Of a DNA stretch of 64,000 bases, positions 1 to 64,000 are shown in pieces. The notes under the pieces are model-generated. The model was not told where the DNA came from, did no database searches, and saw only the letters and a program-made list of their open reading frames with translations. Origin of the DNA: Leucoraja ocellata (lineage: Eukaryota); assembly GCA_036785375.1 (NCBI GenBank), contig JAWMAR010001270.1:186001-250000 (forward strand), given 5' to 3'. The first letter of the stretch is position 1, and each line of letters starts with the position of its first letter. A program made the position numbers and the translations under genes.

Positions 1-1041
1 AAACTCCATACAGACAGCACCCGCAGTCGGGATCGAACCCAGGTCTCTGGCGCTGTAAGTGCAGCAACTCTACTACTGCGATACGGTCCTGCCCGATTTC
101 AGTAATTTAAAAAATATCCAGAGAATTACTGTGTATATTTGGAATATTATGTCCTCCCATTGAACGGCACAAGGTCTCTAAGTGAGGCGCATCAAACATT
201 TAAATTACACGAAAATTACTTAACCATTTGGTCTACAACAGGTTTCTGCTCGTGCAATTTAATGTGTGTTCTGAAGCCAAAATCATTGATTTGTGCAGAG
301 GAATGTGAGTATAACCACGATACGGGGAAAACATAAATAGTTCAAACCGCCTCGCTCACAACGTTGGCTTCTTGCCTGTAGTCCAAACTTTAAGTAATCC
401 TTCATTTCTACGATTTTTAAAACAATACATTGGAGGAAATTATAAGATTAACAGTTTGGTTTAAATCTCCCTGATTTATATTGGCCCATTCGATTAATTT
501 ACAGCCCCTATTCTCCTGTGTTGTGTGGATGTCAACAGCATAAGTTGATTGCTCTACTGGGCATTATCGGAAGAAAAAACATAGATTTCATTCATACGTT
601 AGCTGTCGCGGCTTGGCGCCAATCTTCTGCTGGACTCCCCATAGAATATTGCTGCAATGGTGTTTATGAAAATAGTAGAAATATTAGTTAACAAAAACCA
701 GCATGGAGATTTGGTTTTGTAGGAATAGCAACCGGAGTTAGTGTTAAAAACGTCAGATGGAAACATAATCAATAGAAAGCTGCGGATGGCGATGGTGAGG
801 GCTGAACAGGAAGAAACGAAAAGGGTGATTGTTGTTTGAATGCATATAATAGAAAGAGCGAAAGAGCACAACACAAATTGGGAAGGGGGGGGGGGAGATT
901 CAAGGGAAGGTGGGTGTCTACGTTTGTGCATCTAAATATTCACATGCACTCCTTACCTTCTACGCGGAAACGATTTGTGACAATTAACTGAGTAGGCAGC
1001 TGATGCATATTTAATTCCGAGTAAAAATCTGGATGCTACGG

Positions 1042-1155
1042 GAGGAAGTTGTGAACATGATTCAGGAAGTATTGGAAGGCTTTGTTACAATGGGAATGGG
1101 CCGAACTATGACCTCTTCCACCGCACGAGCCACAGTCGTGGGATATATTACGTCA
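1042..1155 (+). promoter_or_regulatory. Candidate proximal promoter motifs (two ETS/PU.1-type GGAA sites, CRE-like site)
   Basis: GAGGAAGT 1042-1049, CAGGAAGT 1063-1070 and TTACGTCA 1148-1155, lying 90-200 bp upstream of the leader ATG. Motif match only. Confidence 0.3.
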
Positions 1156-1245
1156 CGGTCACGTTTCATATATTTACTCATAATTTCCTTTTCCGCAGAG
1201 CAAGTTTTGAGTAAACTAACAACGTTGGCAATTTATTCTTGTAAT

Positions 1246-1300
1246 ATGTCGGTGAAAGTTAGAGTTTGGTCCATGGCTCTTCTGGTCATACTAACGCAGG
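1246..1300 (+). CDS. Gene 1 leader (signal peptide) exon MSVKVRVWSMALLVILTQ
   Basis: 55 bp ending CAGG|GTATAG (phase 1). Gene 4 has a homologous exon of the same length (MSFGASVRYMTLLATVWH|GTACGT). Confidence 0.75.
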
Positions 1301-4300
1301 GTATAGTTAAAATGTGTGCCATTTCTGGTCTAAGTATCATTTTACGAAATTCGGACCTGGTTTCGAGCTATTAGGTTCATCTATTAGGCCCTCGTGGGTT
1401 TATTGTTGTTTCGTGCTTTTCGACAGTTGGTTCCTGTTTTCTCTGTCCAGTGTTTACAACTGTTTCAATTGTTCTTGCTTTTTTCCCGACAGCTACCGAA
1501 GTCTATCCGACCAGAGTGTCCCAATTCCCTGTCAACTTGGACCTTGGCGGCGGTGAACACGCTATCATGTATTGCAAATTTCCAATATTGAAAGGCAATA
1601 TTGGCGTTAATTGGTGGAGGGACGGCATGAAGACATTCCTTGAACCGGACAGTAGAAAACAATTTATCATAGATTCTGGAAGCGGAACATTTACTCTCCG
1701 ACATGTGCGTGTAGCCGACTCCGGCCTGTATTACTGTCAAGTAAAGTTCCAGCAGCAGGTTATCGGAAATGGAAGTGGCAGCCGAATCACCGTATTTGGT
1801 GAGTGTGTGTGTTAGGGAAATAAGCAATTTTCAGTTCTATGTCATTTGTAAAGTCTAGTCGCGAGGATAATATGAAAAATCGCCTGTTGATAAATATCCA
1901 GTAATAACAATTTTAAATTACAGGGACCAGTAATTCAAAATAAAACAAAGCACAATGGACATAACCAGCACGTCGAGTAGCACTTGTGGGACGCGTGGGT
2001 ATTGAGGGTTATTCTGTTCATTGTACGATACTTTGCGAGACTCCTTTTCATTGCCGCTATGAATGGGCGCAGCCCATTCATTTAGCGGTCCCGAATTTTA
2101 AGCCAATCTCCCAGATGGATTTATCGCTAAGAACGGGTAAATGTTGAGATGGAAGGAATTCATTCTGAGGTGTGGTTAGAAATGTTTTGCAATGAGATAT
2201 TTAAATAATATTCCTGTTAGTTTGAGTGGCTGGAGTGTGATGTCCAGTTTTCTCATCACTAAGAAAAGAGAGTAGGAGCAATTTTAATACGTCGATGGTA
2301 GAGTCTGTCATGCCTCTATTCTACATCGACAGCTTTAGAACCTCATAGTGCTGCTGCAACCCAAGGACCTTGGTCTTCCAACACGTGGGACTCATCGCTG
2401 CTGATTCCAAGCTGACTTCAATGAAATCTTTTTTCTTTTTTTTTGAAATCGCTTGATACTATTTTTGTCAGGCATAACCTCAGTCTATTCAACCAATTTG
2501 GCACCGTACGGGGGGAAAAAGAAGTAAACAACATCTCAAATTAAATTATTTAAAGTCCGGGAATAAACAGTAACATTTATTTCATCATTAAAGATTATCC
2601 TGATTAAGTGAATTAAGTCAAGCTTTCTAAAGATCTGTAATAAACGGACAAAGCAACCCAACAATCAACTCCCCGTCCAGTTAGACACCGGCTGCAGCTC
2701 GTACGGAAGGAGTTCGCGTTAATAAATGCCAAATATAGGGCTTTTTACGTGCAGACCTAAATGAGTAGAATCTGCACAGCGAGAAACAGAGCTTGTTCTT
2801 TTCCCTCGTTTGGCTTCTGCAAGCTATCATCATTAACGCCGATCTAACGTTGTCGATTCACTGTCGCCAAGTTGGCACAACAGATGGAACTGATTTGTAT
2901 AGAGACACAAAATGCCGGAGTAACTCAGCGGGGCAGGCAGCATCTCTGGGTAGAAGGAATGAGTGACGTTTGGGGTCGATACCCTTCTTCAAACCTCGAT
3001 CAGAAACGTCACCCGTTCGTTCTCCGAAGAGATGTTGTTGTTCGGTTTAAACCAGCTTCTGTAGTTCTTTCCTACATACTGACATAGAATAAGTGCGCTC
3101 GTAGATTGCTTGTAATATATACCACGGTGTTTCAATAAAAGCATTCAATGCGCGAGAAAGGTAGGTGTTCCAGCACTTGGTTCACATGCAGGTAAATGTT
3201 TGTGATCGGCATTTCAAACCCATATCTGGTTCTGGTTCTGGTTGATTACTGCGCAAACACCTCATGTGGTTATATCGTGCAGGTCGGAGTGAGTAGAGTA
3301 GAGTGTAGTGATTAGTTGTTGAAGTGGGTGTTTTTGACCAGGGTGAGGAGATTTAATCCATATACTACTTAAAGTGCTAACGGGATTCATCATTAATCTT
3401 CATGTATAACCGCTTTCTGTCACCACACTATACAAATCTGTTATATTTCGATTATGATGGCTCCATTTCTTTTGCAACATATGAATGATCCGAACATGGC
3501 CACTTTTAAATAATCACGGCAGGCTTCTGGCAAAAACGTTCGCGCGATACCGGGGAACGTCCATTCAGAACAGAGTTTATTTTGGAACTCCTTAAATTCT
3601 GTTGGCACTCCTTAAATTCACCCTCTTTGTATCTTGGCGGAGTTCGTCCGTGTGTCCGCTAGGAAAGGGAGTATAAATGAACGACAAACTGGGAAGTTTA
3701 AATATTAAATAATTTGGTATTGACAAATACGACTCGGTGGCGAGATAAAATGTAAATATTTACAATGAAATGGAAAGCGAACACCCGATATTTTGTTTTC
3801 TTTGCTTAAGATCCCCCAACTCCCTTGACAATTGTTCCTGCTGAAGGACTTGGCTCTCCACGGAAACTTGTGTGCAAAACTGGCGCCTTTTATCCGGAGA
3901 AATTAGAAATAATCTGGCTAAGAAATAACGAGGAAATTCGCACTGGAATCGAAGCTGTGAAAAAACCGAGCGAAGAAGGATTGTTTGTGGCTACTAGTTC
4001 TTTGGAAATAACGCAGCCTGGGGAGGGCAAAGATATTTACACCTGTCTGGTATCACATGTCTCCCTGAAGATGGCGGCCAGTTTCAGTTATACCCTGGGC
4101 CAAGGTAAGACTGGAGCCAATTACACATGATATTGGGGCGGTAGATCAAATTCGATCAGATTAATAACTGGACAGCTTTCCGTACAAGGGTAAGGGTAAA
4201 TGTGGCTCGCATTTATTCGCATGAAAGCAACACTTGTATGCTGTTTAAAATGAATTGTATTTCATCAGTTCTTGTAAGGAAATCCGTGTGAGATGAATTG

Positions 4301-6947
4301 ACAAACTGAATTGATATAATGATTGTAATGATCAAAAACGTCCTGGAATATGCATATATCTACTGTCTGGTGAAATATATGAAGATAAAGCCTAAATTCC
4401 GTTTAACGTCAGTAAGCAGCTCTCCACACATGGGCACAATACAACGGCAATTGCTTGTCCTGTGGATTCCATTACTAACTTCCATCTGGTGCCTCGTGGT
4501 ATACCTTCCAAACTTTCCGATGTGGGTATTAAAATGCACCTACGAAATGATTTACTTTGTTGACTGCCGTTTGTATATTTGTTCTGAAATGTATAAATTC
4601 TTTACAGTTTCTAAAATGTATGCTACTCGACCGGGAATTGATCGCAAACAGATTGTCGTATATGCAGTAGGTGGATCAGTAATTTTAATTCTGATTATAA
4701 TCGTGATAGGACTCACCTTAAAGATATGGCACGGTAAGAATCTTGATAATAATCATACAATAATAATTTCTATGGTTAAAACGAGAATGGATATGTCAAT
4801 AGTGTTTGCTCACAGAGGAGAACCGGGGTACTGATTGTGGATGATCAGCCATGATCACATTGAATGGCGGTGCTGGCTCGAAGGGCCGAATGGCCTACTC
4901 CTGCGCCTATTGTCTATTTTCTATTGTCAGTCAAACACTGAATCTGAATAGAAAATTATTTCATCTGCCTCACACCACCCTGGCATCACATATAACCCTT
5001 AAAGGTTCCTTCCAGTTTCAACTATTTGGTCAAACAAGGAAATGCAGGAAGCATTTTAAACGGGTCCTACGTCAGATTAGAAATACAGCTGCGTAGTTGT
5101 TCAAACACGAGAGATAGAAGTGTGAATTGTATTATTTGTGATGAAAGACCAACGTGCAAGCAGCTCAAAAACTAATACGTCATTCAATGCATCCCGACTG
5201 AGATGAATTAACAACCTGAATTTATGTGCGGCTTATTTCATGGTAAACAATCGTGAGTATATAGGACTGCGCGGCCAGATTCGGCTCAATATCCATCTAC
5301 AAATTTGTAGACGACACCACGGTTGTGAGCATGATCGCAGACAGTGGCATGTGCGTGTGTCCCTAGTTCTCGAATTCACTCTTAACCCCCTCTTTTACAT
5401 TACCCATTGCTAAAATACGTCCTTACATCTTCACGGTATCTGCACGCATGTCCTATTATGTGGATCGATGACAAATTATACTGTTTAATGGCTCTGCGTT
5501 TTTTTTAAACTGATGTCTATTGCCTAGTGTAACAATATGAAAAAAATAAATCTCTTCTTAACCTTAATCAATTATCCCCTACAGAAAGAGCTACTTTGTA
5601 AAGTGACGCGTTTGCTTGATAATTAAAACATTAACCCATAATTGTTGCAATATGTATTTCCTACAATATTTTTTGGTGGGTTGGAACGTTACTTTTCAAT
5701 GCTCTGCCGTATTAGCTTCTACTCCCTGTATAATTAATATGTCTTACGGTTTCTTATTTTTCAGCTAATCCAGAAAGTACCTATAAAATACTGATTCTCA
5801 CATGTGCAGTGGGCGGTTTGGTAATTTTACTTTCGATTATAATTTTGATCAGATTAGCATGGACGGCACAACATGGTAAGAACCTTGGATTGTTCAGTTA
5901 TTTCAATTGTATTTCTAGAAAAGAGAAAATATGCGTTTTTATTCGGAATTAAACAGAACGTCCATAGTATTTATCTATTTTACAGTTGGCTATACCAATG
6001 TAAACTGCGCCTTAAAATGCAATGATTTCACCTTTCCATTCGAAGTATTCACTCCTCCCCTGAACCAATGCATTTTGAACACCTGTGTTTATTCACCGAA
6101 ATGTATCCCTCGTGAAAAACCGATAGGAAACTGAGTGTCCGAGAGCAAAGTAACCAATTTCAATCTGTCCAAAAGGCCATGCCGGCTAACTGCAACAACC
6201 TGTGATCCGACTGACACGTGAAAGTTTATCACTAAATTCAGAATGGGAATTTACACCATGGCCTTGACAGATGAAACTGGTTGCCAGCGATCAAACAAAA
6301 ATACATCAAAACGGCTCTGTGCAATATTAGTACTTCACATGGATAGTATCCTATGTGTTTAAGAATTTAACGAATCTCTTAATCTGGCCTTCAATGTCGC
6401 CTGTTTGACGTTTGTTCCTTCTCCTTATGACCCCGTGGATTTATTCCGGGTGTTCCTGATTTCTAGCACATCTCAAAGATGTGTGGAATGGCGGGTTAAT
6501 TATCCCCTGTAATATGCTCATCTGGTAGAGGACTGCTAAAGTTTGGGGGCGCAGGGGAGGTTAATGACAATATGAAGATAATAAAGTAGAATTTGGGTTA
6601 ATGGGAGTTTGACGGTCGGCGCAGACTTGGATCCGCGTAACTACGACATAGTTGTGTGGACCAAGATCGGCTCATGTGAAAATCGAGAAAAATATTGATA
6701 TAAAATCCATATAACCTTTCTGCAAACTAAAATGTATAATTGTTGAGTACCTTAGAATGTTATTGGAAATAAAAACGATTGTTTTCCCGAGTCAATGAAC
6801 GATGGACTAACGGCCGATATGGAATTACTTCCACAGACTAAAGGAGGGGGAGCCAACAAGCTGTTCCGCATCTTCCCAACTAATAACACATCAACAATTA
6901 AGCAAAACGGCAAACACGCAAAGGTTTCAAAGAAAGCGAGAAGTTGA
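1246..6947 (+). CDS. IgSF receptor gene 1 (leader-VJ-C1-TM-tail), spliced
   Basis: Exons: leader 1246-1300, V 1493-1798, C1 3811-4104, TM-a 4608-4733 and/or TM-b 5765-5875, tail-b 6837-6947. The L/V/C1/TM junctions are GT-AG phase 1 with open frames. The link between the TM exon and the tail is unresolved. Confidence 0.8.
1493..1798 (+). CDS. Gene 1 VJ-type Ig V-domain exon
   Basis: Acceptor ttttcccgacag, donor G|GTGAGT. Contains MYC, VNWW, DSGLYYC and a J-like GNGSGSRITVF. Confidence 0.92.
3811..4104 (+). CDS. Gene 1 Ig C1-set exon
   Basis: Acceptor tttgcttaag, donor G|GTAAGA. LVC..FYP..W..YTCLVSH matches the Ig/MHC C1 signature [FY]xCx[VA]xH. Confidence 0.92.
4608..4733 (+). CDS. Gene 1 transmembrane exon TM-a (acceptor shifted or lost)
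   Basis: IDRKQIVVYAVGGSVILILIIIVIGLTLKIWH followed by G|GTAAG. The AG used in gene 2 reads TG here; an in-frame tttacag acceptor lies 15 nt upstream. Confidence 0.55.
4817..4928 (+). mobile_element. CR1 3'-UTR fragment (copy at 46518-46629)
   Basis: gatcagccatgatcacattgaatggcggtgctggctcgaagggccgaatggcc matches the 3' end of the CR1 at 25750-25810. Confidence 0.8.
5265..5342 (+). mobile_element. Short RT remnant (Rex1/Babar-like)
   Basis: DCAARFGSISIYKFVDDTTVVSMI resembles the KFADDTTVVGLI motif. Confidence 0.5.
5765..5875 (+). CDS. Gene 1 transmembrane exon TM-b
   Basis: ttcttatttttcag|...G|GTAAG, 111 bp, phase 1-1. Encodes NPESTYKILILTCAVGGLVILLSIIILIRLAWTAQH. Absent from the ORF track. 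Confidence 0.8.
6837..6947 (+). CDS. Putative terminal cytoplasmic exon tail-b
   Basis: ttacttccacag|ACTAAA. Encodes TKGGGANKLFRIFPTNNTSTIKQNGKHAKVSKKARS*. Homologous to tail-c in both acceptor context and peptide. Confidence 0.5.
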   Translation, partial: TKGGGANKLFRIFPTNNTSTIKQNGKHAKVSKKARS

Positions 6948-7489
6948 GAAACAAAATACACTTCGTTTCTGTGGACTATAAGGAATTACGGGTTTGAAGT
7001 ATTGTTCCTTTGTACCTACTGCATGCAGTCAAAACAACGATGGAGGTCACAGATACAGGAGAGGATAGTGAAACGTTCGTTTTCACATTAGGCAGTATGA
7101 TAAACTGCAGAAATTGTCGCTGAATATGTCAATTTACCGAGTGTTCAATGTCGAAAGCGATAGCAGTTTAAAGCGGATAGCAAAACTAAACACCCGCGCT
7201 AGTTTATTTAGGATGCTTTCAAACAACCTTACAGATGGCGAGAGTTCACGAACATTTCGCAACTCATTTCAAACCAAATGCCAATTAATTACATTTTAAA
7301 ATGAAATAACGTTCCATTCATTAAATCACTTGCTTTTGCAAATCAAGCCATGGTTTATAGTTCATCAGCTGTTATGAAATGCGACGGCGTGGAGACAAAC
7401 TACAGAAGGAACTTTGTCGCTGAACCGACAGAAGGCACATTGGAAGTCAGAGCATTCAATACCGACGTTGGGAGGCCATGGTACAGTAG

Positions 7490-8133
7490 CATAAGAAACA
7501 CAGAAACATAGAAACATAGAAAATATGTGCAGGAGGAGGCCATTCAGCCCTTCGAGCCAGCACCGCCATTCATTGCGATCATGGCTGATCGTCCCCAATC
7601 AATAACCCGTGCCTGCCTTCTCCCCATATCCCTTGATCCCACTAGTCACTAGCCACCATCTAACTCTCTCTTAAATCCATCCAGTGATTTGGCCTCCACT
7701 GCCCTCTGTGGCAGGGAATTCCACAAATTCACAACTCTCTGAGTGAAAAAGTGTTTTCTCACCTCAGTCTTAAATGGCCTCCCCTTTAAAACTGTGCCCC
7801 CTGGTTCTGGACTCGCCCAACATTGGGAACATTTTTCCTGCATCTAGCTCGACCAGTCCTTTTATAATTTTATATGTTTCTATAATATTACTTCCTCTCA
7901 TCCTTCTAAACTCCAGTGAATACCTCTTTTCAATCTTTCCTCATATGACAATCCCACCATCCCCGGGATCAACCTCGTGAACCTACGCTGCACTGCCTCA
8001 ATCACAAGGATGTCCTTCCTCAAATTAGGAGACCAAAACTGCACACAATACTCCAGATGTGGTCTTACCAGAGCCCTATACAACTGCAGAAGAACCTCTC
8101 TACTCCTATGCTGAAATCCTCTTGTTATGAAGC
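7490..8133 (-). mobile_element. CR1 LINE 3' fragment
   Basis: [15 protein letters not shown] and FFTQRVVNLWNSLP motifs; (CATAGAAA)n tail. Copy at about 49191-49831. Confidence 0.9.
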
Positions 8134-8299
8134 TATAGCAGGGTGACTAAATCTTCCTATCGTTCTGCATTATTTTTTAATAAGCGAGGCATTTAATAAT
8201 ACCTAGGCCCTGGGTCATTCGGAGATGAACATTCTCGCCAGCTGAGCTACTGTGTGTGTATGGACCTGCATATTCATTTTAATGAGATTTATAAATAAA

Positions 8300-9479
8300 C
8301 TATACTAAGTGGGATCCGTTGGGTCCCTGTCACACAAGAGGCTTGGTTCCCCAACGCAATATTGCATCACTCACCCATAGCCCCCAACTGCACGGGCGCA
8401 GCTCATTTCCCCCCATCCCTAGCACTCTCGCCCCTCCCCTTCACCCTCCCTCTTCATTCCCCTCTACTCATCTCCTCCACCAACCCCCCCCCCCCCCTCA
8501 CCTCTCTCTCCCTCTCCTTTCCCCTATCCTCAGTCACTCCCTCCCTCCCTCCCTCCCTCCCTCCCTCCATAACTCCGCTCACTTCCCTAATCCCCTCCTC
8601 TCCTTCTATTTCCCCTCCTCCCCTACTCTCCCTTCTCACTTCTTCCCTCTCCTCCTACCCTCCCCCAAATCTTCCCTCGCCTCTCCTTTCCCCTACCCTC
8701 AGTCACTCTCTCCCTCCCTCCATAACTCCTCCCCCCCCCCCCCTCCTCCCCCACTCTCCCTCCCCAGGATCTCGAGGTTGCCGCTCCTCTCCCTTCTTGT
8801 GAGCCCTGGAGGAGCATCAGCTGTCGGCGCCCTCAGAGCCAGGCCTCGGATCGGCCCGGAAGCACCAGCAACTGTGTCTTTGTGCCAGCGTGTGGGCGGG
8901 GGGGGGGGGGGGGGGGGGAGATCAGGGAAAAGACGGGAGAAGAGTCATGGGGGAGAGGGGGTATCACGGGGAAGGGGGCAGGGTCCAACGAGGGGCACGA
9001 GAGGGGAAGGGGCAGGAGCTGGGGGGCGTTGCGATGGTGGTATGTTTGGGACTCACAGTGGTCGCTGGAATTTCTCCTCCGCCGAGATCAGATTAACCAC
9101 TTTCCATTTGGCGACGTCTGCCATGCAGCGCCGCTTCCGGTCCCTCCGAAAATTGTGTCCGGTTGGAGACCTCCGTCGGCCACCCACGGCGTCCCTCAGC
9201 TCCAGTAAAGACGCGATGGCGCAGGAAGGGGCGGACCGTCCTGATGATTGACAGGAAAGGAGACTATTTCCGCGCGGCGCTGACTAGCAGGAGAGGAGAT
9301 CGATCTGCGGCTGCGCAGTTTTAAAGATTTTTATATCTCGCTAACGTTTACAATAGGACAATAGCTCTGGACAATGGTGAGTAAGAAAAATCATAGCACT
9401 GTCCCGTACCACTTTTGCGCAAATAGAAAAACTACGCAAACCGGAAGAGCACAAGATCAGAGCTTTAGTTATGTACAGA
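8300..9479 (-). mobile_element. Non-autonomous Helitron-like element (copy at 49998-51151)
   Basis: On the minus strand it starts A|TC and ends with hairpin GGGACCCAACGGATCCC about 7 nt before ATAG|T (CTAG variant). The interior is low-complexity C/T-rich sequence. Confidence 0.6.
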
Positions 9480-9505
9480 TAGAAGATGGATAGATGGAAA
9501 GACAG

Positions 9506-9590
9506 ACAGACGGACGGACGGACGGACGGACGGACGGACGGACGGACGGACGGACGGACGGACGGACGGACGGACGGATGGATGGATGGA
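9506..9590. repeat. (GACG)n/(GATG)n microsatellite
   Basis: Direct inspection. Confidence 0.95.
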
Positions 9591-12500
9591 TTTATCCATC
9601 GAATATATCAGCAGTAGACCACAGCGTATTGCAGGCTGCCCAAATCCACAATTGTATCTATTTAAATTATTGACTCAATACACCAGCCTTCAAAACGCAA
9701 GAATGTCTGGAATGAACCTGTCAATTATCAAATCCCTGGCATTAGCCTGCGTCACAGCCATTCAAATTCGATATTGATTTACACGAATTACAAGCTGTGT
9801 GGTCAACCAATTTGAGACAGTCCTTATATTCCTATCTAAACCAACTTCCTGGATTGAAGGAAACAAGGAGAATCTGCTGTGTTGGGAATAGGTTAGAAAG
9901 TTCAGATTGGATTCCAACAGGCTGGTTAAACTTTCGAGGTGGGTTGGCTTAAATAAAGATGCTGTCGCTTTAAGCTCTGCTGTTGGTTCCAGTCTGTCGG
10001 CACAAAGTTGGGAGCCAGGTCCGGTTGACCGGGTAGTGATAATTATGAGAATTTACAGCTATTTGAATGCAGCAAGACTAGAGGCTTCACTGAGGAGTAG
10101 GTCGCACCTCCTCAGCTGATGGGCCCTTTTCTCGTAATATGAGTGGGTGCATTTTCTCAGTCAGACTTTGTCGACAGTTGGGGTGGGGGATCTGGGAGAG
10201 AGAGAGCAGGTGATGCCACACAGATGTAACAGTTTAATAACGACCCATTAAAATCCATCCTTCAGCCATTCGGCAACCTGGGCTGATCTGATCTGACAGC
10301 CCTCTCACTAGCTCGCCGCATGCCCAATCCTGATGCAGACCCTCCACAAAACCTTTGGGCTTCAGGTAACACCTGCAGAAAGAGCCTCTGCTAACAAGGG
10401 CAGGCAAACTGTGCTGGTGAATGTGCACTGTGCGAGATGGCTGGGGAAATGTACTGCAACCACCGCAAACTTGGAACAGCACAGACCCTCCACTCAATCT
10501 ATCCAATACTAAAGGGTGGGCATTTCGCAGTTAGATGTCTTATATTGGATTGGAAGCTTCTTCACAGGGCCAACACTTTACTCATTTTTCCTCTGAGATT
10601 AATCTTTGCCTGAATGGTACATTCACACTGCCTGTAGGTAAAGCATCAGCCCACATCACACCGATACAGTCGCTGCCTGCCTCAGATTAAATATATGTTT
10701 ACACATAAATTATGAATAAGACAATGTTTCAAGCATGTAATATTTTCTTATTTCAGTACATATTAAGGATTCAATGAAAATAATAAATTATTTTTGAATG
10801 TCACAATTGCAGATTAATGAACTGAACTAGAACTGGGACTGTGTAAGTAGTGTGTGAACAAAAGAACAAGAAAGGAAGAAAATGAGTTGACAGAATTCTA
10901 GATTAATTCCTTGGTAGAATAGTAAACGATTTATACACAGTTTATACAGTGCTGTGTTTGCTTTTATTATCCCGAATGGCCTTTGACAAATCCCATAATT
11001 CCATACGTTTATCAAGATACCGAACTCGCTTATCCTACGAGAGATGCACAACCGAAACATAAGAATGACCTTTCAGGCAATTACAGTGCAATTGGGGAGA
11101 TAGTTATACACATGAGAACCTCGTTATCGAGTTCCTATCATGAAAAGTTATCCCGCATTTTCTCGATTCATCTGCTTTTCAATTTTAGACCGCAATGTAT
11201 CTCAGGTCGAGAGTTTTCATCTGGCAAACGAGAGACCAAGCTCGATTTCTCACCCTTCCATGCAAAATTGAATCAAATCCATTATAAAAGGAGAATACTG
11301 GAAGTACTTAGTTAAACCCACAACATCCGTGAAAACAGAGCATTCTATGTATTTATAATGGATTTTGTGTATCTGTTTGTTTAATCGAATCACATTATCA
11401 GTCTCTGTCATGTGATGGATCTTTACTTTTGTTGTCTGGTGTGGTATAATGCCCATAATATTAACCAGAAAATGCACATTGTGATATTAGAAATTTGACA
11501 ATAAGGCCGTAAAAGTTGTCTTCTGTGTCCTGGTTCTGTGGACCAGAAATAAGAAGCAGAATTTTCAATCCTCTCAGTCTAGTTACAGATTCAGATTCAG
11601 ATTCAATTTTAATTGTCATTGTCAGTGTACAGTACAGAGTGCATGCATGTACATTTCAGTTAAAGTTGAATCACGGTTCAGTTAATGTCGAATACGAAAG
11701 GGTTAATAGAACAATGAACAACCAAGCTGCAAAAAAAATACGAGGTCCTGCAGCCAAAAATACAATCTCAGCAAGGATTGGAATGAAGCACTAATTCCAT
11801 TTGTCTGAGTATTCGCGGATTGCTTTGGTGTGAGACATTCAAATTCTCCAACCTTCTGGATGAAAAATTGCTTCCTGTTGAATGTTGAATGGACCGATCT
11901 TATTTCCAAAATTACCTCTCACTCTGTGGATCCGTCTTCAGAAATATAATTGCGATTTCATAACCTCCTACCTCTGCTGGAGGAGTGGGCTCCTCCTGGT
12001 GGCTTCACAGAATATTGCAGACGTTTATCACCTATCCCCAACATCATGAGTAAATTTCGCCAGCGAGAGAGGATGTTGCAGAACTCTCGTCGGCGCTTCT
12101 TCCACCTAGGCCGCAAATCCAATATCCATATGTTAGTTGCTACCAACATTTCAGCACTCCCACATTCCCGAAGCGGATGATTGCATAGTACTCATCGTTC
12201 TGCCCCTATCTGTATGTCATCTGCCCCGCTCAATTTGAAGAAGGGTTTCGGCCCGAAACGTTGCCTATTTCCCTCGCTCCATAGATGCTGCTGCACCCGC
12301 TGAGTTTCTCCAGCATTTTTGTCTACCTTCGATTTTCCAGCATCTGCAGTTCCTTCTTAAACAATTCACTTGATCTAATTTCATTCTACACTATAATTTA
12401 TTATACATTTTTTCTTCACAATGACAATAGTTGAGCAGAACCACTTGGTCTTCTTCTTCTTGCGTATGGCGTGCACAGCCTAAAGTTGTAGAACAACTTG

Positions 12501-12638
12501 GTCTATTTAATCTTATTTGATTGTGCACGCCAGATTGATTGCATTCATTGAAACAGGGCGGACCACGTGAAGGTTGCAATCTTCCTCCACTACCACTTGA
12601 CCAATTCATTAGGTTTATAGAATATAAGAACGGTGAAC

Positions 12639-12718
<80 letters not shown>
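12639..12718. repeat. (AAT)n microsatellite (retroposon tail)
   Basis: Direct inspection. Confidence 0.95.
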
Positions 12719-12935
12719 TATTTATTTATAGAGCACTTTAAAAACAACCGCTGTTGCAACAAAGTGCTGTACATGACTAATCATGGACAAAAAATTGTTA
12801 CACGACAATAAAAACATTAAAAGAGAGTACAAACAATAAAATTAAAAACATTAAAAGCACTAAAACAGGAGCAAAGTCTCAAGCAGGGTCAAAAGCCAAG
12901 GAATATAAATGTGTTTTAATACTGGTTAATAATAA
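12640..12935 (-). mobile_element. L2-type LINE 3' end with (TTA)n tail, copy-specific
   Basis: IKTHLYSLAF* ORF end, agcacttt...aaagtgct stem-loop, (AAT)n. Absent at about 54450. Confidence 0.7.
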
Positions 12936-13137
12936 TGGAGAAGAAGCACATACATTGGGGAGTGGACATGGAACGGTGGAGCGGGGTGATGAGTCAAGTA
13001 ACACGAGGGGGGATAGAAAAGGTGAAAATGGGAGAGATACGCTGGGTGGACGTGCGAGTGAGAAAGACACACAGGGCCAGTGGGTTACATGTAAGTGGAA
13101 GTTCAGTGTTCATGCCACTGAGTGGCATGTTCTGTCT

Positions 13138-13477
13138 AAGCGGTATGAACATTGACTTCTCTAACTTCAACTAACCATTGCTTTCCCTCTCTATCCATCC
13201 CTCCCCCTTCCCAGTTCTTCAACCAGTCTTACTGTCTCCAACTACATTTTATCTTTGTTTGCTTTGTTGTTACCTTCTCTCGGATAACAATGATCTATTC
13301 TACATTGCCCTTGATCTCCATTCCCTTTGCCCGGTTTTCACAACTTCAAACTTCCTTATCTATCTATATCCCTCCCCCCTGACGTCAGTCTGAAGAAGGT
13401 CTCGACCTGAAACGTTACTCATTCCTTCTCTCTACCTGTCCCTCTGAGTTACTCCAGCATTCTGTGTCTATCTCTGG
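13138..13477 (+). mobile_element. Penelope-like element 3' fragment (copy at 54658-55008)
   Basis: ORF end GMNIDFSNF followed by the ctgaagaag..gaaacgt terminal repeat. A similar ORF end occurs at about 36440-36530. Confidence 0.6.
13385..13420 (+). ncRNA. Minimal hammerhead ribozyme-like core
   Basis: CTGAAGA-AGGTC-TC-GACCT-GAAAC-GTT; short stem I (agt/act). Confidence 0.45.
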
Positions 13478-13484
13478 TTTATAG

Positions 13485-15116
13485 AGAACCGGCCTCCACC
13501 GCCTTCTGAGGCAGAGAATTCCACAGACTCACAACTCTCTGTATGAAAAAGGTATTCTTCATCTCCGTTCTGAATGGCTTACCCCTTATTCTTAAACTGT
13601 GACCCCTGGTTCTGGACTCCCTCAAAATCGAGAACATGTTTCCTGCCTCTAGCTTGTCCAATCTTATATGTTTCAATAAGACACACTCCCATCCTAAATT
13701 CCAGAGTATACAAGCCCAGCTGCTCCATTCTACCCGTTAATCCCTACTCTTTTTTTCCTGTCTGCCAACCAATTTTCTATCCATCAGCACTCTACCACCA
13801 ATACCATGTGCCCTAATTTTGCCCACTAAGCTCCTATGTGGGGCATTATCAAATGTTTTCTGAAAGTCCAGGTACACTACATCCACTGGCTCTCCCTTGT
13901 CTATTTGCCCAGTTAAATCCTCAACAAATTCCAGAAGATTAGTCTAGCATGATTTCCCCTTCGTAAAACCATGCTGACTCGGACTGATCCTGCTACTGTT
14001 ATCCAAATGTGTGGCTATTTCATCTTTTATAATTAATTCCAGCATCTTCCCCACCACCGATGTCAGGCTAACTGGTCTATAAATCCATGTTTTCTCCCTC
14101 CCGCCTTTCTTAAACAGTGGGATAACATTAGCTACCCTCCAATCCACAGGAACTGATCCTGAATCTACAGAACATTGGAAAATAATCACCAATGCGTCCA
14201 TGATTTCCAGAGCCACCTCTTTAAGTACCCTGGGATGCTGGTCATCGGGCCCTGGGGATTTATCAGTCTTAAGTCCCATCAGTCTACCCAACACCATTTC
14301 CTGCCTAATGTGCATTTCCTTCAGTTCCTCCGTCATCCTAGATCTTATGGCCACTGGTACATCAGGGAGATTGTTTGTGTCCTCCTTAGTGAAGATGGAT
14401 CCAAAGTACCTGTTCAACTCGTCTGCAATTTCCTTGTTCCCCATAATAAATTCACCTTTCTCAGTCTTCAATGGTCCAACTTTGATCCTAACTTGTTTTT
14501 TTCCTCTTCACATACCTAAATAAGCTTTTAATACCCTCCTTTATATTCTGGGCCAGCTTACCTTCGTACCTCATCTTTTCTCCCCGTATTGCCTTTTTAG
14601 TTATCTTCTGTTGCTCTTTAAACGTTTCCCAAGCTTCTGGCTTCCTGTTCATCTATGCTATTTTATATGTCTTCTCTTTTATTTTTATATTGTCCCTGAC
14701 TTCCCTTGTCAGCCACGGTCGCCCCTTACTCCCCTTGGAATCTTTCTTGCTCTTTGGAATGAACTGATCCTGCACCTTCAGTATTATTCCAAGAAATACC
14801 TGCCATTGTTGAATCCATTGCCATCCCTGCTAGGGTATTTTTCCAGTCAACTTTGGCCAGCTCTTCCCTCATGGTTTTATAGTCCCCTTTGTTCAACTGT
14901 AATACGGACACCTCCGATTTATCCTTCTCCCTCTCAAATTGTAGATTAAAATTTATCAGATTATGGTCACCACCTCCTAATGTCTCCTTGACATCGAGTT
15001 CCCTTTATCAAATGCGGTTTATTACACAACACTAAATCCAGAATTGCCTTCTCCCTGGTAGGTTCCAGTACAAGCTGCTCTAAGAATCCATCTCGGAGGC
15101 ACGCCACAAACTCACT
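13485..15116 (-). mobile_element. CR1 LINE, degenerate, internally deleted and cut at 15116
   Basis: KSPGPD, WRVANVIPLFKKG and QHGFTKGKSC RT-region motifs. Confidence 0.9.
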
Positions 15117-15172
15117 ATATTTCTATATATTACGTCGTTCACATTTCCCCTGTTTCTCTCTTGATCCATAAG

Positions 15173-15271
15173 ATGCAGATAAAAACCTAATTATCGGATG
15201 CGCAGTGGGTGTCTTGGCAGTTTTAGTTTTGGCCATTATCTTGATAAGGCTCCAATTAAAGGCACAAAATG
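15173..15271 (+). CDS. Orphan transmembrane exon TM-c (3' half of a gene-2-type gene)
   Basis: ttgatccataag|...G|GTGAG, 99 bp. Encodes ADKNLIIGCAVGVLAVLVLAIILIRLQLKAQN. Near-identical to 32754-32852. Confidence 0.75.
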
Positions 15272-16488
15272 GTGAGAATGATACACACCTTACGGTATTC
15301 TCGGTCTTAATCATAATGGTGGTTAAAAAAAAACAAGGGCAGTAAATGCTATTCGATTGCAAAACAATAAAACAATTGAGAATAAAACTGACCATTAACA
15401 ATGACAAAAATAAATCTCAAGATATAAATCTTACATCTTCCCATGTCAATGTTTCAATCGTCGTTTATTTTTGTTGTCTCCATCGGTTACTGAATTCACC
15501 GAAATTCGGTAGTGGTGCCGAAGCCGACGGATATTAAGCAGAGTGCAGTGATAACACTTTCAATCTACCAAGTATGCAATGGGGTCAAGGAAGGAGCGTT
15601 CACGTCGCGGCCCTGTTTCCACCAATCTTTCCACCACCACGCACTAGAAGCACAAGAACAGACACCATTGTATTCAGATGCCGAGACGTGTGTTCAACTC
15701 TGGATGAACAACTTCTAATCTTGTGTGTGGTGTCGATAAGAAGAGTGCGCAATGTTGGACGATTTCAGCCCAAGGACAATATGAACAACTCTATTTCCGA
15801 GCGACCATTGATTTCCTGACAATTGTGCAGGCAGGTTCAACGTAGAATCTACCCCATGGGAATATAGGTTAAACTGTCTATCAGCGAATCTCAAAATTGT
15901 ACTTTGCATTATCAGCATACGTAATATTAAATGTTTGCTACTTTAAGTTTACTATTCGTCTGCCCCCTAAAGCAGATTCCATTTACGTTCATACAAATGA
16001 TCGGCAATAACGAAGAAAGCTAATGTTGTTCTGTGGGCCAGTAATGATTAGTAGCACCGAAGATCAACACTAAGTGAAATCAGGGAAAGAAAATTAATGA
16101 AGAATGGCAAAAAAAAATCTGATAACAATTTGCTACTGGCAGATCACTGGAAGATCGCTAACTCAACTAAACAAAACTAAAACACAGAATAATCCACCCC
16201 AGCAGTAGCGCGCAATACAGTTTTAGAATAAACTACTGTTTTCTCAACTCATTAGAAGCAGTTCCCCAACTTGCAGTAAAACACTTTTATTCCCGTGCCC
16301 GTGTATCATTAAAGGAGACGGATAACAATTCCATATTTGTTTGCACGTTGGTGCAGTCTCATGGATTAGTATGAATCCTGAAATGTATATACATTCTCTT
16401 TGAGACTGGTAGTATTTTGTTTCAAAATCGTATTCTTTGTGCCACCAGAGGGTAATTGACTAATGGCCGATATAAATTACTTTCACAG

Positions 16489-16638
16489 ACTAAAGATGAT
16501 AGATTCTACGTTGTATCATGTCGATTTGCAGTTACTCAACTCCAATCAGCAGTAACATTTAACCAGAAAGAGGAACATGTACCTTATGCAGATGGAAATG
16601 TTTTAAAGAAGGAGCGAAGCTGGGAATCGAAGCTGTAG
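16489..16638 (+). CDS. Putative terminal cytoplasmic exon tail-c (orphan copy)
   Basis: ttactttcacag|ACTAAA. Encodes TKDDRFYVVSCRF...EEHVPYADGNVLKKERSWESKL*. Confidence 0.55.
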   Translation, partial: TKDDRFYVVSCRFAVTQLQSAVTFNQKEEHVPYADGNVLKKERSWESKL

Positions 16639-18475
16639 ACTGTGAACAATTGCAGGCGGGAATATTGCTACGTTCTGATCATTGCAGCCAAGCTAATGAA
16701 CTCCCATGGTAACAATCGTGGGAGCTGCAGGTCGTTTTCACCTGCATTCAGTCAATGTTTTGGTGTAAATGACCATCATCTAACAAGCATCCAACACTTT
16801 CTGAAAGCAGGGATGAAAGTGCCAGTGTGCATTTGTTGTAAATTTTAAAAATCGTGTTTGTTTATTTTACTTCTGTTCTCAAATGTGAATAATTTCGCTG
16901 GTGCTTTGTGAAGAAACTATGGCTACGTCCGTTCGTGATAACATGTCACTTAATGATGTCTGATTAAAAAAAACCGCCGATTATTCAGTTGTGCAACCAA
17001 TATATTTTCTCTACATTAAATGCCATGCTTTTTCAATGCACCTGAGCCTTTGTCCTCTCATTTGTTTCGAAATACACTAACGTCAACACAAACCAGAGAA
17101 GGAAATCCGAAGAAACCCATCAACCAATCAAGTGCACTACCATTGAATACACTTGTAATGAAATGGAATTAGTCAGTCATGTGATGATAGCCTGGCGGAG
17201 CAAAGCGCCGCAGTGAGGTCAGTGGCATAGCCACCTACAGTGGAACAGAAGATGTAAGTTCTGCACGGATGGTTCCATTTGCCCAGACATTACTGTTGGT
17301 AACTTCATATGTTCCACGTATAAAGCAAAGCAAATCAGTGCGTGCATCAGCATGTAGTGACTGGAAGCACCAGCAGACCTTGGCGGACTGAGCGCTCGTG
17401 TTCTGAGATCCACCCCCCCACCCCCCCCCCCCCCCCCCCCCCCCCAACCCCACCCGGCGACACACACACACACACACAGACGCGCGCATATACACACACC
17501 CTTCCCTTTTTACATATACAACCGCCGCCTTCTCAACATGACAATTTCACCCATCATCTGCGTCCACCTATCACTGGATAGGTTTTGGCCCACCCCAGCT
17601 ATCTTCCAGCTTAATCCACACTATTCTGAAGAAGGGTTCTAACCTGACACGTCGTCTGTCCATTCCCTCCACAGATGCTGCATCGCCTGCTGAGTTCCTC
17701 CACCGCTTTGCTGTTTTTCTCAAGATCCCAGCAATGGCAGTCTCAAATATCTTAATGTGTAGTAACCGTCCATGCAGCTCCCTGCGGACTGTGTTCTGGA
17801 TGCTGAAACAGTGCGCCCACTTGTCACTGTATTCATCCTGTACGTCCTATTATGAAATCAATCAGATAAATAGATGGAAAACTAATGTCATTTAATCAAA
17901 TACGATTGATTCGTCTTGGATGAATTATGATTTTCAACAGATCCTGATAATTCATTACGAAAAAATATATGGTGTCACAAGAGACTGAAGGTGCTGGAAT
18001 CTTGAACTGCAAGAAATCAGCAGGCAGGCAAAATCTGTGGAGGCAAATGGAGAGACGACCTCGCGGATTGGATCCCGTCTTCAGACTGACCTTCAGAAAT
18101 GTATGTCACTTGGTCACTTACATGGGCAGATTTTTGTTTACATTAAATCCATTGTGCTGTATTCAACTAAAGGTGTGAATTAAATCGTCCACACTGGATG
18201 GTGATGCAACTTAATAAATATCAAGACTGCACAAATTGCAAACTGTTTATGATTCTTTCCACTGATGCACCTATGACATAGTGAAATAATGTGAATGCCA
18301 GAGTGTGCCACAGGCCATATGTATACTCTTGCTCTTGGGATAATGTGGCAATTTATTCGTGTTTGCCTATCCCTTCTCGCTTCTCAATAGCGCGATTTCC
18401 CCTTATCTGAAATTATAATCTACTGCTCTTGTGAATAGTTTAATAACATTAACTCTTGTGAATAAGTTTAACTTG

Positions 18476-18610
18476 TCATAAGGTCATAAGTGATAGGAAT
18501 AGAATTAGGCCATTCGTCCCATCAAGTCTACTCCGCCATTCAACCATGGGTGATCTATCTCTCCCTCCTAACTCCACTCTCCTGTCTTCTCCCCATGACC
18601 CCTGACACCT
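18476..18610 (-). mobile_element. CR1-type 3' end (copy at about 36056-36190)
   Basis: gtcataag repeats and ggccattc...ccgccattcaa, similar to the other CR1 ends. Confidence 0.65.
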
Positions 18611-18789
18611 GAATTTCCATGAACTTGTGCCACCGACTCAAGCAGCGGGCCACATACCTACAAATCTAGATAATTTATATCAAAATCAAGTATCCACAAG
18701 ATTGACCAGGACAATTATCTGCAAATTCTCTCCGCTAAGTAGTATTCCTAATGACCACAGGAAATCGATTTCCCACAGTTTAGTAGCGG

Positions 18790-19948
18790 ACTGGTTTAGA
18801 AGGGACTGGTTTCCAGAGGGCTAGTATGGACACAGTGGACCGAATGGATTCTTGGGCTGGCGGCTCAGTCACACATGCCTGTTGTGCTGGCAGCTCACTC
18901 ACTCACGGCTGGTGGGCTGGCAGTTGACTCACTGCTATTCCTTGAAATTCCATTTCAAGCAGGGTGCAAGGCCATCAAATTCAAGTGCAGTTCCATACCA
19001 TTTCAAGCAGGGTGCAAGGCCACTAAAGACAGCAGTCGTCACCTCTCCTACATCTTGCAGAGACTGAGCCACGCCCACACTTCTGGGTTTTATAGTCCCT
19101 CCCACCCCCCTCCCACCAGAAGGGGCGGGGCCTTCATGGCGTAATTAACAGGAGAGAGAATATGAACGTTTTTTAAAACACTAATAATAACTCTTTTATT
19201 TTTAATCGATGGGAAAAATCCTCGGCACCTGATGCGTGGAGGGGTACTCTGAGTAAGATGTCCAAAGATCACAGCCGTACATGGTAGCGTTGTTTCTAAA
19301 ATCAATACAAAGCGTAAACGGGAAGTGGTCAAGATTAGACATTTATTATATAGAAGGCAAGGCAACTTTGATTGGGCAAGGCAACTTTAATTAGGCAAGG
19401 CAACATTAATTAGGCAAGGCAGCTTTAATTAGACAAGGCAACTTTAATTATGCAACTTTAATTAGGCAAGGCAACTTTAATTATGCAACTTTAATTAGGC
19501 AAGGCAACTTTAATTAGGCAACACAGCTTTAGCATTTCCAAACCAAAGGCAGCACAGATTTAGCATTTCCAAACTATATTTTCAAACCACATTAAGGGCA
19601 CTGACAGGTCAGTAAAACCACTCACAGTTTAGTAAACATGTGTTCAGTGTTATTTACAGCTCAGATTGAGAGACATTACCCTCTCGCGCCCCCATCTTGC
19701 AGAGACTGACTGAGGCACTCAACACTTCCGGGTTTTATAGTCCCTTCAGGTGAGAGAATCTCAACATTTTTAAAACACTAATAACTCTTTTATTTTTAAT
19801 CATGGGAAAAATCCTCTTATCCTGCGCAGCGGAAGGGGACTCTAAGTAAGATGGCCAAAAATCACAGCCATCAGTGGCAGCGTTTTTTCTAAAAATCAAT
19901 ATATAGAACAACAGGAAGTGGTCAAGATCAGACTTTTAATAATATAGA
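18790..19948 (-). mobile_element. Helitron-like composite element with duplicated ~300-bp unit (copy at about 36550-37738)
   Basis: The terminus ggaag..caagatcagac..tt...agat resembles 9443-9480. The unit is repeated at 19040-19355 and 19690-19948. The left end is unclear. Confidence 0.45.
19355..19520. repeat. 19-bp minisatellite (aggcaaggcaactttaatt)n; fewer units at 37174-37310
   Basis: Direct inspection. Confidence 0.9.
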
Positions 19949-20436
19949 TATATGTGTGTGTGTAAATGTATGTTTTATATACACACACTGGACTCTTTTC
20001 CCGTTTATTGTATTGCTCACAGTTTACTATCTTTACATATTCTGTTGTGCTGCTGGAATAAAGAATGTCGTTGTTCTATCTGGGACATATGACAATAAAA
20101 CGCTCTTGACGTGTTTTCTTCTGAGACTGGCCACCTAGCTGAAGAATTGGAAATTACGAGAGGCACGGATAGTGTTTTCGTCGGAACCTATGAAAGATAG
20201 GAAGGTATTGCTTTAACATCTAAGGTGTAGAGTTATGCTGGGCCAGGTTTTCACGCAGAAAGTGCCTAGAACGCATTACCAGGGGTGCTGGAAGAAGAGA
20301 AGACAGCAGTTTTTAAAGAGTCTTTTCGATAGGCATATAAATATGTACAAAGGAACTGCAAATGCTGGTTTAAACCGAAGATAGACACAAAAAGCTTGAG
20401 AACAGCGGGACAGGCAGCATCTCTGGAGAGATGGAA

Positions 20437-20470
20437 TGGGTGACGTTTCGCGTCGAGACCCTTCTTCAGA
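20437..20470 (-). ncRNA. Minimal hammerhead ribozyme-like core (copy at about 38227-38260)
   Basis: Minus strand reads CTGAAGA-AGGGTC-TC-GACGC-GAAAC-GTC. Confidence 0.45.
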
Positions 20471-21370
20471 AATATTGCAGGCATGGTGGGATGTGGATCA
20501 TATGCAGATAGAGGAGATTAGTTTATCTTCGCATCATGTTCCGCGTAGACATACTAGGCCGAGAGACCCATTGCAGTGTTTAACTGTTGTATGTTTTATA
20601 ATCTATTTGCTTTCGGAGACCTGAGTTCGATTCTCACTACTTCATTTGCGAATTATAAATCTGCATATTTAAATTAAATTATGTATATGCGTATACGCCG
20701 TCCTTGCTCTGCTCTTTTTTAGATGCCTCTTATATGTTTCATCAGGACGAAGCGTATGCCCTTCCGAATCGGATATCTTTTAGACTTATGCTTGTAATTA
20801 GCAAACACGAATGTGTCCATGCGAGCTTCTGCAACGTTTCTAAACAAAAGATGCATCGAAACTAAGTTTTTTTCCATCGTCTACTGACTAACTAATCATC
20901 TACTGACTAACTAACTGACCACTGCATTTCTAGCTTGACAAAATAGAAATAACACACAGCATGAAAATAGAACTGTTCTCGCGAGTCTGCTGGCGACGTC
21001 ATGGAAAGGCTTGCGGTCGAATGCTGTGCCTATCTGAAACAAACAAGTCACGGACGGCTCGCGTTATCATCTTAGAAACTAATGTGTAGAACAAGAAGTT
21101 TAATTTAAGACCATTGCTTAAAAGTCCGCTTCCGTCAATGAAACATTTCTAAGGTTGTACTGTAATCTTCATTATTTCGCAGGTAGACACAAAATGCTGG
21201 AGTAACACAGTGGGACAGGCAGCATCACTAGAGAGAAGGAATGGGTGACGTTTCGGGTTGAAACCCTTCTTTCCTTTATTGTTCTTTCCTTAATTATTTC
21301 GGGTTCGTTCTGGAAAAAAAATAAATACGTGGTAAACTTCATCATGGCAATTAAATGGCTGATTTTTAAA

Positions 21371-21520
21371 TATAACCATATAATATAACTATATAACAAG
21401 TACAGCACGGAAACAGGCCATCTCGGCCCTTCTAGTCCGTGCCGAACACTTACTCTCACCTAGTCCCATCTACCTGCACTCAGAACATAACCCTCCATTC
21501 ATTTCCGTCCATATACCTGT
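21371..21520 (-). mobile_element. CR1-type 3' end (copy at about 39152-39300)
   Basis: acagcacggaaacaggcc...cggccc tail preceded by short (ATATAAC) repeats. Confidence 0.55.
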
Positions 21521-21929
21521 TTCATCATTCTTGCCTGCTTGGTGTCCCGGGTATTTAATATGGTTGACGCGTTGTCACTTTTGCTCAGAAGAGCAGAGAC
21601 GTGTGGTGCCTCTCCGGCATAGAGGAGCTGAAATATATCCGTGAGGGTTACTGGTCAGACTACCCCTGTGCACTTGACCTATGTGGGTGCGCTTAGTTCG
21701 TATTCCATACAACATTTGACAAGTTGTGATGATTCTATTGATAATAAGAAGATATCGCCTTAATTAGAGGCAACTTGCTGGCATTAACTATAAAGTTCAT
21801 AGACTTTAGGGGCCGCTCGAATGGATAAGGAGAATGCAGATGGACTGGCAATATGTCGCAATTGATGACCGTCGGAGATATGCATTTAGTGCATTTATAT
21901 CTTCAGTCTACATCTAAATTCCAGTTTTG

Positions 21930-22229
21930 TTTAATTTAGTTTAGAGATGCAGCGCGAAAACTGGCCCTTCGGCCCATCGGGTCCGCACCGATAAGCGATC
22001 AACGCATATTAACTCTATCCTACCCACGCTAGGGACATTTTTTACATTTACCAAGCCATTTACCTACATGCCTGCACGTCTTTGGAGTGTGGGAAGAAAC
22101 CGGAGAAAGAAAGCCCACGCGGTCACGGGGAGAACGTACAAAACCCCGTACAGACAGTCCCCGTAGTCGGGATCGAACCCGGGTCCTCGGCGCTGCAAGT
22201 GCTGTTAGGCAGCAACTCTACCGCTGCGA
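21930..22229 (-). mobile_element. tRNA-derived V-SINE (HE1-like); copy at 39712-40009
   Basis: The minus strand has B box GGTTCGATCC, a V-domain-like core (ttcttcccacactccaaagac) and a CR1-like tail ending in (TAAAC)n. Confidence 0.8.
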
Positions 22230-22480
22230 TCACTTGGAAACAAAGTTGTGGCAAGATAATTACTGGATAATGCTAGATTGCAGGTACTTTTTTAATCTGA
22301 AATTAATCACGAAATATTGTGAATTCTAGGCGTCGAGGACAATCTGTGGAGAAAGAGAAACAGTAAATATTTCTATATTATCACAGAAATGATCAACTCG
22401 AGACGTTCTATTTCGCAATCTGACCTGTTGCAGGATTCCAGTCAATTCCACCGAACGGGAGAAAACAGTATTTTCTTGTT

Positions 22481-24862
22481 TTTTTTTTGTTTTTTTTTTA
22501 ATTTTATTAGAAGTTAATACATCACAAAACAGTACAGTGGCACCTAACTTTAGGTGCCAACTATGTAATACCGTAATCCATTCTATGTACAACCTCTAGT
22601 TTTATGTTATAAGAAGGAAGTAAGCAGGACAAGAAAAAGAAAACAATAGAAAGGGGAAAAAGTGGAAAAATAGATGGTAGAGAGTAGAAAAACGTGAAGT
22701 GTGTATATAAAAAATAAAAAAGGGAAGAGAGAAAGTGGAAAGTAGAAATAGAAGAGAAGGCCCCTTAAAAGAGAATTTTTCAAATCTGTATTCGGAGATG
22801 TAGCTCTATCCGCGTCATGAACTGAAATCAGCAATCCTTACGGTACCGCTGCATCACATGATTCCAAAAAGTCGATGAAAGGAGACCAACTCCTTAAGAA
22901 TTGGTCATATTTATCTATTAGTCGGAGTCTCATTTCTTCAAGGCGTGCTATGTCCATCATATTCCTGATCCACATTTTAACAGTTGGTGTGGTTGTATTT
23001 TTCCAAAATTTAAGTATCAATTTCTTTCCAATTATTAACCCATAATTAAAAAAAACCTTTTGATCTTTATTTAAATTGGTATCTTCTCCTATTATTCCAA
23101 ATATAATCCATTCCGTTTTGGGTTCTATTCTTGACTTGAAAATCTTTGTAAATATATCAAATATATCACTCCAAAATTTATTCAACTTTGTACATCCAAC
23201 AAATGAGTGTGTTATATTAGCGTTTTGAAACAAACATTTGTCGCATCTGGGAGAGACGTTTGGATAAAATTTATTCAACCTCGTTTTTGAATAATATAGT
23301 CTATGTAATAATTTGAATTGAATTAAATTATGTCTTGCATTAATAGAACAGTTATGTGTATTCATCAAATACTTTTCCCATCTATCCTTCGAGATCTTTA
23401 TCATTAGCTCTTGTTCCCAATCTTCCCTTAATGCTTCTGTTGAGGGTGATTCTCTATTTAATATATTATTATAAAAGTATGATATTAATTTTTGTGAATC
23501 AGCCTTAATATTCATTGCTTCTTCTAAAGGATCTAAAAATATAGTTTGAAATCTATGTGTATATTTCTTCATAAAGTCACATACCTGTATATATTTAAAA
23601 TATTGATTATCCTTCAATTTAAATTTAAATTTTAATTGTTGAAATGATAACAGTTTGCCCACTTCATACATATCCCCTACTTTCCTAATCCCCAGTCTAT
23701 CCCATTGTTGATATGTGTTGTCGATGAGAGAAGGTTTGAATGCGGGGTTGTTCAATAGTGGGGTTAGTACTGATAAATTATTTAATTTCAAGGATACTTT
23801 TATTTGTTTCCAAATTCTTATTATATTGTGAATAATTGGGTTCTTCTTATATATTATACTATTCAATTTTATCGGTGAGAGCAGGATCGTTCCTATATCG
23901 TGCGGATAGCACTCCTCTTTCTCCATTCTTATCCACTCCAACTGCTGAGTGGAACTATCCAGCCAGTATATTATGTTCTTAATATGCACTGCCCAGTAGT
24001 AATATATAAAGTTAGGTAATGATAAACCCCCAACTTCTTTAGATTTGCACAAATGCTTTCGTTGAGGAGGACAATGAAGAAATCTCAGTGGTCACGTTGG
24101 ATGCAGAGAAGGCATTTGATCAAGTAGAATGGCAGTATTTATACAAGGTACTCCAACAATTTAATATGGGAGAGAATTTTATTAGATGGATTAAACTACT
24201 TTATGATAGACCTACGGCAAGAATATTAACTAACAATACGCTATCTCCAAAATTTTACTTATCAAGGGGTAATAGGCAAGGGTGTGCCTTATCACCATTG
24301 CTATTTGCCCTTATGATAGAACCGCTGGCCGAAAGGATTAGAAATCACCCGAATATTCACGGATATAACAGCAAGGACTCAAAGAATACAATTTCATTAT
24401 ACGCTGATGATATCCTTTTATATATTACTAATACACAAACGAGTATACCCACCTTATTAACACTAATTGAGGAATTCGGCTCTTTTTCAGGATATAGAAT
24501 AAATTGGAATAAAAGCGAAATTATGTCTTTAAAACCACAGGATTCGAGACACTTACTAAAATTCCCCTTCAAAATTGCAACAGAAAAATTCAAGTACCTG
24601 GGTATTCAAATTACGAGAAGACACAAATCATTATTTAGTGCCAATTTTATACCACTATTAAATAAACTGAATGATACGATTAAATTTTGGAAAACGCTTC
24701 CACTCTCATTGATAGATAGAATTAACGCTATAAAAATGACTTTCTTACCACAATTAATATATTTGTTTCAAGCGATCCCAATATATATTCCAAAATATTT
24801 TTTCAAAAAATTAGATTCCACTATCACTAATTTTATATGGGACTACAGAACACATAGAATTC
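22481..24862 (-). mobile_element. L1/Tx1-clade LINE, 5'-truncated with 5' inversion
   Basis: Poly(T) tail at 22481; ORF2 C-terminus on - (22838-24065, with CxxC..H..C knuckle); RT segment on + (24066-24862, LYADD); TSD aacagtattttcttgtt at 22464-22480 and 24863-24879; empty site near 40250. Confidence 0.93.
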
Positions 24863-25150
24863 AACAGTATTTTCTTGTTAATGGCAATCCAACACATCTT
24901 GTCGAAAGGAGAATAAAAACGCAATCTAAACAATTATTCCCATCAGACATTGTTAATAATATTTGGAAAACGCATCTGCGATGACGTCATCAACAATGTA
25001 AGGGTCTAACGTTATGGAAAACAAAATTATGTTGCCCAAAGCTTTCTGCGCCTCCTGTTTACTAAATTCATCTAATTTAATGAAACTTTAAAAATATAGG
25101 AGCCATCTTGGAACCATTTAATCGAAGTTAAATTAATAATGCAAACATGA

Positions 25151-25836
25151 TTGAAGGTAGGCATGCAGGTGCAGCAGGCAGTAAAGAAAGCGAATGGTAT
25201 GTTGGCTTTCGTAGCAAAAGGATTTGAGTATAGGAGCAGGGAGGTTCTACTGCAGTTGTACAGGGTCTTGGTGAGACCACACCTGGAGTATTGCGTACAG
25301 TTTTGGTCTCCAAATCTGAGGAAGGACATTATTGTCATAGAGGGAGTGCAGAGAAGGTTCACCAGACTGATTCCTGGGATGTCAGGACTGTCTTATGAAG
25401 AAAGACATTGACTTTGTTTATACTCTCTACAATTTAGGAGATTGAGAGGGGATCTTATAGAAACTTACACAATTCTTAAGGGGTTGGACAGGCTAGATGC
25501 AGGAAGCTTGTTCCCGATGTTGGAGAAGTCCAGGACAAGGGGTCACAGCTTAAGGATAAGGGGGAAATCCTTTAAAACCGAGATGAGGAGAACTTTTTTC
25601 ACACAGAGAGTGGTGAATCTCTGGTACTCTCTGCCACAGAGGGTAGTTGAGGCCAGTTCATTGGCTATATTTAAGAGGGAGTTAGATGTGGCCCTTGTGG
25701 CCAAGGGGATCAGAGGGTATGGAGAGAAGGCAGGTACGAGATACTGAGTTGGATGATCAGCCATGATCATATTGAATGGCGGTGCAGGCTCGAAGGGCCG
25801 AATGGCACCTAATTTCTATGTTTCTATGTTTCTATG
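25151..25836 (+). mobile_element. CR1 LINE 3' fragment
   Basis: ORF2 C-terminus and (TTTCTATG)n tail. Confidence 0.9.
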
Positions 25837-26292
25837 ATCTTTTTCAGTATTCGCTTGCGGTATCACAATATTTTTTTCTATTAAACAATGGGAATATACC
25901 GATGCATTTCCTCAAAATGTGGCAAATAAAATTCTTCAAATCCGTTTTGTAAGATTATTATTGGTCCATTGTTGCAGAACAGCCCTTCGCTGACAGTAGC
26001 TTGTAAACATGCACAGAAATCCTTAATTTGTCAGATTTGCCGTGTACTGAGGTTTTCTCGAACTGCCGCTGGTTTATTTACACTGCTGTCTTCACTAAAA
26101 AAGAAACAACGTGCCGCTTTAAATCTGAGTCCAGTCTTCATTATCTTCAAGACCAGCATCACAAACCGGAATGTTCTTGTTGCAGCCCTTTGTTTGAACG
26201 GTTAATGTAGACAGACTTAAAACCCGAAATTACGCAATCTTTACATGGAAGTTCAAATAGAAGCCATTTACAGAAGCAGTTTTTTTAGCAAT

Positions 26293-26575
26293 AGTTTAGA
26301 GATACAGCGCGGAAACAGGCCCTTCGAGTCCGCGCCGACCAGCGATCACCCCGTACATTAGCACTATCCTGCACGCTAGGGACAATTTACAATCTTTACC
26401 GAAGCCAATCTTTACCGAAACATGTACGTCTTTGGAATGTGGGCGGAAACCGGAGCGCCCAGAGAAAACCCAAGCCAGTCACGGGACGAACGTACAAACT
26501 CCATACAGACAGCACCCGCAGTCGGGATCGAACCCAGGTCTCTGGCGCTGTAAGTGCAGCAACTCTACTACTGCG
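26293..26575 (-). mobile_element. tRNA-derived V-SINE (HE1-like); copies at 1-80 (partial) and 41475-41758
   Basis: B box GGTTCGATCC on the minus strand; same family as 21930-22229. Confidence 0.8.
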
Positions 26576-27741
26576 ATACGGTCCTGCCCGATTTCAGTAA
26601 TTTGAAAAATATCCAGAGAATTACTGTGTATATTTGGAATATTATGTCCTCCCATTGAACGGCACAAGGTCTCTAAGTGAGGCGCATCAAACATTTAAAT
26701 TACACGAAAATTACTTAACCATTTGGTCTACAACAGGTTTCTGCTCGTGCAATTTAATGTGTGTTCTGAAGCCAAAAATCATTGATTTGTGCAGAGGAAT
26801 GTGAGTATAACCACGATACGGGGAAAACATAAAGAGTTCAAACCGCCTCGCTCACCACGCTGGCTTCTTGCCTGTAGTCCAAACTTTAAGTAATCCTTCA
26901 TTTCTACGATTTTTAAAACAATACATTGGAGGAAATTATAAAATTAACAGTTTGGTTTAAATCTCCCTGATTTATATTGGCCCAATCGATTAATTTACAG
27001 CCCCTATTCTCCTGTATTGTGTGGATGTCAACAGCATAAGTTGATTGCTCTACTGGGCATTATCGGAAGAAAAAACATAGATTTCATTCATACGTTAGCT
27101 GTCGCGGCTTGGCGCCAATCTTCTGCTGGACTCCCCATAGAATATTGCTGCAATGGTGTTTATGAAAATAGTAGAAATATTAGTTAACAAAAACCAGCAT
27201 GGAGATTTGGTTTTGTAGGAATAGCAACCGGAGTTAGTGTTAAAAACGTCAGATGGAAACATAATCAATAGAAAGCTGCGGATGGCGATGGTGAGGGCTG
27301 AACAGGAAGAAACGAAAAGGGTGATTGTTGTTTGAATGCATATAATAGAAAGAGCGAAAGAGCACAACACAAATTGGGAAGGGGGGGGGGGAGATTCAAG
27401 GGAAGGTGGGTGTCTACGTTTGTGCATCTAAATATTCACATGCACTCCTTACCTTCTACGCGGAAACGATTTGTGACAATTAACTGAGTAGGCAGCTGAT
27501 GCATATTTAATTCCGAGTAAAAATCTGGATGCTACGGGAGGAAGTTGTGAACATGTTTCAGGAAGTATTGGAAGGCTTTGTTACAATGGGAATGGGCCGA
27601 ACTATGACCTCTTCCGCCGCACGAGCCACAGTCGTGGGATATATTACGTCACGGTCACGTTTCATATATTTACTCATAATTTCCTTTTCCGCAGAGCAAG
27701 TTTTGAGTAAACTAACAACGTTGGCAATTTATTCTTGTAAT

Positions 27742-30700
27742 ATGTCGGTGAAAGTTAGAGTTTGGTCCATGGTTCTTCTGGTCATACTAACGCAGGGTAT
27801 AGTTAAAATGTGTGCCATTTCTGGTCTAAGTATTATTTTACGAAAATTCGGACCTGGTTTCGAGCTATTATGATGGCGGACTGCGGGGGTGATGCGCCGT
27901 TGTGTATGGCTGCTCCTCCTGCAGTCCGTCCTTTCTCCCTTTTTTATTTTTATTTTTAGTCCTGTCCGTGGGAAATTTTAATTGGAAGTCTTCTTTTATG
28001 TGGTGGGTGGGGGGGAAGGGGAAAACTGTTTTAATTCCAGTCCTACCTGGTCGGAGATGCGATTTTCTTCCGAACCGCTTCTTCGTCCTCTCTGTGCGGC
28101 CTACCATCGAGCTGGAGCAGCGCTGGAGCGACGGTTTCCTGCCGGGACTGTAGCTTCGCCGGCGGTGCAGATGCTGGGACACCAACACCGACACGGAGCG
28201 GGCGATGCCTTACCGGGTCGCCTTCGGGTAAGCTCCGGGGCACTGGGAACGCCGACTGCAACATCACTGAGCTGCGGCTGCAGAGCGTCCAGCCGCGGGC
28301 GGGCGGCACTGGATTTCAACACCGCGGGGCCTGGTGTCCGAGTTCGCCAGTGTCAGAGGTCCGGCTAGCGCGGCCTGAGAACTTTGGACATTGCAGTCTT
28401 CAGGGAGGAAGTGGCCGCTTCAGTCCAGGCCGCTGAAGAATGTTCACCCGACGCCGATGATCCAGCTTCGCGGCAGAGGGCCTGAGAACATCGAGTTGGC
28501 TGAGGAGGCCACATATAGACCCCGACCTCGGGTGGACTATGAGGGGGAGAACTGGATATGTTTAGTGCCTTCCCTCACAGTGAATTTTGCTGTGGGGGGA
28601 CGTTTCATGTTGATTTCTATAGTGTACTGTTCTGTGTCTTTTTTCTTTTTTTTTGTTTTTGTTTTTATGGATTTATTGACATTTAATCTGTTCAATTAAT
28701 TTAATCAATCTCTGTAAAGCACTTTGGTTCAAATACTGGTTTTGTTGAAAAGTGCTATATAAATAAAGATTATTATTATTAGGTTCATCTATTAGGCCCT
28801 CGTGGGTTTATTGTTGTTTCGTGCTTTTCGACAGTTGGTTCCTGTATTCTCTGTCCAGTGTTTACAACTGTTTCAATTGTTCTTGCTTGTGTCCCGACAG
28901 CTACCGAAGTCTATCCGACCCGAGTGTCCCAATTCCCTGTCAACTTGGACGTTGGCGGCGGTGAACATGCTATCATGTATTGCAAATTTCCAATATCGAA
29001 ACGCAATATTAGCGTTAATTGGTGGAGGGGCGGCATGAAGACATTCCTTGAACCGGACAATAGAAAACAATTTACCATAGATTCTGGAAGCGGAACATTT
29101 ACTCTCCAACATGTGCGTGTAGCTGACTCCGGCCTGTATTACTGTCAAGTAAAGTTCCAGCAGCAGGTTATCGGAAATGGAAGTGGCAGCCTGATCACCG
29201 TATTTGGTGAGTGTGTGTGTTAGGGAAATAAGCAAGTTTCAGTTCTATGTCATTTGTAAAGTCTAGTCGCGAGGATAATATGAAAAATCGCCTGTTGATA
29301 AATATCCAGTAATAACAATTTTAAATTACAGGGACCAGTAATTCAAAATAAAACAAAGCACAATGGACATAATCACCAGGTCGAGTAGCACTTGTGGGAC
29401 GCGTGGGTATTGATGGTTATTCTGTTCATTGTACGATACTTTGCGAGACTCCTTTTCATTGCCGTTATGAATTTGCGCAGCCCTTTCATTTAGCGGTCCT
29501 GAATTTTAAGCCAATCTCCCAGATGGATTTATCGCTAAGAACGGGTAAATGCTGATATGGAAGGAATTCATTCTGAGGTGTGGTTAGAAATGTTTTGCAA
29601 TGAGATATTGAAATAATATTCCTGTTAGTTTGAGTGGCTGGAGTGTGATGTCCAGTTTTCTCATCACTAAGAAAAGAGAGTAGGAGCAATTTTAATACGT
29701 CGATGGTAGAGTCTGTCATGCCTCTATTCTACCTCGACAGCTTTAGAACCTCATAGTGCTGCTGCAACCCAAGGACCTTGGTCTTCCAACATGTGGGACT
29801 CATCGCTGCGGATTCCAAGCTGACTTCAATGAAATCTTTTTTCTTTTTTTTGAAATCGCTTGATACTAATTTTGTCAGGCATAACCTCAGTCTATTCAAC
29901 CAATGTGGCACCGTACGGGGGGAAAAAGAAGTAAACAACATCTCAAATGAAATTATTTAAAGTCCGGGAATAAACAGTAACATTTATTTCATCATTAAAG
30001 ATTATCCTGATTAAGTGAATTAAGTCAAGCTTTCTAAAGATTTGTAATAAACGGACAAAGCAACCCAACAATCAACTCCCCGTCCAGTTAGACACCGGCT
30101 GCAGCTCGTACGGAAGGAGTTCGCGTTAATAAATGCCAAATATAGGGCCTTTTACGTGCAGACCTAAATGAGTAGAATCTGCACAGCGAGAAACAGAGCT
30201 TGTTATTTTCCATCGTTTGGCTTCTGCAAGCTATCATCATTAACGCCGATCTAACGTTGTCGATTCACTGTCGCCAAGTTGGCACAACAGATGGAACTGA
30301 TTTGTATAGAGACACAAAATGCTGGAGTAACTCAGCGGGACAGGCAGCATCTCTGGGTAGGAGAAATGAGTGACGTTTGGGGTCGATACCCTTCTTCAAA
30401 CCTCGATCAGAAACGTCACCCATTCGTTATCCGAAGAGATGTTGCTGTTCGGTTTAAACCAGCTTTTGTAGTTCTTTCCTACATACTGACATAGAATAAG
30501 TGCGCTCGTAGATTGCTTGTAATATATACCACGGTGTTTTAATAAAAGCATTCAATGCGCGAGAAAGGGAGGTGTTCCAGCACTTGGTTGACATGCAGGT
30601 AAATGGTTGTGATCGGCATTTCAAACCCATATCTGGTTCTGGTTCTGGTTGATTACTGCGCAAACACCTCATGTGGTTATCTCACTGAGTAGAGTAGAGT

Positions 30701-33700
30701 AGTGATTAAGTATTGAAGTGGGTGTTTCTGACCAGGGCGAGGAGATTTAGTTCATATACTACTTAAAGTGCTAACGGGATTAAACATTAATCTTCATGTA
30801 TAACCGCTTCCTGTCACCACACTATACAAATCTGTTATATTTCGATTATGATGGCTCCATTTCTTTTGCAACATATGAATGATCCGAACATGGCCACTTT
30901 TAAATAATCACGGCAGGCTTCTGGCAAAAACTTTCGCGCGATACCGGGGAACGTCCATTCAGAACAGAGTTTATTTTGGAACTCCATAAATTCTGTTGGC
31001 ACTCCTTTAATTCACCCTCTTTGTATCTTGGTGGAGTTCGTCCGTGTGTCCGCTAGGAAAGGGAGTATAAATGAACGACAAACTGGGAAGTTTAAATATT
31101 AAATAATTTGGTCTTGACAAATACGACTCGGTGGCGAGATAAAATGTAATGGAAAGCGAACACCGATACTTTTTTTTTTCTTTGCTTAAGATCCCCCAAC
31201 TCCCTTGACAATTGTTCCTGCTGAAGGACTTGGCTCTCCACGGAAACTTGTGTGCAAAACTGGCGCCTTTTATCCGGAGAAATTAGAAATATTCTGGCTA
31301 AGAAATAACGAGGAAATTCGCACTGGAATCGAAACTGTGAAAAAACCGAGCGAAGAAGGATTGTTTGTGGCTACTAGTTCTTTGGAAATAACGCAGCCTG
31401 GGGAGGGCAAAGATATTTACACCTGTCTGGTATCACATGTCTCCCTGAAGGTGGCGGCCAGTTTCAGTTATACCCTGGGCCAAGGTAAGACTGGAGCCAG
31501 TTACACATGATATTGGGGCGGTAGATCAAATTCGATCAGATTAATAACAGGACAGCTTTCCGTACACGGAGCGAAAGGTAAATGTGGCTCGCATTTGTTC
31601 GCATGAAAGCAACACATGTATGCTGTATAAAATGAATTGCACTCCATTAGTTCTTGTAAGGAAATCCGTGTGAGATGAATTGACAAACTGAATTGATATA
31701 GTGTTTGTAATGAGCAAAAACGTCCTGGGATATGCGGTATTCCGCTGTCTGGTGAAATATATGAAGATAAAACCTAAATTCCGTTTAACGTTAGTAAGCA
31801 GCTCTCCGCACATGGGCACAATGCAATTGCATTTGTTTGTCCTGTGGATTCCATTACTAACTTCCACCTGGTGCCGCATGATATACCTTCCAAACTTTCC
31901 GATGTGGGTATTAAAATGCACCTACGAAATGATTTACCTTCTTGACTGCCGTTTGTATATTTGTTCTGAAATGTATAAATTCTTTACAGTTTCTTAATTT
32001 TCAGTTGCTTCATCAGGAATTGATCGCAAACAGATTATCGTATATGCAGTAGGTGGATCAGTACTTTTAATTCTGATTATAATCGTGATAAGACTCAGTT
32101 TAAAGATGTGGCCCGGTAAGAATCTTGATAATTTACAATAATCATTTCTATGGTTAAAAACAGCATGGATATGTCAATGGTGTTTGCTCAAAGAGATTTC
32201 TGAAGCCGGTTTTGATATATGTCTGTGATAATATATGATGGATCTTCAAATTCAATTATATCAGCTTGGAATTGGATTATTCAATTATCAGCTTTGCATA
32301 TATTTTCAAATATAAGGAATTATTCAAACATCCAGTGTGATGGATAATGAGTGCAATGGAAGATTACGATTTTGAAGAAAAAACAACTGTGGTTTTCTGT
32401 GGCAATGAACAAAACCAATCATCTCCTTATTTTTACATTACATTGCTGTTTTGACATGGACACAATTCCTTATAAACCATCACAATGTTAAAGTTTCAGT
32501 TAAGATTTAGGTCCAGTGGGCGCAACATCACGAAAGGGTACATAGGAACATAGAAAATAGGTGCAGGAGTAGGCCCGTGTTTATTCGTAATGAGAGAACA
32601 ATGTTTCAAAATCACAAATCAATCATGGAGCAAGAAGCTCAAAGGCTAATAAACCATTGAGGTGTTCTGTGTTATCGCTAAATTCCTAAATGTGTATATA
32701 TTTCAATATATTATATCATTCACGTTTTTCCTGTTTCTCTCTTGATCCATAAGTTGCAGATAAAAACCTAATTATCGGATGCGCAGTGGGTGTGTTGGCA
32801 GTTTTAGTTTTGGTCATTATCTTGATAAGACTACAATTAAAGGCACAAAATGGTGAGAATTATACATATTTTACACTATTCTCGGTATTAATCACAATGG
32901 TGGTTAAAAAAACCTAGGGCAGTAAATGCTATTCAATTGCAAAACAATAAAATAATTGAGAATAAAGCTGACCATTAACAATGACAAAAATATAACTCAA
33001 GATATAAATCTTACATCTTCCCATGTCAATGTTTCAATCGTCGTAAATTTTTGTTGTCTCCATCGGTTATTGAATTCACCGAAATTCGGTAGTGGCGCCG
33101 AAGCCGAGGGATATTAAGCAGAGTGCAGTGATAACACTTTCAATCTACCAAGTTTGCAATGGGGTCAAGGAACGAGCGTTCACGTCCGGCACTGCTTTCA
33201 CCAATCTTTCCACCACCACGCACTAGAAGCACAAGAAGCGCAAGGCAGACACCATTGTATGCAGATGCCTAGACGTGTGTTCAGCTCTGGTTGAACAACT
33301 TCTAATTTTGTGTGTGGTCTCGATAAGAAGAGTACACCATGTTGGATGATTTCAGCCCAAGGACAATATGAACAACTCTATTTCCTAGCGACCGTTGATT
33401 TCCTGACAATTGTGCAGGCAGGTTCAACGTAGAATTTACCCCATGAGAATATAGATTAAACGGTCTATCAGCGAATCTTAAAATTGTACTTTGCATTATC
33501 AGCATTTTTAATACGTAATATTAAATGTTTGCTACTTTAAATCTACTATTCGTCTGCCCCCTAAAGCAGATTCCATTTACGTTCATACAAATGATCGGCA
33601 ATAACGAAGAAAGCTAATGTTGTTCTGTGGGCCTGGAATGATTAGTAGCACCGAAGATCAACAATAAGTGAAATCAGGGAAAGGAAATTAATGAAGAATG

Positions 33701-34231
33701 GCAAAAAAAATCTGATAACAATTTCCTACTGGCAGATCACTGGAAGATCGCTAACTCAACTAAACAAAACTAAAAAACAGAATAATCCATCCCAGCAGTA
33801 GCGCGCAATGCAGTTTTAGAATAAACTACTGTTTTCTCAACTCATTAGAAGCAGTTCTCCAACTTGCAGTGAAGCACTTTTAATCCCGTGCCCGTGTATC
33901 ATTAAAGATGACGGATAGCAATTCCATATTTGTTTGCACGTTGGTGCAGTCTCATGGATGAGTATGAATCCTGAAATGTATATACATTCTCTATGAGACT
34001 GGTAGTATTTTGTTTCAAAATCGTATTATTTGTGCCACCAGAGGGTAATTGACTAATGGCCGATATAAATTACTTTCACAGACTAAAGATGATAGATTCT
34101 ACGTTGTATCATGTCGATTTGCAGTTACTCAACTCCAATCAGCAGTAACATTTAACCAGAAAGAGGAACATGTACCTTATGCAGATGGGAATGTTTTAAA
34201 GAAGGAGCGAAGTTGGAAATCGAAGCTGTAG
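27742..34231 (+). CDS. IgSF receptor gene 2 (leader-VJ-C1-TM-a/TM-c-tail-c), spliced
   Basis: Leader 27742-27796, V 28901-29206, C1 31191-31484, TM-a 32005-32115, TM-c 32754-32852, tail-c 34082-34231. Frames are open and splice sites are GT-AG. Confidence 0.8.
27871..28781 (+). mobile_element. Non-autonomous retroposon (~910 bp) in gene 2 intron 1
   Basis: Absent from genes 1 and 3. GC-rich body; 3' agcacttt..aaagtgctatataaataaa followed by (TTA)n; short tatta duplication. Confidence 0.8.
28901..29206 (+). CDS. Gene 2 VJ-type V exon
   Basis: Same boundaries as gene 1. Differs from gene 1 at 9 amino acids. Confidence 0.92.
31191..31484 (+). CDS. Gene 2 C1-set exon
   Basis: FYP, W and YTCLVSH motifs present; splice sites intact. 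Confidence 0.92.
32005..32115 (+). CDS. Gene 2 TM-a exon
   Basis: ttcttaattttcag|...G|GTAAG, 111 bp. Encodes ASSGIDRKQIIVYAVGGSVLLILIIIVIRLSLKMWP. Confidence 0.75.
32754..32852 (+). CDS. Gene 2 TM-c exon
   Basis: ccataag|...G|GTGAG. Encodes ADKNLIIGCAVGVLAVLVLVIILIRLQLKAQN. Confidence 0.8.
34082..34231 (+). CDS. Gene 2 putative terminal exon tail-c
   Basis: Same as 16489-16638 except that it ends WKSKL*. Confidence 0.55.
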   Translation, partial: TKDDRFYVVSCRFAVTQLQSAVTFNQKEEHVPYADGNVLKKERSWKSKL

Positions 34232-37200
34232 ACTGTGAATAATTGCAGGCGGGAATATTGCTACGTTCTGATCATTGCAGCCAAGCTAATGAACTCCCAT
34301 GGTAACAATCGTGGGAGCTGCAGGTCGTTTTCACCTGCATTGAGGCAATGTTTTGGTGTAAATGACCATCATCTAACAAGCATCCAACACTTTCTGAAAG
34401 CAGGGATGAAAGTGCCAGTGTGCATTTGTTGTAAATTTTAAAAATCGTGTTTGTTTATTTTACTTCTGTTCTCAAATATGAATAATTTCGCTGGTGCTTT
34501 GTGAAGAAACTATGGCCACGTCCGTTCGTGATAACATGTCACTTAATGATGTCTGATTAAAAAAAACCGCCGATTATTCAGTTGTGCAACCAATATATTT
34601 TCTCTACATTAAATGCCATGCTTTTTCAATGCACCTGAGCCTTTGTCCTCTCATTTGTTTCGAAATACACTAACGTCAACACAAACCAGAGAAGGAAATC
34701 CGAAGAAACCCATCAACCAATCAAGTGCACCACTAATGAATACACTTGTAATGAAATGGTATTAGTCAGTCATGTGATGATAGCCTGGCGGAGCAAAGCG
34801 CCTCAGTGACGTCAGTGGCATAGCCACCTACAGTGGAACAGAAGATGTAAGTTCTGTCAGGCGCCAGTTCTGCACGGGTGGTTCCATTTGCCCAGACATT
34901 ACTGTTGGTAACTTCATATGTTCCACGTAAAAAGCAAAGCAAATCAGTACGTGCATCAGCATGTAGTGACTGGAAGCACCAGCAGACCTTGGCGGAATGA
35001 GCGCTCGTGTTCTGAGATCCACCACCCCCCCCCCCCCCCCCCCCCACACACACACCCCGTGACACACACACGCACACCCTTCCCTTCTTAGATATACAAC
35101 CGCCGCCTTCTCGACATGACACTTTCACCCATCATCTGCATACACCTATCACTGGATAGGGTTTCTCCCACCCCAGCTATCTTCCAGCTTAATCCACACT
35201 ATTCTGAAGAAGGGTTCTAATCTGACACGTCGTCTGCCCATTCCCTCCACAGATGCTGCATCGCCTGCTGAGTTCCTCCAGCGCTTTGCTGTTTTTCTCA
35301 AGACCCCAGCAATGGCAGTCTCAAATATCTTAATGTGTAGTAACCGTCCATGCAGCTCCCTGCGGACTGTGTTCTGGATGCTGAAACAGTGCGCCCCACT
35401 TGTCACTGTATTCATCCTGTACGTCCCATTATGAAATCAATCAGATAAATAGATGGAAAACTAATGTTATTTAATCAAATACGATTGATTCGTCTTGGAT
35501 GAATTATGATTTTCAACAGATCCTGATAATTCATTACGAAAAAATATATGGTGTCACAAGAGACCGAAGGTGCTGGAATTTTGAACTGCAAGAAATCAGC
35601 AGGCAGGCAAAATCTGTTGAGGCAAATGGAGAGACGACCTCGCGGATTGGATCCCGTCTTCAGACTGACCTTCAGAAATGTATGTCACTTGGTCACTTAC
35701 ATAGGTAGATTTCTGTTTACATTCAATCCATTGTGCTGTATTCAACTAAAGGTGTGAATTAAATCGTCCACACTGGATGGTGATGCAACTTAATAAATAT
35801 CAAGACTGTGCACAAATTGCAAACTGTTTATGATTCTTTCCACTGATGCACCTATGACATAGTGAAATAATGTGAATGCCAGAGTGTGCCACAGGCCATA
35901 TGTATACTCTTGCTCTTGGGATAATGTGGCAATTTATTCGTGTTTGCCTATCCCTTCTCGCTTCTCAATAGCGCGATTTCCCCTTATCTGAAATTATAAT
36001 CTACTGCTCATGTGAATAGTTTAATAACATTAACTCTTGTGAATGAGTTTAACTTGTCATAAGGTCATAAGTGATAGGAATAGAATTAGGCCATTCGTCC
36101 CATCAAGTCTACTCCGCCATTCAATCATGGGTGATCTATCTCTCCTTCCTAACTCCACTCTCCTGTCTTCTCCCATAACCCCTGACACCTGAATTTCCAT
36201 GAACTTGTGCCACCGACTCAAGCAGCGGGCCACATACCTGCAAATCTGGATAATTTATTTCAAAATCAAGTATCCACAAGATTGACCAGGACAATTATCT
36301 GCAAATTCTCTTCGCTAAGTACTATTCCTAATGACCACAGGAAATCGATTTCCCACAGTTTAGTAGCGAAGCATAAACCTCCGCATAAACCTACCAGATC
36401 TCCCATTACTAAACACGTTAACACCCCCATCAGAGTGGGGCTCAGTGCAAATTGGAGGAAGAGCACCGACTATTTCGCTTGGGAAGCTTCCCCTACAGCG
36501 GTATGAATATTGACCTCCAACTTCAAGTAACCCACCTCTCAACCAATACTAATATTGGTGGCCAGTGGGGGGGGGGGGGGGGCTTTCTGGAGCGCTAGTA
36601 TGGTGTTGTAGGCTGAAGGGACTGGTTTCCAGAGGGTTAGTATGGACACAGTGGACCGAATGGATTCTTGGGCTGGCGGCTCAGTCACACATGCCTGTTG
36701 TGCTGGCAGCTCACTCACTCACGGCTGGTGGGCTGGCAGTTGACTCACTGCTATTCCTTGAAATTCCATTTCAAGCAGGGTGCAAGGCCACCAAATTCAA
36801 GTGCAGTTTCATACCATTTCAAACAGGGTGCACGGCCACTAAAGACAGCAGTCGTCACCTCTCCCTCCTACATCTTGCAGAGACTGAGCCACGCCCACAC
36901 TTCTGGGTATTATAGTCCCTCCCACCCCCCTCCCACCAGAAGGGGCGGGGCCTTCATGGCGTAATTAACAGGAGAGAGAATATGAACATTTTTTAAAACA
37001 CTAATAATAACTCTTTTATTTTTCATCGATGGGAAAAATCCTCTGCACCTGATGAGTGGAGGGTTACTCTGAGTGAGATGTCCAAAGATCACAGCCGTAC
37101 GTGGTAGCTTTGTTTCTAAAAGCAATACAAAGCGTAAACGGGAAGTGGTCAAGATTAGACATTTATTATATAGAAGGCAAGGCAACTTTAATTGGGCACG

Positions 37201-40200
37201 GCAACTTTAATTGGGCAAGGCAACTTTAATTAGGCAAGGCAGCTTTAATTAGACAAGGCAACTTTAATTATGCAACTTTAATTAGGCAAGGCAACTTTAA
37301 TTAGGCAACACAGCTTTAGCATTTCCAAACCAAAGGCAGACACAGATTTAGCATTTCCAAACTATATTTTCAAACCACATTAAGGGCACTGACAGGTCAG
37401 TAAAACCACTCACAGTTTAGTAGACATGTGTTCAGTTTTATTTACAGTTCAGATTGAGAGACATCACCCTCTCGCTCCCCCATCTTGCAGAGACTGACTG
37501 AGGCACTAAACACTTCCGGGTTTCATAGTCCCTTCAGGAGAGAGAATCTCAACATTTTTAAAAACACTAATAACTCTTTTATTTTTAATCGATGGGAAAA
37601 ATCATCTTGTCCTGCGCAGCGGATGGGGACTCTAAGTAAGATGGCCAAAAATCACAGCCATCAGTGGCAGCGTTTTTTCTAAAAATCAATATATAGAACA
37701 ACAGGAAGTGGTCAAGATCAGACTTTTAGTAATATAGATATATGTGTGTGTGTAAATGTATGTTTTATATACACACACTAGACTCTTTTCCCGTTTATTG
37801 TATTGCTCACAGTGTACTATGTTTACATATTATGTTGTGCTACTAGAAATAAGATTGTCGTTGTTCTATCTGGGACATATGACAATAAAACGCTCTTGAC
37901 GTGTTTTCTTCTGAGACTGGCCACCTAGCTGAAGTATTGGAAATTACGAGAAGCACGGATAGTGTTTTCGTCGGAACATATGAAAGATAGGAAGGTATTG
38001 CTTTAACATCTAAGGTGTAGAGTTATGCTGGGCCAGGTTTTGACGCAGAAAGTGCCTAGAACGCATTACCAGGGATGCTGGAAGAAGAGAAGACAGCAGT
38101 TTTTAAAGAGTCTTTTCGATAGGCATATAAATATGTACGAAGGAACTGCAGATGCTGGTTTAAACCGAAGATAGACACAAAAAGCTTGAGAACAGCGGGA
38201 CAGACAGCATCTCTGGAGAGATGGAATGGGTGACGTTTCGCGTCGAGACCCTTCTTCAGAAATATTGCAGGCAGAGTGGGATGTGGATCATATGCAGATA
38301 GAGGAGATTAGTTTATCTTCGCATCATGTTCCGCGTAGAGGTACTAGGCCGAGAGACCCATTGCAGTGTTTAACTGTTGTATATTTTATAATCTATTTGC
38401 TTTCGGAGACCTGAGTTCGATTCTCACTACTTCATCTGCGAATTATAAATCTGCTTATTTAAATTAAATTATGTATATGCGTATACGCCGTCCTTGCTCT
38501 GCTCTTTTTTAGATGCCTCTTATTTGTTTCATCAGGACGAAGCGTATGCCCTTCCGAATCAGATATCTTTTAGACTTCTGCTTGTAATTAGCAAACACGA
38601 ATGTGTCCATGCCAGCTTCTGCAACGTTTCTAAAAAAAAGATGCATCGAAACTAAGTTTTTTCCATCGTCTACTGACTAACTAATCATCTACTGACTAAC
38701 TAACTGACCACTGCATTTCTAGCTTGACAAAATAGAAATAACACACAGCATGAAAATAGAACTGTTCTCGCGAGTCTGCTGGCGACGTCATGGAAAGGCT
38801 TGCGGTCGAATGCTGTGCCTATCTGAAACAAACAAGTCACGGACGGCTCGCGTTATCATCTTAAGTGTAGAACAAGAAGTTTAATTTAAGACCATTGCTT
38901 AAAAGTCCACTTCCGTAAATGAAACATCTCTAAGGTTGTACTGTAATCTTCATTATTTCACATGTAGACACAAAATGCTGGAGTAACACAGTGGGACATG
39001 CAGCATCACTGGAGAGAAGGAATGGGTGACGTTTCGGGTTGAAACCCTTCTTTCCTTTATTGTTCTTTCCCTAATTATTTCGTGTTCGTTCTGGGGAAAA
39101 AATAAATACGTGGTAAACTTCATCATGGCAATTAAATGGCTGATTTTTAAATATAACCATATAATATAACTATATAACAAGTACAGCACGGAAACAGGCC
39201 ATCTCGGCCCGTCTAGTCCGTGCCGAACACTTACTCTCACCTAGTCCCATCTACCTGCACTCAGAACATAACCCTCCATTCATTTCCGTCCATATACCTG
39301 TTTCATCATACTTGCCTGGTTGGAGTCCCGGGTATTTAATATGGTTGACGCGTTGTCACTTTTGCTCAGAAGAGCAGAGACGTGTGGTGCCTCTCCGGCA
39401 TAGAGGAGCTGAAATATATCCGTGATGGTTACTGGTCAGACTACCCCTGTGCACTTGACCTATGTGGGTGCGCTTAGTTCGTATTCCATACAACATTTGA
39501 CAAGTTGTGATGATTCTATTGATAATAAGAAGATATCGCCTGTAATTAGAGGCAACTTGCTGGCATTAACTATAAAGTTCATAGACTTTAGGGGCCGCTC
39601 GAATGGATAAGGAGAATGCAGATGGACTGGCAATATCTCGCAATTGATGACCGTCGGAGATATGCATTTAGTGCATTTACATCTTCAGTCTACATCTAAA
39701 TTCCAGTTTTGTTTAATTTAGTTTAGAGATGCAGCGCGAAAACTGGCCCTTCGACCCATCGGGTCCGCGCCGATAAGCGATCAACGCATATTAACACTAT
39801 CCTACCCACGCTAGGGACATTTTTTACATTTACCAAGCCATTTACCTACATGCCTGCACGTCTTTGGAGTGTGGGAAGAAACCGGAGAAAGAAAGCCCAC
39901 GCGGTCACGGGGAGAACGTACAAACCCCGTACAGACAGTCCCCGTAGTCGGGATCGAACCCGGGTCCCCGGCGCTGCAAGTGCTGTTAGGCAGCAACTCT
40001 ACCGCTGCGATCACTTGGAAACAAAGTAGCGGCAAGATAATTACTGGATAATGCTAGATTGCAGGTACTTTGTAATCTGAAATTAATCACGAAATATTGT
40101 GAATTCTAGGCGTCGAGGACAATCTGTGGAGAAAGAGAAACAGTAAATATTTCTATATTATAACAGAAATGATCAACTCGAGACGTTAGTTCTATTTCGC

Positions 40201-40535
40201 AATCTGACCTGTTGCAGGATTCCAGTCAATTCCACCAAACGGGAGAAAACAGTATTTTCTTGTTAATAGCAATCCAACACATCTTGTCGAAAGGAGAATA
40301 AAAACGCAATCTAACCAATTATTCCCATCGGGCATTGTTAATAATATTTGGAAAACGCATCTGCGATGAGGTCATCAACAATGTAAGGGTCTAACGTTAT
40401 GGAAAACAAAATTATGTTGCTCAAAGCTTTCCGCGCCTCCTGTTTACTAAATTAATCTAATTTAATGAAACTTTAAAAATATAGGAGCCATCTTGGAACC
40501 ATTTAATCGAAGTTAAATTAATAATGCAAACATGA

Positions 40536-41224
40536 TTGAAGGTAGGCATGCAGGTGCAGCAGGCAGTAAAGAAAGCGAATGGTATGTTGGCTTTCGTAGC
40601 AAAAGGATTTGAGTATAGGAGCAGGAAGGTTCTACTGCAGTTGTACCGGGTCTTGGTGAGACCACACCTGGAGTATTGCGTACAGTTTTGGTCTCCAAAT
40701 CTGAGGAAGGACATTATTGTCATAGAGGGAGTGCAGAGAAGGTTCACCAGACTGATTCCTGGGATGTCAGGACTGTCTTATGAAGAAAGACTGGATAGAC
40801 TTGGTTTATACTCTCTAGAATTTAGGAGATTGAGAGGGGATCTTATAGAAACTTACAAAATTCTTAAGGGGTTGGACAGGCTAGATGCAGGAAGCTTGTT
40901 CCCGATGTTGGGGAAGTCCAGGACAAGGGGTCACAGCTTAAGGATAAGGGGGAAATCCTTTAAAACCGAGATGAGGAGAACTTTTTTCACACAGAGAGTG
41001 GTGAATCTCTGGTACTCTCTGCCACAGATGGTAGTTGAGGCCAGTTCATTGGCTATATTTAAGAGGGAGTTAGATGTGGCCCTTGTGGCCAAGGGGATCA
41101 GAGGGTATGGGGAGAAGGCAGGTACGGGATACTGAGTTGGATGATCAGCCATGATCATATTGAATGGCGGTGCAGGCTCGAAGGGCCGAATGGCACCTAA
41201 TTTCTATGTTTCTATGTTTCTATG
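40536..41224 (+). mobile_element. CR1 LINE 3' fragment
   Basis: 199-aa open CR1 ORF2 C-terminus and (TTTCTATG)n tail. Confidence 0.92.
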
Positions 41225-42926
41225 ATCTTTTTCAGTATTCAGAACTGCCGCTGGTTTCTTTACACTGCTGTCTTCACTAAAAAAGAGACAACGTGCCGCT
41301 TTAAATCTGAGTCCAGTCTTCATTATCTTCAAGACCAGCATCACAAACCGCAATGTTCTTGTTGCAGCTCTTTGTTTGAACGGTTAATGTAGACAGACTT
41401 AAAACCCGAAATTACGCAATCTTTACATGGAAGTTCAAATAGAAGCCATTTACAGAAGCAGTTTTTTTAGCAATAGTTTAGAGATACAGCGCGGAAACAG
41501 GCCCTTCGAGTCCGCGCCGACCAGCGATCACCCCGTACATTAGCACTATCCTGCACGCTAGGGACAATTTACAATCTTTACCGAAGCCAATCTTTACCGA
41601 AACATGTACGTCTTTGGAATGTGGGCGGAAACAGGAGCGCCCAGAGAAAACCCAAGGCAGTCACGGGACGAACGTACAAACTCCATACAGACAGCACCCG
41701 CAGTCGGGATCGAACCCAGGTCTCTGGCGCTGTAAGTGCAGCAACTCTACTACTGCGATACGGTCCTGACCGATTTCAGTAATTTAAAAAATATCCAGAG
41801 AATTACTGTGTATATTTGGAATATTATGTCCTCCCATTGAACGGCACAAGGTCTCTAAGTGAGGCGCATCAAACATTTAAATTACACGAAAATTACTTAA
41901 CCATTTGGTCTACAACAGGTTTCTGCTCGTGCAATTTAATGTGTGTTCTGAAGCCAAAAATCATTGATTTGTGCAGAGGAATGTGAGTATAACCACGATA
42001 CGGGGAAAACATAAAGAGTTCAAACCGCCTCGCTCACCACGCTGGCTTCTTGCCTGTAGTCCAAACTTTAAGTAATCCTTCATTTCTACGATTTTTAAAA
42101 CAATACATTGGAGGAAATTATAAGATTAACAGTTTGGTTTAAATCTCCCTGATTTATATTGGCCCATTCGATTAATTTACAGCCCCTATTCTCCTGTATT
42201 GTGTGGATGTCAACAGCATAAGTTGATTGCTCTACTGGGCATTATCGGAAGAAAAAACATAGATTTCATTCATACGTTAGCTGTCGCGGCTTGGCGCCAA
42301 TCTTCTGCTGGACTCCCCATAGAATATTGCTGCAATGGTGTTTATGAAAATAGTAGAAATATTAGTTAACAAAAACCAGCATGGAGATTTGGTTTTGTAG
42401 GAATAGCAACCGGAGTTAGTGTTAAAAACGTCAGATGGAAACATAATCAATAGAAAGCTGCGGATGGCGATGGTGAGGGCTGAACAGGAAGAAACGAAAA
42501 GGGTGATTGTTGTTTGAATGCATATAATAGAAAGAGCGAAAGAGCACAACACAAATTGGGAAGGGGGGGGGGGGAGATTCAAGGGAAGGTGGGTGTCTAC
42601 GTTTGTGCATCTAAATATTCACATGCACTCCTTACCTTCTACGCGGAAACGATTTGTGACAATTAACTGAGTAGGCAGCTGATGCATATTTAATTCCGAG
42701 TAAAAATCTGGATGCTACGGGAGGAAGTTGTGAACATGATTCAGGAAGTATTGGAAGGCTTTGTTACAATGGGAATGGGCCGAACTATGACCTCTTCCGC
42801 CGCACGAGCCACAGTCGTGGGATATATTACGTCACGGTCACGTTTCATATATTTACTCATAATTTCCTTTTCCGCAGAGCAAGTTTTGAGTAAACTAACA
42901 ACAAGTTGGCAATTTATTCTTGTAAT

Positions 42927-45900
42927 ATGTCGGTGAAAGTTAGAGTTTGGTCCATGGCTCTTCTGGTCATACTAACGCAGGGTATAGTTAAAATGTGTGC
43001 CATTTCTGGTCTAAGTATTATTTTACGAAAATTCGGACCTGGTTTCGAGCTATTAGGTTCATCTATTAGGCCCTCGTGGGTTTATAGTTGTTTCGTGCTT
43101 TTCGACAGTTGGTTCCTGTATTCTCTGTCCAGTGTTTACAACTGTTTCAATTGTTCTTGCTTGTGTCCCGACAGCTACCGAAGTCTATCCGACCCGAGTG
43201 TCCCAATTCCCTGTCAACTTGGACGTTGGCGGCGGTGAACATGCTATCATGTATTGCAAATTTCCAATATCGAAAGGCAATATTAGCGTTAATTGGTGGA
43301 GGGGCGGCATGAAGACATTCCTTGAACCGGACAATAGAAAACAATTTACCATAGATTCTGGAAGCGGAACATTTACTCTCCAACATGTGCGTGTCGCTGA
43401 CTCCGGCCTGTATTACTGTCAAGTAAAGTTCCAGCAGCAGGTTATCGGAAATGGAAGTGGCAGCCTGATCACCGTATTTGGTGAGTGTGTGTGTTAGGGA
43501 AATAAGCAAGTTTCAGTTCTATGTCATTTGTAAAGTCTAGTCGCGAGGATAATATGAAAAATCGCCTGTTGATAAATATCCAGTAATAACAATTTTAAAT
43601 TACAGGGACCAGTAATTCAAAATAAAACAAAGCACAATGGACATAACCAGCAGGTCGAGTAGCACTTGTGGGACGCGTGGGTATTGATGGTTATTCTGTT
43701 CATTGTACGATACTTTGCGAGACTCCTTTTCATTGCCGTTATGAATTGGCGCAGCCCATTCATTTAGCGGTCCTGAATTTTAAGCCAATCTCCCAGATGG
43801 ATTTATCGCTAAGAACGGGTAAATGCTGATATGGAAGGAATTCATTCTGAGGTGTGGTTAGAAATGTTTTGCAATGAGATATTGAAATAATATTCCTGTT
43901 AGTTTGAGTGGCTGGAGTGTGATGTCCAGTTTTCTCATCACTAAGAAAAGAGAGTAGGAGCAATTTTAATACGTCGATGGTAGAGTCTGTCATGCCTCTA
44001 TTCTACCTCGACAGCTTTAGAACCTCATAGTGCTGCTGCAACCCAAGGACCTTGGTCTTTCAACATGTGGGACTCATCGCTGCGGATTCCAAGCTGACTT
44101 CAATGAAATCTTTTTTCTTTTTTTTGAAATCGCTTGATACTAATTTTGTCAGGCATAACCTCAGTCTATTCAACCAATGTGGCACCGTACGGGGGAAAAA
44201 AGAAGTAAACAACATCTCAAATGAAATTATTTAAAGTCCGGGAATAAACAGTAACATTTATTTCATCATTAAAGATTATCCTGATTAAGTGAATTAAGTC
44301 AAGCTTTCTAAAGATTTGTAATAAACGGACAAAGCAACCCAACAACCAACTCCCCGTCCAGTTAGACACCGGCTGCAGCTCGTACGGAAGGAGTTCGCGT
44401 TAATAAATGCCAAATATAGGGCCCTTTACGTGCAGACCTAAATGAGTAGAATCTGCACAGCGAGAAACAGAGCTTGTTATTTTCCATCGTTTGGCTTCTG
44501 CAAGCTATCATCATTAACGCCGATCTAACGTTGTCGATTCACTGTCGCCAAGTTGGCACAACAGATGGAACTGATTTGTATAGAGACACAAAATGCTGGA
44601 GTAACTCAGCGGGGCAGGCAGCATCTCTGGGTAGAAGGATGAGTGACGTTTGGGGTCGATACCCTTCTTCAAACCTCGATCCGAAACGTCACCCATTCCT
44701 TCTCCGAAGAGATGTTGCCTGTCCCGCTGAGTTACTCCAACATATATTCGGTTTAAACCAGTATCTGCAGTTCTTTCCTACATACTGATATTGAATAAGT
44801 GCGCTCGTAAATTACTTGTAATAGAAACCACGGTGTTTCACTATAAGCATTCAATGCGCGAGAAAGGTGTTCCAGCACTTGGTTCACATGCAGGTAAATG
44901 GTTGTGATCGGCATGTCAAACCCATATCTGGTTCTGGTTCTGGTTGATTACTGCGCAAACACGTGATAAGTGGTTATCTCCCGCATGTCCGAGTGAGTAG
45001 AGTAGAGTAGTGATTAAATGTTGAAGTGGGTCTTTTTGACCAGGGTGAGAAGATTTAATCCATATACTACTTAAAGTGCTAACGGGATTCATCATTAATC
45101 TTCATGTATAACCGCTTCCTGTCACCACACTATACGAATCTGTTATATTTCGATTATGATGGCTCCATTTCTTTTGCAACATATGAATGATCTGAACATG
45201 GCCACTTTTAAATAATCACGGCAGGCCTCTGGTAAAAACTTTCGCGCGATACCGGGGAACGTCCATTCACAACAGAGTTTATTTTGGAACTCCTTAAATT
45301 CTGTTGGAACTCCTTAAATTCATCCTCTTTGTATCTTGGCGGAGTTCGCCCGGTTGTCCGCTAGGAAAGGGAGTATAAATGAACGACAAACTGGGAAGTT
45401 TAAATATTAAATAATTTGGTCTTGACAAATACGACTCGGTGGCGAGATAAAATGTAAATATTTGCAATGAAATGGAAAGCGAACACCGATATTTTTTTTC
45501 CTTTGCTTAAGATCCCCCAACTCCCTTGACAATTGTTCCTGCTGAAGGACTTGGATCTCCACGGAAACTTGTGTGCAAAACTGACGCCTTTTATCCGGAG
45601 AAATTAGAAATAATCTGGCTAAGAAATAACGTGGAAATTCGCACTGGAATCGAAACTGTGAAAAATCAGAGCGAAGAAGGATTGTTTGTGGCTTCTAGTT
45701 TTTTGGAAATAACGCAGCCTGGGGAGGGCAAAGATATTTACACCTGTCTGGTATCACATGTCTCCCTGAAGGTGGCGGCCAGTTTCAGTTATACCCTGGG
45801 CCAAGGTAAGACTGGAGTCAGTTACACATGATATTGGGGCGGTAGATCAAATTCGATCAGATTAATAACTGGACAGCTTTCCGTACAAAGGTAAGGGTAA

Positions 45901-48648
45901 ATGTGGCTCGCATTTATTTGCATGAAAGCAACACTTGCATGCTGTTTAAAATTAATTGTACTTCATCAGTTCTTGTAAGGAAATCCGTGTGAGATGAATT
46001 GACAAACTGAATTGATATAATGATTGTAATGAGCAAAAACGTCCTGGGATATGCATATATCTACTGTCTGGTGAAATATATGAAGATAAAGCCTAAATTC
46101 CGTTTAACGTCAGTAAGCAGCTCTCCACACATGGGCACAATACAACGGCAATTGCTTGTCCTGTGGATTCCATTACTAACTTCCATCTGGTGCCTCGTGG
46201 TATACCTTCCAAACTTTCCGATGTGGGTATTAAAATGCACCTACGAAATGATTTGCCTTGTTGACTTCCGTTTGTATATTTGTTCTGAAATGTATAAATT
46301 CTTTACAGTTTCTAAAATGTATGCTACTCGACCGGGAATTGATCGCAAACAGATTGTCGTATATGCAGTAGGTGAATCAGTAATTTTAATTCTGATTATA
46401 ATCGTGATAGGACTCACCTTAAAGATATGGCACGGTAAGAATCTTGATAATAATCATACAATAATAATTTCTATGGTTAAAACGAGAATGGATATGTCAA
46501 TGGTGTTTGCTCACAGAGGAGAACCGGGGTACTGATTGTGGATGATCAGCCATGATCACATTGAATGGCGGTGCTGGCTCGAAGGGCCGAATGGCCTACT
46601 CCTGCACCTATTGTCTATTTTCTATTGTCAGTCAAACACTGAATCTGAATAGAAAATTATTTCATCTGCCTCACACCACCCTGGCATCACATATAACCCT
46701 TAAAGGTTCCTTCCAGTTTCAACTATTTGGTCAAACAAGGAAATGCAGGAAGCATTTTAAACGAGTTCTACATCAGATTAGAAATACAGCTGCGTAGTTG
46801 TTCAAACACGAGAGATAGACGTGTGAATTGTATTATTTATGATGAAAGACCAACGTGCAAGCAGCTCAAAAACTAATACGTCATTCAATGCATCCCGACT
46901 GAGATGAATTACCAACTTTAATTTATGTGCGGCTTATTTCATGGTAAACAATCGTGAGTATACAGGACTGCGCGGCCAGATTCGGCTCAATATCCATCTA
47001 CAAATTTGTAGACGACACCACGGTTGTGAGCATGATCGCAGACAGTGGCATGTGCGTGTGTCCCTAGTTCTCGAATTCACTCTTAACCCCCTCTTTTACA
47101 TTACCCATTGCTAAAATACGTCCTTACATCTTCACGGTATCTGCACGCATGTCCTATTATGTGGATCGATGACAAATTATACTGTTTAATGGCTCTGCGT
47201 TTTTTTTAAACTGATGTCTATTGCCTAGTGTAACAATATGAAAAAAATAAATCTCTTCTTAACCTTAATCAATTATCCCCTACAGAAAGAGCTACTTTGT
47301 AAAGTGACGCGTTTGCTTGATAATTAAAACATTAACCCATAATTGTTGCAATATGTATTTCCTACAATATTTTTTGGTGGGTTGGAACGTTACTTTTCAA
47401 TGCTCTGCCGTATTAGCTTCTACTCCCTGTATAATTAATATGTCTTACGGTTTCTTATTTTTCAGCTAATCCAGAAAGTACCTATAAAAGACTGATTCTC
47501 ACATGTGCAGTGGGCGGTTTGGTAATTTTACTTTCGATTATAATTTTGATCAGATTAACATGGACGGCACAACATGGTAAGAACCTTGGATTGTTCAGTT
47601 ATTTCAATTGTATTTCTAGAAAAGAGAAAATATGCGTTTTTATTCGGAATTAAACAGAACGTCCATAGTATTTATCTATTTTACAGTTGGCTATACCAAT
47701 GTAAACTGCGCCTTAAAATGCAATGATTTCACCTTTCCATTCGAAGTATTCACTCCTCCCCTGAACCAATGCATTTTGAACACCTGTGTTTATTCACCGA
47801 AATGTATCCCTCGTGAAAAACCGATAGGAAACTGAGTGTCCGAGAGCAAAGTAACCAATTTCAATCTGTCCAAAAGGCCATGCCGGCTAACTGCAACAAC
47901 CTGTGATCCGACTGACAAATGAAAGTTTATCACTAAATTCAGAATGGGAATTTACACCATGGCCTTGACAGATGAAACTGGTTGCCAGCGATCAAACAAA
48001 AATACATCAAAACGGCTCTGTGCAATATTAGTACTTCACATGGATAGTATCCTATGTGTTTAAGAATTTAACGAATCTCTTAATCTGGCCTTCAATGTCG
48101 CCTGTTTGACGTTTGTTCCTTCTCCTTATGACCCCGTGGATTTATTCCGGGTGTTCCTGTTTTCTAGCACATCTCAAAGATGTGTGGAATGGCGGGTTAA
48201 TTATCCCATGTAAAATGCTCATCTGGTAGAGGACTGCTAAAGTTTGGGGGCGCAGGGGAGGTTAATGACAATATGAAGAGAATAAAGTAGAATTTGGGTT
48301 AATGGGAGTTTGACGGTCGGCGCAGACTTGGATCCGCGTAACTACGACATAGTTCTGTGGACCAAGATCGGCTCATGTGAAAATCGAGAAAAATATTGAT
48401 ATAAAATCCATATAACCTTTCTGCAAACTAAAATGTATAATTGTTGAGTACCTTAGAATGTTATTGGAAATAAAAACGATTGTTTTCCCGAGTCAATGAA
48501 CGATGGACTAACGGCCGATATGGAATTACTTCCACAGACTAAAGGAGGGGGAGCCAACAAGCTGTTCCGCATCTTCCCAACTAATAACACATCAACAATT
48601 AAGCAAAACGGCAAACACGCAAAGGTTTCAAAGAAAGCGAGAAGTTGA
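42927..48648 (+). CDS. IgSF receptor gene 3 (leader-VJ-C1-TM-a/TM-b-tail-b), spliced
   Basis: Leader 42927-42981, V 43175-43480, C1 45512-45805, TM-a 46309-46434, TM-b 47466-47576, tail-b 48538-48648. Confidence 0.8.
43175..43480 (+). CDS. Gene 3 VJ-type V exon
   Basis: Differs from the gene 2 V domain at one amino acid; splice sites intact. Confidence 0.92.
45512..45805 (+). CDS. Gene 3 C1-set exon
   Basis: C1 motifs and splice sites intact. Confidence 0.92.
46309..46434 (+). CDS. Gene 3 TM-a exon (shifted acceptor, Gly->Glu in the TM segment)
   Basis: YAVGESVILILIIIVIGLTLK; donor G|GTAAG. Confidence 0.5.
47466..47576 (+). CDS. Gene 3 TM-b exon
   Basis: Encodes NPESTYKRLILTCAVGGLVILLSIIILIRLTWTAQH; AG and GT intact. 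Confidence 0.8.
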
Positions 48649-49190
48649 GAAACAAAATACACTTCGTTTCTGTGGACTATAAGGAATTACGGGTTTGAAG
48701 TATTGTTCCTTTGTACCTACTGCATGCAGTCAAAACAACGATGGAGGTCACAGATACAGGAGAGGATAGTGAAACGTTCGTTTTCACATTAGGCATTATG
48801 ATAAACTGCAGAAATTGTCGCTGAATATGTCAATTTACCGAGTGTTCAATGTCGAAAGCGATAGCAGTTTAAAGCGGATAGCAAAACTAAACACCTGCGC
48901 TAGTTTATTTAGGATGCTTTCAAACAACCTTACAGATGGCGAGAGTTCACGAACATTTCGCAACTCATTTCAAACCAAATGCCAATTAATTACATTTTAA
49001 AATGAAATAACGTTCCATTCATTAAATCACTTGCTTTTGCAAATCAAGCCATGGTTTATAGTTCATCAGCTGTTATGAAATACGACTGCGTGGAGACAAA
49101 CTACAGAAGGAACTTTGTCGCTGAACCGACAGAAGGCACATTGAAAGTCAGAGCATTCAATACAGACGTTGGGAGGCCATGGTACAGTAG

Positions 49191-49831
49191 CATAAGAAAC
49201 ACAGAAACATAGAAACATAGAAAATATGTGCAGGAGGAGGCCATTCGGCCCTTCGAGCCAGCACCGCCATTCATTGCGATCATGGCTGATCGTCCCCAAT
49301 CAATAACCCGTGCCTGCCTTCTCCCCATATCCCTTGATTCCACTAGTCACTAGCCACCATCTAACTGTCTCTTAAATCCATCCAGTGATTTGGCCTCCAC
49401 TGCCCCCTGTGGTAGGGAATTCCACAAATTCACAACTCTCTGAGTGAAAAAGTGTTTTCTCACTTCAGTCTTAAATGACCTCCTCTTTAAAACTGTGACC
49501 CCTGGTTCTGGACTCGCCCAACATTGGGAACATTTTTCCTGCATCTAGCTCGATCAGTCCTTTTATAATTTTATATGCTTCTATAATAATTCCCTCTCAT
49601 CCTTCTAATCTCCAGTGAATACCTCTTTTCAATCTTTCCACATATGACAATCCCACCATCCCCGGGATCATCCTCGTGAACCTACGCTGCACTGCCTCAA
49701 TCACAAGGATGTCCTTCCTCAAATTAGGAGACCAAAACTGTACACAATACTCCAGATGTGGTCTTACCAGAGCCCTATACAACTGCAGAAGAACCTCTCT
49801 ACCCCTATACTGAAATCCTCTTGTTATGGAG
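49191..49831 (-). mobile_element. CR1 LINE 3' fragment
   Basis: Duplicate of 7490-8133. Confidence 0.88.
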
Positions 49832-51173
49832 CTATAGCAGGGTGACCAAATCTTCCTATCGTTCTGCATTATTTTTAATGAACGAGGCATTTAATAATAC
49901 CTAGGTCCTGGGTCATTCGGGTATAAACATTCTCGCCAGCTGAGCTACTGTGTGTGTATGGACCTGCGTATTCATTTCAATGAGATTTATAAATAAACTA
50001 TACTAAGTGGGATCCGTTGGGTCCCTGTCACACAAGAGGCTTGGTTCCCCAACGCAATATTGCATCACTCACCCATAGCCCCCAACTGCACGGGCGCAGC
50101 TCATTTCCCCTCATCCCTAGCACTCTCGCCCCTCCCCTTCACCCTCCCTCTTCATTCCCCTCTACTCATCCCCTCCACCACCCCCCCCCCCTTCACCTCT
50201 CTCTCCCTCTCCTTTCCCCTACCCTCAGTCACTCCCTCACTCCCTCCCTCCATAACTCCTCTCACTTCCCTAATCTCCTCCTCTCCCTCTATTTCCCCTC
50301 CTCCCCTACTCTCCCTCCTCACTTCTTCCCTCTCCTCCTACCCTCCCCCAAATTTTCCCTCGCCTCTCCTTGCCCCTACCCTCAGTCACTCTCTCCCTCC
50401 CTCCATAACCCCTCCCCCCCCCCCTCCTCACCCACTCTCCCTCCCCAGGGTCTCGAGGTTGCCGCTCCTCTCCCTTCTTATGAGCCCTGGAGGAGCATCA
50501 GCCGTCGGCGTCCTCAGAGCCAGGCCTCGGATCGGCCCGGAAGCACCAGCAGCTGTGTCTGTGTACCAGCGTGTGGGCGGAGGGGGGAGAGATCAGAGAA
50601 AAGACGGGGGAAGAGTCATGGGGGAGAGGGGGTATCACGGGGAAGGGGGCAGGGTCCAGCGAGGGGCACGAGAGGGGAGGGGGCTGGAGCTGGGGGGGCG
50701 TTGCGATGGTGGTATGTATGGGACTCACAGTGATCGCTGGACTTTCTCCTCCGCCGAGATCAGATTCACCACTTTCCATTTGGCGACGTCTGCCATGCAG
50801 CGCCGCTTCCGGTCCCTCCGAAAATGGTGTCCGGTTGGAGACCTCCGTCGGCCACCCACGGCGTCCCTCAGCTCCAGTAAAGACGCGATGGCGCAGGAAG
50901 GGGTGGACCGTCCTGATGAGTGACAGGAAAAGAGACTATTTCCGCGCGGCGCTGACTGGCAGGAGAGGAGATCGATCTGCGCCTGCGCAGTTTTAAAGAT
51001 TTTTATATCTCGCTAACGTTTACAATAGGGCAATAGCACAGGACAACGGCGAGTAAGAAAAATCATATCACTGTCCCGTACCACTTTTGCGCAAATAGAA
51101 AAACTAGGCAAACCACAAGAGCACAAGATCAGAGCTTTAGTTATGTACAGATAGAAGGTGAATAGATAGAAAG

Positions 51174-51462
51174 NNNNNNNNNNNNNNNNNNNNNNNNNNN
51201 NNNNNNNNNNNNNNNNNNNNNNNNNNNNNNNNNNNNNNNNNNNNNNNNNNNNNNNNNNNNNNNNNNNNNNNNNNNNNNNNNNNNNNNNNNNNNNNNNNNN
51301 NNNNNNNNNNNNNNNNNNNNNNNNNNNNNNNNNNNNNNNNNNNNNNNNNNNNNNNNNNNNNNNNNNNNNNNNNNNNNNNNNNNNNNNNNNNNNNNNNNNN
51401 NNNNNNNNNNNNNNNNNNNNNNNNNNNNNNNNNNNNNNNNNNNNNNNNNNNNNNNNNNNNNN
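51174..51462. other. Assembly gap (N run) at the position orthologous to the 9506-9590 microsatellite
   Basis: Ns; flanks match about 9480 and 9610. Confidence 0.97.
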
Positions 51463-54400
51463 AGCAGTAGGCCACAGCGTACTGCAGGCTGCCCAAATCC
51501 ACAATTGTATCTATTTAAATTATTGACTCAATACAGCACCAGCCTTCAAAACGCAAGAATGTCTGGAATGAACCTGTCAATTATCAAATCCCTGGTATTA
51601 GCCTGTGTCACAGCCATTCAAATTCGATATTGATTAACACGAATTACAAGCTGTGTGGTCAACCAATTTGAGACAGTCCTTACATTCCTATCTAAACAAA
51701 CTTCCTGGATTGAAGGAAACAAGGAGAATCTGCTGTGTTGGGGATAGGTTAGAAAGTTCAGATTGGATTCCAACAGGCTGGTTAAACTTTCGAGGTGGGT
51801 TGGCTTAAATAAAGATGCTGTCGCTTTAACCTCTGCTGTTGGTTATGAGAATTTACAGCTATTTGAATGCAGCAAAACTAGAGTCCTCACTCAGGAGTAG
51901 GTCGCACCTCCCCAGCTGATGGGCCCTTTTCTCGCTCTCTATCGCCCACCATATCAAGTGGGCAAACGCAGAGACAACCCGTAATATGAGTGGGTGCATT
52001 TTCTCAGTCAGACTTTGTCGACAGTTGGGGTGGGGGATCTGGGAGAGAGAGAGCTGGTGATGCTGCACAGATGTAACAGTTTAATAATGACCCATTAAAA
52101 TCCACCCTTCAGCCATTCGGCAACCTGGGCTGATCTGATCTGACAACCCTCTCACTAGCTCGCCGCATGCCCAATCCTAATGCAGAGCTTCCACAAAACC
52201 TTTGGGCTTCAGGTAACACCAGCAGAAAGAGTCTCTGCTAACAAGGGCAGGCGAACTGTGCTGGTCAATGTGCACTGGGCGAGATGGCTGGGGGAAATGT
52301 ACTGCAACCACCGCAAACTTGGAACAGCACAGACCCTCCACTCAATCTATCCAATACTAAAGGGTGGGAATTTCGCAGTTAAATGTCTTATATTGGATTG
52401 GAAGCTTCTTCACAGGGCCAACCCTTTACTCATTTTTCCTCTGAGATTAATCTTTGCCTGAATGGTACATTCACACCGCCTGTAGGTAAAGCATCAGCCC
52501 ACATCACACCGATACAGTCGCTGCCTGCCTCAGATTAATTATGTTTACACGTAAATTATGAATAAGACAATGTTTCAAACATGTAATATTTTCTTATTTC
52601 AGTACATGTTAAGGATTCAATGAAAATAATAAATTCATTTTGAATAACTCACAATTGCAGATTAATGAACTGAACTAGAACTGGGACTGTGTAAGTAGTG
52701 TGTGAACAACAGAACAAGAAAGGAAGAAAATTAGTTGACAGAATTCTAGATTAATTCCTTGGTAGAATAGTAAACGATTTATACACAGTTTATACAGCGC
52801 TGCATTTGCTTTTATTATCCCGAATTACCTTTGACAAATCCCATAATTCCTTACGTTTATCAAGATACCGAACTCGCTTATCCTACAAGGGATGCACAAC
52901 CGAAACATAAGAATTACCTTTCAGGCAATTACAGTGCAATTGGGGAGATAGTTATACACATGAGAACCTCGTTACCGAGTTGCTAGCATGAAGAGTTATC
53001 CCGGATTTTCTCGATTCATCTGCGCAAACGATTGCTTTTCAATTTTAGACCGCAATGTATCTCAGGTCGAAAGTTTTCATCTGGTGAAAGGGAGGAGACC
53101 AAGCTCGATTTCTCACCCTTCCATGCAAAATTGAATCAAATCCATTATAAAAGGAGAATACTGGAAGTACTTAGTAAACCCACAACATCCGTGAAAACAG
53201 AGCATTCTATGTATTTATAATGGATTTTGTGTATCTGTTTGTTTAATCGAATCACATTATCAGTCTCTGTCATGTGATGGATCTTTACTTTTGTTGTCTG
53301 GTGTGGTATAATGCTCATAATATTAACCAGAAAATGCACATTGTGATATTAGAAATTTGACATTAAGGCCGTAAAAGTTGTCTTCTGTGTCCTGGTTCTG
53401 TGGACCAGAAAGAACAAGCAGAATTTTCAATCCTCTCAGTCTAGTTACAGAGTGCATGCATGTACATTTCAGTTAAAGTTGAATCACAGTTCAGTTAATG
53501 TCGAATACGAAAGGGTTAATAGAACAATGAACAACCAAGCTGCAAAAAAAAAACGAGGTCCTGCAGCCAAAAATACAATTTCAGCAAGGATTGGAATGAA
53601 GCACTAATTCCATTTGTCTGAGTATTCGCGGATTGCTTCGGTGTGAGACATTCATATTCTCCAACCTTCTGGATGAAAAATTACTTCCTGTTGAATGTTG
53701 AATGGCCCGATCTTATTTCCAAAATTACCTCTCACTCTGTGGATCCGTCTTCAGAAAAATAATTGCGATTTCATAACCTCCTACCTCTGCTGGAGGAGTG
53801 GGCTCCTCCCGGTGGCTTCACAGAATATTGCAGACGTTTATCACCTATCCCCAACATCATGAGTAAATTTCGCCAGCGAGAGAGGATGTTGCAGAACTCT
53901 CGTCGGCGCTTCTTCCACCTAGGCCGCAAATCCAATATCCATATGTTAGTTGCTACCAACATTTCAGCACTCCCACATTCCCGAAGCGGATGATTGCATA
54001 GTACTCATCGTACTGCCCCTATCTGTATGTCATCTGCCAGGCTCAATTTGAAGAAGGGTTTCGGCCCGAAACGTTGCCTATTTCCCTCGCTCCATAGATG
54101 CTGCTGCACCCGCTGAGTTTCTCCAGCATTTTTGTCTACCTTCGATTTTCCAGCATCTGCAGTTCCTTCTTAAACAATTCACTTGATCTAATTTCATTCT
54201 ACACTATAATTTATTATACTTTTTTTCTTCACAATGACAATAGTTGAGCAAAACCACTTGGCCTTCTTCTTCTTGCGTATGGCGTGCACAGCCTAAAGTT
54301 GTAGGACAACTTGGTCTATTTAATCTTATTTGATTTTGCACGCCAGATTGATTGCATTCATTGAAACAGAGCGGACCACGTGAAGGCTGTAATCTTCCGC

Positions 54401-55014
54401 CACTACCACTTGACCAATTCTTTAGGTTTATAGAATATAAGAACGGTGAACTAATGGAGAAGAAGCACGTACATTGGGGAGTGGACATGGAACGCTGGAG
54501 CGGGGTGATGAGTCAAGTAACACGAGGGGGGATAGAAAAGGTGAAAATGGGAGAGATAGGCTGGGTGGACGTGCGAGTGAGAAAGACACACAGGGCCAGT
54601 GGTTTACATGTAAGTGGAAATATCAGTGTTCATGCCACTGAGTGGCATGCTCTGTCTAAGCGGTATGAACATTGACTTCTCTAACTTCAACTAACCATTG
54701 CTTTCCCTCTCTATCCATCCCTCCCCCTTCCCAGTTCTTCGACCAGTCTTCCTGTCTCCAACTACATTTTATCTTTGTTTGCTTTGTTGTTACCTTCTCT
54801 CGGCTAACAATGATCTATTCTACATTGCCCTTGATCTCCATTCCCTTTGCCCTGTTTTCACAACTTCAAACTTCCTTATCTATCTATATCCCTCCCCCCC
54901 TGACGTCAGTCTGAAGAAGGTCTCGACCTGAAACGTTACTCATTCCTTCTCTCCAGAGATGCTACCTGTCCCTCTGAGTTACTCCAGCATTCTGTGTCTA
55001 TCTCTGGTTTATAG

Positions 55015-57262
55015 AGAACCGGCCTCCACCGCCTTCTGAGGCAGAGAATTCCACAGACTCACAACTCTCTATATGAAAAAGTTATTCTTCATCTCCGTTC
55101 TAAATGGCTTACCCCTTATTCTTAAACTGTGACCCCTGGTTCTGGACTCCCTCAAAATCGGGAACATGTTTCCTGCCTCTAGCTTGTCCAATCTTATATG
55201 TTTCAATAAGACACACTCCCATCCTAAATTCCAGAGTATACAAGCCCAGCGGCTCCATTCTATCAACATATGATAATCCCACCATCCCGGGAATTAACCT
55301 GGTGAACCTACCTACGCTGCACTCCCTCAATAGCAAGAATGCCCTCCTCAGATTTGGAGACCAGAACTGCAATAAATATTCCAGGTGTGGTCTCACTAGT
55401 GCCCTGTACAACAGCAGAAAGACCTCTTTGCTCCTGTACTCAACTCCTCTTGTTATGAAGGCCATTTGCTTTCTTCACTGCCTACTGTACCTGCATGCTT
55501 ACTTTCAGTGACTGATGAACAAGGACCCCCACATCCCGTTGTACTTGCCTTTTTCCCAACTTGACACCATTTAGATAATAACCTGCCTTCCTGTTTTGCC
55601 ACCAAAGTGGATAACCTCACATTTATCCACATTAAACGGCATCTGTCATGCATCTGCCCACTCACCCAACCTGTCCAAGTCATGCTGCATCCTCATAGCA
55701 TCCTCCTCACAGGTCACACTTCCACCCAGCTTTGTGTCACTCGCAAATTTGCTAATGTTATTTTTAATCCCTTCATCAAAATCATTAATGTATATTGTAA
55801 ATAGCTGCAGTCCCAGCACCGAGCCTTGCGGTACCCCACTAGTCACTGCCTACCATTCTGTAAGGGACCCGTTAATCCCTACTCTTTTTTTCCTGTCTGC
55901 CAACCAATTTTCTATCCGTCAGCACTCTACCCCCAATACCATGTGCCCTAATTTTGCCCACTAAGCTCCTATGTGGGGCCTTATCAAATGCTTTCTGAAA
56001 GTCCAGGTACACTACATCCACTGGCTCTCCCTTGTCTATTTTCCCAGTTAAATCCTCAAAAAATTCCAGAAGATTAGTCTAGCATGATTTCCCCTTCGTA
56101 AAACCATGCTGACTCGGACTGATCCTGCTACCTGTACTGTTATCTAAATGTGTGGCTATTTCATCTTTTATAATTAATTCCAGCATCTTCCCCACCACCG
56201 ATGTGAGGTTAACTGGCCTATAAATCCCTGTTTTCTCTCTCCCGCCTTTCTTAAACAGTGGGATAACATTAGCTACCCTCCAATCCACAGGAACTGATCC
56301 TGAATCTACAGAACATTGGAAAATAATCACCAATGCATCCATGATTTCCAGAGCCACCTCCTTAAGTACCCTGGGATGCAGATCATCGGGCCCTGGGGAT
56401 TTATCAGTCTTAAGTCCCATCAGTCTACCCAACACCAATTCCTGCCTAATGTGCATTTCCTTCAGTTCCTCTGTCACCCTAGATCTTATGGCCACTGGTA
56501 CATCAGGGAGATTGTTTGTGTCCTCCTTAGTGAAGATGGATCCAAAGAACCTGTTCAACTCGTCTGCAATTTCCTTGTTCCCCATAATAAATTCACCTTT
56601 CTCAGTCTTCAATGGTCCAACTTTGATCCTAACTTTTTTTCCTCTTCACATACCCAAATAAGCTTTTAATATCCTCCTTTATATTCTGGGCCAATTTACC
56701 TTCGTACCTCATCTTTTCTCCCCGTATTGCCATTTGTTGCTCTTTAAACGTTTCCCAATCTTCTGGCTTCCTGTTCATCTATGCTATTTTATATGTCTTC
56801 TCTTTTATTTTTATATTGTCCCTGACTTCCCTTGTCAGCCACGGTCGCCCCTTACTCCCCTTGGAATCTTTCTTGCTCTTTGGAATGAACTGATCCTGCA
56901 CCTTCAGTATTATTCCAAGAAATACCTGCCATTGTTGAATCCATTGCCATCCCTGCTAGGGTATCTTTCCAGTCAACTTTGGCCAGCTCTTCCCTCATCG
57001 CTTCATAATCCCCTTTGTTCAACTGTAATACTGACACCTCCGATTTATCCTTCTCCCTCTCAAATTGTAGATTAAAATTTATCAGATTATGGTCACCACC
57101 TCCTAATGGCTCCTTGACATCGAGTTCCCTTTATCAAATGCGGTTCATTACACAACACTAAATCCAAAATTGCCTTCTCCCTGGTAGGTTCCAGTACAAG
57201 CTGCTCTAAGAATCCATCTCGGAGGCACTCCACAAACTCACTTTCTTGGGGTCCAGTACCAG
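55015..57262 (-). mobile_element. CR1 LINE (longer orthologous copy of 13485-15116)
   Basis: SGVPQGSVLG, YRPVNLTS and ILDLVLCN motifs. Confidence 0.9.
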
Positions 57263-58063
57263 CAGCTGCAGCTCCTTCACACACATTGTATCGTATCGTA
57301 GTACCTGAAATTTGAAAATATAATGTTCAAACCATTAGTTTGTAAGCTACTCAAGTGAAATGTAAAGTGTGGTCTTCCACTTTGTGTGTTGGTCTCACTC
57401 TGGCAGTGGGGGACGGAAAGGACGGAAAGGTCGGTATGGGAAGGAAAAGGTGTGTAAATTGGTTAGCAACCTCGAGCTCCAGCTGGCCTTCGCGAACAGG
57501 GCAAGGTTCGCGATCTAAAATATCGTCTGTCCATTCCTTCCGCCGATGCTGCCTGACCCGCTGAGTTCCTCCAGCATTCTGTTCTTTGCTGAAGGAACAC
57601 AGCAGATTAGAGGTATCCATTTGCTCTATAGGTGCTGGATAGCTTGTTGGGTCCGTCGAGCAGTACAAAAATAATTTACGTGGAACGAGAAAACTAGTAA
57701 AATACACGGAAGAACGGAATTGTGTTTGTGGTAGAAAACTACTGGAATAATATAACGGTAATATGGACGTTTCGGGTCCCTTCATTCAGTCCCAACACCT
57801 GCAGTTCCTCGTGTCTCCATTTTGTTTGTGTAATTCAATTAGTGATAGCTTCTGCTCTCGGGATTCTTTAGTGCTCCCGGGAAGTCTAGGAGAAAATTCT
57901 ACATCAAGCATAAATGTTTCACCTGGGAGATGAGATGGGATGCCTTAAAATAAAACTAAATATGAAACCCACTGCACTGTCACATGATATCCGGCGTCAT
58001 GAAATACACGAATCTTTGAAGAGGCTTCCTCATTTGCAGCAAGCGACCACCTCATTTTGCAAA

Positions 58064-61000
58064 ATGTCGTTTGGAGCATCAGTTCGATACATGACTCTTC
58101 TGGCTACAGTTTGGCACGGTACGTTTAGATACATGTGGGGTTTCCGAATCTCATGTCATGTTTTATAATATTCTATTTTTAAAAAAGACATGTAGTTCTG
58201 GAGTAATTCCGTGGGTCAGGCAGCATCTAAGGAGAACGTGGATAGGTGACGTTTCGGGTCGAAACTACTTCAGAATCTAAAGAAGACTCTTGGCAGCAGA
58301 GTTACTCCAACACTCGGTGTCTTTTTTTGTAAACCAGTTCCTTGTATCTCCTTAGAATATTCTATGTTGGTTACCAAGCACGAATTCAGTTACAATGCTT
58401 CTTAATTCGTTTATGTCCGATTCTAGTTTATTTTGAATTTTTCAACTCTTTGTTCATTTTGCTTGTCCGGATGGCCAACTGTTTTCAATATTCTTGTTTT
58501 ATTTCTGGCAGCCTTCGAAGTAACTTCAACTAAAGTGGGACAATTCCCTAAAGACCTGACCGTCCACAGCGGAGGCAATGCGTCCATGTTCTGCACATTC
58601 TCAATACAACAAGTTACTCCTGCTGTTTACTGGTGGAAATGGGGCGAGAAGACATTTATAGAACCAGACAGCAGAAAACAATTTTCTATCAGAAAGGGCA
58701 TTGCGGATTTCATTCTCCTGAATACGAAAATCGCGGACTCCGGAGTTTATTATTGTAAAGTGAAACAACAGCAGCAATCTATCGGAGATGGACCTGGCTC
58801 AACGCTCACCGTGTTCGGTAAGTGCCCTGTAAGGGAGACATTTTAAGCTTCCCGGGGTACAAGTAAAGCTCGCTGATATGAATAACATGACATTTTATAA
58901 CTCGGCAAAAACTCGATAAGATTTATACTATAAAAACAAACCGTTCCAAATCTGATATATTTAAATAATCCGTAAGTGGGTCAGCATCTGTGTAGAGATA
59001 AAATGTCCTTTTCCTCATTTCGTACTTCTCCAGAGATTTTCCATTGCTCTCCTGCAGATTCGCGCTGTCCACTTTGGCGTTATTGCCCACGATTCAGATT
59101 CACCCTTTACTACCCTCCATGGTGTGCTTGAATGTATTTACATCAAATGACTTAGATTAAAAGGTTGTTTAGAATTGTTTTTCATGGAAAATGTTGAAGC
59201 CACGTGGATGTTTTAATCTCAGTTGTGATAGGAATGTCCCATTTCTGCTCCCGAAGACAATGGAATAATTTTAACACCTCCATCCTGGATAGGCTCTTTA
59301 AAACAATATTCAAACGCCACCACTCTACGCCAATAGTGGTTACAATCTCATAAGAATAGTGTTTGCAGTCCATATTGATTCACACATAATTTTCGCTTTT
59401 TACGCGCCACCTTACAAATTATCTCCGAAATCTGTAATCATTTAATCACTTAAAGTCTGGAAACAAGAAAATAAATCGATCTCTCGAGATTGGGATGTTA
59501 GAATATTAATTTAGATTAGGTATCGTGGGGTATGTGACAACAGGGTTTGTGACACAGAGACCTGACGCACAAACCACCCACGATTGAATTGAACAACGGA
59601 GCGGCCTCGGCCTTAAATATTCGACTCTTATTCGTCGGCTGTAAACGAAGCTGAACCCCGGATCAAACCACCACGGTTATTATACAGATGAATCCTATAA
59701 ACCGTTGAGAGGTTTGATTTGCTCGATTCTTACTCCAGGGACAGAATATCACCGTCTCACTCCGAGGATTCTCATTAAACCCTTAACCTTTATAAAATAC
59801 GAGTAAGATTTAACGGCATTGGGGCAAACGCCTGAGCTCCCGTCCTTACAATTACATTCTTACATGACTCAACCACGTTACCCACAAGAATCAGTCTCTC
59901 CACGTTTCCCCCCAATTATTCATTCTATCTAAATAGATCTGTGTTCGTGCCACAGATTAATTTTACGTTTTAGCTGATGATGCACTCGCCGAGGCTGAGA
60001 ATAAGCATCGAGGTCTCCTCTGAGTTCAATAAAGAAACCGATCCAACAACCTGTTACTAAAGAAACGGAATGTAAAAATATTTAAAACTTATTAAACTCG
60101 TAGTCATCAACTCGTAGAGCGATTTAACAAGAGGCCTCCTACTAACTACCTACTGATTGTAGATCCGACGGAGGTAGATCAGCGTTCGCAAATACCCACT
60201 CTGTGCTGATATAAGTGAAATCTTATTCAGACCAAACGTCTTCAACAAACCGAGTACATTTGGAAAATGGCAAAATTGTAGAAGAAACGTAGTCTAATTT
60301 GGATTTCCCATTCGCGTATTGTACTTATTGAAGAAGTGTCGAATATTTGCACGGCGATACTAATTATCAATAAATAGACACAAAAAGCTGGAGTAACTTA
60401 ACGGGCAGGCAGCATCTCTGGAGAGAAGGAATGGGTGACGGTTCGGGTCGAGATCCTTCTCCAGACATCTGCATTTCCTTCTTAATAACTATTAGTATAA
60501 CTCTATCATGCTCAAATTGCTCGGTTAGCATTGTGGAGAAACGTCCCGGGCCAAAAGCTGTATCACTCGAGCCCTCCATCCCAGGTATTAAACAATTGTG
60601 TGGCCCAAGCTTTCATCAATGCAACTACGGCCTGCGTATTGATTATTGATATTGGTGACATCTGGATATATACAGCGCTACATTGGTTAGCGCTGCCCAA
60701 AATTTCAGCGACCCAAGTTCGACCCAGATCCTGCGTGCGTCCATATATAGTTCTCCCCTTCAACGCGTAGACATTCCACCGGTGCTCCGGTTTATTCCGC
60801 GTGCCACAGATATGCAGGTTGGTAGGAAAACTAGTCTCTGTAAATTGTCCCGGTTGATTGGTCGTGGTGAGGAGTGAAGAGGAAAGTTGACAGGAGATGA
60901 AAAATGAATACGTGGAGATGGAGGTTTAATTACGCAATAGGTAATCTGGGCTGCTCTGTGCTGTGCTGTGCTGTGTATCTCTGTGATATTCCACTCTACA

Positions 61001-61644
61001 CGTATCATTCTTTACACCAAAATCTCGTAAAAACAGTCATTTTTGAATGAACATAAAAAGTTGTTGCCATCGATGATACACACCCGCCACGCTACTGATT
61101 TGGCACTTTAGAACATTGGCGATTGTTCAGAAGCCCTCATATTACCTACATCCAAACCTCGGATTCCTTATGTATTGCTTGGATATATTTCACTGTCAAA
61201 TCTAAAACAATGACAAATCAGTGATTGCAAAAGCGATTGTACCGATAACCGATCTCATGGTGGGAGTGCAAGGTCGCGGTGTGACGAGGCAAACTAGAAT
61301 GTTATCGTTGAATTGGAAAGAAAATGTGCAACATATTTTTTCTTCTGTTACAGCTCCGCCAACTCCCCTGAGCATTAGCCAAGTTAATGGCAGTTCGCCG
61401 CCCAGACTTGTGTGTAAAACGGCTGCCTTTTCCCCGAAGGAAGTCAAAATATCCTGGCAAAGAAACGGTGTAACAATTTCCACCGGGGAAGAACGTGTGA
61501 ACATCAGTAGCGTGGAGGAGTTGTATGTGGCTTCCAGCTTTCTCCAAGTAACAAAGCCTACCTGGCGCGTTGATATTTACACCTGCCTAGTGTCACATGT
61601 CTCCCTTGCGGTCCCGGCCAAAGTCGACTACACCGTCAAGCCAG
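58064..61644 (+). CDS. IgSF receptor gene 4 (diverged paralogue; TM/tail not found in window)
   Basis: Leader 58064-58118, V 58512-58817 (306 bp, DSGVYYC, GDGPGSTLTVF), C1 61354-61644 (FSP, YTCLVSH). All junctions are phase 1 GT-AG. Confidence 0.85.
58512..58817 (+). CDS. Gene 4 VJ-type V exon
   Basis: ttctggcag|CC...G|GTAAGT. 53 of 101 residues identical to the gene 1 V domain by manual alignment. Confidence 0.92.
61354..61644 (+). CDS. Gene 4 C1-set exon
   Basis: ttctgttacag|CT...G|GTAAGA; C1 signature present. Confidence 0.92.
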
Positions 61645-61919
61645 GTAAGACTGGCAAATAGAGCTGGGAACAGATTTAGAAATATTGATGGATACAGCTC
61701 AAACACGACTAGACGGGCTGAATGTGGACCGTGTTTATTCGCCGCGGGAGTTCGGGCAAACTGACGTATCATATGCTCTCATCTGTTTTCTAAATTATAT
61801 CTGCATCTTCAATATTTATAGTGTCTGTGACGTGGCTAAACCTTCAAGGCTGTCAGAGGTGTTAGCAAACAAAAAATAATCAAAAAGACACAATCAGTGA
61901 GATGGGGATAGAGGTACAC

Positions 61920-64000
61920 GTTCTTTATATATAGTCGGGAAATAACTTTGCAATGTTGAGATATTTCACTATTTTGAGGGTATGAGAGAAGGTCTAGCTC
62001 AACTTGACTGGGGCAGGTTATTTGATGGGGAGGGAACATCGGCCAAGTGGGATGTTTTAAACGTATGCTGTAGAGAGCTCAGGGTGTGTACGTCTCCGTT
62101 AGAGTGAAAGGCAAAGCAGGCAAACGTAAAGAAGCTTGGCTGACGAGGGAAATTGAGACGTTAGTCAAAAACAAGAAGGGTGCATTGGACAGGTAAAGGC
62201 AGTTGGGATAAGTGCATCACTGGAGGAGTTTTGGGAAATAAGGAGCAAACTAAAAAAGGAGATCAGAAGGGCAAAAATTGGCCAGGAGATAGCTCTGGCG
62301 GGTACCATAAAAGACAATCCGAAAAGATTTTGTAAAAACATAAGGGGGCAAAGGATAACCAGAGAGAAAGTGGGACCTCTCAGGAATAAAAGCGGTCACC
62401 TCTGTGTGGAGCTACAGGAGATGGGTAAGGTCCTCAAAGAGTATTTCTCCTCTGCATTTACCAAGGAGAAAACAGTAGGATGGAGGAAATTGGAGCAGTT
62501 ACTGGAAGTGTCATGAGAGCATCGAGGAAGTACTGTCGAGGAAGTACTAAAGGTACTGTCGTGTTTGAAGGTAGTCAAATCTCTGGGGCCTGGTCGGATA
62601 TATCAGAGGACATTGCGGGAAACAAGGGAGGAAATTGCGGAGGCCCTGGATTAAATGTATGTCGTCCTTAAATACAGGAGAGGTGCCAGAGGATTGGTGG
62701 GTGGCAAATGTTGTGCCTCTTTTCAAGAAGGACTGCAGGGAAAATGCTGGGAACTATAGGCTGGAGAGCTTAACATTTGTAGTTGATAAGTTACTGTAGA
62801 GTATTCTGAGGGATAGGTTATACATGCATTTGGATGGGCATGGGCTGATTAGGGACAGTCAGCATGGTTTTGTACGTGGGACGTCGTGTCTCACAATCTG
62901 ATTGATTGTTTTTGAAAACGTGGGCAAAAAGGTTGATGATGGCAGAGGGGTAGATGTTGTGTGCATGGATTTTAATAAGGCATTCGACAAGGTGCCGCAT
63001 GGTTGGCTGTTTTGGAAGGTTAGATCTCGTGGGATCTAAGGAGAGATAGCTGAATGGATAGTAAATTAGCTCCATGGAAGAAAATAGAATGTTAGTGGAA
63101 GATTGCTTCTCAGAATGGAGGCCAGTGACTAGTGGTGTGCCACAGGGTTCGGTGCTGGGCCCGTTACTGTTTGGCATCTACATCAATGATTTGGATGAAA
63201 ACAAACAGGGCAAGATTAGCAAGATTGCTGATGATACAAAAGTTAGTGGTTTTGCAGATAGTGAAGATGGTTATGAACGATTGCAGCAGGAACTGGGTCG
63301 CTTGGCCACGTGGGCAGAGGAATGGTTGATGGAATTTAATACAGAGAAGTTTAAGGTGTTGCATTTTGGGAAGTCGAACAAGGGCATGACCTAAACAGTA
63401 AATGCTAGTGGTGTAGAGCAGAGGGGTCTAGGAGTACAAGTGCATGGTTCCTTGAAGGTCGAATCGCAGGTGGTCAAAACGGCTTTTGGCACTTTGGCCT
63501 TCATCATTCAGAGTATTGAGTATAGACGTTGGTAGGTCATGTTGCAGTGGTATAAGACGTTGCTGAGACCACATTTAGAATATAGTGTTCAGTTCTGGGC
63601 ACCATGTTATAGGAAAGATATTGTCAATCTTGAAATGGTTCAGAAAAGATTTACGATGATGTTGCCAGGTCTAGAGAGTGTGTGGGCTATAGGGAGACGT
63701 TAAGTAGGCTGGGTCTCTATTCCATGGAGCGTTGGAGGATGAGGGGAGATCTTATAGAAGTGTACACAATTATGAGGGGAATAGATCGGGTAGATGCGCA
63801 GATTCTACCCAGAGTAGGGGAATCGAGGACCAGAGGACATAGGTTCAAGGTGAAGGGGAAAAGATTTAATAGGAATCCGAGGGGTAACATTTTCACACAG
63901 AGGGTGGAGGGTGTATGTAACAAGCTGCCAGAGGAGGTTGGGACTATCCCATCGTTTAAGAAACAGTTGGACAGGTACATGGATATGAAATGTTTGGAGG
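61920..64000 (+). mobile_element. CR1 LINE, degenerate
   Basis: TSGVPQGSVLGPLLF and IADDTK RT motifs; runs off the end of the window. Confidence 0.9.

Follow-up and report, generated by a model that had tools for sequence, protein, structure and literature searches.

A tandem array of four germline-joined VJ-C1 genes in Leucoraja ocellata, probable members of a multigene family of cartilaginous fish

We analysed a stretch of 64,000 nucleotides from Leucoraja ocellata (GenBank assembly GCA_036785375.1, contig JAWMAR010001270.1, positions 186,001 to 250,000 of the forward strand), hereafter the window, whose own coordinates are used throughout. It contains four genes on the same (+) strand, each consisting of a leader exon, one exon encoding a V domain together with a J-like strand (VJ exon), and one C1-set exon:

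1246..1300, + strand: gene 1 leader exon (ATG at 1246, donor GT at 1301; 18 codons and 1 base, phase 1)
1493..1798, + strand: gene 1 VJ exon (J-like strand GSGSRITVF after a compact V, preceded by the last part of the split leader; Pfam and structure model)
3811..4104, + strand: gene 1 C1-set exon (C1-set E 1.4e-11; structure model)
27742..27796, + strand: gene 2 leader exon (splice sites and phase)
28901..29206, + strand: gene 2 VJ exon (splice sites, Pfam)
31191..31484, + strand: gene 2 C1-set exon (splice sites, Pfam)
42927..42981, + strand: gene 3 leader exon (splice sites and phase)
43175..43480, + strand: gene 3 VJ exon (splice sites, Pfam)
45512..45805, + strand: gene 3 C1-set exon (splice sites, Pfam)
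58064..58118, + strand: gene 4 leader exon (splice sites and phase)
58512..58817, + strand: gene 4 VJ exon (GPGSTLTVF; Pfam, V tree)
61354..61644, + strand: gene 4 C1-set exon (C1-set E 1.6e-13)

Exon lengths were nearly uniform across the four genes, with leaders of 55 b, VJ exons of 306 b and C1-set exons of 291-294 b. AG acceptors preceded all eight V and C1 exons, while all 12 leader, V and C1 exons were open, ended in phase 1 and were followed by a GT donor. Searches and structure predictions were run exon by exon, or with stored proteins of relatives. Every second exon passed the Pfam C1-set model (45-51 bits; cut-off 21). The four V exons passed both the V-set model (26.7-33.6 bits; cut-off 26) and the I-set model (24.2-34.6 bits; cut-off 23.7). 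A tblastn search of the window using 34 family proteins as queries returned exactly four V and four C1 matches, all on the + strand. A preliminary description of this DNA had proposed four genes with the same exon phases and a leader/VJ/C1 layout, and the AG/GT junctions, phase-1 ends and Pfam matches bear this out. The J-like G strands likewise read in all four genes as it had given them (GxGSxITVF or GxGSxLTVF), being GSGSRITVF in gene 1, GSGSLITVF in genes 2 and 3, and GPGSTLTVF in gene 4. Its statement that no RSS splits or flanks the V agrees with our search, in which no RSS-like site lay within 400 b of the V exon in any of the four genes. A rearranging V gene of the IgL, TCR or IgNAR type was ruled out, as V and J share a single exon with no RSS.

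Exons for a membrane span (TM) and candidate last coding exons were recognised downstream of genes 1-3:

4608..4733, + strand: gene 1 TM exon a (phase 1 to 1, uncharged span)
5765..5875, + strand: gene 1 TM exon b (phase 1 to 1, paralogue of exon a and candidate alternative to it)
6837..6947, + strand: gene 1 candidate last coding exon, tail b (phase 0, without tyrosine)
15173..15271, + strand: third TM-type exon, candidate TM c, 10 kb behind gene 1
16489..16638, + strand: tail c, a candidate last coding exon with SKL at its end and a single tyrosine (VPYADG)
31990..32115, + strand: gene 2 TM exon a (codon 2 is a stop when read from the old acceptor; open as 32005-32115 from the alternative acceptor)
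32754..32852, + strand: gene 2 TM exon c (open, phase 1 to 1)
34082..34231, + strand: gene 2 candidate last exon, matched to the tail c type
46309..46434, + strand: gene 3 TM exon a (splice sites and phase)
47466..47576, + strand: gene 3 TM exon b, matched to the TM b type
48538..48648, + strand: gene 3 candidate last exon, matched to the tail b type

The proposal that TM exons follow genes 1-3 held for genes 1 and 3, in which two uncharged TM exons would be alternatives to each other and the last exon has no tyrosine. For gene 2 it held with a qualification. There, TM exon a is about 10% diverged from its counterparts in genes 1 and 3 and meets the stop at codon 2 unless a new in-frame acceptor, ending at 32004, is used to bypass it. 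Gene 2 would thus combine this diverged exon with an intact TM exon c and a tail bearing one non-canonical tyrosine. The core of the membrane span was uncharged in TM exons a, b and c of the window, and no canonical ITIM or ITSM was present in the tail exons recognised within it. Therefore, the paired-receptor mechanism discussed below is not seen in these four genes themselves. Searches for cytoplasmic exons between the TM and last exons, using tblastn and an HMM of relatives' tails, gave no more than weak matches (E 0.18 or above), and these exons were not found. No TM-like reading frame of gene 4 was found in 61645-64000, up to the end of the window, and this gene probably carries on past that end.

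The sole run of N in the window lies between the recognised exons of gene 3 and gene 4, so that none of the reading frames spans it:

51174..51462, no strand: assembly gap standing in for an intergenic microsatellite; no exon touched

To the left of the gap the sequence is collinear with unit 1 of the array as far as 9501, and to the right it picks up again at unit-1 position 9610. Because of this collinearity, the gap is taken to replace the (GACG)n/(GATG)n microsatellite of 9502-9609, and a gap inside a gene was ruled out.

Sequence comparison marks genes 1-3 as recent mosaic duplicates and gene 4 as an older paralogue. Across genes 1, 2 and 3, the 5' flank and leader differ by no more than 1.2%, the introns are 2-10% apart, and identity among the copies is mosaic. 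An insertion of 0.9 kb, a deletion of 10 kb and an inserted LINE further distinguish the copies. It is unlikely that they represent an assembly artefact or haplotype copies, as they lie in one gap-free stretch and differ by these introns, indels and the LINE insertion. Between genes 1 and 4, the V exon gave a pN of 0.31 and a pS of 0.66. Between the young copies, pN/pS was about 0.5 for the V exon and exceeded 1 for the C1 exon. These ratios rest on very few changes (8 non-synonymous to 1 synonymous for g1-g3), such that constraint on the young copies is unproven. The expanding tandem array that had been suggested is confirmed in the form of recent duplication and recombination, as reflected in the mosaic identity of genes 1-3. 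Its growth and homogenisation probably proceed by tandem duplication and gene conversion.

A repeat-rich array of this kind could also be decaying, with the four copies as unexpressed relics or pseudogenes. LINE fragments are present between the genes, the ITIM/ITSM motifs of relatives are lost from the window tails, and the window stretch was found in no indexed RNA run. The stop and divergence of gene 2 TM exon a point the same way, but gene 2 retains both an in-frame rescue acceptor and the intact TM exon c. Decay also accords poorly with 12 of 12 leader, V and C1 exons that are open with intact splice sites, with the near-identity of the 5' flank and leader in genes 1, 2 and 3, and with a pN below pS between genes 1 and 4. 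We regard this explanation as very unlikely.

Structure models refined the assignment of both domains. The V-exon model (pLDDT 93.2) contained strands A, A', B, C, D, E, F and G without a C'' strand, and its G strand was in two parts (88-92 and 96-100) on either side of the GxG motif. Its best non-redundant structural match was a skate IgNAR V domain (8ht3_A; Z 14.7, rmsd 2.1, 96 of 104 residues), statistically tied with NCAM2 Ig1 (Z 14.3). The original description of a V domain therefore stands by the Pfam V-set matches of all four genes, with the correction that the model is of a compact, I-set-like V lacking C''. As modelled (pLDDT 89.7), the second domain is a canonical C1-set domain. It matched MHC class II beta2 (Z 15.0), UrIg2 (14.4), B7-H6 (14.0) and SIRP-gamma d2 (13.6), scores that are tied within about 1.5. 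Look-alikes in the ESM Atlas were generic V-C1 clusters only.

Among the matches looked up, named relatives came only from sharks, rays and a chimaera. Looking up 30 V-domain matches, taken from the best 150 of 496 HMMER matches, gave 28 named sequences, all 28 of which were chondrichthyan. The full-length family profile, run as a word-index search with 8000 candidates scored, gave 55 matches, comprising 53 chondrichthyan sequences, 1 Logan contig and 1 weak teleost match (E 1.3e-9, following a drop from 1.7e-35). RefSeq models of relatives join V, C1 and TM at the sites predicted by the phase-1 junctions of the window (...TVF/APPTPL...). The window genes share the family layout, in which a compact V and a GxGxxLTV strand are encoded in one exon followed by one C1-set exon. 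In a V tree of 101 columns and no outgroup, genes 1-3 grouped together (100/100) within a 9-row clade (99/93). All four genes fell within a starred 16-row clade (98/95) whose named rows are all batoid, which is nested in turn in a 22-row clade (99/99) with shark genes among its members. The placement in a cartilaginous-fish family is thereby upheld.

The relatives also carry signalling features. A membrane span was present in 71 of 90 family rows, a count in which rows include isoforms and cluster co-members. These 71 divided into 32 with ITIM/ITSM, 14 with a charged span and no ITIM, and 25 with neither. Within each chromosome-level assembly, the family rows came from records of one single size. 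The white shark family member lies on a 193.5 Mb record, and the available text of PMC10751288 places the white shark MHC on chromosome 19. From this comparison, the family cluster is probably not MHC-linked.

Automatic RefSeq names for the relatives were inconsistent, including SIRP-alpha-like, B7-H6-like, Ig-lambda-like, tapasin-like and MHC class II-like. The earlier suggestion that the family may be uncharacterised was thus only partly right, as its predicted proteins are already in RefSeq under such names. No published description of the family was found in the literature, the coverage of which was without Kinlein 2021, Flajnik 2012, Ohta 2019, Fu 2019 and the UrIg paper of 2023. Nor did comparison of sequence, structure and domain layout show a one-to-one orthologue in a characterised family, SIRP, B7-H6, NKp30 and UrIg/UrIg2 among them.

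The SIRP family shares a non-rearranging V with a J-like strand followed by C1, and its inhibitory ITIM and charged-span activating forms have counterparts among the relatives. Could the window then hold SIRP-family genes that have lost one C1 domain? The commonest RefSeq name among the relatives is 'tyrosine-protein phosphatase non-receptor type substrate 1-like', their tails carry LTYAAL-type ITIM motifs, and charged-span partners exist. The family profile also gave a single collinear alignment with SIRP-alpha d1-d2 (E 6.9e-31), and likewise with SIRP-gamma (E 4e-27), although the same profile scored Ig heavy and light chains and UrIg2 equally or higher. A SIRP combines a full V-set d1 with a pair of C1 domains, whereas in each gene of the window a compact V lacking C'' is joined to a single C1 exon. 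The identity of SIRP-gamma d2 to the C1 model is only 16%, and the many genes in several old subfamilies do not form a one-to-one match. An origin by loss of a C1 domain from SIRP is, in our view, highly improbable.

Another explanation is that these genes are cartilaginous-fish co-orthologues of B7-H6 (NCR3LG1), and hence surface ligands of NKp30-like receptors as opposed to receptors. The V, C1, TM layout is shared, many relatives are named 'NCR3 ligand 1-like' in RefSeq, and the window copies have no recognisable signalling motif. Work by Flajnik from 2012 is said to have found that the copy number of NKp30 is correlated with that of B7H6 in species from sharks to mammals, which would favour this explanation. 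The B7-H6 C domain (4zso_E) ranked fifth of 48161 chains against the C1 model (Z 14.0, rmsd 1.5 over 90 residues, 27% identity), but as part of the tie noted above with MHC II, UrIg2 and SIRP. The V domain speaks against it, being compact, I-set-like and VJ-type with a canonical GxGxxLTV J strand. No B7-H6 V was among the 50 best non-redundant structural matches of the V model, in which the sole B7-family V was that of PD-L2 (rank 40). Nor did B7-H6 appear among the 60 best PDB sequence matches when the C1 exon, the V exon or the family profiles served as queries. Moreover, many spanned relatives have receptor-type features, either ITIM/ITSM tails or charged spans. We consider co-orthology with B7-H6 unlikely.

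The NKp30 (NCR3) receptor, of which a shark family was reportedly described by Kinlein in 2021, shares a non-rearranging VJ-type domain encoded by one exon. Human NKp30 matched the V exon in the J region (E about 2e-3), its fold matched at a TM-score of 0.78, and one V-only isoform of a relative is automatically named NCR3-like. NKp30 has no C domain and carries an Arg in its membrane span, whereas all four window genes carry a C1 exon and the spans are uncharged. It was absent from the 60 best matches of either V profile. A V-only profile search for short NKp30-like relatives returned six proteins, none from nurse shark.

The V domains of IgNAR and NAR-TCR share the compact fold without C''. 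The shark V-NAR 4hgk_C was the best single-domain PDB sequence match of both V profiles (E 1e-13 and 4.7e-11). RAG joins V, D and J segments to make a NAR V domain, in contrast to the germline-joined V exon of the window, and identity is only about 20-25%.

Two further systems were compared by description. PRARP, reportedly described by Fu et al. in 2019, is said to have a non-rearranging VJ, a membrane span and an ITIM, with C1 present in most species, and to exist as a gene pair from bony fish to birds. By this description its architecture and presumed logic would be alike, but the family matches listed included no close relative from bony vertebrates. The NITRs of teleosts are encoded by large families of tandem genes, whose V domains do not rearrange and carry J motifs, and they include both inhibitory and activating receptors. 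Known from bony fish, they pair V with an I-type domain in place of the C1 of the window genes.

UrIg and UrIg2 are likewise elasmobranch and non-rearranging, with a single-exon VJ, a split leader and C1-type domains (available text of PMC12227049). UrIg2 (9dmx) matched the C1 exon (E 2.9e-10), the family profile (E 4.9e-34) and the C1 model (Z 14.4). In the available text of PMC12227049, UrIg is secreted with three C domains, UrIg2 has nine to eleven, and neither is presented as a many-copy family. In contrast, the window genes have one C1 exon each, a membrane span and many paralogues.

Our preferred reading, held with moderate confidence, is that the window contains four tandem members of a cartilaginous-fish-restricted multigene family of VJ-C1 type I membrane glycoproteins that forms a paired-receptor system. 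Each protein would have a split leader, a germline-joined compact VJ, one C1, one membrane span and a cytoplasmic tail. The compact VJ domain would be the likely ligand-binding face and the C1-set domain a membrane-proximal stalk. Across the family, one type of ectodomain would be joined to three kinds of 3' end. Relatives with ITIM/ITSM tails would recruit SH2 phosphatases and be inhibitory, those with a short tail and an Arg or Lys in the membrane span would pair with adaptor chains and be activating, and the third kind would have plain tails. This would be a paired-receptor system of the SIRP, NITR or PRARP kind. The tails and charged spans of relatives, as read from their sequences, suggest an immune function for the family. 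Family members would also be expressed at the cell surface, bind ligands and signal. Given their uncharged TM exons and motif-poor tails, the local copies look signalling-poor, and may be decoys, ligand-like or dependent on a partner chain.

The germline-joined VJ-C1 layout was described at the outset as one proposed for antigen-receptor precursors, and this proposal is found in the available texts of PMC10751288 and PMC12227049. Non-rearranging VJ-C1 genes are regarded as rare relics of the gene split by the RAG transposon, and UrIg (2023) and UrIg2 (2025) were each reported as a notable single gene (PMC12227049; PMC10751288). A bolder reading, which we judge quite unlikely, is that the compact C''-less VJ is a surviving non-rearranging, membrane-bound relative of the NAR-type V of IgNAR and NAR-TCR. 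The family would then be a third, multi-copy class of antigen-receptor-precursor relic beside UrIg and UrIg2, providing inhibitory/activating pairs before or alongside RAG-based receptors. If so, it would have the exact one-V, one-C1, one-TM layout of a TCR chain.

The current automatic names of these proteins are shown to be unreliable. In contrast to UrIg and UrIg2, the family consists of many copies of a membrane-bound chain of one V and one C1, which are still duplicating and recombining and occur in species ranging from chimaera to rays. Should it be expressed on leukocytes, the family would constitute a paired innate receptor system with an antigen-receptor-like ectodomain in cartilaginous fish, and its V-NAR-like fold would bear on the unsettled origin of single-domain shark antibodies.

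Gene models for the four tandem VJ-C1 genes of the window (g1 to g4, all on the + strand) were made by reading the sequence, with frames and splice sites then checked by script. Each gene has a leader exon of 55 bases (18 codons plus one base) and a V exon of 306 bases; the C1 exon measures 294 bases in g1-g3 and 291 in g4. All eight V and C1 exons have an AG acceptor, and all 12 leader, V and C1 exons end in phase 1 at a GT donor, which bears out the preliminary description's claim of identical exon phases in the four genes. The split leader is described as canonical for antigen-receptor genes in PMC12227049, and g1-g4 share that layout. When 34 proteins of the family to which these genes belong were compared with the window by tblastn, four V and four C1 matches were returned, all on the + strand. 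The leader-to-V intron spans 192-193 bases in g1 and g3, 393 in g4 and 1104 in g2, the last carrying an insertion of about 0.9 kb (27871-28776) that is not in g1 or g3.

A single exon holds both the V domain and the J-like strand in all four genes. A heptamer-spacer-nonamer scan gave no site within 400 bases of any V exon (0 of 4) and 17 weak, scattered matches over the whole window, in agreement with the earlier statement that no RSS splits or flanks the V.

Membrane-span (TM) exons had been ascribed to genes 1-3. TM exon a, phase 1-to-1, indeed follows the C1 exon in all three, but in g2 the claim fails for the exon as read from its original acceptor: the second codon of g2 exon a (31990-32115) is a stop. 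A newly formed acceptor ending at 32004, 15 bases downstream and in frame, avoids this stop and gives an open exon. No TM-like frame was found 3' of the g4 C1 exon within the window. Further TM exons and candidate last exons were placed as follows.

Further membrane-span and candidate last exons
5765-5875 (g1) and 47466-47576 (g3), + strand: TM exon b, the second TM exon, a paralogue of exon a
6837-6947 (g1) and 48538-48648 (g3), + strand: candidate last exon without tyrosine
15173-15271 (behind g1) and 32754-32852 (g2), + strand: TM exon c
16489-16638 (behind g1) and 34082-34231 (g2), + strand: candidate last exon with one tyrosine

Gene 1 is followed by a series of three TM exons (4608-4733, 5765-5875 and 15173-15271), all phase 1-to-1 and paralogous to one another. 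Exons b and c retain the span motif Cys-Ala-Val-Gly, common to many relatives; exon a has Tyr where b and c have the Cys.

Self-comparison of the window (42% G+C) resolved three repeat units.

Repeat matches within the window
1-9501 versus 41678-51173: 96.9%
1-1373 versus 26496-27870, and 1369-4817 versus 28777-32195
10133-15116 versus 51980-57242
15116-25852 versus 32697-41240

The only run of N (51174-51462) is flanked on its left by sequence collinear with unit 1 to position 9501, and on its right the match restarts at 9610. Since unit 1 has a (GACG)n/(GATG)n microsatellite at 9501-9590, the gap stands in for that microsatellite; the region has no exon, so reading-frame continuity is unaffected. 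Long Pro/Ser/Leu-rich open frames over CT-rich low-complexity repeats (8319-9251 and 50017-50923) end shortly before the microsatellite and the gap, respectively, and are probably not genes. The intergenic DNA contains fragments of LINE-type reverse transcriptases (22838-24984, 13944-14471, 56079-56612 and 63074-63394). The first includes an RVT_1 match at 24088-24981 (E 2e-31) and zf-RVT at 22841-24052 on the opposite strand; the unit 2 counterpart lacks this 22.5-24.9 kb piece.

Introns of g1, g2 and g3 diverge by 2.4-9.4%, and identity among the three (600-4830, 27096-32210, 42278-46531) is mosaic. The 5' flank, or promoter region, and leader differ by at most 1.2% in every pair. The near pair is g2 and g3 across the V exon and the first half of intron 2, g1 and g2 across the rest of intron 2 and the C1 exon, and g1 and g3 across intron 3 and TM exon a, where g2 is about 10% distant. 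As judged from sequence, this is the pattern that gene conversion or unequal crossing-over would be expected to leave. For the young copies pN/pS is based on few changes (g1 against g3: 0.034/0.076 for V and 0.036/0.014 for C1); g1 against g4 gave pN 0.31 and pS 0.66.

All four second exons passed Pfam C1-set and carry a Y-x-C-x-V-x-H signature, while all four first exons passed both V-set and I-set. The V exon and the C1 exon were folded separately with family alignments (pLDDT 93.2 for V, 89.7 for C1). In the predicted V model, strands A, A', B, C, D, E, F and G are present, C' is a one-residue trace and C'' is missing; the G strand is in two pieces (88-92 and 96-100) around the GxG motif. 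Foldseek placed CD79b, many shark V-NARs, TCR V-alpha and PD-1 best, with NKp30 at rank 39, all at E 1e-8 to 2e-7. Compared with 48161 non-redundant chains, the V model was closest to a skate IgNAR V (Z 14.7), with NCAM2 Ig1 (14.3) in a tie. The C1 model matched MHC class II beta2 (Z 15.0) and alpha2 (14.5), UrIg2 (14.4), B7-H6 (14.0) and SIRP-gamma d2 (13.6).

In sequence searches with the g1 V exon alone, NKp30 scored about 2e-3, and TCR alpha, the light chains and the amphioxus VJ-C2 protein came out roughly level with it. Profiles from V domains alone matched I-set proteins, with shark V-NAR as best single-domain chain (1e-13 and 4.7e-11); NKp30 and B7-H6 were absent from their best 60 matches. 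A profile of 20 full-length family members scored Ig heavy chains, UrIg2 (E 4.9e-34), SIRP-alpha (6.9e-31), light chains and SIRP-gamma comparably. Examined for the defining features of SIRP, B7-H6, NKp30, UrIg and UrIg2, g1-g4 showed the full set of none of them. The papers covered by a literature search gave no account of the family.

HMMER with the g1 V exon returned 496 proteins at E ≤ 1e-3, headed by giant multi-Ig proteins ranked by summed score; among the best 150 of these, single-stretch full-length matches were 37-58% identical. Thirty single-stretch matches were looked up, and all 28 that were named were chondrichthyan (Hypanus, Mobula, Narcine, Hemitrygon, Pristis, Amblyraja, Scyliorhinus, Heterodontus, Heptranchias, Chiloscyllium, Hemiscyllium, Mustelus, Carcharodon and Callorhinchus). 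With 8000 word-sharing candidates scored, the family profile recovered 55 proteins: 53 chondrichthyan, one Logan contig and one teleost, the last at E 1.3e-9 after a fall from 1.7e-35. Automatic names of the relatives disagree (SIRP-alpha-like, NCR3 ligand 1-like, Ig lambda-like, tapasin-related-like, MHC class II-like, TCR beta-like, PD-L1-like). In a V tree without outgroup (58 rows, 101 columns), g1-g3 and g4 fell within a starred 16-row batoid clade, nested in a 22-row clade (99/99) that also holds sharks, which makes a ray or skate the probable source. Other subfamilies mix sharks, batoids and Callorhinchus, and because of this span the subfamilies are probably old.

One RefSeq isoform of a relative, Mobula birostris X2 (P0021), skips the C1 exon and runs from V straight to a TM exon and ITIM tail, an NKp30-like layout made from a VJ-C1 gene.

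In their recognizable exons, the window copies have neither ITIM/ITSM motifs nor a charged span. We screened 90 family rows, isoforms counted, and found a membrane span in 71. Of these 71, 32 carry ITIM/ITSM motifs (LTYAAL and TLYADV, for example), 22 have a charged residue in the span (14 of them without an ITIM), and 25 have neither. Judged from these motifs, the tails and spans of the family would mark a system of paired receptors, inhibitory and activating.
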